From an uncultured delta proteobacterium (lineage in GTDB: Bacteria > Desulfobacterota > WTBG01 > CAIYCZ01), in contig CAWDOY010000019.1 of assembly GCA_963803975.1 (NCBI GenBank), positions 11,723 through 75,722 on the forward strand: a stretch of DNA of 64,000 nucleotides. Reading direction: 5' to 3'. This document shows positions 1 through 64,000 of this stretch, one piece after another. Position 1 is the stretch's first letter, and every line of letters starts with the position of its first letter. The notes beneath the pieces are model-generated. The model ran no database searches, was not told where the DNA came from, and worked only from the letters and a program-made list of their open reading frames with translations. The position numbers and the translations under genes were made by a program.

Positions 1-554
1 ATGATGTCACAGAACTCGCAATTGAACGGGCAACCCCGTGAGTACTGAATGCCCATGCTGGCATAGTCAGATAAATGTATCAGGTCCCATTGAGGAATCG
101 GCGTGGCATCCAGTGGCGGACGATTATGTTCCTCGTAATATTTTTTCGCAGCCCCGTTTTCGATGTCTGCAACAAAACGGGGTACGGTGAGCTCGCCTTC
201 ACCCAGTATCAGATGATCCGCATCCTGAAAAACCTCCCGGTAAGAGTTGAACAGCGGGCCGCCGCACACGGTTTTAACACCGAGCTTGTGGCAGCGATCA
301 AGCACGGTACGGGTGGAGCCCCATTGTGCCACCATGGCGCTGATAAACACATAATCCGCCCACTGCAGGTCATCATCATGCAAGCTGCGCACATTCATAT
401 CCACCAGGCGTTTCTGCCAGGAAGAGGGAAGCATTGCTGCCACCGTGAGAGCTCCCAGCGGCGGGAAAGCAGATTTTCGCTGTACCACCCGCAGGGCGTG
501 CTTGAAGCTCCAGAATGTTTCAGCAACCTGGGGATATACAATCAGGATATTCAT
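1..554 (-). CDS. B12-binding domain radical SAM protein (DUF4070-associated type), 5' part; runs off the window
   Basis: Not in the ORF track. Manual translation of the minus strand from ATG at 554 (AGGTGA upstream) gives MNILIVYPQVAETFWSFKHAL...PPLGALTVAAML...GGP...GEGE...IQYSRGCPFNCEFCDI, with a CxxxCxxC motif. Confidence 0.9.
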   Translation of the reverse strand, partial: MNILIVYPQVAETFWSFKHALRVVQRKSAFPPLGALTVAAMLPSSWQKRLVDMNVRSLHDDDLQWADYVFISAMVAQWGSTRTVLDRCHKLGVKTVCGGPLFNSYREVFQDADHLILGEGELTVPRFVADIENGAAKKYYEEHNRPPLDATPIPQWDLIHLSDYASMGIQYSRGCPFNCEFCDI

Positions 555-654
555 TCACCTATCTCCACTGAGTTATCTGTTGGTCACCTTGACCGGCATA
601 AAAATAGTAGCATATAGGATGAGCCGGGACAAGGCAAAAGGCATCTATCCGGCA

Positions 655-794
655 GTTGAAAAACACCCGGCTGCTTCGTTGCGCTCATCCTTCGCCATTG
701 CGACGTACGGTACCGTACGCCTCATTCCTCTTGATTTCGCGCGCCTTGCATCTGGATGTTTTTGATCAGCCTGGGAGAAAACTACTTTTTCAAC
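655..794. repeat. MITE/REP-like palindromic miniature element
   Basis: Terminal inverted repeat GTTGAAAAA (655-663) / TTTTTCAAC (786-794), an inner imperfect inverted repeat and a perfect 16-bp palindrome CGTACGGTACCGTACG at 704-719. Confidence 0.65.
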
Positions 795-1075
795 AAACAG
801 TTAGGACATTCCTCAAAATTAATCATAGAAAACAGGAAAATGACCGCAGTGAAAAAGTGAAGAGGCAAAGAGGCAGAGAGGTTTTACCTTTTAACCTCTT
901 AGTTTTTTGGCCTTTACTGGGCACTAATCCCGAAGTCACTGGCCACGGGTCACGAACCACGAGCCACTAATTCCGAGTTCCTACCCCCTGCGCTCTAATA
1001 ATGAAAGCACTATAAATTTTGAGTAACGTCCTGAAAAAGCAGGCTGCGGTATAATGGCCGGCGGGATAATAAAAA

Positions 1076-1157
1076 TGGGAGTTAAGGAAGTAAGCAAATG
1101 AGATGTTGAAGAGGGGGGAACAACGCTCTCAAGTGTTTTCTTACTCCTTAACTCCCA
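1076..1157. repeat. Intergenic inverted repeat with ~18-bp arms
   Basis: TGGGAGTTAAGGAAGTAAG (1076-1094) pairs with CTTACTCCTTAACTCCCA (1140-1157) with one bulge. Confidence 0.7.
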
Positions 1158-1462
1158 ATTATAAAAGCAATGGAGCTGCTGCCTGTTGGCGTATAATCTT
1201 CAGTTACTGTCAAATCTACCGGATATATTGCCCGCAAAGCAGCTTACTTAGTTCTATGGCATCACCTGCACCATTTCTTAATTATATAATAACACATTTT
1301 CAGGTTTTTTAAAGAATAATTATTGCCTATTATGTGGCAGTATCGGCTTTCCCCTGAAACTGATTTTTGCTCTGTTTAACGTGTTTCAAAAATAAATTTG
1401 CAACTTTCTTTTTGCCAGACTATTTAAAGATATGTTATGAACCATGATGATTGAAATAACAC

Positions 1463-1476
1463 TTGATTTGAATCAT
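1463..1476 (+). promoter_or_regulatory. Possible Crp/Fnr-family box upstream of the cytochrome island
   Basis: TTGATTTGAATCAT is a 9/10 match to TTGAT-N4-ATCAA, about 35 bp before the ATG at 1512 in an AT-rich region. Confidence 0.35.
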
Positions 1477-1511
1477 CTCAAGACTATGTAATAAATTTTT
1501 GGAGAACGGGT

Positions 1512-4126
1512 ATGTCCAGAAGAAGAGATTCTTTACTGATGCTGACAATCGGTATGATAGTATTGCTCCTGCCGGTCTTCGGGCAGGCACAGATACACGC
1601 TCTTATCGTTAAAGGGGTGGCTGCAACTGATTTGTCCGGCATCCCCAAAACGTCTTTCAGCCCCGGCGATACCATCCGCTATACGGTGTCATACTCTGCC
1701 AGCGGGTTCTCCTTTTTGCGGGTGCGCGGCACGGTCGCGTTTACCGGCGCCCCCCAGGAGAAATTGCCCCGGCAATATAAGACCGGCAGCGGCGATTATA
1801 CTATTTCCTGGGACAGCGTCATACCTGCGCAGGCTCTGGGAACGGCAACCGTAACGATACGCTTTTTCAGCCTGCCGGGTAGTTTCGGGACAACTTCCGC
1901 CACTTTTACCGTAGCGGAAAACCCGCCGCTGCCGCCGGCCTCATTTGTAGGAACGTCGCTGTGCATAGCCTGTCACAGCAGTTTCAGCAAAGATATTGTC
2001 GATGCTTATAATGAGTCAGGGCACCACTTCGCCTTGAATGCCGTCAGTAACTCTGCACCGGTATATCCCGGCTTTGCTCCTGGTGTGCCACAGCCGCCGG
2101 CAACTTTTCCGTGGACGGACATTCTCTATGTCGCGGGCGGTTACGGCTGGGAAGCGCAATTTGTAAATCAGGACGGATACATTTTAACTAACGGCGCAGA
2201 TGGCTGTAGACAGCCAGTACAACCTGCCGAACGCATTTTTAAAATTGCCGGGGCAGTTTGTGCCGTACGAGTCAGACCAGACCGCAGCCAAAGCATTTAC
2301 CTGCGGAGCCTGCCACTCCACCGGCTATTCTGCTGCAGGAAACCAGGGCGGTAAGGCCGGCATTGCCGGAACATGGCAGGAGCCGGGGGTCGGGTGCGAA
2401 GCATGCCACGGCCCCGGCAGTAACCATGTCGCAAATCCAGGCGCAGTCAAGCCGCCCAATGATCCGGCGGGTGCCTGCGTGACCTGTCATGTGCGCGATA
2501 CTACAGCAGTGGTCGAGGCGTCTGACGGGCTTATTCTCAGCCAGCAGCAATCTGATGAACTTAATGCCGGTGTGAAATTTTATTTCAAGTGCGTTTCCTG
2601 CCACAATCCCCACGCGTCAGCCCGCTATGATCAGAGCGCTCAGGGCACAGCCATTATTCAGGCCTGCACTAACTGCCACAAGGATAAAACAGTGGGTCTC
2701 GGGAATGAGCTTTCTTAAGTGCACGGACTGCCACATGCCGTATGCTGTTAAATCAGGTGCACATATAAGCTATCAGGATCCGAACAACCTTACGCTGCAC
2801 GCGGGTGATGTGCGTTCTCATATCTTTACTATAAACCCGGATGCTGCCAGCCCGTCAGATATGTTCAGCCCTGATGGCACGTCAATCGCGGTCGGCAGCG
2901 ACGGCAAGGCAAAAGGACTGACGCTTGATTTTGTGTGCCTGTCGTGCCACCGGCAGGGCGGGTTTGCCGCCACCGTCTATAGCTTTGAACAGGTGAAAGG
3001 GCTGGCGTCTTTAGTGCATGGCAGCGCGCCGGGCAAGGGCGGCTATATCGGCTCTACGCTCTGCATTGCCTGTCACTCGGGCAGGAATAAAGACATAGTG
3101 GATGCTTATACGGCTTCCGGCCACCACTTCGCGCTGAATAAGGTAAGCGCAGCCGCGCCGGTTTATCCCGCGTTTGCCCCGGGCGTTCCCCAGCCGCCGG
3201 CCGGGCTGCAGTGGCCGGATATTTTGTACGTGACGGGTGGTTATGGATGGAAGGCAAACTTTTTAAACGCCAGCGGTTATATTATCACCAATGGCAGCAA
3301 TAAGATCGACAGTCAGTACAACCTGCCGGACAATTTTCTCGGCACCAGCGGGCAATTTGTCCCCTATGAAACAAAACAGACAGCGCCAAAAACATTTGAC
3401 TGCGGCCCCTGCCATGCCACCGGCTATACAGCGCAGGGCAATCAGAACAGCCTCGCGGGAATCAAAGGAACCTGGAATGAGGACGGGGTAGGGTGCGAGG
3501 CCTGTCACGGGCCCGGCGAGCAGCATCTTAACAATCCTCTGGGGGTCAAGCCGTCGAATGATCCGAAGCAGGCCTGCGGCACCTGTCATATCCGCGACAA
3601 TACTGCGGTGCTTGAAGCAGAAGAAGGTCTCATCCTGAGCCAGCAGCAGTCTGAAGAATTGAAGGCGAGTGCCAAAAGCTTTCTCACCTGTGACTCCTGC
3701 CACGATGCTCATGCTTCAGCACACTATGACCCGAGCGCACCGGGGACCGGTATAACTACAGATTGCATCGTATGTCACCCCGGCAAGACCATAGGTCTCG
3801 GCATGGCATTTCTCAAGTGCACGGACTGCCACATGCCGTATGCTGTCAAGTCGGGAGCAAATATAAGCTATCAGGACCCGGACGGCCTCGCGCTGAAAAT
3901 AGGTGATGTGCGCTCCCACCTGTTTACTATCAATGCGGATGCGGCAAGCCCCGCTGATATGTTCACGGCTGACGGCACGGGGGTGGCTGTCGATGCGAAT
4001 GGCAAAGCTAAAGGGCTGACGCTTGATTTTATCTGCCTGTCCTGCCACCGGCCGGGCGGGTTTGCCAATACCACCTATACCTATGAACAGGTGAAAGGGT
4101 TAGCCGGTTCAGTGCATCAGGATTAG
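1512..4126 (+). CDS. Secreted 16-heme cytochrome c: signal peptide, Ig-like domain and two tandem octaheme repeats (2 apparent frameshifts at ~2205 and ~2703)
   Basis: ORFs 1512-2354, 2200-2718 and 2627-4126 join into one protein. Repeat 1: CIACH, CGACH, CEACH, CVTCH, CVSCH, CTNCH, CTDCH, CLSCH. Repeat 2: CIACH, CGPCH, CEACH, CGTCH, CDSCH, CIVCH, CTDCH, CLSCH. RBS GGAGA. Confidence 0.9.
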
Positions 4127-4340
4127 CTTTTAAAAATTAAAGCATTTACGATAACATAATATATTCTGAACTTTTATTTTCCATGACCTTGCGAAAACCT
4201 TTAAAATAAGCTACTAAAAATATACAAACCTACAGCACCAACCCAGAATCCTGAAATAAGCTTAGGGTATAACGGGTTGTATATTATATATATACAGCAC
4301 GGAGGGGATCAGTTTAAACCTTTTATTGGGGAGTATTTTT

Positions 4341-6660
4341 ATGACGCAAAGAACAACCAAGCACTGTTTTGCAGTAATGACGCTGTTCGTCTTCCTTTCA
4401 GTAATGCTTATAGCAGCAGGAGACGCAGCAGCACAGACCTACAACCTTCTGGTAAGAGTCAAAGGCACTGCGGGAGCCAATAACCAGGTAACATTGACGC
4501 TTGGCGGTGGAAGCCTTACCACACCGATAGTAAAACAGACCGGGCCGTTTGGATTTGCCTTCTTTACCAGAGTTCCTGCCGGTATCTACACCCTGACGCC
4601 GAGCAAGACCAATGAAGCATTTTTGCCGGAGACAGCAGTCGTTGTCATAAGCACAACTTCAAAACGCTGGACCTTCATTACGTTTGAAACCACCACCATC
4701 CAGAAATTATGGGAAGGCTCCGGCCATGCGGATTCAAAAGCCGAGGCGTTTGTCCACTGGGACGAGGAAGATCCTCCTGAAATTCCTACTTCCTGCGCCA
4801 AGTGCCACAGCACGGCCGGTTTTATTGATTTTGCCCAGGACGGCACGGTGGACACCGCGGTGCCTGCCGGCCCGGATAAAACAAATAACATTTCCTGTGA
4901 TGCCTGCCATGCACCTGCAGCACAGGCTTTGACCAGCGTCAAATTTCCCTCCGGCGCGGTGCTCAGCAACCTCGGCAAAGAGGCCATCTGCATGCAGTGC
5001 CACCAGGGACGCTCTTCAACTCCGCAGGTTGACGCTGCCATTGCCAAGGCCGCGCCTGCTGACGATGACACGCCGACCAGCGCCCTGAGTTTCCAGAATA
5101 TCCACTATTATGCCGCAGCAGCCACGCTGTACGGCGGAGAGGTCCAGGGCGGATATCAATATGCCGGCAAGGCCTATGACATTAAATTCCAGCATGTGGA
5201 AGGCTTTGACAAGTGCTTTGCCTGCCATGACCAGCATTCCCTGCGGGTAAAAACAGAATACTGCGTTCAGTGCCACACCGGCGCGACCGAAGTGGACGAT
5301 TTGAAAAACGTGCGCATGAACGGCTCTCTTGAGGATTATGACGGTGACGGCAACATCACTGAGGGCATTGCCTTTGAAATAGAAGGGCTGCAGGTAAAAC
5401 TGCTTGCAGGCTATTCAGGCATACGCGAGTACGGTCGCAGGAACCAAAATTGCCTATAATGCCGCAGCGTACCCCTACTTCTTTAAAGACGCCAATGGTA
5501 ACGGCACTGCAGACGCTGACGAGACCGCCTATGATGCATGGACCGCGCGTCTGCTGAAAGCTGCCTATAACTACCAGACCTCGCTGAAAGACCCCGGCGC
5601 GTTCGCCCACAATGCAAAATACGTCATTGAGCTTCTGTATGATTCCATAGCAGACCTCAATACCAAGCTTTCAACTCCCATAAGCCTTGCCGGCGCCAGC
5701 CGCGTTGATGAAGGCCACTTTGACGGCTCATCTGAAGCCTTCCGGCACTGGGATGAAGAGGAAGAAGGCGTACCATCAGGCTGCGTCAAGTGTCACACCT
5801 CCTACGGACTGCCCAAAGTGCTGAAGGCAGAGACGCTTGAAGCCGGCCCGCCGTCAAACGGTTTTGCCTGCTCCACCTGCCATGACAACAATGTGACATT
5901 CCCGGTCAGGCAAGCAGGAGAGGTAACGTTCCCGTCAGGGCTGAAGGCGAGCCTTGAGGATGCAAGCAACCTGTGCATGAACTGCCACCAGGGACGCGCA
6001 TCCAAGAAAACCATCGATGACAACATAGCAGCAGACAACTTCGGCTTTGTCAATGTTCATTACTATGCTGCCGCGGCCTCATTTTTCGGGACCGATGTCA
6101 AGGGCGGCTATGAGTATGACGGCAAGACCTATGCGGGAAAAAACACCTTCCCGGCCCATGGCGGGAACCTGAATACCTGCGTGCAGTGCCATATGGGCAC
6201 CAAGTCTGTTGCTAAATCACACATGGTAATACCGAATGTGGCAAACTGCCAGTGCCATGCCATCTCCAGCTTCGACGCTCTGAAGATAAGCGGCAGCGAC
6301 TATAACAAGGACGGCCAGCAGCCGGTGAAGCAGGAGATTGAATCAACGCAGGCAGCCCTGTATGCGCAGATTCAAACCTATGCTAAAGACACCCTGGCTA
6401 AGCCAATTGTTTACAGCCCGACCGCCTATCCGTATTTCTTCAATGACACAAACGGTAACGGCAGTTTAGATGCGGATGAGGCTACCAGTGCCAATGGATA
6501 CAAGTCCTTTGATGCCAAACTTCTGAAAGCTGCATATAATTACCAGTTCAGCATCAAGGAGCCCTGCGGCTATATCCACAACGCGGACTATATGGCCCAG
6601 CTTGCGATTGACTCCATCGGTGATCTCGGCGGCGATGTAAGCAAGTTCAGCAGGCCCTGA
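4341..6660 (+). CDS. Secreted ~10-heme cytochrome c: beta-sandwich N-domain and two tandem pentaheme repeats (frameshift at ~5405)
   Basis: ORFs 4326-5459 and 5404-6660. Both repeats carry GH..S.AEAF.HWDEE...C.KCH, C..CHQGR.S, HYYAAAA and AYPYFF.D.NGNG..DADE. 9 CXXCH plus one CQCH. Signal peptide AAA-Q; RBS GGGGAG before ATG 4341. Confidence 0.9.
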
Positions 6661-6699
6661 TCAGGTACTGCTTGCGTAGTAATCAGGTGTGATGTATCA

Positions 6700-6733
6700 G
6701 GGGAGGCGGATACCGTTCGCCTCCCCTTTTTTT
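6700..6733 (+). terminator. Rho-independent terminator
   Basis: GGGGAGGCGGA-TACCG-TTCGCCTCCCC hairpin followed by T7, 40 bp after the stop at 6660. Confidence 0.85.
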
Positions 6734-6738
6734 CGCTG

Positions 6739-6765
6739 TTGACAAAACATGCCAAACCATGTTTT
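6739..6765 (+). promoter_or_regulatory. Putative -35 box overlapped by an operator-like palindrome
   Basis: TTGACA at 6739-6744 and a perfect inverted repeat AAAACATG-N6-CATGTTTT at 6744-6765, upstream of the gene at 6805. Confidence 0.45.
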
Positions 6766-6804
6766 ATGCAAGAGTATAGATAATACCGTATCACAGCACT
6801 CACC

Positions 6805-7911
6805 ATGAAGCACAACCACAGCCCATTACTATTAATAATCCTGCTCTTTGCAGGCATCGCCTGTTTCCCCTCCGGGGCAAGCGCTGCGCCGGTGCACCTG
6901 CTCGATTTTACCGGCATCACGATAACCGATAATCTGGGAGTACCCACAACAGAGTTCGGACCGGGAAATGTCGTCAATATTGAAGCTGCATTTACCCTCA
7001 GCCCGGCCGGGCATTGCATGGCTGCGCGGCACTGTTACTGGCACGAACTGGTCGGCAGAACTTCCGCTGAGATTCCGCTTTGGCCTAAAGGGGGATTACA
7101 AGGCAGCGTGGGCTATAACCATTCCAATAACAGCAACCGGCCTGACGCAGGTTGAGATCACCCTGGTCAATCCCTTGCAGGAGCGTGTTATACGCAGCGC
7201 CTTTTTCACTGTTACCCCTATCCAGGCGGCATATGTGGGTTCTGATGCCTGCAGCCTGTGCCATCCTGATGTCTTTGCTGCCTGGAAACAGACTCTGCAT
7301 AATCCGTTCGCGGGATGTGAAGTGTGCCACGGGCCCGGCAGCGAGCATATCCTGACCCAGTCTCCGCAGTTTATAGTTATTAATAAAACGTCACAGCTTT
7401 GCGGGCAATGCCACGGGCAGAACAACGGTCAGGGTATTGCAGCCGGTAATGGTTTCATTAAACCGCAGCAGCAGTACAATGAATTGCAAGCCACCCGTCA
7501 TGGCATGCGTTCTGGTGTGCGTCACCTGCCACAACCCGCATTACAGCATCAGTGCCGCGCCGGCAAAGGCCATCAAAGTCAACTGCCGGGAATGCCACGC
7601 AAATAAGAACGTTGATCTGTTAATGGAGGAACGTCGCCTGCGTGGAATGCCACATGCCGTATGCGGTACTGAAGACGCAGTCAACCGGCGCGGGGCCCTA
7701 CCGCAAAGGTGACGAGCGGACCCACATCGTGCGGATTAAAACCGAGGCAAATCCCCAGGATATGTTCATGCCGGGCGGCACGGCACTCCGCGAGGATGCG
7801 CTGGGAGCTTTTATTACTGACAATTTTGCCTGTCTGGGCTGCCATAATGGAGTGATTGCCCGCTTTGAGACGTTTGAAGATGTTCGTAAAACCTCTACGC
7901 TGATTCATTAG
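6805..7911 (+). CDS. Secreted heptaheme cytochrome c with Ig-like N-domain (3 apparent frameshifts at ~7010, ~7505, ~7635)
   Basis: Joined ORFs give a signal peptide, an Ig-like domain resembling that of the 1512 gene, then CSLCH, CEVCH, CGQCH, CVTCH, CRECH, CVECH, CLGCH. CHMPYA and GD.R.H motifs are shared with the 1512 repeats. Confidence 0.85.
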
Positions 7912-8139
7912 CGATCTGCCTCTGGCGCGCTTTCAGACAGTGCTTTTGATCTGCCCGGAACCCTGCAGGCGCGCAAACCTGACCATGCTTGCGGCCAGGA
8001 GGATTGAATATTGATTCCTGAAGAAAGGAGAGTGTGAAACGCATTCTCCTTATTTTTATATGGAATTCATTAATAATCTTTGTTATATAGAACTATCAAT
8101 CTACCAGCATGATCGTTCTTCTTTCCTGAATCTAAACGC

Positions 8140-8880
8140 ATGAGAAAATTATTCATTATACTGATTGGCATTACTGCGTGCTGTTCAGCCTTCAACTGTG
8201 CCGTAACGGTCAGCTGCGCTGAAGAGGTCGGCATGGTCCTGGTGCCGGGCGGCAAATGCAGCCTGGGAGCAGAGGACGGTGACCCTGATGAGATGCCAAT
8301 ACATGAAGTGTATGTTGATTCTTTTTATATTGACGTGCATGAGGTAACCATCGGGCAGTACAAAAAATTTATGGAAGCGACCGGCCACCAGAAACCGCTC
8401 TACTGGCAGCCGGAACTCGACCGTAACGAGGACCCGGTTGTTGGCATAAGCTGGCAGGATGCCGCGGCGTATGCTTCATGGGCAGGCACCAGGCTCCCCA
8501 CCGAGGCTGAATGGGGGTATGCTGCCCGCGGGGGGAGTATGCATGGCAAATACCCGTGGGGTGATAAGCCGGATACGAGTTACGCAAATTTTAAATCATT
8601 TGGCATATTACCGGTAAAAAGTTTAAAGCCAAACGGGTACGGCTTGTACGACATGATTGGTAATGTGTGGGAATGGTGCTCGGACTGGTATGACAGTGCC
8701 TATTATTATTCAAGCCCGGGGAAAAACCCCCGGGGACCGGTTGCAGGAACGCATAAGGTTCTGCGCGGCGGGGCCTGGTATTGTGATGATAAAGAGGTAA
8801 GGGTAACAAACAGATTCTTTGCTCTTCCGGATGCAAAGAATTACAACGTCGGTTTCCGCTGCGTGAAATCTGTCAAATGA
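8140..8880 (+). CDS. FGE-sulfatase (SUMF1-like) domain protein with signal peptide
   Basis: Motifs EVT..QY, P.V..SW.DA.AY..W, RLPTEAEW.YAARGG, PNGYGLYDMIGNVWEW, RGGAW, GFRC. Confidence 0.9.
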   Translation: MRKLFIILIGITACCSAFNCAVTVSCAEEVGMVLVPGGKCSLGAEDGDPDEMPIHEVYVDSFYIDVHEVTIGQYKKFMEATGHQKPLYWQPELDRNEDPVVGISWQDAAAYASWAGTRLPTEAEWGYAARGGSMHGKYPWGDKPDTSYANFKSFGILPVKSLKPNGYGLYDMIGNVWEWCSDWYDSAYYYSSPGKNPRGPVAGTHKVLRGGAWYCDDKEVRVTNRFFALPDAKNYNVGFRCVKSVK

Positions 8881-10040
8881 GCCGTAGATCATTATTGCTA
8901 TTCCTGCTGCTATTGTTGTTCTGCATGTCATCACGGGCATACGCTGTTGACGAGGAGAACTGCCTCCTGTGTCATAGATATTCAGGCCTGGGAAGAATTG
9001 ATAAAGAGGGCAAGAAGCACCTCTACTATGTCAATGAATCCCTCTACAACCAATCGGTCCACGCTAAAGTCCGCTGTGGAGAATGCCACACGGATATTAA
9101 AGGGTTTCCCCACGGCACAATAAAAAAAGTTGACTGCGCTGCGGTCTGCCATCTTGTTGACCCGTCAAACAATAAGCCCTTCTCCCATGCCAGCATGATT
9201 GAGAAATATGAGCTGAGCGTTCACGGCAAGGGCCCAAAAGACAAACCCAAGCAACATACTGAAGATTTGCCGACCTGCACCTACTGCCATGACAACCGCA
9301 TCTACCAGCCGGTCAGCAAGCTTGCCAGCAATGAGCGAGGCATGGCACAGGAAATCCTTGACCGCTGCATGGGCTGTCATACCAATACTGAATGGACCAG
9401 TGCGTTTTATTATCATTTCACCGAGCGTCTTCATCAGCGGCGCTCTTCCAAGCGGATGGTAGAGCTCTGCACGTCATGCCATGAAGATGAAACAAAGATG
9501 TCGCGTCATAAGATTGCGATAGTGAGCACCTTCCGTGATACATTCCACTGGCAGGCAATAAAATATGGTGATCCGAATGCGCCTAATTGTATTACCTGTC
9601 ATGCACCGGTAGGGTATTTTTCCCACGAGATAATGCCCAAAAGTGATACCCGCTCAGCCCTGTATAAGGATAACCTGGTGCGCACCTGCAGCAATCAGGG
9701 CGGCGTGCAGATGTGCCATCCCGATGCCACACCAAGCTTCGCCCAGGGCAAGATTCACCCGCTGCAATTCAAGGCAGGTATTTTTGATAACCAGCAGGAT
9801 GCTTTGAGCAGAAAACAGGAAATCGAGAAAGGAACCTTCAAACCATTCCAGACGCTGCTCTCAGAAATGGTGCGGGGCGATAGCGGAGACCAGGGGAAAC
9901 TGCAGGGGATGATCCTGGTGCTGATAAAATATTTCTACATGCTTTTGATCGGGGGGCTTATCAGCAGCATGATGGTACATCAGATACTTGATTTTATCGC
10001 AACCCGCAGAGAACTGCGCAGGAAGGATAGACCGATATGA
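8877..10040 (+). CDS. Membrane-anchored octaheme cytochrome c (module 1)
   Basis: Signal peptide, 6 CXXCH plus CAAVCH (CX3CH) and CSNQGGVQMCH (CX8CH), C-terminal transmembrane helix. Confidence 0.88.
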   Translation: MSRRSLLLFLLLLLFCMSSRAYAVDEENCLLCHRYSGLGRIDKEGKKHLYYVNESLYNQSVHAKVRCGECHTDIKGFPHGTIKKVDCAAVCHLVDPSNNKPFSHASMIEKYELSVHGKGPKDKPKQHTEDLPTCTYCHDNRIYQPVSKLASNERGMAQEILDRCMGCHTNTEWTSAFYYHFTERLHQRRSSKRMVELCTSCHEDETKMSRHKIAIVSTFRDTFHWQAIKYGDPNAPNCITCHAPVGYFSHEIMPKSDTRSALYKDNLVRTCSNQGGVQMCHPDATPSFAQGKIHPLQFKAGIFDNQQDALSRKQEIEKGTFKPFQTLLSEMVRGDSGDQGKLQGMILVLIKYFYMLLIGGLISSMMVHQILDFIATRRELRRKDRPI

Positions 10041-10753
10041 AACAGGATACCGGACAGCCACAGCCGGGTTCATCAGGGCATAGCCACGGGGCCGAAAAAT
10101 ATTACCTGCGCCTGAACCTGCATGAAAGAATCCAGCACCACCTCACCTGGTCTACCTTTGTGGTTTTGGCCCTCACCGGATTCATGGTGGAATTTCCTGA
10201 AGAATGGATCGCTGTCTTCGGCTCATACCAGGAAGCGGTGTTTTACTGGCGCGGAATTATTCACCGGGTTGCAGCAGTCGTGATGGTGTTCAACATGGTT
10301 TATCAGGCCTGGTATATGCTGCTGACGGAAGCCGGAAGAAACTATTTAGCTGCAATGCTGCCGAGGCTGCAGGATGCCAAAGATATTAAGCACAATCTCG
10401 CCTATTATATCGAGCTGACTCATGACAAGCCGCGATTTGACCGGTTTAATTACAAGGAGAAGCTTGAATTCTGGACCGGGCTGATCGGCGGCATCATCAT
10501 TACCGTGACCGGCTTTTTTCTCTGGTTTCAGCAATATTTCCCAAAATTTATATTTGATGTATCTGTTCTGGTGCACACCATGGAGGCGATCCTGGCATCC
10601 AGCGCAATCATGGTGTGGCATTTTTACGAGGTACATCTGAAACCGGGTAAATTCCCCATGTCAACAATCTGGCTGGACGGCAAAATCTCGGAACACGAGC
10701 TGAAAGAAGAGCATCCGCTTGAGTATGAGCGGATAGTGAATAGTGAAAAGTGA
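10037..10753 (+). CDS. Diheme cytochrome b, FdnI/HydC-like (module 1)
   Basis: Four hydrophobic helices with RIQHH...LALTG, IHRVAA, RFNYKEKLEFW, VHTMEA and WHFYEVH. ATGA overlap with the upstream gene. Confidence 0.9.
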   Translation: MKQDTGQPQPGSSGHSHGAEKYYLRLNLHERIQHHLTWSTFVVLALTGFMVEFPEEWIAVFGSYQEAVFYWRGIIHRVAAVVMVFNMVYQAWYMLLTEAGRNYLAAMLPRLQDAKDIKHNLAYYIELTHDKPRFDRFNYKEKLEFWTGLIGGIIITVTGFFLWFQQYFPKFIFDVSVLVHTMEAILASSAIMVWHFYEVHLKPGKFPMSTIWLDGKISEHELKEEHPLEYERIVNSEK

Positions 10754-10800
10754 AACGTGGAAACGTGGAAAGTGGAAAGTGGAAAGTGGAAAGTGGAAAG
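10737..10800 (+). repeat. Heptamer tandem repeat (GTGGAAA)n overlapping the stop codon
   Basis: gtgaata gtgaaaa gtgaaac gtggaaac gtggaaa x5. Confidence 0.85.
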
Positions 10801-10885
10801 ATATATTGCCTTGTTGTTTATCAGAGGTTTAATCATTCTCCGCTGACAGCTGAACGCTGAGCTGAAGGCTGTGAGTTAACTGAAA

Positions 10886-11653
10886 ATGACAAATCCCTTA
10901 CTGAAACTTATCTCCAAGCTGCTTGGATTCCTGGCGTTGCTGGCCATTATTTTCTGCTTATACAGCCTCGCCCGGTTTCTCTATTTCCAGCCCCACCGGC
11001 AACCCGTGTCCAGAGAGCAGGTTGTTGCTGAAAAGTTCAGTAAAAAGCTGCGCCGCGACATAGGAACCGGCCATTTCCATGTGTCGGATGAGCCTATAAC
11101 CACTGATATTGAGACCGCCCCCATGTGCCTGCGCTGCCACGGTAATTTCTGCCACAACAAATCTGAAGAATTCAGATCATATTATAATATGCATACTTTT
11201 TTCCTTGCCTGTGAAACCTGCCACATCAGGAAGGAGCAGGGCTCAGCTATCCGGTTTACATGGTTTGACGACAAGACCGGCACGGAGTTGAAACAGGTTA
11301 AGGGTCAGGATGAAAACTATGGGGCTAAAATTGTACCCGTCAAGCCAGAAGGGCAGGGGTTTGAGCGGCTTGATGTATTTCCTGAGAATGAACCTGGCGT
11401 TTGATTTTTTAAAAAATAAAGATAGTTATGCTGCTGAACAAAAGGAAAAAATTAAACAGCAACTGATGAAACATATCTCCAAGAAACCCGTAACCTGTGA
11501 GGAATGTCACTGCAAAGAAGCATATCTGAACTACAGGACCTGGGATATGATGCAAACCGTTCTGCAGACCTTTCCCGCATCGAGATTGTGAAAATGATCA
11601 AGGAGTATAAGGATTTCAAATTCCCGGTTATTTTTGGTTCAGAAAAAAAATAG
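10886..11653 (+). CDS. Membrane-anchored triheme cytochrome c (module 1; frameshifts at ~11392 and ~11537)
   Basis: N-terminal TM helix, HFH, CLRCH...NMH...CETCH and CEECH. The rejoined C-terminus LGYDANRSADLSRIEIVKMIKEYKDFKFPVIF matches the two paralogues. Confidence 0.82.
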
Positions 11654-11790
11654 GTGTGATGCAGGGCGATGCTTCCCCATGGTACAGTACCGGTAATGCC
11701 GGGTTTCCTGTTTTCTCTACCCCCAGCACAAACCACACTGAGTAGTAGATAGTTATTATAAAACGCTTTGTCTATGAGGAGAATGCCTGC

Positions 11791-12876
11791 GTGCAGCATA
11801 AAAATGCATCAACAATCATTGTCCGCTTCTTAGTGCTGGCAGTGACCGCACTGCTTGTTTTCTGCGGCTCATCTGCGTATGCTTTTGACGAGGAAAACTG
11901 CCTCTTCTGCCATCAATACCGGGGCTTGAGCTATCACAACAAGGAGGGCAAATTCAAACTCCTGTATGTCACTGAAGACATGTATGTGAAGAGCCCCCAC
12001 GGCAACCTGCGGTGCACGGACTGTCACGCCAATGTTGACAAATTCCCCCACGGCGAGCCGAAGAAGGTCGACTGCCTGCTGGTCTGCCATATGAACGAGC
12101 CGTCATCGGGCAAGCAGTTTTCCCATAAGAAAGTGGGTGACTTTTTATCTAAAAGCGCCCACAGCCCGGTAGACAAAGACGGCAAGCCCAAACAGGATGC
12201 CGCTGACTACCCGGACTGCAAAGCCTGCCACCAGGACCCGCTCTACCGCCCGCTGGCCTTTCTCAAACAGGAACGGCCGGGCCTTGCAGAGAACACAATT
12301 TACCGATGTTCCATCTGTCATGAGAATAAGGACTTTATGCGCAAGTTTTACAACCACTTTACCTCGCGGATGCAGAAGCTGCGCAGCCCCAGGGAACAGG
12401 TGGAAATGTGTTCCGAGTGCCATGCTGATACTGCCATGATGAAGCGGCACAACCTGGAAAATGTCATCGTCTCCTATCTGGAAACCTATCACGGCAAGGC
12501 AGTATCCCTGGGCAATGAACTGGCAGCAGACTGCAATGACTGCCACGTGGTGCCCGGGGAATCGATACATTCGATACGGAATTTTAAGGACCCTGAGTCA
12601 GCGGCGCACAAAGACAATATATACAAAACATGTTCTGCCGTTGAGTGCCACCCCAAGGCGGCACTCAACCTTGCGGGCTACAAGGCGCATGTTATTGTCG
12701 CGCCGCACAAGAACCCTGTTGAGTTTTATGCGGTAGTCTTTTTCGTACTGCTCACGCTCGGCAGCTTTATTCCCCTGATGCTGTTTACCGTGCTTGATAT
12801 GCTGCGCAATATTTTCCCCAATGCAGCTTTGATTAAAAAGGAAAAAAAGGAAGATGAGATCGATACAAGTAATTGA
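11791..12876 (+). CDS. Membrane-anchored octaheme cytochrome c (module 2)
   Basis: AYAFDEENCLFCH start is paralogous to 8877. 6 CXXCH plus CLLVCH and CSAVECH; C-terminal TM helix. Confidence 0.88.
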   Translation: MQHKNASTIIVRFLVLAVTALLVFCGSSAYAFDEENCLFCHQYRGLSYHNKEGKFKLLYVTEDMYVKSPHGNLRCTDCHANVDKFPHGEPKKVDCLLVCHMNEPSSGKQFSHKKVGDFLSKSAHSPVDKDGKPKQDAADYPDCKACHQDPLYRPLAFLKQERPGLAENTIYRCSICHENKDFMRKFYNHFTSRMQKLRSPREQVEMCSECHADTAMMKRHNLENVIVSYLETYHGKAVSLGNELAADCNDCHVVPGESIHSIRNFKDPESAAHKDNIYKTCSAVECHPKAALNLAGYKAHVIVAPHKNPVEFYAVVFFVLLTLGSFIPLMLFTVLDMLRNIFPNAALIKKEKKEDEIDTSN

Positions 12877-14525
12877 GAAAAACGGAAAGCTCTATTTCCA
12901 ACGGCTCACGTTAAACCAGCGCATCCAGCATGTCCTGCTGTTTGTCTCCTTTACCCTGCTTGCTGCTACCGGCCTGCCGCTGAAGTTCCACTCAACGTGG
13001 TGGGGGCCAAAGTTCTACGCCCTGGTGGGAGGCATCACCTACGCACCCATAATCCACCGCATAAGTGCCGTGATTATGACTGCAACCTTCATATACCACG
13101 CGATCTACGTGCTGGTCGCCTTCTACCGTTACTATATTGTTCCCCTCAAGGAAGAGGGAAGGCTCACCCTGTGGACCTTTTTGGGCGCGTTTGCGGAGAT
13201 GCCCATGGTTCCAAACTTGACGGACATCAAAGAGCTTTTCAGAGTTCTCAAATACTTCCTGTTTATCACCAACGAGCGGCCATCGCTGGTGTTTCACGGG
13301 CTGAAGGAGAAGTTCGGCTATTTGGCAGTGTTCTGGGGTATTCCGGTTATCGGCATATCCGGCTATTTTTTGTGGTACAAGGAATATGTCACCCAGTTTT
13401 TCTCCGGCAATGTTCTGAACTTTGCCTATATCGCACACAGTGACGAGGCGTTTCTCGCGAGCATTGTTATCTTCATCTGGCACCTCTACAACGTGCACCT
13501 GGCGCCGGCGGTATTCCCCATGGGTTTTGCGTGGCTGAACGGCCTGATTAACGAGCGGGAGATGGTTGAGTACCACTATGAAGACTACTTAAAGGCGATG
13601 AAGGACGCAGGCTTGCAGGACCGGATACGGCCCAATGCGCTTAATGTGAGCTTTAAAACGGGCTTTTTATCGCGGATCGTTGAAAAGGCGTTCATGGGTC
13701 TCTATATTGCGGCAATTATTGCAGCCACGGTGGTCATCAGCCGCGTTATTTACCACTCTGCTTTTATCATGGGCTACCAGATTGTAACCACCGAGCCAAA
13801 ACATGAAGTTGAAGTGCAGGCAGAGCCGAAATTTATTGAAGAAGTGGTGCTGGAAGCTTCCGAAGGCAAACAGATGTACCGGGGCTACCGTTTTATTGAG
13901 GAAAAAAATATCAAGAAGCATTATCACCGCATTGAGCTGAAGGTAGGCCCTGATAACGCCTCCCCGTGCATCAAGTGCCACGGAGATCTGCCGCATGGCA
14001 AATCAGAGCAGCTCAGGGCATTCCTCAACATGCACAATTTATATTTTGGCTGTCGAACCTGCCATGTCCGCCCCCGGGAAGGAAAGAAAGGCCTGAGCTA
14101 TTTCTGGTATAAACGATCTACCGGCGAGGTTGTGCTGAATCCGCAGATCGGCGATGCACCGATTGACTCGCTTGATCTAAAACTCACGCCCTGTGAAGCC
14201 TGTGAGGGCAAAGCCCGACCTGAAGATAATTGATGATGAGCGCGCACTATTCAGTACATTGATCGGGAGCCTGGAGGAGAAGAGCCTGAGCAAGGAACAG
14301 AAAAAAAAGATACTCGAGCAGATTCATAAGGATACTTCCAAGCAGCCGGTCACCTGCAACGAGTGCCACAGCAGTAAAAACCCGTTTATACCGCTGATCG
14401 ATATCGGATATCCAAAGGAACGGGCAGCCATGGTGACCAGCGATCAGATAACCAAAATGATTGACCAGTACGAAGTGTTTCACACGCCGAAATTTTTAGA
14501 ACCCGAGAGGCAGCCTAAAAAATAA
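12854..14525 (+). CDS. Cytochrome b fused to a triheme cytochrome c (module 2; frameshift at ~14228)
   Basis: RIQH...LAATGLP, IHRISA, KEKFGYLAVFWG, AHSDEA, WHLYNVH, then an extra TM helix and CIKCH, CRTCH and CNECH (ORF 14193-14525). Confidence 0.88.
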
Positions 14526-15475
14526 TGAAGCGCCGCAGAATATTTTTCTTCTTTCTGACTGCAGGAGTGGTTCTTTTTTCTTCAGGCAGCGCTCATGCCT
14601 TTAAGATAACCCCGCTCAAGCACCTGTTTGACCTTGAGCACGGCTTTCTCCAGCCCAGCGACGTTGAGGTGGGTAAGGACCACAGAATATACGTGCTTGA
14701 CGGGGTGAACAACCAGGTGAAGGTGTTTGATGAAAAAGGTCCATTCCTGTTTTCCTTTGGCAGCAGGGGTCAAGCAAAGGGCCAGTTTGAATCTCCCCTC
14801 GGCCTCTCCATTGACAGCACGGGCAGGGTCTTTGTGGCTGATACCGGCAACCGGCGCGTGCAGCTATTTTCTGCTGAGGGAAAAGCGCAGTCTGAATTTT
14901 CCATCACGTTAAAAGATGCGCAGCATGCCTGCGACCCGGTAGATCTCGCGCTTGATGAGAAACGCAATAGAATATACGTGGTTGATAATGAGAACCACAA
15001 AGTGCTTTTGTACTCCCTTGACAAGTTTTCCTTCCTTGAGAGCTGGGGAAAAGAAGGTGATGGACGCCAGGAATTCCGCTACCCGTTTTTTATAGCAGCG
15101 GGAAAGGACGGTACGGTTTTAATCGTGGACGTGCTCAATACCCGGGTCCAGGCATGGGACCCGAAGGGCAGGGCAATAAGCACCATTGGTGAATGGGGCG
15201 TTGACGTGAGCCAGTTCTACCGGCCCAAGGGAGTATGCGTGGATAAGGACAACCGGGTGTTTGCCAGTGACAGCTATCTGGGGGCAATCCAGGTATTCAA
15301 CCGTTACGGCAGCTTCCTGTCAGTGCTGGGGGATGAGTCCGGGAAAATCATCAAATGGAAAACACCTGTTGGCATGGCAATTGATGACCGGCAGCGGCTG
15401 TACGTGGTGGACATGATTGCCAACCGGGTGTGTGTATATCAAATTTTAGACAAAGATATTGAGGTGGCCAGATGA
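14525..15475 (+). CDS. Secreted NHL-repeat beta-propeller protein
   Basis: Repeated F..P.G/D.......YV.D..N.RV..F units and a signal peptide AHA-F. Confidence 0.92.
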   Translation: MKRRRIFFFFLTAGVVLFSSGSAHAFKITPLKHLFDLEHGFLQPSDVEVGKDHRIYVLDGVNNQVKVFDEKGPFLFSFGSRGQAKGQFESPLGLSIDSTGRVFVADTGNRRVQLFSAEGKAQSEFSITLKDAQHACDPVDLALDEKRNRIYVVDNENHKVLLYSLDKFSFLESWGKEGDGRQEFRYPFFIAAGKDGTVLIVDVLNTRVQAWDPKGRAISTIGEWGVDVSQFYRPKGVCVDKDNRVFASDSYLGAIQVFNRYGSFLSVLGDESGKIIKWKTPVGMAIDDRQRLYVVDMIANRVCVYQILDKDIEVAR

Positions 15476-17349
15476 ACCGCAAAAAAATTGTGCTGCTCTG
15501 TATTGTTGCTTGTCTTTTGCTGTTGCCCCTATGGTGCTCCCTGTCATTTGCCCGTGACCCTGAAAACTGCCTGTTCTGCCACAAGTACCGGAGGCTCCGG
15601 GGGTATGATGAAAAGGGGGTTCTGCACAATTATTATGTGGATGCAAAGCTGCATAATGAATCTATCCATCGCGACGTGGCGTGCGTTGACTGCCACACGG
15701 ATATTGACCAGGTGCCCCACAAGGCTGAAGCTAAGAAGGTTGACTGCTCCAAGGAGTGCCATATCGATAAATGGAAGATTATGAGCGGCGGCCCCTTTTC
15801 CCACCGGGATGTTGCCGAGAATTATCGCAGCAGCATTCACGGCGTCAAGCCTGATGACAAGCCGGAAGTCGCCCAGCTGAAGCCTGACTGCAAATACTGC
15901 CACCTGGATGATGTCTATGAGCTGTCTGAAGAGGTGCCTTCAGACGCCGTGCTGAAGCGCTGCATGAACTGCCATAAGGAAAAAGGGCTGAAGGATATCT
16001 TTATCCATATCTATCACCGCTTCAAGCGCAAGCATGTGAGAAAGCCGCTTGAAATCGTGGAGCTGTGCTCAGGCTGTCATGCGGACAAGGATTTTCAGAA
16101 TGTCATGGGGTTTACCGGCGCGCGCGCGGAAGTGGTTGAGACCTACAAGGAGACCATCCACTACCGCATCCTGCAGCTGGGGGGGCAGGATACGGCTGAC
16201 TGCACCAATTGTCATGCCGGTGGAACAATACATAACATTCTGCCGTCCTCAGACCCGAAATCATCCGTCAACCCGGAGAACCGGTACCGCACCTGTCAGG
16301 CTGAAGGCTGTCATCCCGGGGCCAGTCCGAAGATATCAAATATTGACAGTCATCTGAGCAAGGACAAGGATAAGGGCATTGAAATCACCGTGGTTGAATC
16401 AGCCATGCAGGGGGTGATGTGGTTTACCCTGTTTTTCCTCTTTACCCTCATGGGCATGGAGACCTACGGCCGGCTGAGAAACCGTGATGCGCGGTTCGCC
16501 CGCTGGCTGCGGGTTCCGCAGAAATACCCCGGCAACATGCCGGCCGGGGAACATCATCTCGGCGAAATACCGAACCTGCACCGCTATGTGGAGTTCAATC
16601 CCAAAGGAGATTATCCCCGGTATTCAATTAATATCGTAATCAATCATTTCCTGGTCGGGATTACCTTCACCGTGGCAGTTGCTACCGGCCTGCCTCTCTA
16701 TTTTCACAACTCCGCCATCTCCCATGAAGTAATAAATCTCGTGGGCGGGATTAATGTGACACGGGTAATACACCGTTTCAACGCAGCCCTGTTTACGTTT
16801 AACTGCATCTATCATCTCATCGTGCTGCTCTGCGGAACGTTGAAAAAAATGAGCAGCAGGACCTTTGACATCCGCCGCACCCAGTTTCCCCTGTGGAAGG
16901 ATGCGAAAGACCTCTATTTTGATATCCGCTATTTCCTCGGGCTGGAGAAGGCGCGGCCGCACATGGAAAAGTTCATGTACAAGCAGAAAGTCCACTACCT
17001 GGCAATGATCTGGGGCTGCTCGGTACTGACCTTATCCGGGGTGTGCCTGCTGTTCCCGGAAAGCATGGTCACGTATCTTCCGTTCCCGAAAGTCTCTTTT
17101 AACCTGCTGCGCCTGCTCCATGCGGACGAGAGCGTACTGGCCTTCCTGGTCATTACGCTCTGGCACCTCTACAATGTGCACATCGCTCCGGGCCGCTTCC
17201 CTCTGCAATGGGCATTCTGGAACGGCCGCATTACCAGGGATCATCAGATAGAGGAGCACTTTCTCGAGTATGAGCGGCAGGTGAAAGAGGGCGTTGCAGA
17301 ATGCGAAGAAGACAAGCTGGCGAAAGGAGGGCAGCGCAATGAGCAGTAA
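15472..17349 (+). CDS. Octaheme cytochrome c fused to cytochrome b, CbcL-like architecture (module 3)
   Basis: DPENCLFCH, 6 CXXCH plus CSKECH and CQAEGCH, a TM helix, then cytochrome b motifs NH..., ATGLP, IHRFNA, KFMYKQKVHY, LHADE and WHLYNVH. Confidence 0.9.
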   Translation: MNRKKIVLLCIVACLLLLPLWCSLSFARDPENCLFCHKYRRLRGYDEKGVLHNYYVDAKLHNESIHRDVACVDCHTDIDQVPHKAEAKKVDCSKECHIDKWKIMSGGPFSHRDVAENYRSSIHGVKPDDKPEVAQLKPDCKYCHLDDVYELSEEVPSDAVLKRCMNCHKEKGLKDIFIHIYHRFKRKHVRKPLEIVELCSGCHADKDFQNVMGFTGARAEVVETYKETIHYRILQLGGQDTADCTNCHAGGTIHNILPSSDPKSSVNPENRYRTCQAEGCHPGASPKISNIDSHLSKDKDKGIEITVVESAMQGVMWFTLFFLFTLMGMETYGRLRNRDARFARWLRVPQKYPGNMPAGEHHLGEIPNLHRYVEFNPKGDYPRYSINIVINHFLVGITFTVAVATGLPLYFHNSAISHEVINLVGGINVTRVIHRFNAALFTFNCIYHLIVLLCGTLKKMSSRTFDIRRTQFPLWKDAKDLYFDIRYFLGLEKARPHMEKFMYKQKVHYLAMIWGCSVLTLSGVCLLFPESMVTYLPFPKVSFNLLRLLHADESVLAFLVITLWHLYNVHIAPGRFPLQWAFWNGRITRDHQIEEHFLEYERQVKEGVAECEEDKLAKGGQRNEQ

Positions 17350-18160
17350 TGGAAAAAAATCGACCGCAGAGCCGTTTATCGCTTTTATCATTATTATCGC
17401 TCTTGCGGCACTCCTCAGCGCGTATCTTACGTTCAGGGTGCAGTTTGAGCGGCGCAAGGAGCCAGCCGAACCAAAGACTAAAGAGGTGTCGTTCCAGACG
17501 CTGCGCGTAAAAGAGCAGGAGCGTAAACAGAAGCATGAACATTTTCACCTGGTGACTGAAGACGTGAATCTTGAAGCATGGGCAGACAAATCAACCTGCC
17601 TGATCTGTCATTCGCCCTATCCCCACGGAAAGAACAAGAAAGCCAAGGCCATCATGAACCTGCACACCGAGTTTTTGACCTGCCATGCATGCCATTCAAA
17701 AGAGGAGTTCGAGGGGAAGGTCAAGTTCGGATGGGTTAACCCAACCGCTCATAAGCCCCAGGGCAAGCCCTACGGCACGTCGATAGATGTTGCCAACGGC
17801 CTGTTTGCAGAGACTGATGACCATTATTCCAAGCTCACGCCTTTCATACCGGTAAGCGGTGCATGGAAGCCCGTGACCTCGGAAGAAGGGGTGGCAGAGG
17901 CAAAAACATATATGGAACAGGGCACAGCGTATTCGCCTGAGAAAAAGAAGGAGATCGAGGACCGGCTGCACCGGGGCACAGAGCTCAAAGAGTTTATCAA
18001 GTGCTCTTCCTGCCATTCGGCAAGCGGCATTATGAATTTCAAGGAGCTGGGCTTTGACCCGGCACGCATAAATCAGCTGGTGAAAATGGAAATCGGCGGC
18101 ATGATAACCAATTATGATGTATTCTATTTCCCGCAGATCTTTGAGGAAAAATTCAAGTAG
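17339..18160 (+). CDS. Membrane-anchored triheme cytochrome c (module 3)
   Basis: RBS AAGGAGG before ATG 17339, TM helix, HFH, CLICH..PH, CHACH, CSSCH. Confidence 0.85.
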   Translation: MSSNGKKSTAEPFIAFIIIIALAALLSAYLTFRVQFERRKEPAEPKTKEVSFQTLRVKEQERKQKHEHFHLVTEDVNLEAWADKSTCLICHSPYPHGKNKKAKAIMNLHTEFLTCHACHSKEEFEGKVKFGWVNPTAHKPQGKPYGTSIDVANGLFAETDDHYSKLTPFIPVSGAWKPVTSEEGVAEAKTYMEQGTAYSPEKKKEIEDRLHRGTELKEFIKCSSCHSASGIMNFKELGFDPARINQLVKMEIGGMITNYDVFYFPQIFEEKFK

Positions 18161-18251
18161 GGATTCGGGAATCGGGACTCGGGGTTAGATTCTTACCTTA
18201 TATACATCTGAGGATTTTTCTCTCGGATTATTTTCGAGACATAGTATCCTG

Positions 18252-18304
18252 CTGTAGGAGCGGCTTCAGCCGCGAAACAGGCGCGCATAAATGCGCTCCT
18301 ACAG
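18252..18304. repeat. GTAG-family REP doublet
   Basis: CTGTAGGAGCG...CGCTCCTACAG 11-bp inverted arms enclosing GCGGCTTCAGCCGC. Confidence 0.75.
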
Positions 18305-18319
18305 AAATTTCAAATATTT

Positions 18320-20419
18320 TTGGCTATGTTTTTGTCTGTTGTCAGTATTCTGTATTCATTTGCGCGTATGCATAAAAACTCTATTATAGTACTCTCTATA
18401 ATTATCTGTATATGCCTTGGCGTCCTTCCCGCGCATGCCCAGCTGCGGGCTCCCCGCCAGACTGATTCGGCAAAAAAATGCGCCATCTGCCATTACCGCT
18501 GGATCTACACTTTTTATGTTGAACACCGGGGCACGCCTCTGGCCCCGCTTGATGAAAAAGAAGTTGTGGGCAGCAGTGAGATGTGCCTTTCCTGCCACGA
18601 TGGCTCGGTGCGGGACTCACGGGATAAAATCTGCAATGACCCCGGACATCGGGTAGGTATCGTGCCGTCACAACACGTGAGAATCCCTAAAAACTTTCCG
18701 CTGGATGATCAGGGCAAAATGCAGTGTTCCACCTGCCACACCCCGCATGCGGTAAGTTTCGAGCAGGGCATGCAGTTCACCTTCTTTCTGAGAAGCGTCA
18801 ACAAGGATTCCTCGTTCTGCAAGGAGTGCCATGTTGAAAAGACCGGCGGGCCGGACAAGGGAAACCATCCGATTGATGTCTCGGCAAAGAAAGTTCCCGA
18901 ACTGATAATCAAGGCAGGCGGCAGGATGGGTAAATCAATGCCGGACCAGATAATATGTGAGACCTGTCATACCCCGCACGGCGGCGTTAATAACCAGCGG
19001 CTGGTGCTGTCTGTCGAGGATCCCCTCACCATGTCGGTGCTCTGCGAAGTCTGTCATACAAAAAGCCCTGATGCCATTAAAAATTCCGGCGCCAACCGCT
19101 TCTCGCACCCGCTTGATATAAGCCCGGATAAAGCTGTCCAGATACCAAAAAAATGGGCGTGCGGAGAGGACGTGGTGCTCGGTAAAGGAGGGGTGCTGGT
19201 GTGCCGCACCTGTCATAAGCCGCACCAGGCAATTGAAAAAAAGGTCCTTCTCGCAGACCGCAATATTCGGGATTCCATGTGCGGCGAGTGTCACCAGGGA
19301 AAACAGAATATCGCCGGCTCAAGCCATGATTTGAAGGTTTCAGCACCCAACGATAAGAACATCCAGGGAAAGCGCGCCGCGGAAATCGGCACGTGCTCCC
19401 CCTGCCACCTGGTGCACCAGGGTACTGCGCGCTATATGTGGGCGCAGCCGTTGAAAAATTCCGTCAGCACGCCGGATGACTTCTGCAAAACCTGCCACGC
19501 GCAGGGAGCAAGCGCGGAGAAAAAGCTTCCCGGGAAATTCTCCCACCCGATCGGCGTCCGGGTGACGCCGCAGGCGACATCGAAACTTCTTCCCCTGTCT
19601 GATGAAAGGGGCAACCGGGCAAACAATGGCATTATCCGCTGCTTTACCTGTCACGATGTCCATAATCCTGCACCGCTCTATGCGAGCACAGAGAGAAGAG
19701 AGATAAAACATGGCAAATTCCTGCGCCTCTCGCAGTCACAGCCTTCTGAGGTATGCATTGCGTGTCATGCAGCGCAGGGAATGATTCAGGGCACAGACCA
19801 CGATCTGCGGATTATTGATGCGCGCTATAAAAATGTGCTCGGTGTCCCGCTGCAGGGCGGCGGGATATGCAGCCCCTGCCATGCGGCACATAACGCGCCG
19901 CAGCAGCAGTACCTATGGGCAACTCCATTGGGGCCTGGCAGCCTGGATAAATGGAAGGGTCAAACCGGATACCGCGACAGCATCATGACTAAACTGTGCA
20001 CCGGATGCCACGCCCCGGGAAAAATCGCAGCGGAGAAAAATCCCCAATGCGCTTTTCATCCGGGCGCCATTACGGGTCATGCCGGCTCACACCAGCCCGG
20101 AGAAACGATTATTAATTACGACCTGTTTAATGAACAATATCCCGTTTATACTGACGCGGGAAAGGTGGGGAAGGGTGGCTTTATCGTCTGCTCGACCTGT
20201 CATAATCCTCATGTATGGAAAAACCAGCGTGAGAAAGGTCCCGGGAAAAAGGTTGAGGGAAATGCGACAAACAGTTTCTTAAGAGAACAAATTGTCTCCC
20301 AGTTCTGTGTGCGCTGCCATGGAGAGGAAGGGCCCTCTAAATTCCTCTACTTCCACAGCCAGCTCAGCAGGGAAAAAGCATCGTCACCGTTTCTGCAGTT
20401 CCAGGACACAGACAAATAG
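18320..20419 (+). CDS. Periplasmic 16-heme cytochrome c, doubled-CXXCH type (true start probably ATG 18368)
   Basis: 16 CXXCH counted; repeated HP...C.TCH.PH...LR...C..CH units; signal peptide AHA-Q. Confidence 0.9.
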   Translation: MAMFLSVVSILYSFARMHKNSIIVLSIIICICLGVLPAHAQLRAPRQTDSAKKCAICHYRWIYTFYVEHRGTPLAPLDEKEVVGSSEMCLSCHDGSVRDSRDKICNDPGHRVGIVPSQHVRIPKNFPLDDQGKMQCSTCHTPHAVSFEQGMQFTFFLRSVNKDSSFCKECHVEKTGGPDKGNHPIDVSAKKVPELIIKAGGRMGKSMPDQIICETCHTPHGGVNNQRLVLSVEDPLTMSVLCEVCHTKSPDAIKNSGANRFSHPLDISPDKAVQIPKKWACGEDVVLGKGGVLVCRTCHKPHQAIEKKVLLADRNIRDSMCGECHQGKQNIAGSSHDLKVSAPNDKNIQGKRAAEIGTCSPCHLVHQGTARYMWAQPLKNSVSTPDDFCKTCHAQGASAEKKLPGKFSHPIGVRVTPQATSKLLPLSDERGNRANNGIIRCFTCHDVHNPAPLYASTERREIKHGKFLRLSQSQPSEVCIACHAAQGMIQGTDHDLRIIDARYKNVLGVPLQGGGICSPCHAAHNAPQQQYLWATPLGPGSLDKWKGQTGYRDSIMTKLCTGCHAPGKIAAEKNPQCAFHPGAITGHAGSHQPGETIINYDLFNEQYPVYTDAGKVGKGGFIVCSTCHNPHVWKNQREKGPGKKVEGNATNSFLREQIVSQFCVRCHGEEGPSKFLYFHSQLSREKASSPFLQFQDTDK

Positions 20420-20424
20420 GTTAT

Positions 20425-21999
20425 GTGGGTATCATGCGCTTAAAACCATTATATGTATATATGCTGCTTCTGACAGGAACAATGCTTTTTTGCAGCAGAC
20501 TCAGTGCGGCTGAAACCGGCAAACAGGCAATAAATCCTCACTGGACCGGGAAGTACTGTGAGGAATGCCATACCAGTAAGAATCCCCAGCAGAAAAATGC
20601 GTTGCTTCAATTTGCCGGCGATCCCATTAAACTGTGCGACAGGTGCCATTCCCGGGCCTGTGTTACCGTACAGAGCCACTCCATTGAGGTGCAGGTAAGC
20701 AAAGACATGGAGCGCAGGTTTCCCTCCGGATGGCCGCTTAACAAAGGGAACGTGAGCTGTCTTACCTGCCACGATGCGCTGCTGCAGATGCATGATGATT
20801 TCTCTGTGCAATGGATGAACCCGAACTTTCTGCGCGGGGCACCGTACAAAAAAAAGACAGATTTTTGTTTTATCTGTCATCCGAAGGAACAGTTCCAGAA
20901 AACCAATCCCCACAAGCTGCTCGACGGCCAGGGAAAAATTATTCCGCAAAACTGTCTTGTCTGTCACAATACCGTGCCTGACCCGTCACGGCAAAGAGGC
21001 GCCGGCTCCGTCATGCTCAAGGAGCCGATCGCGTCGGTGTGCATCGGCTGCCATCCGGCGCACTTTGCAAGTCACGGGGCTGATAAAGGACAGCTGCAGG
21101 TATCAGCGGATATGCGCAGGGCGCTGGACAGAAGGGAGCGGGCTCAGCATGTTGATCTGCCTCTTTTAAATGACCGCATCATGTGCGGCACCTGTCACAA
21201 TCCCCATGAAAAGGGCGTGATGCAGACGGCTGCGGTGCAGAGCGGGGCAGGAGAGAAATATTTTCTGCGGATGAATGGCGGATATGAGCTGTGCGTGGCG
21301 TGTCATGATGAAAAGCAGGTGAAAGACCGGAGGCGCCAGGCGCAGCAGGCGCTGCAGGAAAATTTTAAGTCGACGCCGGATGTCCTGCTGTCACATAAAC
21401 CGTTTGCAGAAAACAAGTGCAAGGCCTGTCACGAAGTGACATTGCAGCACCGGGAGAAGCCGGAAGCAGTCTATCTGTGCTTCAGGCAGGGCTGTCACAA
21501 GCCGGAGATGCTCAAAAAGCCATACCTGCATTATAAGCCGGTTGTTGGAAACTGCTATGCCTGTCATGAATCGCATGCCTCAGGCTATGGCAAGCTCCTC
21601 AGAGTGGACGAAGAAACGCAGTGCTACTCATGCCATCCGCTGTTTAATGATAAGAAGAGCAGGGATGTGCCTGACATTGACAAGAAGAGAAGCAATAAAG
21701 AGCACCGGGAATTTGCAGCATACCTGAAGACCAGTTCAGTGCCTGAGGGCAATGACTGCGGTTTCTGCCACAACATGAAGCACCGCACAAATATCGGCAC
21801 CATGGCGCCGGGAGCCTGCTCCAGCTGCCATCTCTATGTCAGGGGTATACTGCAGGGAAGTGCCTCCCGGCCGCTGAATGTGCACCAGACGTTTAAGGAG
21901 AAGCTCTGCTCGCAGTGCCACGATCCCCATGCGGGTACCTATAAATACCAGCTCAAGAAACCGCCTGAAACCTATCTTATAAATGAACTAGATTTGTAA
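20425..21999 (+). CDS. Periplasmic ~15-heme cytochrome c
   Basis: 14 CXXCH plus CFRQGCH, signal peptide and NPH motifs. Confidence 0.9.
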   Translation: MGIMRLKPLYVYMLLLTGTMLFCSRLSAAETGKQAINPHWTGKYCEECHTSKNPQQKNALLQFAGDPIKLCDRCHSRACVTVQSHSIEVQVSKDMERRFPSGWPLNKGNVSCLTCHDALLQMHDDFSVQWMNPNFLRGAPYKKKTDFCFICHPKEQFQKTNPHKLLDGQGKIIPQNCLVCHNTVPDPSRQRGAGSVMLKEPIASVCIGCHPAHFASHGADKGQLQVSADMRRALDRRERAQHVDLPLLNDRIMCGTCHNPHEKGVMQTAAVQSGAGEKYFLRMNGGYELCVACHDEKQVKDRRRQAQQALQENFKSTPDVLLSHKPFAENKCKACHEVTLQHREKPEAVYLCFRQGCHKPEMLKKPYLHYKPVVGNCYACHESHASGYGKLLRVDEETQCYSCHPLFNDKKSRDVPDIDKKRSNKEHREFAAYLKTSSVPEGNDCGFCHNMKHRTNIGTMAPGACSSCHLYVRGILQGSASRPLNVHQTFKEKLCSQCHDPHAGTYKYQLKKPPETYLINELDL

Positions 22000-22090
22000 T
22001 GTCGGGGAGTTAATCTGACCGATTATCTTCCAGGATTTGCTAAAAATGCACAGAGATATTCAACCGCGAAAAAACGAGCAGCCGATTTCT

Positions 22091-22853
22091 TTACTTTGAG
22101 ATAGCAGCCTTGGCTTCCTTTGCTCCAAGAGCCAACAACTTAGCTGAAGTAGTTTCATCATACGGGTAAATATACGAGGATTTTTTCAAATAGGGGAATG
22201 GGTTCTGGATATTTATTGTGTTTTCGTCCCAGGTTATCTGCAGTCCTGCAGGCTGCGAGCCCCTCAAGCTCACGGCGGTAACGGTTGCAAACACCGCATC
22301 ATCGCTCAACCCGACATCCATTAAAGCGTAAGGATGATACCGAGCATCTTTCTCCAGGTCTTTTCTCAGTCCGTAAGAGACCTTAATTCCGTCATGGTTT
22401 TGCCTTTCCATAATTTTGAGAAGGACCTGTAGTTTCTCACTATTGGCCAAAACATCATCGGATATAATGAATATACGTGACACCATAACCCCTCTTTCCA
22501 CCGTCCGCACATTATCACGATAAAGATATTCGAGGGTTGTATTCCATCCGAAGACATAATGGTTCAGAGCCTCGTATTTTGATTTGGTTGACTTCAGCAT
22601 CCGGATTAGTTCATGGATGGTCTCTTCTTCGTTGGTCGTGTTTAAATAATGTTTCAGCGAACCCGGAAAGGTCCTGTTCTATTGCGCTCAGTTTGTTGGC
22701 AGCGTAGGCGGGCAGAGTCGTTTTTTTGAGCTGCTCAATGCTGGCTGCCAAATTATTTTCTTCACCTATAGCGGGTGAGGCTGCTATGAAAAGCACACAG
22801 GGAAAAACTAAAGCGGCATAAAATATTTTTACATAGGTATCATAGATATTCAT
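22091..22853 (-). CDS. Hypothetical exported protein (frameshift at ~22612)
   Basis: ORF 22611-22853 has a signal peptide and a GGAGGA RBS, and continues in ORF 22091-22600. Confidence 0.6.
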
Positions 22854-23034
22854 TAATTGGTCCTCCTTTGCAGTGTTTTGTTTTCCCCAGAGGGATGCTT
22901 CTTTTTTGGATATGGTTTGCGGGATACGTTAAGCACATTAAGGGTTAAGGGCCGATAGACGCTCCAGTTACCCCGTTATTCAGCTGCTGCGTTAAATTAA
23001 AAAAGGGAAGGAGCAGATTACTGCACAAGAGGGA

Positions 23035-24273
23035 TTATTCCTCCTCCCAGAACGGCAGGAATTGGTTTAAAATATATATGCATACAAACGGCATACAAAA
23101 AAGGAGTATGCAAACAAGTACCCCTTCTCTGCCGTAAAACTCAGGGTTGTAGCTGGTAAAACCCCGCAGGCTCTTGGAAAAGAGCTGCCCGCCAATAACA
23201 ACATTCCAGCGCATGGAAAAAACCTGAATAAGCAGCAGAACTGCTGAGATTATACTGAAGCTGTTGCGCGTCTTATCCTTCAGCTTGGTGAGAGAAACGA
23301 GGCCCAGCAGCACAAAGGGAATAGTAGAGCAAATTATAAACTGCACCAGCACATAGCTGACCAGCAGCTTGTCGCTGATAAGGTTTGCAAGAGTCATCCA
23401 CGACTCTTCTCCTTCATAGGCCATACATAACAGTTCAAGCAGCTCCAGCACCACATCAATAATCAAAAATCCCCAAAGATAGCTTGCCATTGATTGTATG
23501 CATGCGCCATCAAGCGGCCGGCCCTTCCTCCACATCTCAAATGCATACATCACTATAAGCATGGCAACACCGGAAACAATGGCAGAAAGAAGGAAAATAA
23601 TCGGCATCAGGGGCGTTGACCACCACGGGTTGGACTTGAGCGAGCCGAACAGAAATCCAACATATCCATGCAGCACGCATGCTGAAGGAACTCCGATTGC
23701 TGCGAGCACGGTTATTATTTTATGATCCATGTGCAGCGATGCTTCAGAAACATCGTAGACACCGAGTGACAGCACTGAATACAGTGCCCGTTTCCATGCA
23801 GGCACCGGTCTAACGGTTTGTAAAATATCCGGTCTGAATCTGGCATCGTGATTTCCCTCCTTTACAATATGATGCCGCGGTCCCGCACCTTTCTGCGCCA
23901 TGCGTACAAAATACGGCCGGAACATGAACCATAGCTCGAGCATAACTATAATCATGTAGAAGGTATAAATATAGCCGAAGCCTGACATGGCGGAGGTGAA
24001 TTTGGGAGTGAACATTATGTTAAACGCCCGTTCCGGATGACCCAGATGAAACAGCAGCGGCGTACAGGCAAAAATGAGAAAGCAGAAGGCGGCAATCAGG
24101 GCAAAGCGCGCTACCGGTTTGAGCTCGTGCTTGCCAAACACATGATACAGTGAGGAAACAATAAAAGCACCTGCAACCAGCCCCGTAATATAGGGGTACA
24201 GAACAATCATCAGGCTCCAGTGAACCTCGATTTCATTGGGAAACAAAAATCCCTGTGTTATAACTTCATGCAT
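23035..24273 (-). CDS. NrfD/PsrC-family integral membrane quinol-oxidising subunit
   Basis: W..MIVLYPYITGLVAGAF, HLGHPERAFN....P...SAM, LHGYVGF.FG, W.TPLMP..FLLSAIVSG, RWNVVIGGQ. Confidence 0.93.
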   Translation of the reverse strand: MHEVITQGFLFPNEIEVHWSLMIVLYPYITGLVAGAFIVSSLYHVFGKHELKPVARFALIAAFCFLIFACTPLLFHLGHPERAFNIMFTPKFTSAMSGFGYIYTFYMIIVMLELWFMFRPYFVRMAQKGAGPRHHIVKEGNHDARFRPDILQTVRPVPAWKRALYSVLSLGVYDVSEASLHMDHKIITVLAAIGVPSACVLHGYVGFLFGSLKSNPWWSTPLMPIIFLLSAIVSGVAMLIVMYAFEMWRKGRPLDGACIQSMASYLWGFLIIDVVLELLELLCMAYEGEESWMTLANLISDKLLVSYVLVQFIICSTIPFVLLGLVSLTKLKDKTRNSFSIISAVLLLIQVFSMRWNVVIGGQLFSKSLRGFTSYNPEFYGREGVLVCILLFCMPFVCIYILNQFLPFWEEE

Positions 24274-25028
24274 TATCGCACCTCTTCAGCCAGCCCAACA
24301 TACGATGTCCTGGGTTCGTTGCCAAGATCCGGTTTCAGCACATTGACGCGCTCTTTGGTGAAGATCTTAATCAAGGGGCTATCCGGGTCGTTTAAATTGC
24401 CAAACAAACGTGCTTTAGCAGGGCAGACAAGAACACATGCAGGGGTGAGCCCCCTTTTTACCCGGTGATAACACCAGGTGCATTTATCAGCAGTTTTTTT
24501 AACCGGGTTTATAAATCTGGCGCCGTACGGACACGCCTGCACACAATAGCTGCAGCCGACACAATGCTGTTCATCAACCAGCACCACGCCTTCAGGGGAT
24601 ACATAGGTTGCACCGACCGGGCATACCTGCACGCAGTTGGGGCGTGCGCAATGATTGCAGAGCTTGGGAACAAAATAAGCTTTTTTGATGATGCCGGGCA
24701 CATCTCGTGGTGGAAAGCCATTGCATCCGCCGTCTGGAGAGTCCACATGCACCGCACCATCGGCAGTGACCAGGTAGCGTTCCACCCAGGTGCGGAAACA
24801 ACTATCAGGAACATGATTTTCAATCTTGCACGCTTCAACGCACTTGCCGCAGCCGATACATTTAAACGTATTTACCACAAAACCATATACCGGTGTCGAT
24901 GAACCGAGCGGGGGCAACTGACTGGCCTTAGCAATCCCCGGGGAAAACTGTCCGATAGAGATGAACACCCCGCCACCAAGAAGAGTGCATCCAACCTGTT
25001 TCAGAAATTGCCTGCGATCAATGTCCAC
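24273..25028 (-). CDS. Tat-exported 4Fe-4S dicluster protein (NrfC/PsrB family)
   Basis: DRRQFLK Tat motif; CIGCGKCVEAC, CNHCARPNCVQVCP, CVGCSYCVQACP, KCTWC...PACVLVCP. Confidence 0.95.
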   Translation of the reverse strand: MDIDRRQFLKQVGCTLLGGGVFISIGQFSPGIAKASQLPPLGSSTPVYGFVVNTFKCIGCGKCVEACKIENHVPDSCFRTWVERYLVTADGAVHVDSPDGGCNGFPPRDVPGIIKKAYFVPKLCNHCARPNCVQVCPVGATYVSPEGVVLVDEQHCVGCSYCVQACPYGARFINPVKKTADKCTWCYHRVKRGLTPACVLVCPAKARLFGNLNDPDSPLIKIFTKERVNVLKPDLGNEPRTSYVGLAEEVR

Positions 25029-25031
25029 GTA

Positions 25032-25631
25032 TTAGCCTCTGGTTATTTTTAAAATATGTGGGATGGTAACTTTAGGGTTTCCCGGAGCATGGGGGTTATG
25101 ACAGTCAATGCAGAGCGGATAATATCGGGTAAATTCTGACAGTTCTTTCATGTTACTAATAAATTCATTTAACCTGGATAAGTCTTCGGGATTGGAAAAC
25201 CCGTGTTTTAAAGACCATTTGATATGAAGATTAAAATCTTGTATCTGGGGAATGTTATCAGGGCGTGACTCCTGGTATTGATGGCATCTGAGGCATAATT
25301 GCAATGATAAATCTTTAGGGACTCTTATTTTAGTGTCTTCACTGTGTGCTTGCAGGAAACCATGGCAGGTTTCACATGCAATATCAGCATGACCCCCGCG
25401 TATCATTACATACTTCCTCATCTCGTGGCAATCCGCACACTTTTCAGTACCCTGGTAGACTACCGGTATGCTTTCCTGCTCTTTCAGTGCATCAGCCCGG
25501 TAATACATGTATTTATAATCACCATGAAGCCCAAAGGACGGTGGGATAAGAAAGCTTCGCACTGCGATGAAGCCGGCCATCGCAAGCACTATAAGGATAC
25601 ATAAGCGCAATATATATCTATAGCGACCCAT
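25032..25631 (-). CDS. Membrane-anchored tetraheme cytochrome c
   Basis: N-terminal TM helix, P.SFG..G, CADCH, CETCH, CLRCH, CIDCHNPH. Confidence 0.88.
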   Translation of the reverse strand: MGRYRYILRLCILIVLAMAGFIAVRSFLIPPSFGLHGDYKYMYYRADALKEQESIPVVYQGTEKCADCHEMRKYVMIRGGHADIACETCHGFLQAHSEDTKIRVPKDLSLQLCLRCHQYQESRPDNIPQIQDFNLHIKWSLKHGFSNPEDLSRLNEFISNMKELSEFTRYYPLCIDCHNPHAPGNPKVTIPHILKITRG

Positions 25632-25887
25632 CTTTTCTTTTTACTGCTGTGTTTTAAAGGAGAAATGCTTGTTGCTGGTGAGGTATGTCAGCAGACTGCA
25701 CTATACAGCAGCTGCCTTAAATACGTATACTAATCGAGGCTGTAGAGAAATGAAGGTGACTATTCAGTCCAGGAACATAACAGTATGAGGTTCTGGATGG
25801 CGGTTTCGACACCGTGTTTTTATTAATGAATAACGTATAGCATCAGACAGGTACTTTGTGAAGGGGAAAACTGATTTATTTATTGTG

Positions 25888-26565
25888 TTACTCCGGCAGA
25901 CTTTCATCACGCACGCTGCCCACCTCACGGAGCGCGTTGTCAAGCTCCTCGTTGTCAAGAATCTTTTCAAGCGCCAGGGACAGGGCGTTGTTTATCTGCT
26001 CCTGCATGCCTTCCTGGGTGCAGCGGAAATGCTTGAGCGCAGAGGTGCTCTCAAGCGTGGTCGTATGCAATATCTTGCCCCGCTGGCTGTCGGCAAATAC
26101 CAGCCGCAGTTTTACTTTTGCCGCGTAGTTAGTGGCGGGCTGATCAGCATTGCAGGTGACTTCAAGTTCCTCAACACGGCCGCCGATAACCAGTGCTCCC
26201 CAGGATTTGCTGATACTGTTTTCCTGCAAGTCCCACGCAGGTATTTCACCCGTGACCGGGTAACCAGCCCGGATTAAAAAATCCCGTAACGTCCCCGCAA
26301 CAGCCGCGGACGGTTCTTCCTGAGCGCACCGGGCTACAATATCCCTGCCGTTGCCCGCAACTCTTTCTCCGATGACTGCTTTATTGTCAGTGGTGCGGGC
26401 ATCAGTGAACATGGTTACGGTTATAGAATATTTCTGCAGCTGGCTTCCGGCTTGCGGGACATGTTTTTGCGGCACATACCGGATGTCAATGATATATTCA
26501 GAAACCCGCGCGCAGGACGATATGACAGCGATCGTCAATAGGCAGCAGAACATATTAATTCGCAT
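25888..26565 (-). CDS. Putative lipoprotein (YajG-like)
   Basis: Start MRINMFCCLLTIAVISSC (lipobox-like) after GGGAG; F.DAR motif. Confidence 0.6.
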   Translation of the reverse strand: MRINMFCCLLTIAVISSCARVSEYIIDIRYVPQKHVPQAGSQLQKYSITVTMFTDARTTDNKAVIGERVAGNGRDIVARCAQEEPSAAVAGTLRDFLIRAGYPVTGEIPAWDLQENSISKSWGALVIGGRVEELEVTCNADQPATNYAAKVKLRLVFADSQRGKILHTTTLESTSALKHFRCTQEGMQEQINNALSLALEKILDNEELDNALREVGSVRDESLPE

Positions 26566-26805
26566 ACGGTTTCTCCCTGACAACTGAAACAAGGTGCAGC
26601 GCAACAGCTGCACCGGGTAAACGGTAACGAGGCAATGATTATTTTGCCTGAGCGTGTTTCCATTATTGACAAAATTACGCTCACAGCAGTAAGTTTGCAC
26701 TATTATTACATAGATGCGGTTAAGAAGTAAATACCAGACAACCTGTCGAAACAGTATGTTGCATAACCGTGAGGTTCACTGTTCGAAAAAAGAGGGAGGA
26801 ATGCC

Positions 26806-27105
26806 ATGGAAAATATTACAGCGTGTTACATCAGCCGGGTCGAGAAGAACGTGGTGTGGGCAAAGTTAAAAGAAATAATCATCATTATTGCCATCAAGCA
26901 GGCAGAGGAGAAAGTGTTTAAGCTGAATAAAACCGCCTCCTACCTCTGGGAGCACTGTGACGGAAAGAAAACGGCAGCAGAACTTATTAAGAAGTTATGC
27001 GCGGAATTTGACGTTGATGAAGCTACGGCGCTTAAAGATGCCCTCGAATTCATAGAAAAAATGCAGAATAAGCAGCTTCTTTCTCTTTCAACAGTTCCGG
27101 AATGA
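26806..27105 (+). CDS. Stand-alone PqqD-family protein (RiPP recognition element)
   Basis: LNKTASYLWEHCDGKKT..ELI..L..EFDV......D..EF...M....LL; RBS GGAGG. Confidence 0.9.
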   Translation: MENITACYISRVEKNVVWAKLKEIIIIIAIKQAEEKVFKLNKTASYLWEHCDGKKTAAELIKKLCAEFDVDEATALKDALEFIEKMQNKQLLSLSTVPE

Positions 27106-27313
27106 ATCACAGAAAATAGCGACCGCGCAGGAATCTTGGCACTACTGGGGAGTATGAGCGTAGATTTGAAAGACCCGGAGGGCGCCATTATGGCGCTTCA
27201 ATATATCGAAAGTATTGATTCTAATCATAGTGCACTAACTTTCTTGCGGAATGCATTATCTACCCTTGGTGAAGATTAAACGCTGAACATTAATAATCAA
27301 AAGCTCATCTTCG

Positions 27314-30300
27314 ATGTGTGGTTTTAATTTATATACCAGCAACCGTCTTGAAATTCTTGCCGACAAACTCGCTGAGGTTGTCTGCAAAGCCCCTCTCATC
27401 ACCCCTGACCCCTGAAATAATAATCGTCCAGAGCTTCGGCATGCAGCAGTGGATATCACTTGAGCTTGCAAAGCGCTTCGGTATTTGGACTAACTGCCGC
27501 TATCCATTCCCCAATGCGTACCTGCAGGAAATATTCGATCTGCTCATCCCTGATAGGCCTGATGCATCTATATTTGACCGGGACGTGATGACCTGGCGGA
27601 TTATGCAACTGCTGCCGCAGTGTATTGACAGTCCCGGCTTTGAACCCCTCAAAACCTATCTTGAAGATGATGCCGGGTATTTCAGAACCTGGCAGCTTTC
27701 ACGACAGATTGCCAACCTGTTTGATCAGTATTGTATTTACCGGCCGAAAATGATTCTCAGGTGGGAGGCGGGAAACGGCAGCGGCTGGCAGTCAGAGCTG
27801 TGGCGACTGTTGACCCGGAGTCAGCCGTCAGGCGCATAAAGCAGCCGTCCGGAGGGATTTTTTAGAGCGCTCCAGGATTCCCGGCACGAGTGCATCGCAA
27901 AGATTCCTCAGCGCATAGCGGTATTCGGCATTTCTACGCTCCCGCCGTTTCATCTCGAAGTGTTTGCGGCGCTTGCAGAGCACTGCGAGGTGAATTTATT
28001 TTTAATGAATCCATCGCAGGAATACTGGGCGGAAATTAAATCAGAGTATGAAATAACCAGGGCGCTGCGCAAAGAGGGACGCCCGTATCCAGCCGCAGAT
28101 GATCTCCATCTGGAAACGGGAAACAGTTTACTTGCCTCAATGGGTAAGCTGGGGCGGGATTTTCTCGGCATAATTCTCGATTACAATCCTGAGATATATA
28201 CCTTCTTTGAGGAGCCGACAGGAAACTCGCTGCTGCATGCAATCCAGTCTGATATTCTGAACATGGTTGACCGGGGAGCTGTGCATGAAGAGCGCGCTCA
28301 GCAGCTGCAACGCACTGAAGAAGAGATGCGCGCAGACAATTCTGTCAGCATCCACTCCTGTCACAGTCCCATGCGTGAAGTTGAAGTGCTCTATGACTTT
28401 CTGCTTGATGTGTTCAATCAGGATCCCGCCCTGCAACCCCGCGATATTCTGGTGATGACACCGGATATTGAGACGTATGCGCCGTTTGTCCGTGCAGTTT
28501 TTGATGCCCCGGGTGAAGAAGCCCAGCGCATACCCTATGCAATAGCTGATCAGACAATACGCCGTCAAAGTACCCTGGTTAAAACCTATTGCGCCATTCT
28601 TGAGCTTGGAAAGAGCAGATTCAGCGTCTCCCGTGTGCTTGATATCCTTGCGTGTCCCGCTGTCCAGCGCTGCTTCAACATGACGCCCCCTGACCTGGAT
28701 CTAATCCATGGGTGGATCAGGGAAACGCGTGTCTGCTGGGGAAAGACGCCGCGCACCGCGGAACGCTGGGGCTTCCGGAAATCAAACACAATACCTGGCA
28801 GGCCGGCATTGAGCGGCTGCTGCTCGGCTATGCCATGCCGGGCAGGGAGGAGCGCCTGTTTTCCGGTATCCTCCCGTATGACAATATTGAAGGCAGCGAA
28901 GCGCAGGTGCTGGGAAATTTCCTGACGTTCCTTGATACACTGTTCAGCTTGACCATCTCAGGCGAAGCTTCCCTGACGCTTGGGCAGTGGCAGGAAAAAC
29001 TCCTGCTGCTCCTTGATGCATTGTTTGTCTCCGATGAAGATTCAGCGTACGACCTGCAAGCCCTGCGCACTATCATTGGGCGCCTTGGCATGCTTGAGAA
29101 ACAGGCCGGCTTTACTGAAATGATCGGCCTTGATGTGGTCACGTCATGGCTTGAGCATGCTTTGCAGGAGCAGTATACCGGCAGGAGTTTTTTGACCGGG
29201 CAGGTGACCTTTAGCGCCATGCTGCCGATGCGGAGCATTCCGTTCCGGGTGATTTGCATGATCGGCATGAATGACGCGGCTTTCCCGCGCAAAACTTCTG
29301 CAGTCAGCTTTGATCTGATCGCCCGGTATCCCCGGCGCGGTGACCGGTCTCTGCGCAGCGACGACCGGTACCTGTTTCTTGAAGCGATGATGTCAGCGCG
29401 GGAAAAGCTCTATATCAGTTATGTCGGACAGGGGATCCAGGATAACAGTGAGGTGCCGCCATCTGTTTTAGTGAGTGAACTTCTTGACTATATCGCACAG
29501 GGCTATGAGATACCGGGGAAAAAGATCAATGATTATCTGGTGATCAGACACCGCCTGCAGGCATTCAGTCCGCGCTATTTTGAACCGCAGGGAGCGCTAT
29601 ACAGCTATTCGCAGGAGAATTGTGATGCGAGCAGGGCCCTGCTTGAAGAACGCCGGGAGCCGTCTCTGTTTATAACGAATGAGCTTTCTGCTCCGGAAAC
29701 GGAAAATAAAATAATAACGGTTCAGGATCTAACCAGATTTTTTGATAATCCGGCAAAACATCTGCTCAATAGAGCCCTTGGACTCTATCTCGGGGAGAGA
29801 GACGCTGCGCTTGCAGAGCGCGAGCCTTTTGAACTGGCCGGCCTTGATAAATACCAGATCGAGCAGCGGCTCTGCGAGCGATATATCGCAGGTCAGGATG
29901 TGACATTGGTACACCGCGCAGCAGCTGCCGCGGGATTGCTTCCACTCGGCGCCCCGGGCGACGGTGCCATGCAGGCCTTAATGCCGCAGATCAAGAAATT
30001 TGCCGAAACAATTAAGACCATATATGCAGGGAGAGCAGTGCCCCCCGGTTGGCGTAATCTGCCGAGTGCAACGGGTATTCCATAATCGGAACGATTCAAG
30101 ATGTCTGGCCGGACAAGCTGCTGCGCTATCGCTGCGCAACCGTGAAGGCCAAAGACCGCCTCAGAATATGGCTGCAGCATCTTATTCTCAACGCGGGCGC
30201 GTCTGATGCTGTCCCCAGAAAAAGCATACTCATCGGTACTGATGGCGCCTGGGAAACTAGAGCCGCTGGGTGCCTATCGCCCGCCAGCTGCTTGAAAAGC

Positions 30301-30580
30301 TGGTGGCGATTGTATCATCAGGGGCTTCGCAGAGCGCTGCACTTTTTCCCGGAAAGTTCATTGGCCTATGCTGAGTCAATAGAGAAGGGAAAGACGCCGG
30401 ATGAAGCGTTACACACTGCCCGCACTACCTGGGAGGGCAATGACTTTGCCCCCGGCGAAGGCAGAGATCCTTATTATACCCTCTGTTTTAGCGGAACTGA
30501 TCCGTTCAACAAAGAGTTCGAAACACTGTCCCGGGAAATCTTTGAGCCTCTTATGCACATATCAGAAACAGGTTGCATGA
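27314..30580 (+). CDS. recC: Exodeoxyribonuclease V gamma subunit (several apparent frameshifts)
   Basis: Starts MCGFNLYTSNRLEILA; EIIIVQS.GM.QW, NPS.EYW, LLASMGKLGRDF, HSCHSPMREVEVL, LPMRSIPFRVIC..GMND, DDRYLFLEA..SAR..LYISY. Confidence 0.93.
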
Positions 30581-33500
30581 TGAAGCCGTTTGAGATTATA
30601 AACACTCCTCTGCAGGGCTACAATATTATCGAGGCGAGTGCCGGCACCGGTAAAACGCATGCTATTGCTGACCTGTTCCTGCGGCTTATCCTTGAAAAAG
30701 AGCTGCCCATTAATGAAATCCTGGTGGTCACGTTTACCGAAGCGGCAACCGAGGAGCTTCGCGACCGTATTCGAAAGCGGCTGAAGGCAGCATTTGACGT
30801 GCTGGCCAATGGCAGCGCGTATCGCGCAGGTGATGCTCTGCTGGAGAGATTCGCTGCACGATATCGAGGCAACGCATGGGTGATAAAGCGGCTGCATAAC
30901 GCTCTTATTGAGTTTGACGTGGCAGCAATTTGCACGATACACAGTTTTTGCCAGCGGATGCTGCGCGACCATGCCTTTGAAAGCAATGCGCTGTTTGATA
31001 CAGAACTTATTGCCGACCAGACAGAATTTCTCCAGGAAATCGTGGATGACTTCTGGCGCAGAAATTTTTATACGGCTGCGCAGCCGTTTATCCAGTACAC
31101 CATCTATAAGAAGTACCATCCCGACAAGTTCATGAAGCTTATCAGACGGCGGTCAATTGACCCTGAGCTTGCTGTTATTCCTGCAGTTGCCAGGCCGGAT
31201 ATTGAAGGGGAGCAGGATGCGCTGCAGGCAGCGTTTGACCAGCTGAGGTTAAGCTGGCAATCAGCCCGGCCAGAGGTAGAGAACATTCTGCGGGAGAGCA
31301 CAGCTCTGAACAGAACCAGATACAAAATGGATTCCATGGAGGCGCTTGTCTATGAAATGGATGAGTATCTGGATGCGGGGATAATTTTCCCTTTATGTAA
31401 AAAATTTGAAAAATACACTGCCTCATATATTGCTGCAGCAGTCAGAAAAGGCGGGTCACCGCCGCAGCATCCTTTTTTTGATTGTTGTGAAACATTTAAA
31501 AATCACTACACCGAAGCTGCAGCAGCCTTTGATCAGTATCTGCTCTTCTTGAAAAGAACGCTGTTTGACTATGTGCATAACGAGCTTAAAAAGAAGAAGC
31601 GTGAGCACAACATCCGCTCGTTTGATGATCTGCTGGCAGACATGCACCGCGCGCTCAAACAGGGGGAGGGTTCTTTAGCCAGGGCCATCAGGAATAAATA
31701 CCGGGCCGCGCTTATTGATGAATTCCAGGATACCGACCCCGTGCAATACGATATTTTTAACTCCATCTTCGGCTCCGGGGATCATATTCTGTTTATGATC
31801 GGTGACCCCAAACAGGCAATCTACAGCTTCCGCGGCGCAGATGTTTTTGCCTACATGAAAGCTGCGTCAAAGGTACAAGACGACTATACACTCACCACGA
31901 ACTGGCGATCAGGCGCCGGCCTTATCAAAGCAATAAACACCCTGTTTTCGCGGCCTCAGAGGCTGCGTTTGTTTTTAAGTGGATAGAGTTCAATGAAATT
32001 AAACCTGCTGACAGCAACAAACAGGAACTATTCATGTTGTCCGGAGCAGCCGAGCCTCCTCTGCATATCTGGTTTATTGACCGGCAGTATGCTGACAAAG
32101 AAGACGGCACTATCAATAAAGGTTCTGCGGAACAGCTCATTGCACGAACCGTGGCTGCAGAAATATTGAGACTGGCGGTGCTCGGGCAACAGGGAACAGC
32201 ACGGATTGATAACCGTGCGCTCTGCCCGGGTGACATTGCCGTGCTGGTGCGTAAAAACCGACAGGCCCGGATGGTGCAGGAAGAGCTTCAGCTTCTTTCT
32301 ATCCCCAGTGTTCTCTACGGCGCGGAGAGCATTTTTGTTTCACCGTGAGGCAGAAGAGGTTGAGCGTGTTATTGCAGCAATAGCAGAGCCTGGTAGTGAG
32401 ACAAAAATCAAGGCTGCGCTGGCTACTGATATGTTCGGACTTTCAGGAAACGATCTCCATGCACTTATTGGGAACGACACGGAATGGGAAATGCGTCTTG
32501 TCCAGTTTCATCAGTACCACGATCAATGGGCGCAGCACGGTTTTATCAGGATGTTCCGTCAGCTCATTAAAGAAGAAGGTGTGCGCAGGCGACTGCTATC
32601 ATACCGGGATGGAGAGCGGCGCATGACCAATCTGCTGCACTGCGCAGAAGTTTTACACCGTGCAGAGAACTGAAAAAAATCTTGGTATGGAAGGCCTTAT
32701 TACATGGTTTGCTGAAAAGCGCCATGATGACAATACCTCTGAAGAAGATCAGATCCGTCTTGAGACTGATGAGAACGCAGTAAAACTTATTACCATCCAC
32801 CGGAGCAAGGGGCTTGAATATCCCGTTGTGTTTTGTCCCTTTGCCTGGGACAGCTCAAAGATTAAAGACGATCAATTTTCATTTCATGACCCGGCACATG
32901 ATGACCGTCTGACTCTTGACCTTGGTTCCGGTGTCGAAGAGAACAGAATACATGGCCGCTACAGAGCAACTGGCAGAAAACGTGAGACTCCTGTATGTGG
33001 CATTGACCCGCGCAAAATACCGCTGCTATCTTGTCTGGGGAAAGATTAACGGGGCTGAGACCGCAGCTCCGGCATACCTTTTTCATCAGCCCGAGACTTT
33101 TTCCTCACGCAACATACTTGATGAACTGGGACAACGAGTAAAAGGTTTAAGCTACGAGGAGATGCTGAGCGAAGCAGGAGCTTTGCAAAAGGCCACAGAC
33201 AGTATCAGGGTGAGCCAGCTGCCCGTTCTCCCCGGGAAACCATACGCGTCCCCGGATGTATCACCTGATGTGCTCGAGTGTCGGCGCTTTACTGCCGGAA
33301 CCATCGAGCAGGACTGGAAGCTTGCCAGCTACTCATCACTGATATCTGCAAAGAGTTATCGTGCAGATCAGCCTGATTATGACCGGGTATATGACCTAAC
33401 CGTCATGCAGCAGCCAGCTCCCGCTGGTACGGATATTTTCAGCTTTCCCCGGGGAGCACAAGCCGGGAGCTGTATACATGAAATATTTGAACAGGTTGAT

Positions 33501-34202
33501 TTCAGCCTTGCAGACGCTGCGCAGGCCCGGCAGATCATAGGAGATACGCTTGGGCGTTATGGTTTTGAAATGCGCTGGCAGGACACCCTGTGGCAGATGG
33601 TGCAACAGGTGCTCTTCATGCCGCTTGAGCATGCCCAGCCTGATTTCATGCTCAAAAACATCAGCAGGCAGGAGCGCCTCCACGAGCTTGAATTTTATTT
33701 CCCTCTTGAGCGCATCACAGCTGCGGGCCTGGCGGATATTTTTATTGGCGCGGGCATGCCGCACCTATCACCTGATTTTGACCAGCGCATGAAAGAACTC
33801 GGATTCAGTCCGGTTCAGGGTTTTATAAGAGGTTTTATTGATATGGTTTTCCAATACGGTGATAAATTTTATCTTATTGACTGGAAATCAAATTACCTGG
33901 GAGACAGCCCTGCGGATTATTCACGCGCTACATTGCAAAAAGCCATGATAGAGCATTACTATATACTTCAATACCACCTCTATACTGTTGCTCTGCATCG
34001 CTACCTTGCAATGAGGAGTGCGGATTATGACTATGACAAGCATTTTGGCGGGGTCTATTATTATTTTATACGCGGGATTAACCCGGAATATGGCCCGGAG
34101 TATGGAATCTATCGGGATAAGCCGTCAAAAAACATGGTAACTGCATTGAGTGATTATCTTGGCCGGCAGACGGGAGATTTAGCAGTATGGACGACAGCAT
34201 GA
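30577..34202 (+). CDS. recB: Exodeoxyribonuclease V beta subunit (several apparent frameshifts)
   Basis: IEASAGTGKT, VVTFTEAATEELRDRI, LIDEFQDTD, GDPKQAIYSFRGAD, TIHRSKGLEYP, RLLYVALTRA; nuclease domain GFIDMV...IDWKSN...QYHLY. Confidence 0.95.
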
Positions 34203-36048
34203 ATGCAGTGATCAACGATGAGCAGTTCTCTGCAATTGATCGGCATTTTGCACGATTTATGATGAAACTTTCCGACAGCAGCGATGACGGGCTTATGCTT
34301 GCGGCTCTTCTGGTCAGCTGCCGTACGAGCCGTGGAGATATATGCCTTGATATCCCGGCAGCAGCAGGTAAAACCATTGCCAAAGCGTTTGGCGAAACAG
34401 AAAATCAATTTCAGCTTCCTGCAGAGCATACCTGGATTGCACAACTTCGCACGAGTCAGGTAGTTGGCACTCCGGGAGAGTTCAAGCCGCTCATTCTTGA
34501 TGAAAAGGGGCGGCTCTACCTCTACCGCTACTGGGAATACGAGCAGAGCCTGGCAGAAAGCATTAAAACGCGGCTTGCTCTGAATATCGCACAACCTCCC
34601 GCGAAACTTCTGCGGCAGCAGCTTGACCGGCTGTTTCCACGCAGTGCAGATGCCGGGACTGACTGGCAGCGGGTTGCTGCATGTGTTGCGGTGCAGAAAA
34701 AAATATGCGTTCTATCAGGAGGACCGGGCACCGGAAAGACCTATGCAGCAGCCCGAATTTTAGCGCTTCTTCTTGAGCAGGAACAGGGTGCAGGAAGAGC
34801 ACCTGCAGTGGCGCTGGCAGCACCAACCGGTAAAGCGGCTGCCCGGCTCAAGGAAATCATGCAACAAGCAAAAAAAACACTGGACTGCAGCGACGCGGTA
34901 AAGGCGGCACTGCCTGAGGAAGCGTTCACCATGCACCGGCTGCTCGGCCCTGTGCCGGGCACCCCGTATTTCAGATATACTGCAGAGAATCAGCTTCCCT
35001 ATGACATTGTTGTCGTGGATGAATCATCAATGGCAGATCTTGCGCTCATGGCAAAGCTGTTCCAGGCAGTCCCCGGGCATGCTCATCTGATTCTGCTTGG
35101 TGACCGCGACCAGCTTGCATCGGTCGCGGCAGGAGCAGTGCTCGGTGATATATGCGACACGGGAAATGAGCATGGCTACTCGCGCGGTTTTGCCCGCGTC
35201 ATTCTGGAATGCGGGGGAGAAGGAGTGCCGTCTTCAACATCTGAGCATCCTATGGCAGATTCCCTGATCGTGCTGCACAAAAACTACCGGTTTGGAGCAG
35301 ACAGCGGCATCGGTTCATTAAGCCAGGCAATCGAGGATGCAGAGCGTGCCTACGAACCGGCAATGCAGAGCGTGCACTTCATCTTCTCAAAAACGGCGGC
35401 AATGAAGATATCGTCTTTAAGGATTCAATTTCTGCAGGGGCGCTTGAGACCGCATTGGAAGAACCGGCAGTGCGGGGATATACCCCGTATTTAAATGCCC
35501 AAAACCCTGATGAGGCCTTAAAACTCATAACAGGATTCAAGGTTCTCTGTGCGTTGCGGCAGGGGCCCTATGGCGTTGAATCCATAAACCGTATAGTCGA
35601 GACCATACTGAAAAAAAAAGGATTTATAAATCCGTCAGGCAGATGGTATCAGTTCCGGCCGGTCATGGTCACACGCAATGATTACACCATGAACCTTTTT
35701 AATGGTGATGTGGGTATCGCATGGCAGGAGGCGGAAAGCAATTACGGACACCGGGTCTTTTTCCCTGCACGCGATGGGGGGCTGCGCAGTGTCCTGCCGG
35801 TAAAGCTTCCCGAGCATGAAACGGTTTATGCAATGACAGTGCATAAAAGTCAGGGGTCAGAGTTCGACCGGGTGCTTATCATTCTTCCTGATCGGGAAAG
35901 CCCGGTGCTCACCAGGGAACTGCTCTATACCGCGATCTCGCGGGCGCGCAAGAAGGCCGAAATCTGGGGGCCAGAAAAGATCCTGCGCTTTATGATTAAT
36001 AATCCTACCAGCAGGACATCGGGGTTGCGCGATGCCCTGTGGAGTTAA
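34187..36048 (+). CDS. recD: Exodeoxyribonuclease V alpha subunit (apparent frameshift at ~35350-35400)
   Basis: SGGPGTGKT, APTGKAAARL, HRLLG, VVDESSM, LGDRDQLASV, NGDVG, AMTVHKSQGSEF, RELLYTAISRA. Confidence 0.95.
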
Positions 36049-36058
36049 AAGGATTTTA

Positions 36059-36203
36059 GCCACAGAACTGCACAGATTTTCACAGAAAGAGATTTTTACC
36101 TTCAGTGTTATTCGGTCGTTCGGCCACGAGCTCCCTTCGGGTCTGAGCCTCAGGGTCGAAGACAAGGCCGAGTTGCTCACGGCCGAGGGGTGTTTTCTGT
36201 GGC
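36059..36203. repeat. Nested REP/MITE-like palindromic element downstream of recD
   Basis: Outer inverted repeat GCCACAGAA / TTCTGTGGC encloses TCGGCC...GGCCGA arms and an inner CTTCG...CGAAG hairpin. Confidence 0.55.
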
Positions 36204-36342
36204 CATAAATAAAAAGTATTTGGTTCCGGCTTGTCCGGATTAGGCAATTAGTTAATTGAAAAGCTGTGATTAAGTTGTTATGATATACAACGATGGTAAT
36301 GCATTGATTAGGAAAACAGGAATTTATTAAAGGAGCGGACGC

Positions 36343-36636
36343 ATGATATCTTCGGAAAAATACGTTGTCAGAAATAAGGATATGATCTGGCGGATGGTTG
36401 GGAATGAAGCATTTATAATAGATAAGGATGGAACAAAAATCCATCAGCTCAACAGAGTGGGAAGTGAAATATGGAAAATATCCGAAGGCAATCTGACCGT
36501 CAGCCAGATTGTTGAGAATATTTGTGCTTATTTTGAAATAACCGCAGAAGAAGCTGAAAAAGATTCTGCCCAGTTTATAGAGCAGATGCTGGCACAGGGG
36601 CTTGTTGCATTAACCGATACCCCTGTTACAGACTAA
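36343..36636 (+). CDS. Stand-alone PqqD-family protein (RiPP recognition element)
   Basis: WR.VG.E..I...LNRVGSEIW....G..TV..IV..I...FE......D...F...M...GLV; RBS AAGGAG. Confidence 0.88.
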   Translation: MISSEKYVVRNKDMIWRMVGNEAFIIDKDGTKIHQLNRVGSEIWKISEGNLTVSQIVENICAYFEITAEEAEKDSAQFIEQMLAQGLVALTDTPVTD

Positions 36637-36640
36637 ATGC

Positions 36641-36764
36641 TATGAGCAAACATCAGTAATTAAAAATGTTCTCCATCTCAGCAAAATAAAGCACAGGCGG
36701 CAAAACTCTTAAAGATTGGCAGACATCCCTGTACCGCAAGATGAAGCAGTTAGGGCTTGAGTAG
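36641..36764 (+). pseudogene. Remnant of a Fis-type HTH (C-terminus of an NtrC-family activator)
   Basis: Manual translation across small frameshifts gives EQTSVIKNVLHLS/QNKAQAAKLLKIGR/SLYRKMKQLGLE*. Confidence 0.65.
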
Positions 36765-36834
36765 CATTCTGTACCTGCGGTATTATACAATGTACAATGC
36801 TTGATCAAGCATACTCGCGAGAGGATATTGAATT

Positions 36835-38085
36835 ATGGATCGAATCACCATCAGGGGAGGCAATCCGCTGCAGGGAGAGGTATTGGTAAGCGGAGCTAAA
36901 AATGCAGCACTGCCGCTCCTGGCTGCTACGCTTCTTGCAAGCGGCAAACATGTGGTGAGCAATGTTCCCCGTCTTCGCGATATTACTACCATGACGAGGC
37001 TCCTGGAACATCTGGGCTGTGAGATTACTGTCGGAGAAGATATCCGCATTAATACGAATAACATGCAATCGAAAGAAGCTCCCTATGAGCTGGTTAAAAC
37101 CATGCGGGCATCCTTTCTGGTAATTGGTCCGCTGCTGGCCCGATTCCATAAGGCCCGGGTTTCCCTCCCCGGCGGCTGTGCCATAGGCGTGCGACCGGTC
37201 GATATTCATTTAAAAGCACTTGAAAGCATGGGGGTTACTATTAAACTTGACCGGGGTTACGTGAAGGCATCCTGTAAAAAATTGAAAGGGACCAAGCTCT
37301 CTTTTGACATCCCCACGGTCGGGGGTACTGAAAATATTATGATGGCAGCAGCCCTTGCAGAGGGTACGACAACCATTGGCAATGCAGCGCGCGAGCCTGA
37401 AGTGGTAGAGCTTGCGCAGGCGCTTAAAAAGATGGGTGCGCATATATCAGGGGAAGGAACCGATTCCATTGTCATTGAAGGGGTGAAGGAGCTGAAACCG
37501 TTGCGTCACGCGCTTATGCCTGATCGTATTGAGGCGGGGACCTTTATGGTTGCAGCAGGCATTACCGGCGGGGATATTACGATAAAAAACTGTCCGCTGC
37601 AGTTGATGGGCTCGGTGAGTGAAAAACTGCGGGAGGCAGGTCTTACCATTGAAGAACGTAAACGCGAGGCACGGATCTCGTGCAATGGATCTTTGCGTCC
37701 CGTGGAAGTAAAGACGCTTCCCTACCCGGGATTTCCGACCGATATGCAGGCCCAGATAATGGCCTTGTGCGCTCTGACCCCCGGCACCTCTGTTATCCGG
37801 GAAACCATCTTTGAAAACCGGTTTACCCACGTGGCAGAACTTGAGCGGATGGGGGCAGATATCAGGGTCGAGCAGGACAGCGCGATAATTACCGGCGTAG
37901 ACAGGCTCAGGGGGGCCCCGGTTATGGCAACGGACCTGCGGGCAAGTGCATCGCTCATTTTGGCCGGGCTAGCGGCAGAGGGCACCACGACCGTGTCCCG
38001 CGTCTATCATTTGGACCGCGGCTATGAAAACCTCGAGCTGAAGCTGAAAAAGCTGGGGGCTGATATCTGCCGGGAACAAGAATAA
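36835..38085 (+). CDS. murA: UDP-N-acetylglucosamine 1-carboxyvinyltransferase
   Basis: SGAKNAALP, MRAS, LPGGCAIGVRPVDIH, PDRIEAGT, YPGFPTDMQ, DLRA, HLDRGYE. Confidence 0.98.
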   Translation: MDRITIRGGNPLQGEVLVSGAKNAALPLLAATLLASGKHVVSNVPRLRDITTMTRLLEHLGCEITVGEDIRINTNNMQSKEAPYELVKTMRASFLVIGPLLARFHKARVSLPGGCAIGVRPVDIHLKALESMGVTIKLDRGYVKASCKKLKGTKLSFDIPTVGGTENIMMAAALAEGTTTIGNAAREPEVVELAQALKKMGAHISGEGTDSIVIEGVKELKPLRHALMPDRIEAGTFMVAAGITGGDITIKNCPLQLMGSVSEKLREAGLTIEERKREARISCNGSLRPVEVKTLPYPGFPTDMQAQIMALCALTPGTSVIRETIFENRFTHVAELERMGADIRVEQDSAIITGVDRLRGAPVMATDLRASASLILAGLAAEGTTTVSRVYHLDRGYENLELKLKKLGADICREQE

Positions 38086-38104
38086 CTTGGTGGAGAGCAT
38101 AACC

Positions 38105-39394
38105 ATGCGCATCTTAAAAACAGGTGACAGAAATTTCCCCCGGCTATTTAAGGGAATTGTGACACGGGGAGCCACTGCGGCAGAAGAGGTTGAGGCAACG
38201 GTGCGGTCAATTCTGCAGGACGTGAAGACCGGAGGTGATGCGGCACTGATCAGACTTTCTGAAAAATATGATAACAATAAAATCACTGTTAAGAATCTGC
38301 GCATAGCTGAACGGGATATTAAAAAAAGCCCGCAGAAAATCCCGGCTGCTGACCTCTCATCCCTGACCAGGGCCTGCGGACGGATAGAAGCATTTCATTG
38401 CCGCCAGCTCCAGCAATCATGGATAAGTGCAGATACCCCCGGGGAGATAGTCGGCCAGCTGGTGCGGCCTCTGGAGCGGGTGGGTATCTATGTTCCGGGA
38501 GGTAAGGCGGTGTATCCTTCCTCGGTACTGATGAATGCCATCCCAGCCAGGGTGGCAGGAGTGGCAGAAATTATCATGGTAACACCGGGGTCCGGAAAAG
38601 GCATTAACCCGGTTCTGCTGGCAGCTGCAGACCTGTGCGGCATACGCAGCGTGTTCCAGATAGGTGGAGCACAGGCAATCGCGGCCCTTGCCTACGGTAC
38701 CGCGTCAGTGCCGAAAGTGGATAAAATTGTCGGGCCGGGGAATATTTACGTAGCGACTGCAAAAAAACTTGTCTATGGAGACGTTGACATTGATATGATC
38801 GCCGGCCCCAGCGAAATACTTATCATATCCGATGGCAGCGGCTCCCCGGCATGTGCTGCCGCAGACATGCTTTCCCAGGCAGAGCATGATGAAATGGCAT
38901 GCTCCATCCTGGTAACTACTGACGAGGTATTTGCCCGCCGGGTGGCAAACGAACTTGCCGCGCAGATAAAGAAGCTGAAACGAACGGCAATTGCCGCGCG
39001 CTCGCTGGAAAACCATGGAGCAATTATTATAACCAGAACATTAGCGGAAGCAGTGCAGCTTGCAAATGACGCAGCACCTGAACACCTGGAGCTGGCCGTA
39101 GCTAATCCGTGGGATCTTTTGCCGCAGATAAAAAATGCCGGCGCTGTATTTCTTGGTCATTACAGTCCGGAGGCGCTTGGTGATTACCTGGCAGGGCCAA
39201 ATCACGTGCTGCCCACGGGCGGAACAGCCCGCTTTTTTTCACCGCTCTCTGTGGATGATTTTTTGAAAAAGACCAGCCTTATCTCTTTTACCCGGGAAGC
39301 GCTGCAGGCAGTAGGGCAGGATGTTATACGGATTGCCGATGCCGAGCATCTTGACGCTCATGCCAGCTCGGTAAAAGTGCGGCTGAAAAAATAG
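38105..39394 (+). CDS. hisD: Histidinol dehydrogenase
   Basis: GIYVPGG, GGAQAIAALAYGT, KIVGPGN, IDMIAGPSE, SQAEHD, APEHLEL, GDYLAGPNHVLPT. Confidence 0.97.
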   Translation: MRILKTGDRNFPRLFKGIVTRGATAAEEVEATVRSILQDVKTGGDAALIRLSEKYDNNKITVKNLRIAERDIKKSPQKIPAADLSSLTRACGRIEAFHCRQLQQSWISADTPGEIVGQLVRPLERVGIYVPGGKAVYPSSVLMNAIPARVAGVAEIIMVTPGSGKGINPVLLAAADLCGIRSVFQIGGAQAIAALAYGTASVPKVDKIVGPGNIYVATAKKLVYGDVDIDMIAGPSEILIISDGSGSPACAAADMLSQAEHDEMACSILVTTDEVFARRVANELAAQIKKLKRTAIAARSLENHGAIIITRTLAEAVQLANDAAPEHLELAVANPWDLLPQIKNAGAVFLGHYSPEALGDYLAGPNHVLPTGGTARFFSPLSVDDFLKKTSLISFTREALQAVGQDVIRIADAEHLDAHASSVKVRLKK

Positions 39395-39476
39395 CCGGCA
39401 GCTATGGGCCGTCAGCCTTCAGCAGCGAGCTTACCAGGGGATTCGCACATACCATAAATAATTCAAAGTATAGAGC

Positions 39477-40928
39477 TTGGATTTTCAAACCTTAAAAACA
39501 TTTCCAGTACTGCAGCGGGCCTATCAAATATCTCAGGAACTCGGCACTTCCATCTACCTGGTGGGAGGCGCTGTGAGAGATATATTGATGGGCTTTTTTG
39601 ATGGAAAAGATTTTGATTTTGTCCTTGGTGATCAATGGCAGGAGGCTGCCCGCCTGTTTGCGCAGAAAGCACGGGGAACAGTCATTCCCTGGGATTTTAA
39701 TCAGACACGGATAGTTGTCAGAGAAACCGGCAAAACGGTTACCGTTGATTTTGCGGGCTTCCGGGGGGAGGATATTACCAGCGACCTGCGAGCGCGTGAT
39801 TTTACCATTAATTCAATAGCACTCTGCGTGGAAAGCCTCTTCACGGAAGAGAACCCTGAGCTTTATGACCCGTTAGGAGGGCTCATCCATTTACAGCAAA
39901 AAGTAGTGCAGGCAGATGGAGATGCTACCTTTGACCAGGATCCCCTGCGGATACTCAGGGCAATCAGATTTTCCCGGGCATTTAACTTCTGCATAGAGGA
40001 TGCGACTAAATGTTCGATGCAGAAAAAAGCGCGGCTTCTGAAAGAGGTTGCGCAGGAGCGGGTGAAACGAGAGCTGTTTGCCATTTTTCATCTCCCCAAT
40101 GCTGACCGGGCCATTCGAGAGCTGATTGAACTTGAAATCATGCAGTCCCTCATTCCGGAATTAGGACAGTTCCCGGCAATTCAGCAGGGCCCGCCGCATC
40201 AGTATGATCTCCTGCAGCACTCATTGAAGACGGTGGAGTGTCTTGTATCCATGATAGAGCATCCGGAGAGAACAGGTAAGAAGTATGCAGCTGCCATATT
40301 GGAGCATCTCCATGAGTATATCGAAGACGGCGTTATATCGCGGCGGGCGCTGCTCATATGTGCCGGGCTTCTCCACGACAGCGGGAAAGTATCCACACAG
40401 ACCATTGAGGGTGAAAGGATCAGGTTTTTACGCCATGAGCAGGAAGGCCTGAACATCAACCAGCACATTGCCCGGCGTCTGCTGTTAGGCAAACGGGCGC
40501 AGAGAATCATTGCAATCATAACAGGAAATCATATGCGCATTCATCAGCTGGCAGCGCTGCAAGATATCAGTGAGCGGGCAGTACGGCGCTTCCTGCACGA
40601 TACGCAAGAAGCACCGCTTGAGGTGCTCCTGCTGGCGCTGGCAGATGTGCAAGCGACAAGCAGCGGGGAACTGTACCAGGATGAAAAAGACCGGGTCGAG
40701 CAGCTGGTGGGAAAAATAATGGAGACATTATTCTCATCTTCCGCAGGCAGACCATATATGCCGCTGATAACCGGGCATGATATAATGGAAATTATGAATT
40801 TTGCCCCCGGGGAGGCGGTGGGGACGATATTGCGCGAGATACACGACGGCGAAAGAACCGGGATGTTTAATAGTCGCGAAGAGGTACTCGAGTGGCTGAA
40901 GAAAAAGAAACAATCAGCATTAAGCTGA
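39477..40928 (+). CDS. CCA-adding/poly(A) polymerase family nucleotidyltransferase with HD domain
   Basis: YLVGGAVRD...DFDF, DLRARDFTINS, DPLRILRAIRF, ERVKREL, H.YD...HS, LLHDSGK. Confidence 0.9.
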   Translation: MDFQTLKTFPVLQRAYQISQELGTSIYLVGGAVRDILMGFFDGKDFDFVLGDQWQEAARLFAQKARGTVIPWDFNQTRIVVRETGKTVTVDFAGFRGEDITSDLRARDFTINSIALCVESLFTEENPELYDPLGGLIHLQQKVVQADGDATFDQDPLRILRAIRFSRAFNFCIEDATKCSMQKKARLLKEVAQERVKRELFAIFHLPNADRAIRELIELEIMQSLIPELGQFPAIQQGPPHQYDLLQHSLKTVECLVSMIEHPERTGKKYAAAILEHLHEYIEDGVISRRALLICAGLLHDSGKVSTQTIEGERIRFLRHEQEGLNINQHIARRLLLGKRAQRIIAIITGNHMRIHQLAALQDISERAVRRFLHDTQEAPLEVLLLALADVQATSSGELYQDEKDRVEQLVGKIMETLFSSSAGRPYMPLITGHDIMEIMNFAPGEAVGTILREIHDGERTGMFNSREEVLEWLKKKKQSALS

Positions 40929-42286
40929 CAAATATCAGGCATCCATTCGATGCAGCTCCTGACCTCATGGTGCTGGTTAAAAATGTTCTGGGAGCGGAAG
41001 ATGTTGACATTGTACACATCCGGATTCTCCGGCGCTCTATAGACTCCCGCCAGGAGCGGATTGATCTGGTTTACACGCTTCTCATAGAGCTTGCAGCACC
41101 CGGGAATGCCCTCAAAAAAATCCTCGCTCGAAGCGACGTCGAAACCTGCACAGAACCACAGGAAACAGCCCCTGTTGCAATAACCGGGCTTACATCCAGG
41201 CCGGTCATTATCGGCTGCGGCCCGGCAGGACTCTTTGCCGCACTGACCCTGATAGAACGGGGTGTGCAGCCGATACTTATCGAGCGGGGCGCGCGCATGG
41301 CACAGCGGGTCAGAGACGTTGATGCATTCTGGAAGAGCGGAACTCTTGATGCAGAATCAAATGTATTTTTTGGCGAGGGAGGGGCGGGCACCTTCTCCGA
41401 CGGGAAGCTCACCACGCGGATAAAGAGCCCGTTAAAAGACAAGGTGCTCAGGGAACTGGTCAGGTTTGGCGCCCCCGAAGAAATTCTCTATAGCAATAAG
41501 CCCCATCTTGGCACTGACCGGATCCGCCGGGTTATCAGCCTGGTTGTTGAACACCTTCAGCAGTGCGGCGCAGAATTTTATTTTAATACCAGAGTGCTTG
41601 ACCTACCGGTACAAGACGGACGCATCAGCGGTGTGCAGGCGGGGGAGCAGTTTATAGCCGCGGAAACAGTTTTTCTGGCCACCGGTCACAGTGCCCGGGA
41701 CATATATTATTTGCTTGAACAGCGCGAAGCTCAGCTTGAGGCCAAGGGTTTTGCCATGGGCTTGCGGATTGAGCACCCGCAGGAATTTATTAACCAACAG
41801 CAGTGGGGGAAATGGTCAGGCACTGCCGGGCTGGGAGCTGCAGACTATTTTTTAAGTTTTAAAGACAGCAGGACCGGAAGAGGGGTGTATACCTTCTGCA
41901 TGTGCCCGGGAGGCTTTGTCATTGCCTGCTCATCCCAGCAGGGAGAGCTGGTGACCAATGGCATGAGCGCTTACCAGAGGGACTCTTCCTGGGCAAATGC
42001 TGCCGTGGTGGTGACGGTCGGACCGGATGATTTCAGCTCGCAGCAGCCTCTTGCAGGTATCGCGCTGCAGCGGCAGCTGGAGGAGAAAGCATTTATATCC
42101 GGCAATGGAAATTTCGTGATACCAGCTCAAGCAGCGCGCGATTTTGTCGAGGGCGCTAAAGGAGCGCAGGTTATTCCTGCCAGCTCATGTCTGCCCGGTG
42201 CTGCACCTGCTGATCTTGGAAAACTGCTGCCGGATTTTCTGCATGCGCCGCTGAAGCGGGCGCTCATTCATTTTATCAGGCCATGA
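40892..42286 (+). CDS. FAD-dependent dehydrogenase (COG2509-like), 3'-truncated at the junction
   Basis: IIGCGPAGLFAA, FGEGGAGTFSDGKL, PHLGTD, LATGHSARD, G.RIEHPQ, YTFCMCPGG, TNGMS. The C-terminal ETRTS/GEGAGYAGGI part I expect in this family is missing. Confidence 0.88.
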   Translation: MAEEKETISIKLTNIRHPFDAAPDLMVLVKNVLGAEDVDIVHIRILRRSIDSRQERIDLVYTLLIELAAPGNALKKILARSDVETCTEPQETAPVAITGLTSRPVIIGCGPAGLFAALTLIERGVQPILIERGARMAQRVRDVDAFWKSGTLDAESNVFFGEGGAGTFSDGKLTTRIKSPLKDKVLRELVRFGAPEEILYSNKPHLGTDRIRRVISLVVEHLQQCGAEFYFNTRVLDLPVQDGRISGVQAGEQFIAAETVFLATGHSARDIYYLLEQREAQLEAKGFAMGLRIEHPQEFINQQQWGKWSGTAGLGAADYFLSFKDSRTGRGVYTFCMCPGGFVIACSSQQGELVTNGMSAYQRDSSWANAAVVVTVGPDDFSSQQPLAGIALQRQLEEKAFISGNGNFVIPAQAARDFVEGAKGAQVIPASSCLPGAAPADLGKLLPDFLHAPLKRALIHFIRP

Positions 42287-42663
42287 CCCATATGAACACC
42301 TCAGACTACCTCTGCGTCAAGAACTATGATGCAGGCGCCAGCGTTACTGAGTCATACTCCGAATTCGACCATCTGGAAAAGGAGACGGAGATCAATAGCA
42401 GGTCTTTTCATCCATCCGGCATTAAGGATGATAGCAGCAGAGGCAATGCTACTCTAGAGGCCAGGATTGCATCCTCTGTTATCGGCAAGGCCCATATCGC
42501 CTGGCAGTCCAAAGATGTAAAATCAGGTCCCTATGGCCGCCATGCGGTTTATGGACTGGTGCAGGAGGACTTGATCGGCGTCCTCAACATTGAGAGGTTC
42601 ATACATCTGAGCAGCAACGATTCCTATGGATTTTCAGGACCAGATTGGCTTCCCTGCAGCTAG
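42275..42663 (+). CDS. 3' fragment of an archaeal (Methanothrix-type) hypothetical protein
   Basis: Open frame begins at the junction with no RBS or promoter; KNYDAGASVTESY...DWLPC resembles secreted families I associate with Methanothrix. Confidence 0.5.
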
Positions 42664-42756
42664 TGAGAGATAAATACGCTTTAATCGTTCATCGACGTAG
42701 CATTCTTCCGAATTTGCCGCAAAGTATTCATATCCGATTCTGTGAAATAACCGACT

Positions 42757-45561
42757 GTGAGCGCCTTCGACCAGCTTCATCATCGGATCAGAGCAATACT
42801 GAAAGAGCAGGGCATAAACGAGCCGACGCTCCCTCAGGAGAAGGCGATACCAGCAATTCTAGCAGGAGAGAACGTTCTCCTCATCGCCCCCACAGGCACA
42901 GGGAAGACGGAAGCTGCAAGCTTGCCCATCTTTCACCAGATATTGTCCGGCGAAGGAAAGAGCATAAAAGGAATAAAAGCGATATACATCACACCCCTGC
43001 GTGCCCTGAACAGAGACATGCTTCGCCGCTTTCATGACTGGGGCGAAAACCTGGGGATCTCGGTGGCGGTTCGCCATGGCGACACCAGCCAGAGCGATAG
43101 AAGGAGGCAATCATTGAGTCCACCAGACCTCTTGATCACCACCCCCGAGACTCTGCAGGTCATGCTCACCGGAAAGAGGCTGCGCCTTAATCTCTCCACC
43201 GTCAGGACAGTAGTGGTGGATGAGGTTCATGAGATGGCCTCATCCAAACGCGGCTCTCAGCTCTCTGTTCTCCTGGAAAGGCTTGTTGAGATCGCCGGAG
43301 ATTTTCAGCGCATCGGCCTCTCTGCCACCGTTGGATCCCCGGAAGCCGTAGCCAGGCTGCTCGTCGGAACAAATAGAGGATACAGGATCGTCTGTGCGGA
43401 TGTGGAAAGGGCAAGCGACTATCAGGTGGTAAGCCCTCAGCCTAAAGGCGGGGACTATTCCCTGGCCAGCACATTGGAATGCGACCCCCGTTTGGCTGCT
43501 CAGATCCGCTGGATCCGAGATAAGGTGAAAGATAAGAAATGCCTTATCTTCGTCAACACCAGACAGGCGGCCGAGGTTCTGGGCTCAAGGTTCAGACAGC
43601 TTGGTGAGCCCATTGGAGTTCATCATGGCAGCCTGTCGAAGGAAGCCAGGGTGGAGGCAGAGGAGGCCTTTAAAGCGGGAGAGATGCAGGGACTTATCTG
43701 TACCTCCTCTATGGAACTGGGAATCGATATTGGCGATGTGGATCACGTCATCCAGTACAGCTCTCCCCGCGAGGTCTCCCGGCTGCTGCAGAGGGTTGGT
43801 CGCGCCGGACATCGGATAGGTCTCGTCTCATCCGGCAGCATAATCGCAACCTGTGCCGATGACGTGGCTGAGGCCTGCGCCATCGCCAGGAGAGCGGCAG
43901 ACTCGAAGCTGGAGGAGATCAAGATCCATGAGAAGCCGACGGATGTCCTGGCCAATCAGATAGTGGGACTGGAAATCGATTTTGGCGATATAAGCCTCCA
44001 GAGAGTCCATCAGATAGTCTCCAGAGCCTATCCTTTCCGGGACCTGACAGTGGAGGAGCTGGAGGGAGTAGTCTCTCAGATGGAGGAGCATAGACTGGTC
44101 AGGCGAGATGGAGGCATCCTGCAGAGGACTCGCAAGGCACGGGAGTACTATATCGAGAACCTCTCAATGATCCCGGATGAGAAGAGGTACAATGTCTATG
44201 ACATAGTGGGACGCAGATCGGTGGGAACCCTGGATGAGGCATTTGTGGTTGGCTTCGCCCAGCCCGGTGCCACATTCGTGACCAAAGGAGAGATCTGGGA
44301 GATAACCGAGATTGCTGAGGAGGAGATTAAGGTGGTTCCCATTCAGCGAAGCGGAGAGATCCCCAGCTGGACGGGAGAGGAGATTCCCGTCCCCTTTGAT
44401 GTGGCCCAGGAGGTGGGCCGGATCCGGAGGAAGATCAGCGAGATGCTCGGATCGGGCAAGGCTGCGGAAGATGCGGAAGAGTGGCTCCAGAGTTGCTATC
44501 CGGTGGACGATGAGGCGACAAGAGAGCTGGTCGATCTCATAATGAGACAGAGGGAGAAGAATCATCCTGTACCAAACGAATCTCTGGTGGTAGTGGAAGG
44601 CGGCGGGGAGGGAGCGATCATAAACTGCTGCTTCGGCCACAAGACGAATGATACTCTGGGCAGGGTTATCTCCTCCATCCTATCCGCCCGCTTTGGGAGC
44701 AGCGTGGCCTTGCAGATCGATCCCTACAGAATAGAGCTGACCCTTCCTAAAGCGTTGCTGGCGGAAGAGATCGAGAAGCTGATAGAGGATCTTGATCCGG
44801 ACTATGTGCAGCCCATCCTGGAGATGACACTGAAGAACACCTCCCTCCTTCGCTGGAAGATGATCCATGTGGCCCGCAAGTTCGGTGCCCTATCCAGGGA
44901 TGTTGACTATCAGAGGGTGAGCATGGCAAAGCTGCTGGCAGTATTCGAGGGCAGCCCCATGTATCGAGAGGCCTTGCGGGAGATCTATCACGACCGCCTG
45001 GATATCGAGCGGACCAGGATGGTTCTGGGGAGGATCAGGGATGGCTCGATGGCCATGACCACCAGCAGCCTCTCGCCTATTGGGACCAGCGGCCGGGGAG
45101 GCGGAAAGGATGTAACCTCTCCGGAGAATGCGGATGCTGCAGTGATCAAACTCCTCAAAAACAGAATTATGAACGACCGCGTACTGCTATTTTGCGTGAA
45201 CTGCAAGAAATGGAAGTCCATGCGTCAGGTCGAACGGGTGCCCGACCGACCTGAGTGCCCTCTGTGCGGTTCCAGGATGGTGGCTGCTCTCAAGCCCTGG
45301 GAGGAGGATGAGATCAAAGTGGTCCGAAAGCGGGATAAGAAGACCTCTGAGGAGAAGCGCAGGACCAAGAGGGTCTTTCGCAATGCAAACCTGGTCTTAA
45401 GCTATGGCAAGACCGCAGCCATTGCCCTTGCCAGCCGGGGTCTGGGACCTGAGACCGCAGCGAGGGTGATAGGCAAGCTTCAGAAGGACGAGATCGAGTT
45501 TTACAGGGACATCCTTAAAGCGGAAAAGGAGTATGCTCGGACAAAGAGATTCTGGGGTTGA
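42757..45561 (+). CDS. lhr: Archaeal Lhr-like DEAD/DEAH-box helicase
   Basis: APTGTGKT, YITPLRALNRD, RHGDT, DEVH, GLSATV, HHGSLS, QRVGRAGH, SMIPD, C-terminal CxxC...CxxC. Confidence 0.92.
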   Translation: MSAFDQLHHRIRAILKEQGINEPTLPQEKAIPAILAGENVLLIAPTGTGKTEAASLPIFHQILSGEGKSIKGIKAIYITPLRALNRDMLRRFHDWGENLGISVAVRHGDTSQSDRRRQSLSPPDLLITTPETLQVMLTGKRLRLNLSTVRTVVVDEVHEMASSKRGSQLSVLLERLVEIAGDFQRIGLSATVGSPEAVARLLVGTNRGYRIVCADVERASDYQVVSPQPKGGDYSLASTLECDPRLAAQIRWIRDKVKDKKCLIFVNTRQAAEVLGSRFRQLGEPIGVHHGSLSKEARVEAEEAFKAGEMQGLICTSSMELGIDIGDVDHVIQYSSPREVSRLLQRVGRAGHRIGLVSSGSIIATCADDVAEACAIARRAADSKLEEIKIHEKPTDVLANQIVGLEIDFGDISLQRVHQIVSRAYPFRDLTVEELEGVVSQMEEHRLVRRDGGILQRTRKAREYYIENLSMIPDEKRYNVYDIVGRRSVGTLDEAFVVGFAQPGATFVTKGEIWEITEIAEEEIKVVPIQRSGEIPSWTGEEIPVPFDVAQEVGRIRRKISEMLGSGKAAEDAEEWLQSCYPVDDEATRELVDLIMRQREKNHPVPNESLVVVEGGGEGAIINCCFGHKTNDTLGRVISSILSARFGSSVALQIDPYRIELTLPKALLAEEIEKLIEDLDPDYVQPILEMTLKNTSLLRWKMIHVARKFGALSRDVDYQRVSMAKLLAVFEGSPMYREALREIYHDRLDIERTRMVLGRIRDGSMAMTTSSLSPIGTSGRGGGKDVTSPENADAAVIKLLKNRIMNDRVLLFCVNCKKWKSMRQVERVPDRPECPLCGSRMVAALKPWEEDEIKVVRKRDKKTSEEKRRTKRVFRNANLVLSYGKTAAIALASRGLGPETAARVIGKLQKDEIEFYRDILKAEKEYARTKRFWG

Positions 45562-45637
45562 TGCGATCCTTCAGAAATTCCACAAGGCCTTATGAAAAGG
45601 ATGGGGAATGCAATGGACTATGCGGGCCCACTCTCAC

Positions 45638-46159
45638 TTATGGCAAGCTTTCCTCTTTTTGCGCGTTTAGATAGCCTTCGATGCGATCGAATCTCTGATC
45701 CAGATGGCTCTTCATGTCAGACCTCAATTTTTGTATTTCTCCAATAGTGGAGTCCTGCTTGTCGAGCATTTGGTCTTGCTTGTCGAGCATCTGGTCTTGC
45801 TTGTCGAGCATCTGGTCTTGCTTGTAGAGCATCTGGTCCGTCTTTCCATTCAACTCGGCAAAGCCATTGCTTGTTATCGAAAGAAGCTTTTCCGTGTTTG
45901 ATGCGATTACTCTGACCCCTACGACAAGCTCTTTCAGAATCTCTATACCATCATCGAGACGTTCACCCACCTCATCCGGCCCAGTCATTTTTCGGAAGGT
46001 TGGATAAGCACCCGAAGCTTCTGAGAACTCAGATTCAATTTCATGCACATCTATGAGGAGATCCTTTATCTTTATAGCTGATGCGAGCTTCTCCAGGTTT
46101 TCCTTACCGCCCTCGGCAATCAGCAGGACGTGACCATCCGTACGGAGTTTTAAAAGGAA
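45638..46159 (-). pseudogene. 5'-truncated acylphosphatase with coiled-coil tail
   Basis: The frame extends upstream of the ORF call as ...DGHVLLIAEGGKENLEKLASAIKIKDLLIDVHEI and is then closed by TGA at ~46160. The catalytic GxVQGVGxR segment is absent. Confidence 0.7.
45752..45838. repeat. 21-bp coding tandem repeat x4 (DKQDQML)
   Basis: Unit GTCTTGCTTGTCGAGCATCTG is repeated with 1-2 mismatches. Confidence 0.9.
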
Positions 46160-46233
46160 TCATTCGATCACATGGATTCTTATACCAGGAATGATCTGCC
46201 AATTTCCGGCCTCATCCTGAACTTGAGGATGAT

Positions 46234-46488
46234 CTATCGCCCATGAGAACGATGCAAAAGCTCAATCTTCGGCTTCCCTCCCAGAGAATTCTTGCAGCCG
46301 AGACATTCGAACTTTTTCTCCAGCTCTTCTGAGACCCAAGAAGGTACATTGGATTTGTGAATCTCGGCCATGATGATATGCTTCATCATAATGCAATCTC
46401 TCTGATCTTCAGCACCGCAGGTATGCGCAAAGAATTCGCTTTGGCCATTCTTCGAATCGGATTTCCCTTTTTCTGCAAATTCAATCAT
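46234..46488 (-). CDS. Small Cys-containing hypothetical protein
   Basis: 84-aa ORF with a plausible RBS (GGAGTAGAAGGA) and a CxxC motif. Confidence 0.5.
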   Translation of the reverse strand: MIEFAEKGKSDSKNGQSEFFAHTCGAEDQRDCIMMKHIIMAEIHKSNVPSWVSEELEKKFECLGCKNSLGGKPKIELLHRSHGR

Positions 46489-46747
46489 GTCCTTCTACTC
46501 CTGCAGCCATATTTCGGAACCGGAGATTTGTTTGCCCTTGAAGCCGCAGCCTCACGATCCATATCAGGTAACATGCCGGTTCTGCATATGCCATCATAAT
46601 ATACACCAGTTGAATCACAGGCGCATTGAGATGATTTATATAACTATTAAGAATTATAGACTATATAACTCTTCCCTCCAGCGATATGTATTTAAAATAT
46701 TGAAAAAAATGAAGAAAATGTAGTAGGGCGATCTAGATCTTATACTT

Positions 46748-48085
46748 TCAGCTCTTTCCCTTTGTCCTCTCATCCTTGGCATAGACGTCCCGCAGATCCA
46801 CGACCTTCTTTGACTTTCCAGCCGTTCTTGGAATCGACCCTTTCTCCACCAGTTCTATCCTGCTCCGCACATTCAAGACCGATTTCAGCTTATCCTCAGT
46901 GATCTTCCGGATCCGGGCTAAGTCAGCCAGCTCGCCAGTAAATGCCTCGTCCTTCAGCTCAACCTGAATGCTGATCTCATCCAGACCGTGCTTCTTTCTG
47001 TCCACGACTACCTGGAAGTAGTTTCCAATCTCTGGAATGCTCACTAAGACATCCTCGATCTGGCTGGGGAAGACGTTGATGCCCCGCACAATGAGCATAT
47101 CATCGGCTCTGCCCAGGAATCTATGCAGCTTTCTGCTGGTGCGGCCGCAGGAGCACTTTTCTTCCATAATGTAAGTCACGTCGCCTGTGTGGTATCTTAT
47201 CAGAGGCATAGCCTCCTTGGTCAGAGAGGTAACCACCAGCTCGCCGGGCTCACCAGGCGCACATGGCTGCTCGTTATTATCCAGGATCTCAATCAAGAAA
47301 TGGTCTTCCCAGATATGCAGACCGTTCTGCTCCTGACACTCGAAAGCTACGCCCGGACCCATCATCTCAGAGAGACCGTAAGAGTCGTAGGCTTTGATGT
47401 TCAGGGCCTCCTCCAGTTCTTTGCGTGCCTCGTCCGACCAGGGTTCAGCTCCGAAGCATCCGATCCTCAGCTTGAGCTTATCCACCACTCCATTGGCCTT
47501 GGCGGTCTCTGCCAGGTAGAGGGCATAAGAGGGCGTGCAGTGCAGGACGGTCACCCCGAAGTCCATCATGATCTCCAGCTGGCGACTAGTATTTCCCACA
47601 CCGGAGGGAACGGCCATGGCACCCATCCGCTCGATGCCATAGTGAACCCCAAGCCCGCCAGTGAAGAATCCGTAATTCACCGCATTCTGGAATATGTCTC
47701 CCTTTCTTACCCCGGCCATCACAAAGTCTCTGGCCATGAGGTCTGACCAGGTCTCAATGTCTCTGGCGGTGTAGCCGACCACAGTGGGCTTTCCCGTTGT
47801 TCCGGAGGAGGCATGAACCCGCACAACCTCATCCAGAGGAACAGCGAAAAGGCCAAAGGGGTAGTTCTCCCTGAGGTTTTGCTTGCGAGTGGTTGGAAGC
47901 TTTGACAGGTCATTGAGGCTTTTTATATCATCTGGAGAAACTCCTGCCTCCTTGAATTTGTTACGATAAAAGGGAACGCTATTGTAGACCTTCTCTGCGA
48001 TGCTCTTGAGCCGCCTGAGCTGCAGCTCTTCCAGCTCCTTTCTTTCCATTAGCTCCAATTTCGGTTGCCAGTAATTCATTTTCAT
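46748..48085 (-). CDS. paaK: Phenylacetate-CoA ligase family protein
   Basis: RENYPFG, HASSGTTGKP, YGFFTGGLG.HYG, CTPSYA, YGLSEMMGPG, PLIRYHTGD, GRADDMLIVRGINVFPSQIE. Confidence 0.93.
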   Translation of the reverse strand: MKMNYWQPKLELMERKELEELQLRRLKSIAEKVYNSVPFYRNKFKEAGVSPDDIKSLNDLSKLPTTRKQNLRENYPFGLFAVPLDEVVRVHASSGTTGKPTVVGYTARDIETWSDLMARDFVMAGVRKGDIFQNAVNYGFFTGGLGVHYGIERMGAMAVPSGVGNTSRQLEIMMDFGVTVLHCTPSYALYLAETAKANGVVDKLKLRIGCFGAEPWSDEARKELEEALNIKAYDSYGLSEMMGPGVAFECQEQNGLHIWEDHFLIEILDNNEQPCAPGEPGELVVTSLTKEAMPLIRYHTGDVTYIMEEKCSCGRTSRKLHRFLGRADDMLIVRGINVFPSQIEDVLVSIPEIGNYFQVVVDRKKHGLDEISIQVELKDEAFTGELADLARIRKITEDKLKSVLNVRSRIELVEKGSIPRTAGKSKKVVDLRDVYAKDERTKGKS

Positions 48086-48536
48086 ACCCTGATGAATTTG
48101 ATTTTGCTCGTATGATGCTGCTAATGCTACACTGTGCCATGAGAGAAAACGTCAGGGTATATCAATTCTTCCGCTGCGGGAGTTAATAGGATAAATAGTT
48201 TAGTACGGAACTATAATAAGGACCTTTGAACCGGTTCGATGTGTACATTTTTGTGTCAGGGCTTTACGTAATCGTCTATTTAAATATTGGATCGATGAAC
48301 GTAATCCGGAATAATATGCAGCATATATAGCGTATCAGGCAGATAGTCACTTATTTGCATAATTATTCAATGCAGAATGCATTGTTGATGATACCTGCGA
48401 GCGGAAAGAGCCGAATTGAATTCCCCAATTAGCTGAAATGGAGCTTGATGGAGCCCGATCACTGTGACCGTAATGCCCCAATGGTATAGAAGCCTGTTTC
48501 AGTAGATCACACTAAAAGATCGCACGGAGAGATACT

Positions 48537-48788
48537 ATGAAAAGAAGCAGAGAAGAGATCTTCTCCCAAATCCTCAAGATATGCCTGGATGGAGCAAATA
48601 AAACCAAAATAGTGTATCAAGCGAATTTGAACTTTAGAACTGCAAATTCGTATCTTGATATTCTAATAAAAAATCAGCATCTAATTGAAACCATCCAAGG
48701 AGAACAAATATTATATAAAACTACGACAAAGGGCGAAAATCTCCTGGAATGCATCAATAAGATCAATGATACGTTATTCCAGAAGTGA
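48537..48788 (+). CDS. Archaeal winged-helix regulator (COG3432/ArnR1-like)
   Basis: MKRSR.EI...IL..C..GA.KTKIVYQANLNF.....YL..L...Y.TT.KG. Confidence 0.88.
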   Translation: MKRSREEIFSQILKICLDGANKTKIVYQANLNFRTANSYLDILIKNQHLIETIQGEQILYKTTTKGENLLECINKINDTLFQK

Positions 48789-49082
48789 GGACTTGCCTTG
48801 CCCCCTTAATTTGTCCACCTGCTCAAATACCGCAACGTACTAACGCTGATTGAATAAGGTGCGAATTGAGCAGATGAAATCGATTAATGCAACGAGAGCT
48901 AAATTCTTTGTCATTAAAGCTGAACTCATTATATATTCAACAATTTGTTAATAACATGAACAAAAGCTAAGGATAGATGATAAGAATTTTAATAGCAGCT
49001 AATTCAGTACAGTATTTTTTTCTGAATGGACATAATCGTCTATAATACGGTAAAGAGATTAGGACTGGAATGGAGGAAGACG

Positions 49083-49361
49083 ATGAAAAGAAATAGAAAT
49101 GAGATCATCTCCGAGATTCTTAGAATTTGCATAAAAGGAGCGCGCAAGACCAAAGTGGTATATCAGGCAAACCTCAACTTCAGAACGGCTGATCCCTATT
49201 TGCAGCTTCTCATTAAGAACGATCTCATAGTTTCCAGTCAAGGACCACATGTGGTCTATCAGACGACGGAGAAGGGAATGAGCCTGATGAAAACGATAGA
49301 TCAGGTCCATAGCACTCTGGCCGAATATCAAGATTCGCTTCTCACTCCGACATCGGCGTGA
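49083..49361 (+). CDS. Archaeal winged-helix regulator (COG3432/ArnR1-like), paralogue
   Basis: MKRNRNEIISEILRICIKGARKTKVVYQANLNFRT; RBS GGAGG before ATG 49083. Confidence 0.88.
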   Translation: MKRNRNEIISEILRICIKGARKTKVVYQANLNFRTADPYLQLLIKNDLIVSSQGPHVVYQTTEKGMSLMKTIDQVHSTLAEYQDSLLTPTSA

Positions 49362-49400
49362 ACTACCGCGTCCTGAGGAGCGCGGCTTCCCACTTCGTAC
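49358..49400. mobile_element. Solo IS200/IS605-type end (hairpin remnant)
   Basis: GTGAACTACCGCGTCCTGAGGAGCGCGGCTTCCCACTTC follows the GT.AACTACC-stem-loop-GGCTTC pattern I recognise from IS200/IS605 ends; no transposase is adjacent. Confidence 0.55.
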
Positions 49401-49528
49401 TTCGTGATCCAACAATTTAAAATCTCATTTTGGGATAGCAATCATACGGCAATCATCAAATTGGTACTGCCATCTTTGCAGTATGGCCTATCCCAATGCT
49501 TTTATCCTTTTTCTTCCCATCCCTCACT

Positions 49529-50428
49529 ATGCCATCCCTTTCTGTCCATGCTGGCGGCCTCGACCTGAAAAATCCGGTCCTTCTCGCCGCTGGCATCCTG
49601 GGCACTACTGGCGCATCCCTCTGCCGCGCATCACGGGCGGGCGCAGGAGGGGTCGTCACCAAGTCCATTGGCTCTGTGCCAAGAGCGGGCCATCCCGGTC
49701 CCTGCATTGTTCATGTGGATTGCGGTCTTATCAATGCCATGGGCCTTCCCAATCCCTCTTACAAGGATTTTCAGGCCGAGATCGATGCTGCCCGAAAAGG
49801 AGGGGTGCCCGTCATCGCCAGCATCTTCGCATCCAGCGCAGAGGAGTTTGCTCAGATCTCTCGCAACCTGGATGCTGATGCTTTGGAGCTCAATTTATCC
49901 TGCCCTCATGCGGAGAAATACGGCAGCGAGCTGGGACGTTATCCCGATCTGGTGGAATCGGTGACAGGGGCAGTGAAGGCAGCCTCAAGCGTTCCCGTCT
50001 GGGTGAAGCTAACCCCCAACACCGCCGACATCCTGGAGCTGGGGCTTGCCGCCCAGAGAGGAGGAGCTGATGCCGTGGTAGCCATCAACACTCTGAAGGC
50101 CATGGCCATAGATATTGAGACCGGCTATCCCATTCTGGGCAACCGCTTCGGAGGTCTATCCGGACGGGCCATAAAGCCGGTGGCCGTTCGCGCGGTGTAC
50201 GATCTTGCCTCCCGTCTGGAGATCCCGGTGATCGGGGTGGGCGGAATATCCTCCTGGGAGGATGCGGTGGAGATGATCATGGCAGGAGCCTCCGCTATTC
50301 AGGTGGGGACCGCCCTTTTGCAGGGCTATGGCATATTCGAGGAGATCACATCCGGCCTGTCTGCATACCTGGAGAGGAAATCAATAACTCTTGAAGAGCT
50401 GTGCGGCATGGCTGAGAGGCGCTCATGA
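49529..50428 (+). CDS. pyrD: Dihydroorotate dehydrogenase 1B catalytic subunit
   Basis: LKNPVLLAAG, VVTKS, NAMGLPNP, ELNLSCPH, VKLTPN, AINT, GGLSG.AIKP, IGVGGI, AGASAIQVGT. Confidence 0.96.
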   Translation: MPSLSVHAGGLDLKNPVLLAAGILGTTGASLCRASRAGAGGVVTKSIGSVPRAGHPGPCIVHVDCGLINAMGLPNPSYKDFQAEIDAARKGGVPVIASIFASSAEEFAQISRNLDADALELNLSCPHAEKYGSELGRYPDLVESVTGAVKAASSVPVWVKLTPNTADILELGLAAQRGGADAVVAINTLKAMAIDIETGYPILGNRFGGLSGRAIKPVAVRAVYDLASRLEIPVIGVGGISSWEDAVEMIMAGASAIQVGTALLQGYGIFEEITSGLSAYLERKSITLEELCGMAERRS

Positions 50429-51195
50429 GACCTATCGATACCATCATACTGGAAGTCAAATCCGAAACCCCTCTGATCAAGACCCTCCGACTGGACAGGA
50501 ACCTGGATCCTCATCCCGGGCAGTATGCCATGGTCTGGATACGCGGACTGGATGAGGTTCCCATGAGCTTCTCTGGACCTGATACCATCACCGTGCAGTC
50601 GGTGGGTGAGGCCTCCGAGGCCCTCAATTCCCTGGGCGAGGGAAGGAACATTGGGCTGCGTGGACCTCTTGGCAAGGGTTTTACTCTTCTGGGAGAAAGG
50701 ATTCTGATCATCGGAGGCGGGGTTGGAACTGCGCCTTTGGCCTTCCTGGGCGAGCAGGCCATGAATGCGGGCATGGAGGTCACATCGCTGATCGGCTATC
50801 GCTGCTGCAGCGATATGATACTCCTGGAGAGGTTCCAGAGGCTGGGCAAAACGATCGTCACAACTGACGATGGCTCAAGCGGGATCTGCGGCCGGGTGGC
50901 AGCGGGCCTTGAGACTCTGGACCTTGATCATTACGACCAGATCTATCTATGCGGCCCGGAGCTGATGATGTGGGATGTAATCTCCCGGACACGAGAGCAT
51001 GCCAAAAAGACTCAGGCCTGCATCAATCGCTACTTCAAATGCGCTGAGGGCATATGCGGATCGTGCTGCCTGGATCCGGATGGTCTTAGAGTTTGCGTGG
51101 AAGGGCCGGTGATCAGGGCTGATCGCCTTATAGAGAGCGAGTTTGGCCGGTACCGGCGCGGGCCGACAGGTGTCAAGGGGCCCTGCAGAGAATGA
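50425..51195 (+). CDS. pyrK: Dihydroorotate dehydrogenase electron transfer subunit
   Basis: PGQYAMVW, RGPLG.GF, GGGVG.AP, TDDGS.G, CGPE.MM, CAEGICGSC...CVEGPV. Confidence 0.94.
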   Translation: MRPIDTIILEVKSETPLIKTLRLDRNLDPHPGQYAMVWIRGLDEVPMSFSGPDTITVQSVGEASEALNSLGEGRNIGLRGPLGKGFTLLGERILIIGGGVGTAPLAFLGEQAMNAGMEVTSLIGYRCCSDMILLERFQRLGKTIVTTDDGSSGICGRVAAGLETLDLDHYDQIYLCGPELMMWDVISRTREHAKKTQACINRYFKCAEGICGSCCLDPDGLRVCVEGPVIRADRLIESEFGRYRRGPTGVKGPCRE

Positions 51196-51242
51196 AAATC
51201 ATAGGGGTAAAGAAGGGCGATGAAGAACGGGGATGAAAGAGG

Positions 51243-51977
51243 ATGATTGTCAGATTCAAGAAGGACGGCCTTGTCAGGGGCGGCTCGTACAGCATTGAGC
51301 ATGGAATAGTATCGGGAGGAGAGGTAATTCCCCTGGAGGATGTAGAGCTGCTCACGCCCTGCCAGCCATCGAAGATAATCTGCGTGGGCCTGAACTATGT
51401 GGAGCATGCCCGGGAATTGAAGATGAAGCTGCCCGAGGAGCCCATCATCTTTCTCAAGCCCCCTACTGCCGCCCTGAGCCCTGGGGGCGAGATCGTATAT
51501 CCTCTCTCCAGCCGGCAGGTGGACTATGAAGGGGAGCTAGCGGTGGTGATAGGAAAGAGGGGCAGGAATATCCCGGCAGATGAAGCAGAAGGTCATATCC
51601 TGGGATACACCTGCTTTAACGATGTTACTGCTCGCGATCTGCAGCAAAGAGATACTCAATGGACCCGGGCCAAGAGCTTTGATACCTTTGCTCCCTTCGG
51701 CCCCTGGATTGCATCGATCGATCCCTCTGGCGTTGATATCGAGACTCGGGTGAACGGCGAGACTGTGCAAAAGTCCAATACATCGGACCTGATATTCGGC
51801 GTTCCCAGGCTCATCGAGTTCATAAGCAGCATCATGACTCTGCAGCCGGGAGATGTGATAGCCACTGGAACGCCGCCGGGAGTGGGACAGCTGCATCGGG
51901 GCGATCTGGTGGAGGTGGAGATCGAGGGGATAGGCGTTCTCAAGAACTCTGTGGTGGCTTCCGACAGGAGTTCATAA
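51243..51977 (+). CDS. Fumarylacetoacetate hydrolase family protein
   Basis: [54 protein letters not shown]. Confidence 0.95.
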
Positions 51978-51996
51978 TCCTTCCCGGCGCAAACGC

Positions 51997-52456
51997 TCAT
52001 GCAATCGAGTCAAAGACCGCCAGCCAGTCGAAGTCGGTGAAGCTCTCCGGCCCCAGGGGAAAGTAGGTGGGATTCTTTGCGCTTCCGGATCGACGCGGAA
52101 GAGAGGCGATCTCATCTGCAGGAAGCCCCTGGCCTTTGCCGGTGGGGATGAATCGCGCCGGACCAGGAGCAGCAGTCAGCCGCGCCTCCAGGGTGCGCTC
52201 CTCGGGCTTGCCTATGCCATTGGCATCTGATATGCCCACTGCGGTTCCTATAACCGCATAGCCCGATCCCATGATCTGATCCAGATGAGAGCCTGCCAGC
52301 CACCAGCTCGGGGCGGCGAACGAGCAGCTCCTCATAGAGATCCTCCGCTTCCGCTCGCAGCGCGATCGCATTGGGAGAGCTGCTCTCAGTGGCTATGTCC
52401 ACAAAGCCGTCTTTGCGGGATGAGCTATTCATTTCCAGTAACCTCCGGCATCTCAA
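51997..52456 (-). CDS. Hypothetical protein (probable frameshift at ~52285)
   Basis: Two overlapping minus-strand ORFs (52112-52456 and 51997-52371) that read plausibly when joined; no recognised motif. Confidence 0.35.
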
Positions 52457-52613
52457 AAATGCACATTGATGTCATAAAAAGGATTTCAGTGGGAAAGGTA
52501 ATCTATATACCACTATTTTTTGAATAATTAGATAAACCGTATCATGCAATATGCATATTCTATTTTGATTAAAATTATATATTCAGATGGTGATCCTCAA
52601 AGGAGGTAAAGAA

Positions 52614-53879
52614 ATGAATACCAGATCATCTCCGGCAAGGCTCTTCTTGGCTATTGCCATAATCTGCAGCTCAATTCAATTGGGAGTGGCAGATAATGAA
52701 TCGCATGAGACATCGGCAAAGAATGTAATCCTTTTGATCGGCGACGGGATGGGGTTTCCCCAATTGACGCTGGCCAGGATTGATAAGGCAGGGGGAAATG
52801 TCACCCAGTATGGCTCAGTCGAGCTTTTCATGGACGGAATGGAGCAGACAGGGATGGTCAAGACGTTCAGCGCGAACTCACTGGTAACCGATTCTGCTCC
52901 TGCATCTTCGGCTATGGCAACCGGAGAAAAGACGAACAATGGTGTGATCAGCCAAAATTCCACCGCCATCCAGGGAAAGAGAGATGGAGAGAACCTGACC
53001 ACCATTCTGGAGATGGCTGAAGATAGTGGCCTCTCCACCGGGCTTATCACCACCACCAGGATAACTCATGCCACACCAGCCGCATTCTACGCTCATGTGG
53101 ATAACAGGGATAACGAGAGCGAGATAGCAGATCAGCTCTTCACCAGCGGCGTTGAGGTGATTTTAGGGGGAGGTCTGCAGTACTTCACAGGAGAAAATGA
53201 TACTGATCCCCTGGGCAATTATGGAAAGAGAGGCGATGAGAGAGACCTTCTCAATGAATTCGAGTCGCAGGGTTATGCTCTGGTCTATAATGGATCAAGC
53301 TTCCAGAGGGTAGATTCCAACACAACAGAGAGGCTTTTGGGACTGTTCGATAGCTCTCACATGCAGTATGATCTGGAGAGGCTTTCGGGAGAGGAGAAGG
53401 ATCCTGGCCTCGCAGATATGACCAGCAAGGCAATCTCCATTCTCTCCCGCAATCCCAAGGGCTTCTTCCTCATGGTTGAAGGAGGAAGGATCGATCATGC
53501 AGGACATGAGAGGAACATCAGCAAGAACGTCGCCGATACCCTGGCCTTTGATGAGGCAGTGAAGGTCGCAACGGATTTTGCCTCATTGAACAATGAGACA
53601 CTGGTGATTGTAACCGCAGACCACGAATGCGGAGGGCTGATTTTGCAGCCGGAGAATCTGGATGTGTATGAGGCAGGAGGCATCAATCCTCTGTTTGCTT
53701 CTGGGACTACAAAGACCCAGGGGCCCAGATACGATTTCATAACGGAGATGGAGGAGGCCACTCATACAGCAGTGGATGTTCCCATCATGGCCTCGGGCCC
53801 TGGGGCGGAAAAGGTCAGCAAGGGCGTGATAGACAATACCCGGATCTTTGAGATAATGAAAGAGGCCTTCGGGTTCTAG
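52614..53879 (+). CDS. phoA: Secreted alkaline phosphatase
   Basis: KNVILLIGDGMG, VTDSAP, THATPA, VEGGRIDHAGH, VTADHE, HTAVDV; signal peptide; RBS GGAGGT. Confidence 0.95.
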   Translation: MNTRSSPARLFLAIAIICSSIQLGVADNESHETSAKNVILLIGDGMGFPQLTLARIDKAGGNVTQYGSVELFMDGMEQTGMVKTFSANSLVTDSAPASSAMATGEKTNNGVISQNSTAIQGKRDGENLTTILEMAEDSGLSTGLITTTRITHATPAAFYAHVDNRDNESEIADQLFTSGVEVILGGGLQYFTGENDTDPLGNYGKRGDERDLLNEFESQGYALVYNGSSFQRVDSNTTERLLGLFDSSHMQYDLERLSGEEKDPGLADMTSKAISILSRNPKGFFLMVEGGRIDHAGHERNISKNVADTLAFDEAVKVATDFASLNNETLVIVTADHECGGLILQPENLDVYEAGGINPLFASGTTKTQGPRYDFITEMEEATHTAVDVPIMASGPGAEKVSKGVIDNTRIFEIMKEAFGF

Positions 53880-53980
53880 GCCTCTTTACAATTTTTAAAG
53901 GGAAGGAGGAAGGTGAAAGAATGGTCCTGGCAGTATCAGTATCATTGCCATAATCAAGAAGATTGAGCGGAAATTGCCAT

Positions 53981-56185
<2,205 letters not shown>

Positions 56186-56204
56186 GAGCCCCTTATCATA
56201 GCGT

Positions 56205-59200
56205 TTAATCAGTACTGAACTTTGCTCTGCAATCAGTTACATCTTCGATGGCCAGCAGGACAAGATGCTTTTGGGAGTCCTCTGCCCCTATCCTCTGTGC
56301 GTTGAGCAGCATCTCCTTGTGACCGATCTTAGGAAAATCGTGCTCCACAAGGAAGTCATCGACCTTGGCGCTCTTGGGCAAAACCTCCCCCAGAAGCTGC
56401 CTCAAAGCAGGAATATCCCACTGCCCGTTTCCCAGGTCGTGGATCATCTCTCCCTCAGTTTCCTCGGCCGTGGCCTGGAACATCCTGTAGAAAGAGGGAT
56501 TGGCAAAGACGACCCTGAGTTCGTCATCCAGAACCACTAAAGGCTCATGAACCGTTCTGATGATCTCCTCTGCATACTCGGCACGCATGGTCATGCCATA
56601 TAGGCTCTCCTCCAACTGTTCTGCATGCCTCTGCTCAGTTATATCCTCCAGGACCTCCAGAATCCGTGCAGGCTTGTGGTCGCGAGTCCAGCCAAGCACG
56701 GCCATCCTGTCAACAAACCATCGCCACTGGCCGTCGGAACGTTTTATCCTGTACTCCCTCTGCAAGATATCGCCTTCCTTAGCGGAGGCCAGCCAGCGGT
56801 CCTTGTCTACCAGCCTTGAAGCATCGTCTGGGTGGTAGAGGGCCCTCCAGAACTCCTCGTTGGCATTCTCCAGCTTATCCCTGGGATACTCCAGCATCGA
56901 GGACGCTGTCAGGCTCACGAACACATTGCGGCGTTCGGCCAGATCATATACGAATATGGCTCCAGGCCAATTATCGATCACCTGCCTGATGAGCGTCTCT
57001 TCCTCATGCACTCTCAACGTCTCTTCTAATTGCTTGAGGGCAGTGATGTCAGAGAAGGCGATCACAACTCCATCGATGATGTTATCGACCGTTCGATAAG
57101 GAAGGATCTTCATCTGATACCAGGACCCATCATCGGCCTGAACCTGAGCCTCCCTGGTGACCAGGGTCTGCAGAACATCGGCGACATCCTGTGCTATACC
57201 CGTGTAATGGAGCTTGGAGGAGATATCTGTTATGGGCCGACCTACGTCGATTGGCATCAGGTTGAATATTTTTGTCGCATAAGGTGTAAACCGCCTGATC
57301 TTCAGGTTGTTATCCAGGAATACGGTCGGAACCTGGGTGCTGTTCAGAAGGTTCCTCATATCGCTGTTTACCTCTGTCAGCTCATCGTTCTTGGCCTGAA
57401 GCTCGGCATTGAGGGTGGTCAGCTCTTCGTTCAGGGACTGAAGCTCTTCTTTGGATGTGACCATCTCTTCGTTAGTGCTCTGAAGCTCCTCGTTGATAGA
57501 TTGCATCTCTTCGCTTGCGGATCTAAGCTCTTCCTCCGAGGACTGACTCTCTTCAATGACCGACTGGAGCTGCTCTTTGGTTGCCTGAAGCTCCTTCTCC
57601 AGATCTCTGTTGATGGCATCGAGCCTTGATGCTGATCTTGATGCTGATCTTGATCCTTTCTTGGATGGTCGAGCCAAAAAGGGCTCAGCCGCATCCTCAA
57701 ACTGGACCATAAGTAGCCCGGCCAGGGATTTGGGCTGATAAATTGGGCTCACTGTCAGGTTGACCAGCTGCCAAGACCCGTTCGTCTTGACCCTGATGCC
57801 CTTGGCTTCAACCTTTGTCTTATCGGATGTCGCTTTACGGATGGCGATTGAAAGCTCTGGCCCCAGACCTTCCCGAGCCATGGCGTGGATGTTCAGGTTC
57901 GCTTTACCTACTGCTGGTTCCAGGTAATTCCCCGTTCGCCTCGTGGTGTAAACGATGTCTCCATCTCTGTTGATGAGTACCACAGGAGGTGCTACGGTCT
58001 GGATGATGAGCTTCTGGGCGACCTCTGTGATGCTGACATCAATATCCTTTGGAGCGGCTACATTGTCATGCATTCTGACTCGACAGGGCAGGAGCGACGC
58101 TGGGAACTCGACAAGATCACCCCGCGCTATTGAAGCCTCTTTGCGCTCGAAGATCTTCCATTTTTTGTTAATTGGTTTGAAAAGGTCAGGTAAGCTCCCC
58201 AAGGACTCCGAAGAGCCCAGGAAAAGGACTCCGGCCTGGTTCAGGCTGAAATAGAATAATGCCAGGAGCTTCTTCTGGGTATCGGTTGTAAGGTAAATGA
58301 GGAGGTTGCGACAGCTTAAGAGGTCGAGCTTGGTGAAAGGCGGGTCGGTGAGGACGTTTTGGACTGCAAAGACCACCATCTCCCGGACCTCTGATTTCAT
58401 CTGAAATCGACCGTCGTCTTTTTTGATGAAAAACCTCTTCAGACGCTCCTCTGAGACGTCCTGAGCTATATTTGCCGGATAAGTTCCCTGGCGAGCCAGG
58501 TCTATCGCCTCTTTATCCAGGTCTGTCGCATAAATCTGAACCTTCAGATCGCTCTTCACATTAGGATCGTCCAGGCATTCTCTGAATAAGATGGCTATAG
58601 AGTAGGCTTCTTCGCCTGTTGAGCATCCTGCCACCCAGACGCGCAGGGACTCACCGTCCTTCTTATTCTTCAGCATCCCGGGGATGTGCCCTTTTATGGC
58701 TTCAAAGGCTTCAGGGTCTCGGAAAAAGTTAGTTACGCCTATCAGGAACTCTTTAAAGAGAAAGTCGATTTCTTCAGGATTATTCTGAATGTACTGGACA
58801 TACTGGTTTATGTCGGTGATTTGATGAACTGTCATACGCCTTTCAATGCGGCGGCGAGTGGCATTATCCTTGTAGAGGCTGAAGTCAGCTCCTGTCATGG
58901 ACCTGACAAGCGAGAATATCTTCTGGAATGGGTCAAAAGTCTGCCCTTCCTCGCGAGACGGGGGAGAGGGCATTACTCCGGTCACTTTGTAGAGGTGGTT
59001 CACATAACCAAGCAGCTTCTCGGGCAGCTTGTTTGCCGGAGCCACATAATCGACCAGACCGGCGTTGATGGCACTCTTGGGCATGGCATCGTACTTGGAC
59101 GATGCCGGATCCTCTACCATAACCATTCCTTGTTTCTCTTTGATGGCCTTCAGGCCAAGGGTGCCATCAGTTCCCATTCCTGAGAAGATGATGCCTATTG

Positions 59201-59660
59201 TCCTTTCGCCCTGGTCCTCGGCCAGGTGTCTGAAAAAGAAGTCGATTGGCATCCTAAATCCTCTGGCCTGGGAAGGTTCGAGCAGCTGAAGTATTCCGTG
59301 CAGTATAGACAGGTCCTTACCAGGCGGGATCACATAGACGGAGTTGGGCTGGAGGTAATCCCCGTCCTCCGCTTGAGATACCTTCATAGCTGTGAAGCGT
59401 TGGAGCAGCTCGGGCATGATGCCCTTATGAACTGGATCGAGGTGGGAGACAACCACAAAGGCCAGTCCCGTGTCTGCCGGGATGCTCTTGAAGAACTCCT
59501 CAAAGGACTCCAGAGAACCAGCTGAGCCGCCCATTCCCACGATGTAGAAGGCTCTCATTTTTCCCGCCTCAGGAAATCGCGGCTGCGACGCGGATGGAAG
59601 TTTCACTGAACGGGCATCTTTTTTATCTATATCGTTTAGTTTTTCATCATCTGGGTTCAT
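56205..59660 (-). CDS. CheB methylesterase-CheR methyltransferase fusion with coiled coil and PAS domains
   Basis: GGSAG, SHL, SGMGTDG (CheB); [30 protein letters not shown] (CheR); QS.NEEL repeats; three PAS-like domains. Confidence 0.95.
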
Positions 59661-60105
59661 ATCGGGTTCTCTCTTTTCTTGCAGCCGAGCCTGGGTCGTT
59701 GTCTTTGCCGCCTCTTACTCTGCCAGACCTCGTTACGCTCTTGCAGAACTTTTCGCCTTAAAGGGGAAGCGCACGTCTCAGGCTGTAGAGCATCTGCGCT
59801 GCGGTTCCGGATTACAGCGGAAGGCGCATACCCGCATTGCTTTCTCATTGATTATCTTGGAGCTCTCATATTCAGCATTCTCTGCTAGAGAGCACATTTT
59901 GATATCAATTGAATCTTCGATATTTCAAGTTATTGTTCAACCACAGGCATTATCTTTCGCATCCGGTAATTTTATAAAATATACATGCTCCCGTGCACAA
60001 AAGGTTGAAAAATCAATATGCATAGGTTCATACGTGACCTCATAATACATATTTTACTATATTCGCGATGCAAAACCAACTTAAAGACATCAGAAAAAGG
60101 TCTAA

Positions 60106-60189
60106 TGCGGGGTACGGGATTCGAACCCGCGAACTCCTGCGAGACAGGATCTTAAGTCCTGCGCCTTTGGCCAGCTTGGCGAACCCCGC
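60106..60189 (-). tRNA. tRNA-Leu(TAA), long variable arm, no encoded CCA
   Basis: GCGGGGT...CAGGA-CTTAAGA-TCCTG...GGTTCGAATCC...ACCCCGCA; TATA-like TATTTATC about 40 bp upstream. Confidence 0.96.
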
Positions 60190-60416
60190 AACCATATAAG
60201 GCCGCCGCTTACAATAGGACATGATGGATAAATAGTTTCCCGAATGATCTCAGAAAAAGGAATATTATCTGTTTAGAAGCAAAGGGGAGGCCCGTGTGAG
60301 CTTACCTTTGCCGATATAGCATCAGGAGTCGGCAATGAGCCAATGGCCCAAAGCCTATTCCAGTGCTTTTACTCTCTATTTGCCGTATCTTGATATTATT
60401 TATCTATCCGTATTGC

Positions 60417-61022
60417 TCATTCCGGAGGCAGAACCTGCTCGCCCGCTACTGCTGCTGCTGCCGCCTCGCCCTTGACTATCTTCAGGCTGTTGATCAGGTT
60501 CATGGTCACATCCTCTGGGTAGGTTGAGGATATAGCTACACTTGTTGTGCCTACAGAGACGGGTCCGCACTCGCACTTCTCGCTGTCCAGCCAGTACACG
60601 GCCTCAAAGATCTGGGCATCTGCTGGAATGCTTGTGATTTGCGGGAAGGGAACTCCGCTGGCTACATATCCTTCCTTTCCATCTATGACCGTGTCTTCTA
60701 CACTGGTAACATTGAAGCCGTTAACGGCGGCATTCAGGACAGTTATGGTCTTTTGCGGAGCGATGGTTGAATCTATAGGCTCCTTGTACTCGCTTATGAC
60801 CACCCTTGCCCAGGTGGAGTTGTCTGTCACTACCTGCAGGCCGTAATATGTAGCTGCTTCAGCCTCTCCAGCCTCCAGCGGTATCACTTCATACTGCATT
60901 TCAGTGTTCATATCGAAAGTAACGGCATACGGTCCAAGCTGACTGCTCTCCGGCGCAGATGTTGCCAGAGAGGAGAGCATCAGCACCAATGCAAATGCTA
61001 ATACTGTTCTCACACAATTCAC
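60417..61022 (-). CDS. Secreted hypothetical protein (Methanothrix-type family)
   Basis: Signal peptide; GPY.V.FD.N, IDG..G and STYP..VT..L..SL motifs. Confidence 0.75.
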   Translation of the reverse strand: MNCVRTVLAFALVLMLSSLATSAPESSQLGPYAVTFDMNTEMQYEVIPLEAGEAEAATYYGLQVVTDNSTWARVVISEYKEPIDSTIAPQKTITVLNAAVNGFNVTSVEDTVIDGKEGYVASGVPFPQITSIPADAQIFEAVYWLDSEKCECGPVSVGTTSVAISSTYPEDVTMNLINSLKIVKGEAAAAAVAGEQVLPPE

Positions 61023-61133
61023 CGGGCTATCCTTTAGCCCTCATCCTAGAAAAGTCTTGCTTTGATGTAAATCTCGTATCATCCCTCCAAGAGAGCATTA
61101 GTATCAAATAGCGACAATAGGGAACGGATTCAT

Positions 61134-61571
61134 ATGAGATATGGCTGTGATGAGTTGGGAATCTACACCATCATCCTCTCCTTAGAAAAGGCGGAGAAGA
61201 TCTGCATAGGGTCCCTGGGTGAGATCGATTTTGCCCCTGGATTCTATGCCTACACCGGCTCTGCCCGGGGACCTGGGGGCTGCAGGAGGGTGGATCGCCA
61301 TATAGAGATATTGCAGGGCAAAAGGATGACCAGGAGATGGCATATAGACTATCTCCTCCCCCAGGCGGGCCTGGTCGAGGTATTCATAACAAGGACATCG
61401 CGAGATCTGGAATGCAGTATAGCGGAAATGGTGGGGGAGCGTCTTGTGCCCATCAGGGGATTTGGCTCTAGCGATTGCAGCTGCATCAGCCACCTTCACT
61501 ATGGAGAGGATCTGGAGAGCACGATGGCTGCGGTATCTCTTGCTCATTCTCGGGCGGCATCAATAGCTTGA
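61134..61571 (+). CDS. DUF123 / GIY-YIG (Uri superfamily) endonuclease
   Basis: GIY.....IG.LG...F..G.YAYTGSA, RV.RH, RWHIDYL, EC, GFGSSDC.C.SHL. Confidence 0.9.
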   Translation: MRYGCDELGIYTIILSLEKAEKICIGSLGEIDFAPGFYAYTGSARGPGGCRRVDRHIEILQGKRMTRRWHIDYLLPQAGLVEVFITRTSRDLECSIAEMVGERLVPIRGFGSSDCSCISHLHYGEDLESTMAAVSLAHSRAASIA

Positions 61572-61842
61572 AAGCCATCGCGAGAATAATCAAAATTATA
61601 AACTAAATAAAATGAAAAAATAGTTATAGAAGAGGTATAAGTTCGGCCGATAGTGATATATCGCCATTGCTATAAATCTAAAAGTATGCATGCATTCCCC
61701 TTTTTTGCCCAAACATCCGAAACCCATTTATAGATTGAAATATAAAAAATGCTCAAAAGGGAAATAATCATAATAAATTAGCAGGGAACCAAAGTCACAA
61801 TCTATTGAAGGGATAGATTAGATACAGTAAGGGAGTAGTTGA

Positions 61843-64000
61843 ATGAGGAGGAGCTCCAAGCTCAGACTACCAAGGGGGAAGCGTAGTCCAAAGGCAAGCC
61901 CTATGATGATGGGCATCGCCATATTTCTGGTTATTCTAGTTCCGACCTTATTCTATCTATTTCCCATAGGAGAAGATACTAAATCCTCCATTATTGAGAA
62001 TCCCTCTGCCAGCTCCCCGGCTGGAGCCGAAAAAGAAGATCCCCAAAGCAGTTCTTCTGAGCCGGTGTTAAGGATTGCCTCATCAGACGTCTCCCTGCTG
62101 GCAGTGGTCAACTCCAGCTCGAATCTCTCCCAGGTCTATCTGGAGAACAACGGCATCACAAAGCTTCATAGGATCAAGGTGACGGATCGGGATAGATCCC
62201 TGGGCACCCTCTCAGAGCTCGATCCAGGGGAGAAGAAGGTCCTGTCCATAAGCGGCAGAGCGGAAAAGCTATCGGTCTTCGCTCTGGACCCAACCGGCCT
62301 GGAGATTCAGGGCCGGGTCAAATACAACTCCACAAAGCAAGAAAAAAATTCATCTGAGGATGTCATCAACAAAGAGACGATATTCGACCCGCTTTTATTT
62401 TCTATGTCAATTCCAGCCGGTGGGGCCATTCCGGCGGAGGCGGAAGTACCAATAGCAGAAGAGCCGGTCAGTCCTGTCATCGCCCGGAACGCCAGTTCCA
62501 CATCTTTAGCTCTGAACATATCAGTCAATAGATCGGCCTGCCTGGCAGGAGAGGCGATAAGCTACCGATGCCTGGCCACCAACATTGGCCAGGTTGAGCT
62601 CTCCGATGTTCGCATCACCTGTGCGGGCAAGCTCGCATCCACCGGTTTTCTCACCCCGCAAAAGGAGCTGGAGCTGGATGGCATTCTGCTGATCGAGAAT
62701 AACACCAGGCTCCTGGCCGAGGCCAGCGCCAAGGATGGCAAGGGCAATATCCATACCAACAACACAAGCATCGATATCCGCATGATCTCCCCTCAGATCG
62801 ACCTCCTGCTGGAGGCTCCGGAGCTTGTTCATCGGGGGGAGAACGCCTCCATCCTGATCCGGATCGAGAATAGCGGTGAGGATAACCTGACCGACCTGAA
62901 GATCGATGATGGATTCGGAGAGGTGGCCAGGATTCCAGCACTCGCTGCAGGAGAGGCCGAGACAGTGCAACAGAATAGGACGATTCTCCACAGCCTGCCT
63001 TATGAGGTCATCGTATCCGCCCGGGACGAGATCGGAGGAGAGGTCTATTCCAGCCGGAGCCAGATGATAGCAGTGATGAACTCCTCGCTTGAGATTCAGA
63101 GCGAGAGCGCACAAGTGGCCACATATCCCGGAGATCCGGCAGAGGTGACCTGGATCCTGGAGAACACTGGCCAGGAGGCTCTGTTTAATATCACTCTGCA
63201 AGGGGACGGAACGGACTGCATTCTGCCCCAGATGCTCCCGGGAAGATCGGTACGAATGGCAGCCATTTACAGCAAGAATAATACCACCAGGATCAACGTC
63301 ACCGCCCGGGGAATGGACGGCCTCGGCTTTGAGACCACCGCCAATGGAAGTGTGCTTTTAAGTGCAATTAAGCCAGGGATCAGCCTGAAGGTCATGCCCG
63401 AAAAGATCGAGGCTGCACCAGGTGACGAAGCAGAGATCAGCTGTCTGGTCACCAACACCGGCGAGGACCGACTGAGTGAGGTGGTCCTCACCCTGGATGA
63501 CGCAAGGCTCAGCTCGCTGGGGGATCTTGAACCTGGAGAGTTCAGGAGTGGTGCAGAGCAAGGCCGCTCATCGAGGAGAACAGCACCCTGCAGTTCGCCG
63601 TGGCTGGAAGAGGACTCCCAGGGCGAGATCTGGTCGGACCGGATGGCAGTTGAGGCGAGGACGGTCACAACGGCGATCAAGCTCTTTGCCAGCGCCTCGC
63701 CCTCGGCCGTGGCCCCCGGAGGCACGAGCAGCATCACCTGCACTGTAGCCAACATGGGTAGCGTGCCGCTGTACAGCATCTTCGTCATAAGCGAGAGTTT
63801 CAGGCCCGCTGGGCAGCATAGACATCCTCTCCCCCAAGCACCAGAAGACGATCACTGCAAAAAAGTCGATCAGCAGGGGTGGAGAAGACACCATAACCGC
63901 CGAGGGCTTCACCATGGATAGGAGTTCGGTGCGGGGAGAGTATAATCTGAACCTGGCCCTGATAGAGGGCGCATCTGCTGAAGGGAGTGTCAAGCCATCG
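61843..64000 (+). CDS. Large membrane-anchored surface protein with repeated Ig-like (CARDB/DUF11-like) domains; frameshifts near 63550 and 63800; runs off the window
   Basis: N-terminal TM helix and repeated N.G...L..V.I......L.PGE units. Confidence 0.75.

What the first reader, a model, noticed from the sequence alone, without database searches (positions are those of the whole stretch)
1512..25631. ~24 kb multiheme cytochrome island with about 100 hemes: a candidate undescribed extracellular electron transfer system
Seen: twelve c-type cytochrome genes carry 93 CXXCH plus 8 variant motifs by manual count. They sit with three cytochrome b domains, an NrfD plus 4Fe-4S pair, an NHL propeller and an FGE-domain gene. 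Established: CbcL-like b/c cytochromes, cytochrome c/FeS/NrfD complexes and NHL proteins occur in Geobacter-type metal-reduction gene clusters. Inference: the locus encodes a path from the quinone pool (four membrane modules) through 15-16-heme periplasmic carriers to secreted Ig-tagged cytochromes. No catalytic molybdo- or NiFe subunit is present, so it looks like a conduit rather than a terminal enzyme. I do not recognise this layout from a characterised organism.
Basis: partly seen in the sequence, partly recalled or inferred. Interest (0 to 1): 0.88.

Follow-up and report, generated by a model that had tools for sequence, protein, structure and literature searches.

The report
Triple quinone-to-cytochrome electron export operon
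This real 24-kb cluster of about 100 haem-binding sites in an uncultured sediment bacterium holds three related membrane cytochrome units that likely pass electrons from the cell's quinone pool towards a porin-cytochrome outlet encoded elsewhere in the genome, a widespread but untested variant of the iron-respiration wiring known from Geobacter.

Summary
In detail: 12 cytochrome genes carry 93 CXXCH plus 8 variant motifs. Independent contigs bridge most gene junctions, and several frameshifts are assembly errors.

The core (8140-21999) is three paralogous units of 8-haem cytochrome / FdnI-type cytochrome b / tri-haem cytochrome, each split differently and fused into one chain in relatives. An FGE-fold protein, an NHL propeller and 16- and 15-haem cytochromes accompany them. 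The unit occurs in 26 of 42 genomes of the class and in other phyla. It co-occurs with an OmcK/GSU2204 porin-cytochrome pair, adjacent in 11 of 13 neighbourhoods examined; this genome keeps the pair on contig C20.

The NrfD triad is a variable insert. Upstream genes A and B are OcwA/NrfA-like and not shown to be secreted.

Best reading: a CbcL-like conduit from menaquinol to extracellular acceptors (0.6); electron uptake is the main rival (0.25). The 8-haem/cytochrome b part was noted in 2014, and a Desulfurivibrio cluster with a matching size and haem signature is induced on ferrihydrite. The extra tri-haem domain and the triplication were not found in print. The scan met this module before on other DNA. 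New variant of a known kind.

The parts
1512..4126 (+). Gene A: signal peptide, haem-free N-terminal domain, two tandem 8-haem OcwA-related domains (16 CXXCH); two frameshifts in this assembly; accessory
   Evidence: (OcwA 6i5b, E 1.3e-8); tandem junction bridged by X3 and X19 contigs; 93% DNA duplicate on C33
4341..6660 (+). Gene B: two tandem 5-haem repeats of NrfA/OcwA/OmhA fold, no CXXCK (9 CXXCH + CXCH); accessory
   Evidence: model pLDDT 91.7; VIA Z 10.6-11.5 to NrfA, OcwA, OmhA, tied; frameshift at 5404 is an assembly error; near the core in 2 of 13 relatives
6699..6727 (+). Terminator-like hairpin after B
   Evidence: 13-pair stem + T run; consensus match only
6805..7911 (+). Gene C: 7-haem cytochrome related to the A domain
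   Evidence: near the core in 12 of 13 relatives
8025..8051 (+). Terminator-like hairpin before the core operon
8140..8880 (+). FGE-fold exported protein (possible lipobox), likely a non-catalytic partner of the unit
   Evidence: PF03781 E 2e-65; 13 of 13 neighbourhoods; fused to cytochrome b + tri-haem in P0299
8877..10040 (+). Unit 1: D, 8-haem cytochrome (6+2) with C-terminal anchor
10037..10753 (+). Unit 1: E, FdnI-type dihaem cytochrome b
   Evidence: PF01292; four His conserved
10886..11650 (+). Unit 1: F, N-anchored tri-haem cytochrome (end approximate; frameshifts at 11386 and 11534)
11791..12876 (+). Unit 2: G, 8-haem cytochrome (6+2) with C-terminal anchor
12854..14525 (+). Unit 2: H, cytochrome b fused to tri-haem domain (556 aa when intact)
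   Evidence: (profile hits FdnI 1kqf_C, E 1.6e-9, and OTR 1sp3_A, E 5.9e-8)
14525..15475 (+). Exported NHL beta-propeller
   Evidence: PF01436 E 1e-30; 12 of 13 neighbourhoods
15472..17349 (+). Unit 3: I, 8-haem cytochrome (6+2) fused to cytochrome b (CbcL-like)
17339..18160 (+). Unit 3: J, N-anchored tri-haem cytochrome
   Evidence: I+J fused as one 889-aa chain in G008
18368..20419 (+). K: 16-haem cytochrome with signal peptide
   Evidence: K-type domain fused behind a whole unit in P0077 (26% over 626 columns, E 3e-40)
20434..21999 (+). L: 15-haem cytochrome (14+1) with signal peptide
   Evidence: 13 of 13 neighbourhoods
22091..22853 (-). Unassigned ORF(s), part of the variable insert
   Evidence: no Pfam hit; present in L083 only
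23035..25631 (-). Cbc4-like triad: NrfD (23035-24273), Tat-signal 4Fe-4S protein (24273-25028), anchored tetrahaem cytochrome (25032-25631); strain-variable insert
   Evidence: 21978-25888 present in L083, skipped in L085, L087 and L011; second copy on C47 at 69/64/42%

Best explanation
The core operon encodes three related inner-membrane units, each an 8-haem cytochrome, an FdnI-type cytochrome b and a tri-haem cytochrome, that likely oxidise menaquinol and would pass the electrons through the 16- and 15-haem periplasmic cytochromes to an OmcK/GSU2204 porin-cytochrome pair encoded on another contig, and so, by inference, to acceptors outside the cell such as Fe(III) minerals or partner cells.

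Shown: the parts, the paralogy, the fusions, the FdnI fold with four His ligands, and the genomic link to the porin pair in relatives. Predicted from a model: six membrane helices, which put both c-haem domains on the periplasmic side. Inferred: quinol chemistry, the order unit to K to L to OmcK, the outward direction, and different redox tuning of the three paralogues (by analogy with ImcH/CbcL/CbcBA). FGE-fold and NHL proteins are likely scaffolds or assembly factors. A, B and C are accessory OcwA/NrfA-like cytochromes of unknown location. The NrfD triad is a separate module.
For: Fusions: the three units are split D|E|F, G|H and I|J. One-chain forms occur in G008 (889 aa) and G013 (921 aa) and in 13 of 147 newly listed 50%-cluster representatives. 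P0077 adds a K-type domain and P0299 adds the FGE domain.

Structure: model of the 889-aa fusion, pLDDT 83.5, pTM 0.76, six long helices; best match FdnI 1kqf_C, Z 14.7, rmsd 3.7 over 207 residues; four His invariant in 10 of 10 aligned b domains.

Link to an outlet: in 42 class genomes the unit is in 26 and OmcK (NF041028) in 25; both 23, unit only 3, OmcK only 2, neither 14. OmcK and the porin lie in the same fetched stretch in 11 of 13 relatives. G000 has the pair at C20:38150-41620 (the porin has a weak MtrB/PioB hit). The named Seleniivibrio woodruffii locus L024 has the same core followed by a 28-haem cytochrome, further cytochromes and a 414-aa porin-like gene.

Host: MqnA and acetyl-CoA synthase present; no dsrA over cut-off in any of the 21 genomes of the order searched; no NrfA.

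Literature: in Desulfurivibrio alkaliphilus, DA_2140 (membrane, 6 CXXCH/8 CXnCH, 1095 bp) and DA_2141 ('CbcL-like', 3 haems, 1749 bp) lie in a porin-cytochrome cluster and rise by log2 3.0-3.4 on ferrihydrite versus nitrate and 1.5-1.8 versus S0 disproportionation (PMC12545173 Table S3). Their sizes and haem counts match G and H. GSU2203/GSU2204 rise 1.5-2.7-fold with haematite or magnetite (PMC4070692).
Against: No porin in the window. In family f1 the OmcK pair is on a different contig from the unit in all 4 genomes. Kin are not independent, and the 13 neighbourhoods were chosen for long contigs.

Direction is not readable from sequence: CbcL/MtrH/MtoC homologues occur in both Fe(III) reducers and Fe(II) oxidisers, with no distinguishing feature (PMC6295460). 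OmcK/L is highly expressed in an electron-accepting ANME partner (PMC10553843). An FdnI-type b domain conserves energy when run inward and not when run outward (10.1101/2022.08.31.506072).

The D. alkaliphilus comparison rests on size, haem count and order, not on a sequence comparison with the named record. Expression in this lineage is not shown. The substrate oxidised by the host is unknown.
Confidence: 0.6

Rival explanations
1. Electron uptake: the same wiring runs inward. Electrons from a partner cell, a reduced mineral or periplasmic formate dehydrogenase enter the multihaem chain and reduce menaquinone at the cytoplasmic face, generating proton motive force as FdnGHI does.
For: The FdnI fold is electrogenic inward. 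These three are the only PF01292 cytochromes b found in G000, while its Tat-signal, Sec-containing FdhAB on C33 shows no membrane subunit next to it. fdhEAB lies inside the cluster in G003 and within about 7 kb of it in G008 and G028. OmcK/L serves uptake in HotSeep-1 (PMC10553843). The Wood-Ljungdahl pathway could be the sink.
Against: FdhA does not track the unit: 13 of 26 genomes with it and 8 of 16 without. No dissimilatory sulfite reductase sink in the order. The D. alkaliphilus cluster with a matching signature is induced when Fe(III) is the acceptor.
Confidence: 0.25
2. Periplasmic terminal respiration of soluble acceptors: the units feed haem-only reductases A, B or C, which reduce nitrogen or sulfur oxyanions, with no need for an outer-membrane outlet.
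For: The B repeat has the NrfA/OcwA fold. OcwA reduces nitrite and hydroxylamine slowly (PMC6703420). The tri-haem domain resembles the C-terminal haems of octahaem tetrathionate reductase. No porin in the window.
Against: B has no CXXCK and is near the core in only 2 of 13 relatives, whereas the porin pair is in 11 of 13. Terminator-like hairpins separate B and C from the core. The OTR match covers only the last haems, not the whole enzyme.
Confidence: 0.12
3. The island is an assembly artefact that joins several loci, or a degraded cluster.
For: The assembly has many frameshifts and 85-97% duplicated segments, including a C33 copy of the DNA up to gene A.
Against: Independent contigs bridge most junctions and lack the frameshifts; gene order is conserved in relatives.
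Confidence: 0.02

Closest known systems
CbcL/MtrH/MtoC family (G. sulfurreducens CbcL, GSU0274)
   Same: N-terminal multihaem domain joined to an FdnI/HydC-type dihaem cytochrome b, with no FeS, flavin, NiFe or molybdopterin subunit; gene I has this layout.
   Different: Eight haems (6+2) rather than nine; five membrane helices after the signal rather than six; an extra anchored tri-haem domain related to the OTR C-terminus; dedicated FGE-fold, NHL, 16- and 15-haem partners; three paralogues in one operon.
CbcBA (Cbc5, GSU0593-0594)
   Same: Separate dihaem cytochrome b plus a multihaem cytochrome anchored by a C-terminal helix, as D|E and G|H.
   Different: CbcA has seven haems; CbcB homologues are annotated thiosulfate-reductase-like; no tri-haem partner in the passages read; homology not tested.
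pcc-associated Dester_0351/Theam_0871 (PMC4245776) and D. alkaliphilus DA_2136-2141 cluster (PMC12545173)
   Same: 6 typical + 2 atypical haem motifs with similarity to formate dehydrogenase cytochrome b, next to porin-cytochrome genes; 364-aa 8-haem plus 582-aa 3-haem 'CbcL-like' pair, induced on ferrihydrite.
   Different: Single copy in the cluster described, with a Pcc-type outlet adjacent; here three copies, an OmcK/GSU2204-type outlet, and that outlet unlinked in this family.
OmcK/OmcL (GSU2203/GSU2204) porin-cytochrome pair
   Same: G000 C20 decahaem passes NF041028 (355 bits, cut-off 325); its neighbour matches NF041027 (295 bits on a frameshifted piece, cut-off 350).
   Different: Not in the window; described in PMC10553843 without an adjacent quinone module.
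SEEP-SRB1 26-haem/16-haem operon, OetABI (PMC5539420, PMC10553843)
   Same: Six-bladed propeller beside a 16-haem periplasmic cytochrome.
   Different: No 26-haem cytochrome and no peptidyl-prolyl isomerase in the window; its four core proteins lack membrane helices, whereas the core here is a cytochrome b unit.
OcwA/OmhA/NrfA fold cytochromes
   Same: B repeat Z about 11 to each; A domain E 1e-8 to OcwA.
   Different: B is a tandem of five-haem repeats without CXXCK; surface location not shown.
Cbc4 (CbcSTU)
   Same: Anchored tetrahaem cytochrome + FeS protein + NrfD.
   Different: Here a strain-variable insert on the opposite strand; sequence orthology not tested.

Membership tests
CbcL/MtrH/MtoC | N-terminal multihaem c domain (3-23 CX2CH in PMC6295460) | tested here: met
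   I, D, G: 6 CXXCH + 2 variants before the first helix
CbcL/MtrH/MtoC | FdnI/HydC-type dihaem cytochrome b with His ligands | tested here: met
CbcL/MtrH/MtoC | Six membrane helices in one chain (4-5 in a few exceptions) | tested here: inconclusive
   I has five after the signal; the full fusion has six, but the sixth carries the tri-haem domain
CbcL proper (GSU0274 orthologue) | Nine haems, nothing after the b domain | tested here: not met
   eight haems; tri-haem domain fused or adjacent in all three units
CbcL proper (GSU0274 orthologue) | 58-100% identity clade with Geobacter CbcL | not tested
   no named CbcL sequence came back
CbcL/MtrH/MtoC | Quinol oxidase or quinone reductase activity | not testable with these tools
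   needs biochemistry
CbcBA | Seven-haem CbcA with C-terminal anchor plus separate CbcB | tested here: not met
   layout matches D|E, but the haem number is eight; CbcB homology not tested
pcc-type cluster (PMC4245776) | Porin gene adjacent to a periplasmic multihaem cytochrome in the cluster | tested here: not met
   no porin in the window; pair on C20; met in 11 of 13 relatives
pcc-type cluster (PMC4245776) | Associated 6+2-haem membrane cytochrome similar to FDH cytochrome b | tested here: met
   gene I; by signature, not by alignment to Dester_0351
OmcK (GSU2203 family) | NF041028 above cut-off | tested here: met
   G000:C20, 355 versus 325 bits; outside the window
SEEP-SRB1/Oet operon | 26-haem + 16-haem + PPIase + propeller | tested here: not met
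   no 26-haem gene; no PPIase among 48 proteins scanned
NrfA nitrite reductase | CXXCK active-site haem (motif recalled) | tested here: not met
   none in A, B or C; no PF02335 match in G000
OcwA/OmhA surface reductases | NrfA-like fold | tested here: met
   B:
OcwA/OmhA surface reductases | Cell-surface location | not testable with these tools
   signal peptides only, no lipobox
Formylglycine-generating enzyme | Catalytic cysteine pair (motif recalled) | tested here: not met
   13 aligned sequences show at most one variable Cys in that region
Cbc4 (CbcSTU) | Anchored tetrahaem + FeS + NrfD | tested here: met
   23035-25631; architecture only

The most novel reading that the evidence does not exclude
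The 8-haem / cytochrome b / tri-haem unit is an unnamed family of two-exit quinone oxidoreductases: one cytochrome b wired to two separate periplasmic haem chains, one entering from periplasmic dehydrogenases or partner cells and one leaving through K, L and the porin. Three ancient paralogues act as potential-tuned gates. This would make a whole uncultured, Dsr-less Desulfobacterota order a common group of electroactive, mineral- or partner-respiring bacteria in freshwater sediments.
Probability: 0.25. Interest if true: 0.8.

Novelty: new variant of a known kind. Interest (0 to 1): 0.55.

Why it matters
How electrons leave or enter the quinone pool is understood only for a few Geobacter and Shewanella proteins. 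This unit adds a second haem domain to the CbcL design. It is kept in three long-diverged versions (paired domains 24-41% identical), and all three are present in 3 of 13 relatives examined. It is found in 26 of 42 genomes of an uncultured class and in 23 of 401 sampled from the phylum. It gives a marker and a testable hypothesis for what this sulfate-reduction-negative sediment lineage respires. Cultured genera carry the core (Seleniivibrio, by sequence) or a cluster with a matching signature (Desulfurivibrio), so the question can be tested now.

Tried and rejected
Expression: contigs of two RNA runs from one study (X19, X20) cover 29 and 30 of 30 bins of 1300-21299, mostly at 90-99% identity. 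No silent control stretch was laid, and DNA can be in such libraries, so this is not counted as evidence. A depth peak near 10760-10860 comes with loose ends and is not gene-specific.

Formate dehydrogenase as obligate partner: rejected as a rule (13 of 26 versus 8 of 16).

NrfD triad as part of the core: rejected.

Sulfate-reducer context: no dsrA.

Solved relatives by sequence: none for B, K or the first 589 aa of the G003 9-haem protein; only weak HAO hits for I (E 0.005). The fold searches of the 889-aa model were filled by the b domain, so the folds of the 8-haem and tri-haem domains are untested. The Ig-like nature of the N-terminal domains of A, B and C was not tested structurally, and Pfam gave no hit there. 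The Atlas search of a J homologue gave mainly hypothetical clusters.

Host class: not named. Nearest record titles say Thermodesulfobacteriota / delta proteobacterium; paper searches gave nothing.

Named CbcL or D. alkaliphilus sequences were not returned. The promoter scan was only slightly above chance, 28 versus 19.2 +/- 4.4. No complex prediction was run.
Full report
OBSERVATION. The window is G000:C19:11723-75722, from a 4.25-Mb, 57-contig genome given as 98% complete. Translation of 1512-25631 gives 93 in-frame CXXCH in 12 genes plus 8 variant motifs. Shuffles give a mean of 1.78 and the rest of the window 2. Three cytochrome b domains, NrfD, a 4Fe-4S protein, an NHL propeller and an FGE domain are confirmed. 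The assembly is frameshift-rich. Contigs of independent runs lack the single-base differences at 5404, 7001/7002, 7628, 11386, 11534 and 14213 (12 of 41 indel rows were shown), so B, F and H, and two of the three breaks in C, are errors of this assembly. The breaks in A and the third in C rest on G003 orthologues. Contigs of X1 and X3, L089 and L083 bridge most gene junctions. Eleven of 22 listed runs hold half or more of the sampled words, all on record as freshwater, sediment or unspecified metagenomes; I laid four of the 22.

ANATOMY. The core runs from 8140 to 21999 with overlapping or short gaps, the largest 207 bp, after a terminator-like hairpin at 8025. It holds three paralogous units: an exported 8-haem domain with a C-terminal anchor, an FdnI-type cytochrome b, and an anchored tri-haem domain. 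They are split D|E|F, G|H and I|J. The 8-haem domains are 35-41% identical, the b domains 31-34%, the tri-haem domains 24-35%. Relatives fuse the whole unit (889 aa in G008, 921 aa in G013). So do 13 of the 147 newly listed representatives among the best 150 of 2837 hits, one cluster including a Ca. Delongbacteria protein. One protein adds a K-like domain (P0077), one adds the FGE domain (P0299), and one joins the 8-haem and tri-haem domains without cytochrome b (P0068). The model of the 889-aa fusion (pLDDT 83.5, pTM 0.76) has six long helices after the signal, which places both c-haem domains outside the inner membrane. Its b domain matches FdnI (Z 14.7, rmsd 3.7, 207 residues), and four His are invariant. 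The tri-haem domain matches the last haems of octahaem tetrathionate reductase (E 5.9e-8; TIGR04315 partial hits). These are the only PF01292 cytochromes b found in G000.

ACCESSORY PARTS. A is a tandem of two 8-haem domains related to OcwA. C is a 7-haem relative, found near the core in 12 of 13 relatives. The B repeat folds like NrfA, OcwA and OmhA (Z 10.6-11.5, tied; next row 6.9) but has no CXXCK; it is near the core in 2 of 13. None of the three shows a lipobox, so secretion is not shown. The NrfD/FeS/tetrahaem triad and the ORF beside it are present in L083 but skipped in L085, L087 and L011, absent from 13 of 13 neighbourhoods, and duplicated on C47. One named locus, L015, does carry such a triad at the end of its cluster.

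DISTRIBUTION. In all 42 genomes of the class the unit is found in 26 (E<=1e-35) and the OmcK family in 25 (E<=1e-60): both 23, unit only 3, OmcK only 2, neither 14. Kin are not independent and several genomes are incomplete. I fetched neighbourhoods of 13 of the 25 relatives that have the unit, chosen for long contigs. FGE, K and L are in 13 of 13, NHL in 12, OmcK and the GSU2204-family porin in 11, and all three paralogue types in 3. G000 has the porin pair on C20. In a phylum sample, 23 of 401 genomes match J; four of four stretches fetched from outside the class show the unit followed by NHL. Named loci of Seleniivibrio and other Deferribacterales and of a gammaproteobacterial MAG carry the same core. 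G000 has no dsrA and no NrfA, but has MqnA, acetyl-CoA synthase, several molybdopterin enzymes and only partial NiFe-hydrogenase family matches. The class could not be named; nearest record titles read Thermodesulfobacteriota or delta proteobacterium.

MECHANISM. Best reading (0.6): menaquinol is oxidised at the b domains, and electrons pass to the periplasmic haem domains, along K and L, and out through OmcK and the porin. For: the CbcL-like design, the fusions, the porin link, the lack of a sulfite-reductase sink, and induction on ferrihydrite of a D. alkaliphilus cluster whose DA_2140/DA_2141 match G and H in size and haem number (PMC12545173). Against: the outlet is unlinked in this family; the family works in both directions (PMC6295460); FdnI-type domains conserve energy only inward (10.1101/2022.08.31.506072); OmcK/L is used by an electron-accepting syntroph (PMC10553843); and a Tat-signal FdhAB without its own cytochrome b lies inside the G003 cluster and next to the C33 copy of gene A. 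The last points support uptake (0.25), though FdhA does not track the unit (13 of 26 versus 8 of 16). Soluble-acceptor reduction by A, B or C is a lesser rival (0.12). Expression is open: RNA contigs of one study cover the region, but no control stretch was laid.

COMPARISON. It works like CbcL or CbcBA but is not an orthologue by architecture: eight haems and an extra tri-haem domain. Proteins with 6+2 haems and FDH-cytochrome-b similarity were described in porin-cytochrome clusters (PMC4245776). It is not the SEEP-SRB1 operon: no 26-haem gene, no PPIase (PMC5539420). Paper searches and the passages read showed no description of the tri-haem domain as part of a three-part unit, or of a triplicated operon; the library lacks most subscription journals. 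Earlier scan notes e1-4367033 and e1-7233113 report the same module on other DNA; they are not independent support, and the second led me to PMC4245776.

WHAT I SAW OF EACH PAPER. PMC12545173: passages, Table S3, and the rows for cluster gc5; its supplementary file 1 is a scan and was unreadable, and may discuss this cluster. PMC4245776, PMC6295460, PMC10553843, PMC13591261, PMC5566968, PMC11492766, PMC13013709 and 10.1101/2021.04.15.440034: passages only, figures and supplements not seen. PMC5539420: passages and part 2 of Results. 10.1101/2022.08.31.506072: passages and Discussion. PMC4070692: one table passage. PMC6703420: abstract and section 9. PMC12133095: abstract and introduction. The CXXCK motif of NrfA, the FGE cysteine pair and the lipobox pattern are recalled, and so is the label 'OmhA' for PDB 6qvm.

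VERDICT. Real, coherent and well beyond chance; a new variant of a known kind. What is new here is the three-part unit with its fusion series, the triplication in one operon, and the class-wide link to the OmcK/GSU2204 outlet in a Dsr-less lineage. Direction and substrate remain inferred. Interest 0.55.

Noticed in passing
window 644-804: A dispersed repeat of about 160 bp with 89 BLAST matches of 80 bp or more across G000; a second type at 18184-18334, between J and K, has 8. Possibly miniature mobile or REP-like elements.
   Followed up: partly
G000:C33:2799-18594 versus C19:1-15840: A near-duplicate (mostly 89-96%) of the DNA upstream of and including gene A, followed on C33 by fdhEAB instead of gene B. 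Many such duplicates in the assembly suggest mixed strains or haplotypes.
   Followed up: partly
G000:C53:13500-22200 (L051): A second cytochrome cluster: B-type tandem cytochrome, cohesin-domain protein, 28-haem cytochrome with an N-terminal cohesin domain, cytochrome c554-like protein and CcsB-type maturation gene. A candidate surface-anchored wire.
   Followed up: partly
G000:C54:167400-180500 (L056): An HmcABC-like complex (NF045713 above cut-off) embedded among Wood-Ljungdahl genes in a genome without dsrA.
   Followed up: no
G000:C14:213900-223000 (L065): A cluster resembling alternative complex III (FeS protein, two NrfD proteins, two cytochromes), judged from gene content.
   Followed up: no
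G000:C40:29324-31782 and C41:724-3007: A 22-haem or larger cytochrome next to a two-component system, duplicated on two contigs.
   Followed up: no
L034:1185-3560 (G008), also G005, G009, G012: A 9-haem cytochrome and a rhodanese-like protein near the porin pair, hinting at sulfur or selenium chemistry in some relatives.
   Followed up: no
window 26806-27105: A lone PqqD-family gene between a lipoprotein-like gene and recC.
   Followed up: no
window 61843-63921: A 692-aa protein with DUF7507/CARDB Ig-like repeats at the contig end, likely a surface protein.
   Followed up: no

What the first reader, a model, noticed from the sequence alone, without database searches (positions are those of the whole stretch)
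8877..18160. One three-part quinol:cytochrome c module repeated three times, each with a different gene fusion
Seen: module 1 is octaheme | cyt b | triheme as three genes. Module 2 is octaheme | cyt b+triheme fused. Module 3 is octaheme+cyt b fused | triheme. Paralogy is clear from the shared motifs D.ENCL.CH, WH.Y.VH..P..FP and H.H...C..CH...H......N.H...C..CH. The gene boundaries of the split versions look native (ATGA overlap at 10037-10040, a 132-bp spacer before 10886, AAGGAGG before 17339). Inference: the reciprocal fusions are Rosetta-stone evidence for an obligate octaheme/b/triheme complex. The three copies could form a hetero-oligomer or work at different redox potentials.
Basis: partly seen in the sequence, partly recalled or inferred. 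Interest (0 to 1): 0.85.

Follow-up and report, generated by a model that had tools for sequence, protein, structure and literature searches.

The report
Three ancient CbcL-like cytochrome modules
This operon carries three very old copies of a membrane cytochrome unit, each joined together in a different way. They are relatives of the Geobacter protein CbcL with an extra three-heme part, and they likely pass electrons between membrane quinones and a predicted wire to the outside of the cell.

Summary
The three modules (O octaheme, B cytochrome b, T triheme) have the layouts O|B|T, O|BT and OB|T. Contigs from four studies show no indel at the gene junctions. The copies are 27-41% identical and belong to three deep clades. 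T follows O+B in 53 of 54 modules in 25 genomes of the class, and a full OBT fusion exists, so the three-part complex is well supported. O+B is homologous to CbcL (profile E 1e-70). T's anchor sits where CbcL's sixth helix sits, and T weakly resembles the last three hemes of OTR. Only clade 1 keeps CbcL's fifth histidine. Relatives place the module beside an MtrB-type porin and a decaheme. An obligate three-module complex is unlikely: only 8 of 25 genomes hold all three, usually apart. Tandem CbcL-like arrays also occur without T. I found no paper on the T-bearing form, but this scan noted what appears to be the same module on other DNA. Verdict: new variant of a known kind.

The parts
8140..8880 (+). 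FGE-sulfatase-domain protein with a hydrophobic N-terminus; recurring member of these operons
   Evidence: PF03781 E 2e-65; beside modules in many relatives; ATGA overlap with O1
8877..10040 (+). O1: octaheme c cytochrome with signal peptide and C-terminal membrane anchor; the anchor keeps CbcL's fifth His
10037..10753 (+). B1: FdnI/CbcL-type four-helix diheme cytochrome b, clade 1
   Evidence: PF01292 above cut-off; four invariant His
10886..11653 (+). T1: N-terminally anchored triheme c; two frameshifts (11386, 11534) are assembly errors
   Evidence: 4 of 4 runs; intact in G001 L124
11791..12876 (+). O2: octaheme c, clade 2; Phe at the fifth-His position
12854..14525 (+). B2+T2: cytochrome b fused through a further helix to the triheme; frameshift at 14213 is an assembly error
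   Evidence: 4 of 4 runs; same O|BT layout in 16 in-class modules
14525..15475 (+). NHL-repeat beta-propeller, a near-constant companion of the module
   Evidence: PF01436 E 1e-30; present in 23 of 26 loci, the 3 misses cut by contig ends
15472..17349 (+). O3+B3: octaheme fused to cytochrome b (CbcL layout without the sixth helix), clade 3
17339..18160 (+). T3: N-terminally anchored triheme c with three invariant spare His (H70, H96, H109)
18320..20419 (+). 16-heme periplasmic cytochrome, likely downstream carrier
20425..21999 (+). 14-heme periplasmic cytochrome; followed in relatives by a decaheme and a porin

Best explanation
Each module is a CbcL-related inner-membrane unit that likely works as one O+B+T complex and is predicted to exchange electrons between menaquinone and periplasmic multiheme cytochromes that likely feed a porin-cytochrome conduit. 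Shown: homology of O+B to CbcL, four heme-b histidines on B, constant linkage of T, four fusion states, three deep clades, and the gene neighbourhood. Inferred path: a quinone site near the cytoplasm-side heme b (by analogy to FdnI), then the second heme b, the eight hemes of O, the three hemes of T as a tethered exit, the 16- and 14-heme proteins, and the decaheme/porin pair. T's anchor would supply the sixth helix of the CbcL bundle, which would explain why B and T fuse repeatedly. The three copies are inferred to be independent isoenzymes that differ in working potential or regulation, gathered here into one operon that shares one NHL protein and one set of downstream cytochromes. Electron export to solid acceptors or partner cells is the likelier direction (about 65:35, my estimate).
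For: hhalign of fused OBT rows against six CbcL-type proteins: probability 100, E 1e-70, 514 columns, 28% identity; O lacks only CbcL's heme 6. The CbcL-type set was picked by heme positions matching Table S2 of PMC6295460 (L120 = GSU0274 pattern shifted by 2 at all nine sites). The B profile hits FdnI 1kqf_C at E 1e-13, and the OBT model matches 1kqg_C at Z 14.4, rmsd 3.2, 204 residues. Four His are invariant in 68 of 68 B rows and 6 of 6 CbcL-type rows. The sixth helix starts 62-66 residues after the last heme His in CbcL-type proteins and 66-76 in 12 OBT proteins; CbcL-type proteins end 2-5 residues later, OBT continues for 234-251. O, B and T trees each keep the window's three modules in separate groups with the same partners. 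A decaheme plus MtrB/PioB porin lies in the fetched stretch in 11 of 19 relatives. In G000 the pair is on contig C20: decaheme over the GSU2203-family cut-off, porin best matching the GSU2204 family below its cut-off. G000 has a menaquinone (futalosine) gene and no dsrA over cut-off. The fifth His is kept in clade 1 and absent from all 29 clade-2 and 18 clade-3 rows.
Against: No activity, expression or localisation data exist for any member. In G000 the porin is not in this operon. The sixth helix was not aligned by hhalign, so its equivalence rests on position alone. The OTR likeness of T is weak (E 2e-4). The reference set holds CbcL-type orthologues, not GSU0274 itself. The B tree was a quick search, does not star clade 2 as a whole, and has long-branch warnings. 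The assembly has a chimeric contig, so markers on other contigs may be foreign.
Confidence: 0.7

Rival explanations
1. The modules run inward: they take electrons from an outside donor (Fe(II), conductive minerals, a partner cell) and reduce menaquinone at the cytoplasmic face, which would generate proton-motive force as in formate dehydrogenase N.
For: The b domain is FdnI-like. The preprint 10.1101/2022.08.31.506072 (Discussion read) notes that this geometry conserves no energy when exporting. CbcL-family MtoC occurs in Fe(II) oxidisers (PMC6295460). OmcK/OmcL homologues are used by a syntrophic electron acceptor (PMC10553843). G000 has an acetyl-CoA synthase hit.
Against: G000 has no dsrA over cut-off, so the usual sink of syntrophic partners is missing. 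The only characterised relative, CbcL, exports. Direction cannot be read from sequence (PMC6295460 found no distinguishing feature).
Confidence: 0.3
2. The three modules assemble into one hetero-oligomer (for example a trimer, as formate dehydrogenase N is recalled to be), with each protomer specialised.
For: All three are adjacent in G000 and G001, lie within about 25 kb in G030, and co-occur in 8 of 25 in-class genomes and in the distant G085.
Against: 17 of 25 in-class genomes show only one or two paralogs, including genomes 96-100% complete. G003 keeps M1 and M3 with only a 66-aa T remnant between them. In most genomes each copy has its own operon and NHL gene.
Confidence: 0.08
3. The modules serve a periplasmic terminal reductase or oxidase for a soluble substrate (sulfur or nitrogen oxyanion), not extracellular transfer.
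For: T resembles the C-terminal hemes of the octaheme tetrathionate reductase 1SP3. Rhodanese and FGE-domain genes are near some modules. An NrfCD-like operon faces this one at 23035-25631.
Against: T lacks OTR's N-terminal five hemes (the catalytic part, recalled). No molybdopterin or other catalytic subunit appeared among the recurring neighbours, whereas a porin and decaheme did in 11 of 19 relatives.
Confidence: 0.12
4. The different architectures are sequencing or assembly artefacts, or a recent tandem triplication.
For: This assembly has many frameshifts, three of them inside the finding, an A-run lies just before the O2|B2 overlap, and the contig is chimeric beyond about 42.4 kb.
Against: No indel at any junction that the contigs cover. 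The layouts are fixed by clade: O|B|T in 16 of 16 clade-1 modules, O|BT in 16 of 21 clade-2, OB|T in 14 of 17 clade-3. The copies are only 27-41% identical.
Confidence: 0.01

Closest known systems
CbcL (GSU0274, Cbc1) of Geobacter sulfurreducens and the CbcL/MtrH/MtoC family (PMC6295460)
   Same: Homologous periplasmic multiheme domain and FdnI-type diheme b domain over 514 columns; the last two b-heme His 15 residues apart; a sixth helix at the same distance; association with porin-cytochrome genes.
   Different: Eight instead of nine c hemes, two with non-canonical spacing; split into two or three genes in the window; an added triheme after helix 6, which no row of Table S2 shows (all three parts read); fifth His only in clade 1; three paralogs per genome, whereas Desulfuromonadia typically hold one copy (PMC11492766 passage).
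CbcBA (GSU0593-0594) of G. sulfurreducens (10.1101/2021.04.15.440034)
   Same: Separate b subunit plus a C-terminally anchored multiheme c subunit, as in modules 1 and 2.
   Different: CbcB has three His and takes the fourth from CbcA, and the paper states it shares no sequence homology with CbcL. Here B carries all four His and is CbcL-like.
FdnI, cytochrome b556 of E. coli formate dehydrogenase N (1KQF/1KQG)
   Same: Fold and heme-His pattern of B.
   Different: TIGR01583 scores 28-62 bits against a cut-off of 115.85; no formate dehydrogenase catalytic or FeS subunit gene beside it; the partner is a c-heme chain.
Octaheme tetrathionate reductase OTR (1SP3)
   Same: T matches residues 209-429, the last three CxxCH and their spare histidines (E 2e-4; TIGR04315 weak hits).
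   Different: T has only these three hemes plus a membrane anchor; no match to the N-terminal half.

Membership tests
CbcL/MtrH/MtoC | N-terminal periplasmic multiheme c domain homologous to CbcL's | tested here: met
   eight hemes of O align to CbcL-type hemes 1-5 and 7-9
CbcL/MtrH/MtoC | HydC/FdnI-like diheme b domain with conserved His | tested here: met
CbcL/MtrH/MtoC | c domain and six-helix b domain in one polypeptide | tested here: not met
   None of the window's three modules is one chain with six helices; met only by the fused OBT relatives
CbcL/MtrH/MtoC | No heme-c domain after the last helix (as in every row of Table S2) | tested here: not met
   T follows helix 6, fused or as a separate gene
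CbcL (Geobacter orthologues) | Nine CX2CH motifs | tested here: not met
   6 canonical plus 2 non-canonical
CbcL (Geobacter orthologues) | Fifth His in the first helix | tested here: inconclusive
   Present in O1, Phe in O2, Leu in O3
CbcL/MtrH/MtoC | Quinol oxidase or quinone reductase activity in extracellular electron transfer | not testable with these tools
   Inferred from homology and neighbours only
CbcBA | b subunit with three His, the fourth supplied by the c subunit | tested here: not met
   B carries four invariant His itself
Formate dehydrogenase gamma subunit (TIGR01583) | Score above the curated cut-off, with alpha and beta subunit genes adjacent | tested here: not met
   62.2, 32 and 28.2 bits against 115.85; neighbours are cytochromes
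OTR octaheme (TIGR04315) | Eight hemes, full-length match | tested here: not met
   T has three hemes; 20-27 bits against a cut-off of 375
OTR octaheme (TIGR04315) | Shared fold of the three-heme part | tested here: inconclusive
   Model of T3 had mean pLDDT 62.7; the fold search matched only its N-terminal helix

The most novel reading that the evidence does not exclude
One scaffold has been split into three potential-tuned quinol gates that have been kept side by side since before this class arose. They would give an uncultured sediment lineage the high/medium/low switching that Geobacter gets from three unrelated proteins (ImcH, CbcL, CbcBA). The fifth histidine, kept only in clade 1, would be the gate residue proposed for CbcL, and T would be a membrane-tethered stand-in for the soluble triheme shuttle that CbcL reduces.
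Probability: 0.3. Interest if true: 0.72.

Novelty: new variant of a known kind. Interest (0 to 1): 0.45.

Why it matters
How CbcL switches off at high potential is open, and a fifth histidine has been proposed as the switch without precedent (10.1101/2021.04.15.440034). These paralogs are natural variants with and without that histidine, and the single-chain OBT forms are ready-made constructs for expression in G. sulfurreducens. The module also marks probable extracellular electron transfer in an uncultured lineage found in freshwater and sediment runs of 16 studies. The tandem arrangement with three fusion states is a clean example of repeated, independent gene fusion, but is not in itself a new mechanism.

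Tried and rejected
Indel-error explanation of the splits: rejected. Recent tandem triplication: rejected. CbcBA identity: rejected. Complex prediction for OB3 with T3 could not be run because the queue stayed full (last try), so binding is untested. Foldseek of the OBT model gave no match at E <= 0.001; the best was 1kqf_C at 1.1e-3. The T3 model was too poor for a fold verdict. The O profile found no solved structure, and the OB3 sequence hit only HAO weakly (E 0.005). The promoter scan gave 18 sites against 15.0 expected, so no internal promoters can be claimed; a strong terminator-like hairpin at 8025-8051 precedes the operon. The CbcL residues V205 and F525 could not be mapped with certainty, because GSU0274 itself was not retrieved. 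The role of FdnI Asn110 in quinone binding is recalled; search found no supporting paper. The cluster look-up for names could not be made. Literature searches that found no description of the T-bearing module. The library lacks most subscription papers, and supplements other than Table S2 of PMC6295460 were not read (those of bioRxiv preprints are closed); they may list such loci. G023 was wrongly labelled T-positive in the tree (it is a T-less CbcL-like protein), so the label-change count there is not used. The careful B tree did not finish; the T tree is FastTree only.

Full report
OBSERVATION. The ORF list and sequence show three modules on the + strand: O1 8877-10040 | B1 10037-10753 | T1 from 10886; O2 11791-12876 | B2+T2 from 12854; an NHL beta-propeller 14525-15475; O3+B3 15472-17349 | T3 17339-18160. 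Each O has six CxxCH plus a CX3CH and a CX4CH or CX8CH. The Cys and His of these two odd sites are invariant or nearly so in 13 aligned O domains. Identities between copies are 39.5-40.9% (O), 32.1-37.9% (B) and 27.5-32.0% (T).

ARE THE SPLITS REAL? The assembly is frameshift-prone, so this was tested first. Twenty of 24 listed runs, from 16 studies, hold part of the stretch. Contigs of four runs from four studies were laid on 8000-19000. All four contradict three single-base indels inside the trihemes (11386, 11534, 14213), so T1 and T2 are intact in nature. No indel appears at O1|B1 or B3|T3 (4 of 4 gap-free) or in the O3-B3 linker (4 of 4). O2|B2 is fully bridged in 2 of 4 and its A-run is gap-free in the other 2. 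The B2-T2 linker is covered in 2 of 4 listed pieces. B1|T1 is not bridged, because contigs break at a short repeat. G001 of the same genus carries O1|B1|T1|O2 on one contig, O2|B2T2 on a second, the T2 end with NHL and O3B3 on a third, and B3|T3 on a fourth. These are contigs of related strains, and one run may be the source sample.

RELATIVES. Searching 40 relatives with O3+B3 and opening the loci gave 54 modules in 25 genomes of the class, G000 included. The other 16 of the 41 genomes had no hit (9), only weak partial hits (6) or a T-less CbcL-like protein (G023). T follows O+B in 53 of 54; the other runs off its contig. A scripted count over in-class and out-of-class loci found 66 of 72 O domains followed by B and T, 6 at an edge and none without T; the out-of-class part is circular, since those loci were found with T. 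Trees of O (IQ-TREE, 38 rows), B (quick, 39) and T (FastTree, 38) place the window's modules in three separate groups with the same partners. Layout follows clade. Clade 1 is O|B|T in 16 of 16. Clade 2 is O|BT in 16, OBT in 4 and cut in 1. Clade 3 is OB|T in 14 and OBT in 3. All three paralogs occur in 8 of 25 genomes, two in 12, one in 5. G003 has M1 and M3 with a 66-aa T remnant between them, which suggests loss of M2.

DEPTH AND DIRECTION OF FUSION. Across 401 phylum genomes, 24 have a T hit at E <= 1e-20, 15 of them outside the class. Of 19 out-of-class loci opened, 15 are O+B+T, one is cut, two couple O and T to a NapH-like FeS membrane protein instead of B (one fused, one split), and one holds a soluble protein that joins O's first hemes directly to T. 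In a quick B tree of 95 rows, out-of-class members branch beside in-class clades 2 and 3 as three separate genes, and G085 holds all three paralogs split and in separate loci. I infer that the ancestor had three genes and that O-B and B-T fusions arose several times; this was not tested with a rooted tree. O and T staying together under a different membrane subunit suggests that they are direct partners.

WHAT IT IS. B is an FdnI-type diheme cytochrome b. CbcL-type proteins were identified among B hits by heme positions that match Table S2 of PMC6295460. Against them, fused OBT rows align over 514 columns at E 1e-70: O is the CbcL heme chain without heme 6. The helix that anchors T lies at the distance of CbcL's sixth helix, though hhalign did not align it. 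T matches the last three hemes of OTR weakly and has three invariant spare His, consistent with bis-His electron-transfer hemes (inference). ESM Atlas holds several unnamed clusters for both O and T.

PARALOG DIFFERENCES. The four heme-b His and the Glu three residues after the third are invariant in all 74 rows. The extra His in the first helix, invariant in 6 of 6 CbcL-type rows, is present in 20 of 25 rows scored as clade 1. The five exceptions are a frameshifted G030 row, a gapped row, and three out-of-class rows whose B the tree places in or beside clade 3. It is absent from all 29 clade-2 and 18 clade-3 rows. At the column of FdnI Asn110 (quinone site, recalled) the window's copies have Asn, Gly and Met, and clade 3 has Gln for a Glu kept by most others. 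The CbcBA preprint (passages read) proposes that CbcL's fifth His allows an alternative heme binding that gates electron flow.

CONTEXT. Recurring neighbours are a heptaheme, the FGE-domain gene, NHL (23 of 26 loci), 14- to 22-heme cytochromes, and a decaheme plus MtrB/PioB porin (11 of 19 relatives within the fetched stretch). In G000 that pair is on contig C20 and best matches the GSU2203 and GSU2204 families. Equating these loci with OmcK/OmcL is recalled; PMC10553843 (passages) describes OmcKL as a porin-cytochrome conduit. G000 has 40 reading frames with three or more CxxCH, a futalosine-pathway gene, an acetyl-CoA synthase hit, NiFe-hydrogenase-family hits and no dsrA over cut-off.

AGAINST NOVELTY. 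B homologues occur in 156 of 401 phylum genomes. None of 20 further B loci had T (chosen from places without a strong T hit, one cut by a contig end). Nine genomes of another family carry three such b genes about 2 kb apart; the two opened show one fused and two split c/b modules without T. So tandem arrays with mixed fusion states recur in this superfamily. Earlier notes of this scan describe what appears to be the same module elsewhere; they are leads, not support, and I reached the CbcL reading before opening them.

LITERATURE SEEN. PMC6295460: passages, section 10 and all of Table S2. 10.1101/2022.08.31.506072: passages and Discussion. 10.1101/2021.04.15.440034, PMC10553843, PMC12133095, PMC13591261, PMC13013709, PMC11492766 and 10.64898/2026.05.27.727921: passages only. 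None of what I read describes a CbcL relative with a triheme after helix 6; the searches are listed under Tried and rejected.

VERDICT. It works like CbcL but is not a CbcL-family member by the single-chain definition. It is a T-bearing subfamily with three ancient paralogs that this genus has gathered into one operon. New variant of a known kind; interest 0.45.

Noticed in passing
window ~42400-64000: The contig looks chimeric. Depth in four runs falls to near zero beyond about 42.4 kb, tetranucleotide composition is at the 99th percentile of the genome, and an ORF is cut at 42286. The genes beyond (Lhr helicase, PyrD, PAS kinases) look archaeal to me, which is recalled and not shown.
   Followed up: partly
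L101:7375-10287, L102:3246-6268: O and T coupled to a NapH-like polyferredoxin membrane protein in place of cytochrome b, fused in one genome and split in another.
   Followed up: partly
L087:1221-2171, L100:9388-10371: Soluble 312-321-aa cytochromes that join the first three heme sites of O directly to T, with no membrane anchor beyond a signal peptide.
   Followed up: partly
L104:5705-13907, L105:5096-13323, L110:4696-14070: T-less tandem arrays of three CbcL-like c/b modules with mixed fusion states, ending in a 16-heme cytochrome; seen in nine genomes of one family.
   Followed up: partly
window 23035-25631 (-): Tetraheme c + 4Fe-4S + NrfD operon (Cbc4/CbcSTU-like layout, recalled) facing the cytochrome operon.
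   Followed up: no
window 1512-7911 (+): Upstream cluster of frameshift-broken multiheme cytochromes with repeated domains, including the heptaheme that precedes the FGE gene in relatives.
   Followed up: no
L103:11175-13023 (G000:C20): The porin gene is interrupted near its 3' end; whether by a frameshift or a selenocysteine codon (its best family is annotated as a selenoprotein) was not checked.
   Followed up: no
window 10755-10800 and ~18277-18324: A GTGGAAA tandem repeat in the B1-T1 spacer and a palindromic repeat after T3, both with raised contig depth and many loose ends.
   Followed up: no
L021:8851-9051: 66-aa T remnant between module 1 and the NHL gene in a same-family genome, a likely scar of module 2 loss.
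   Followed up: partly
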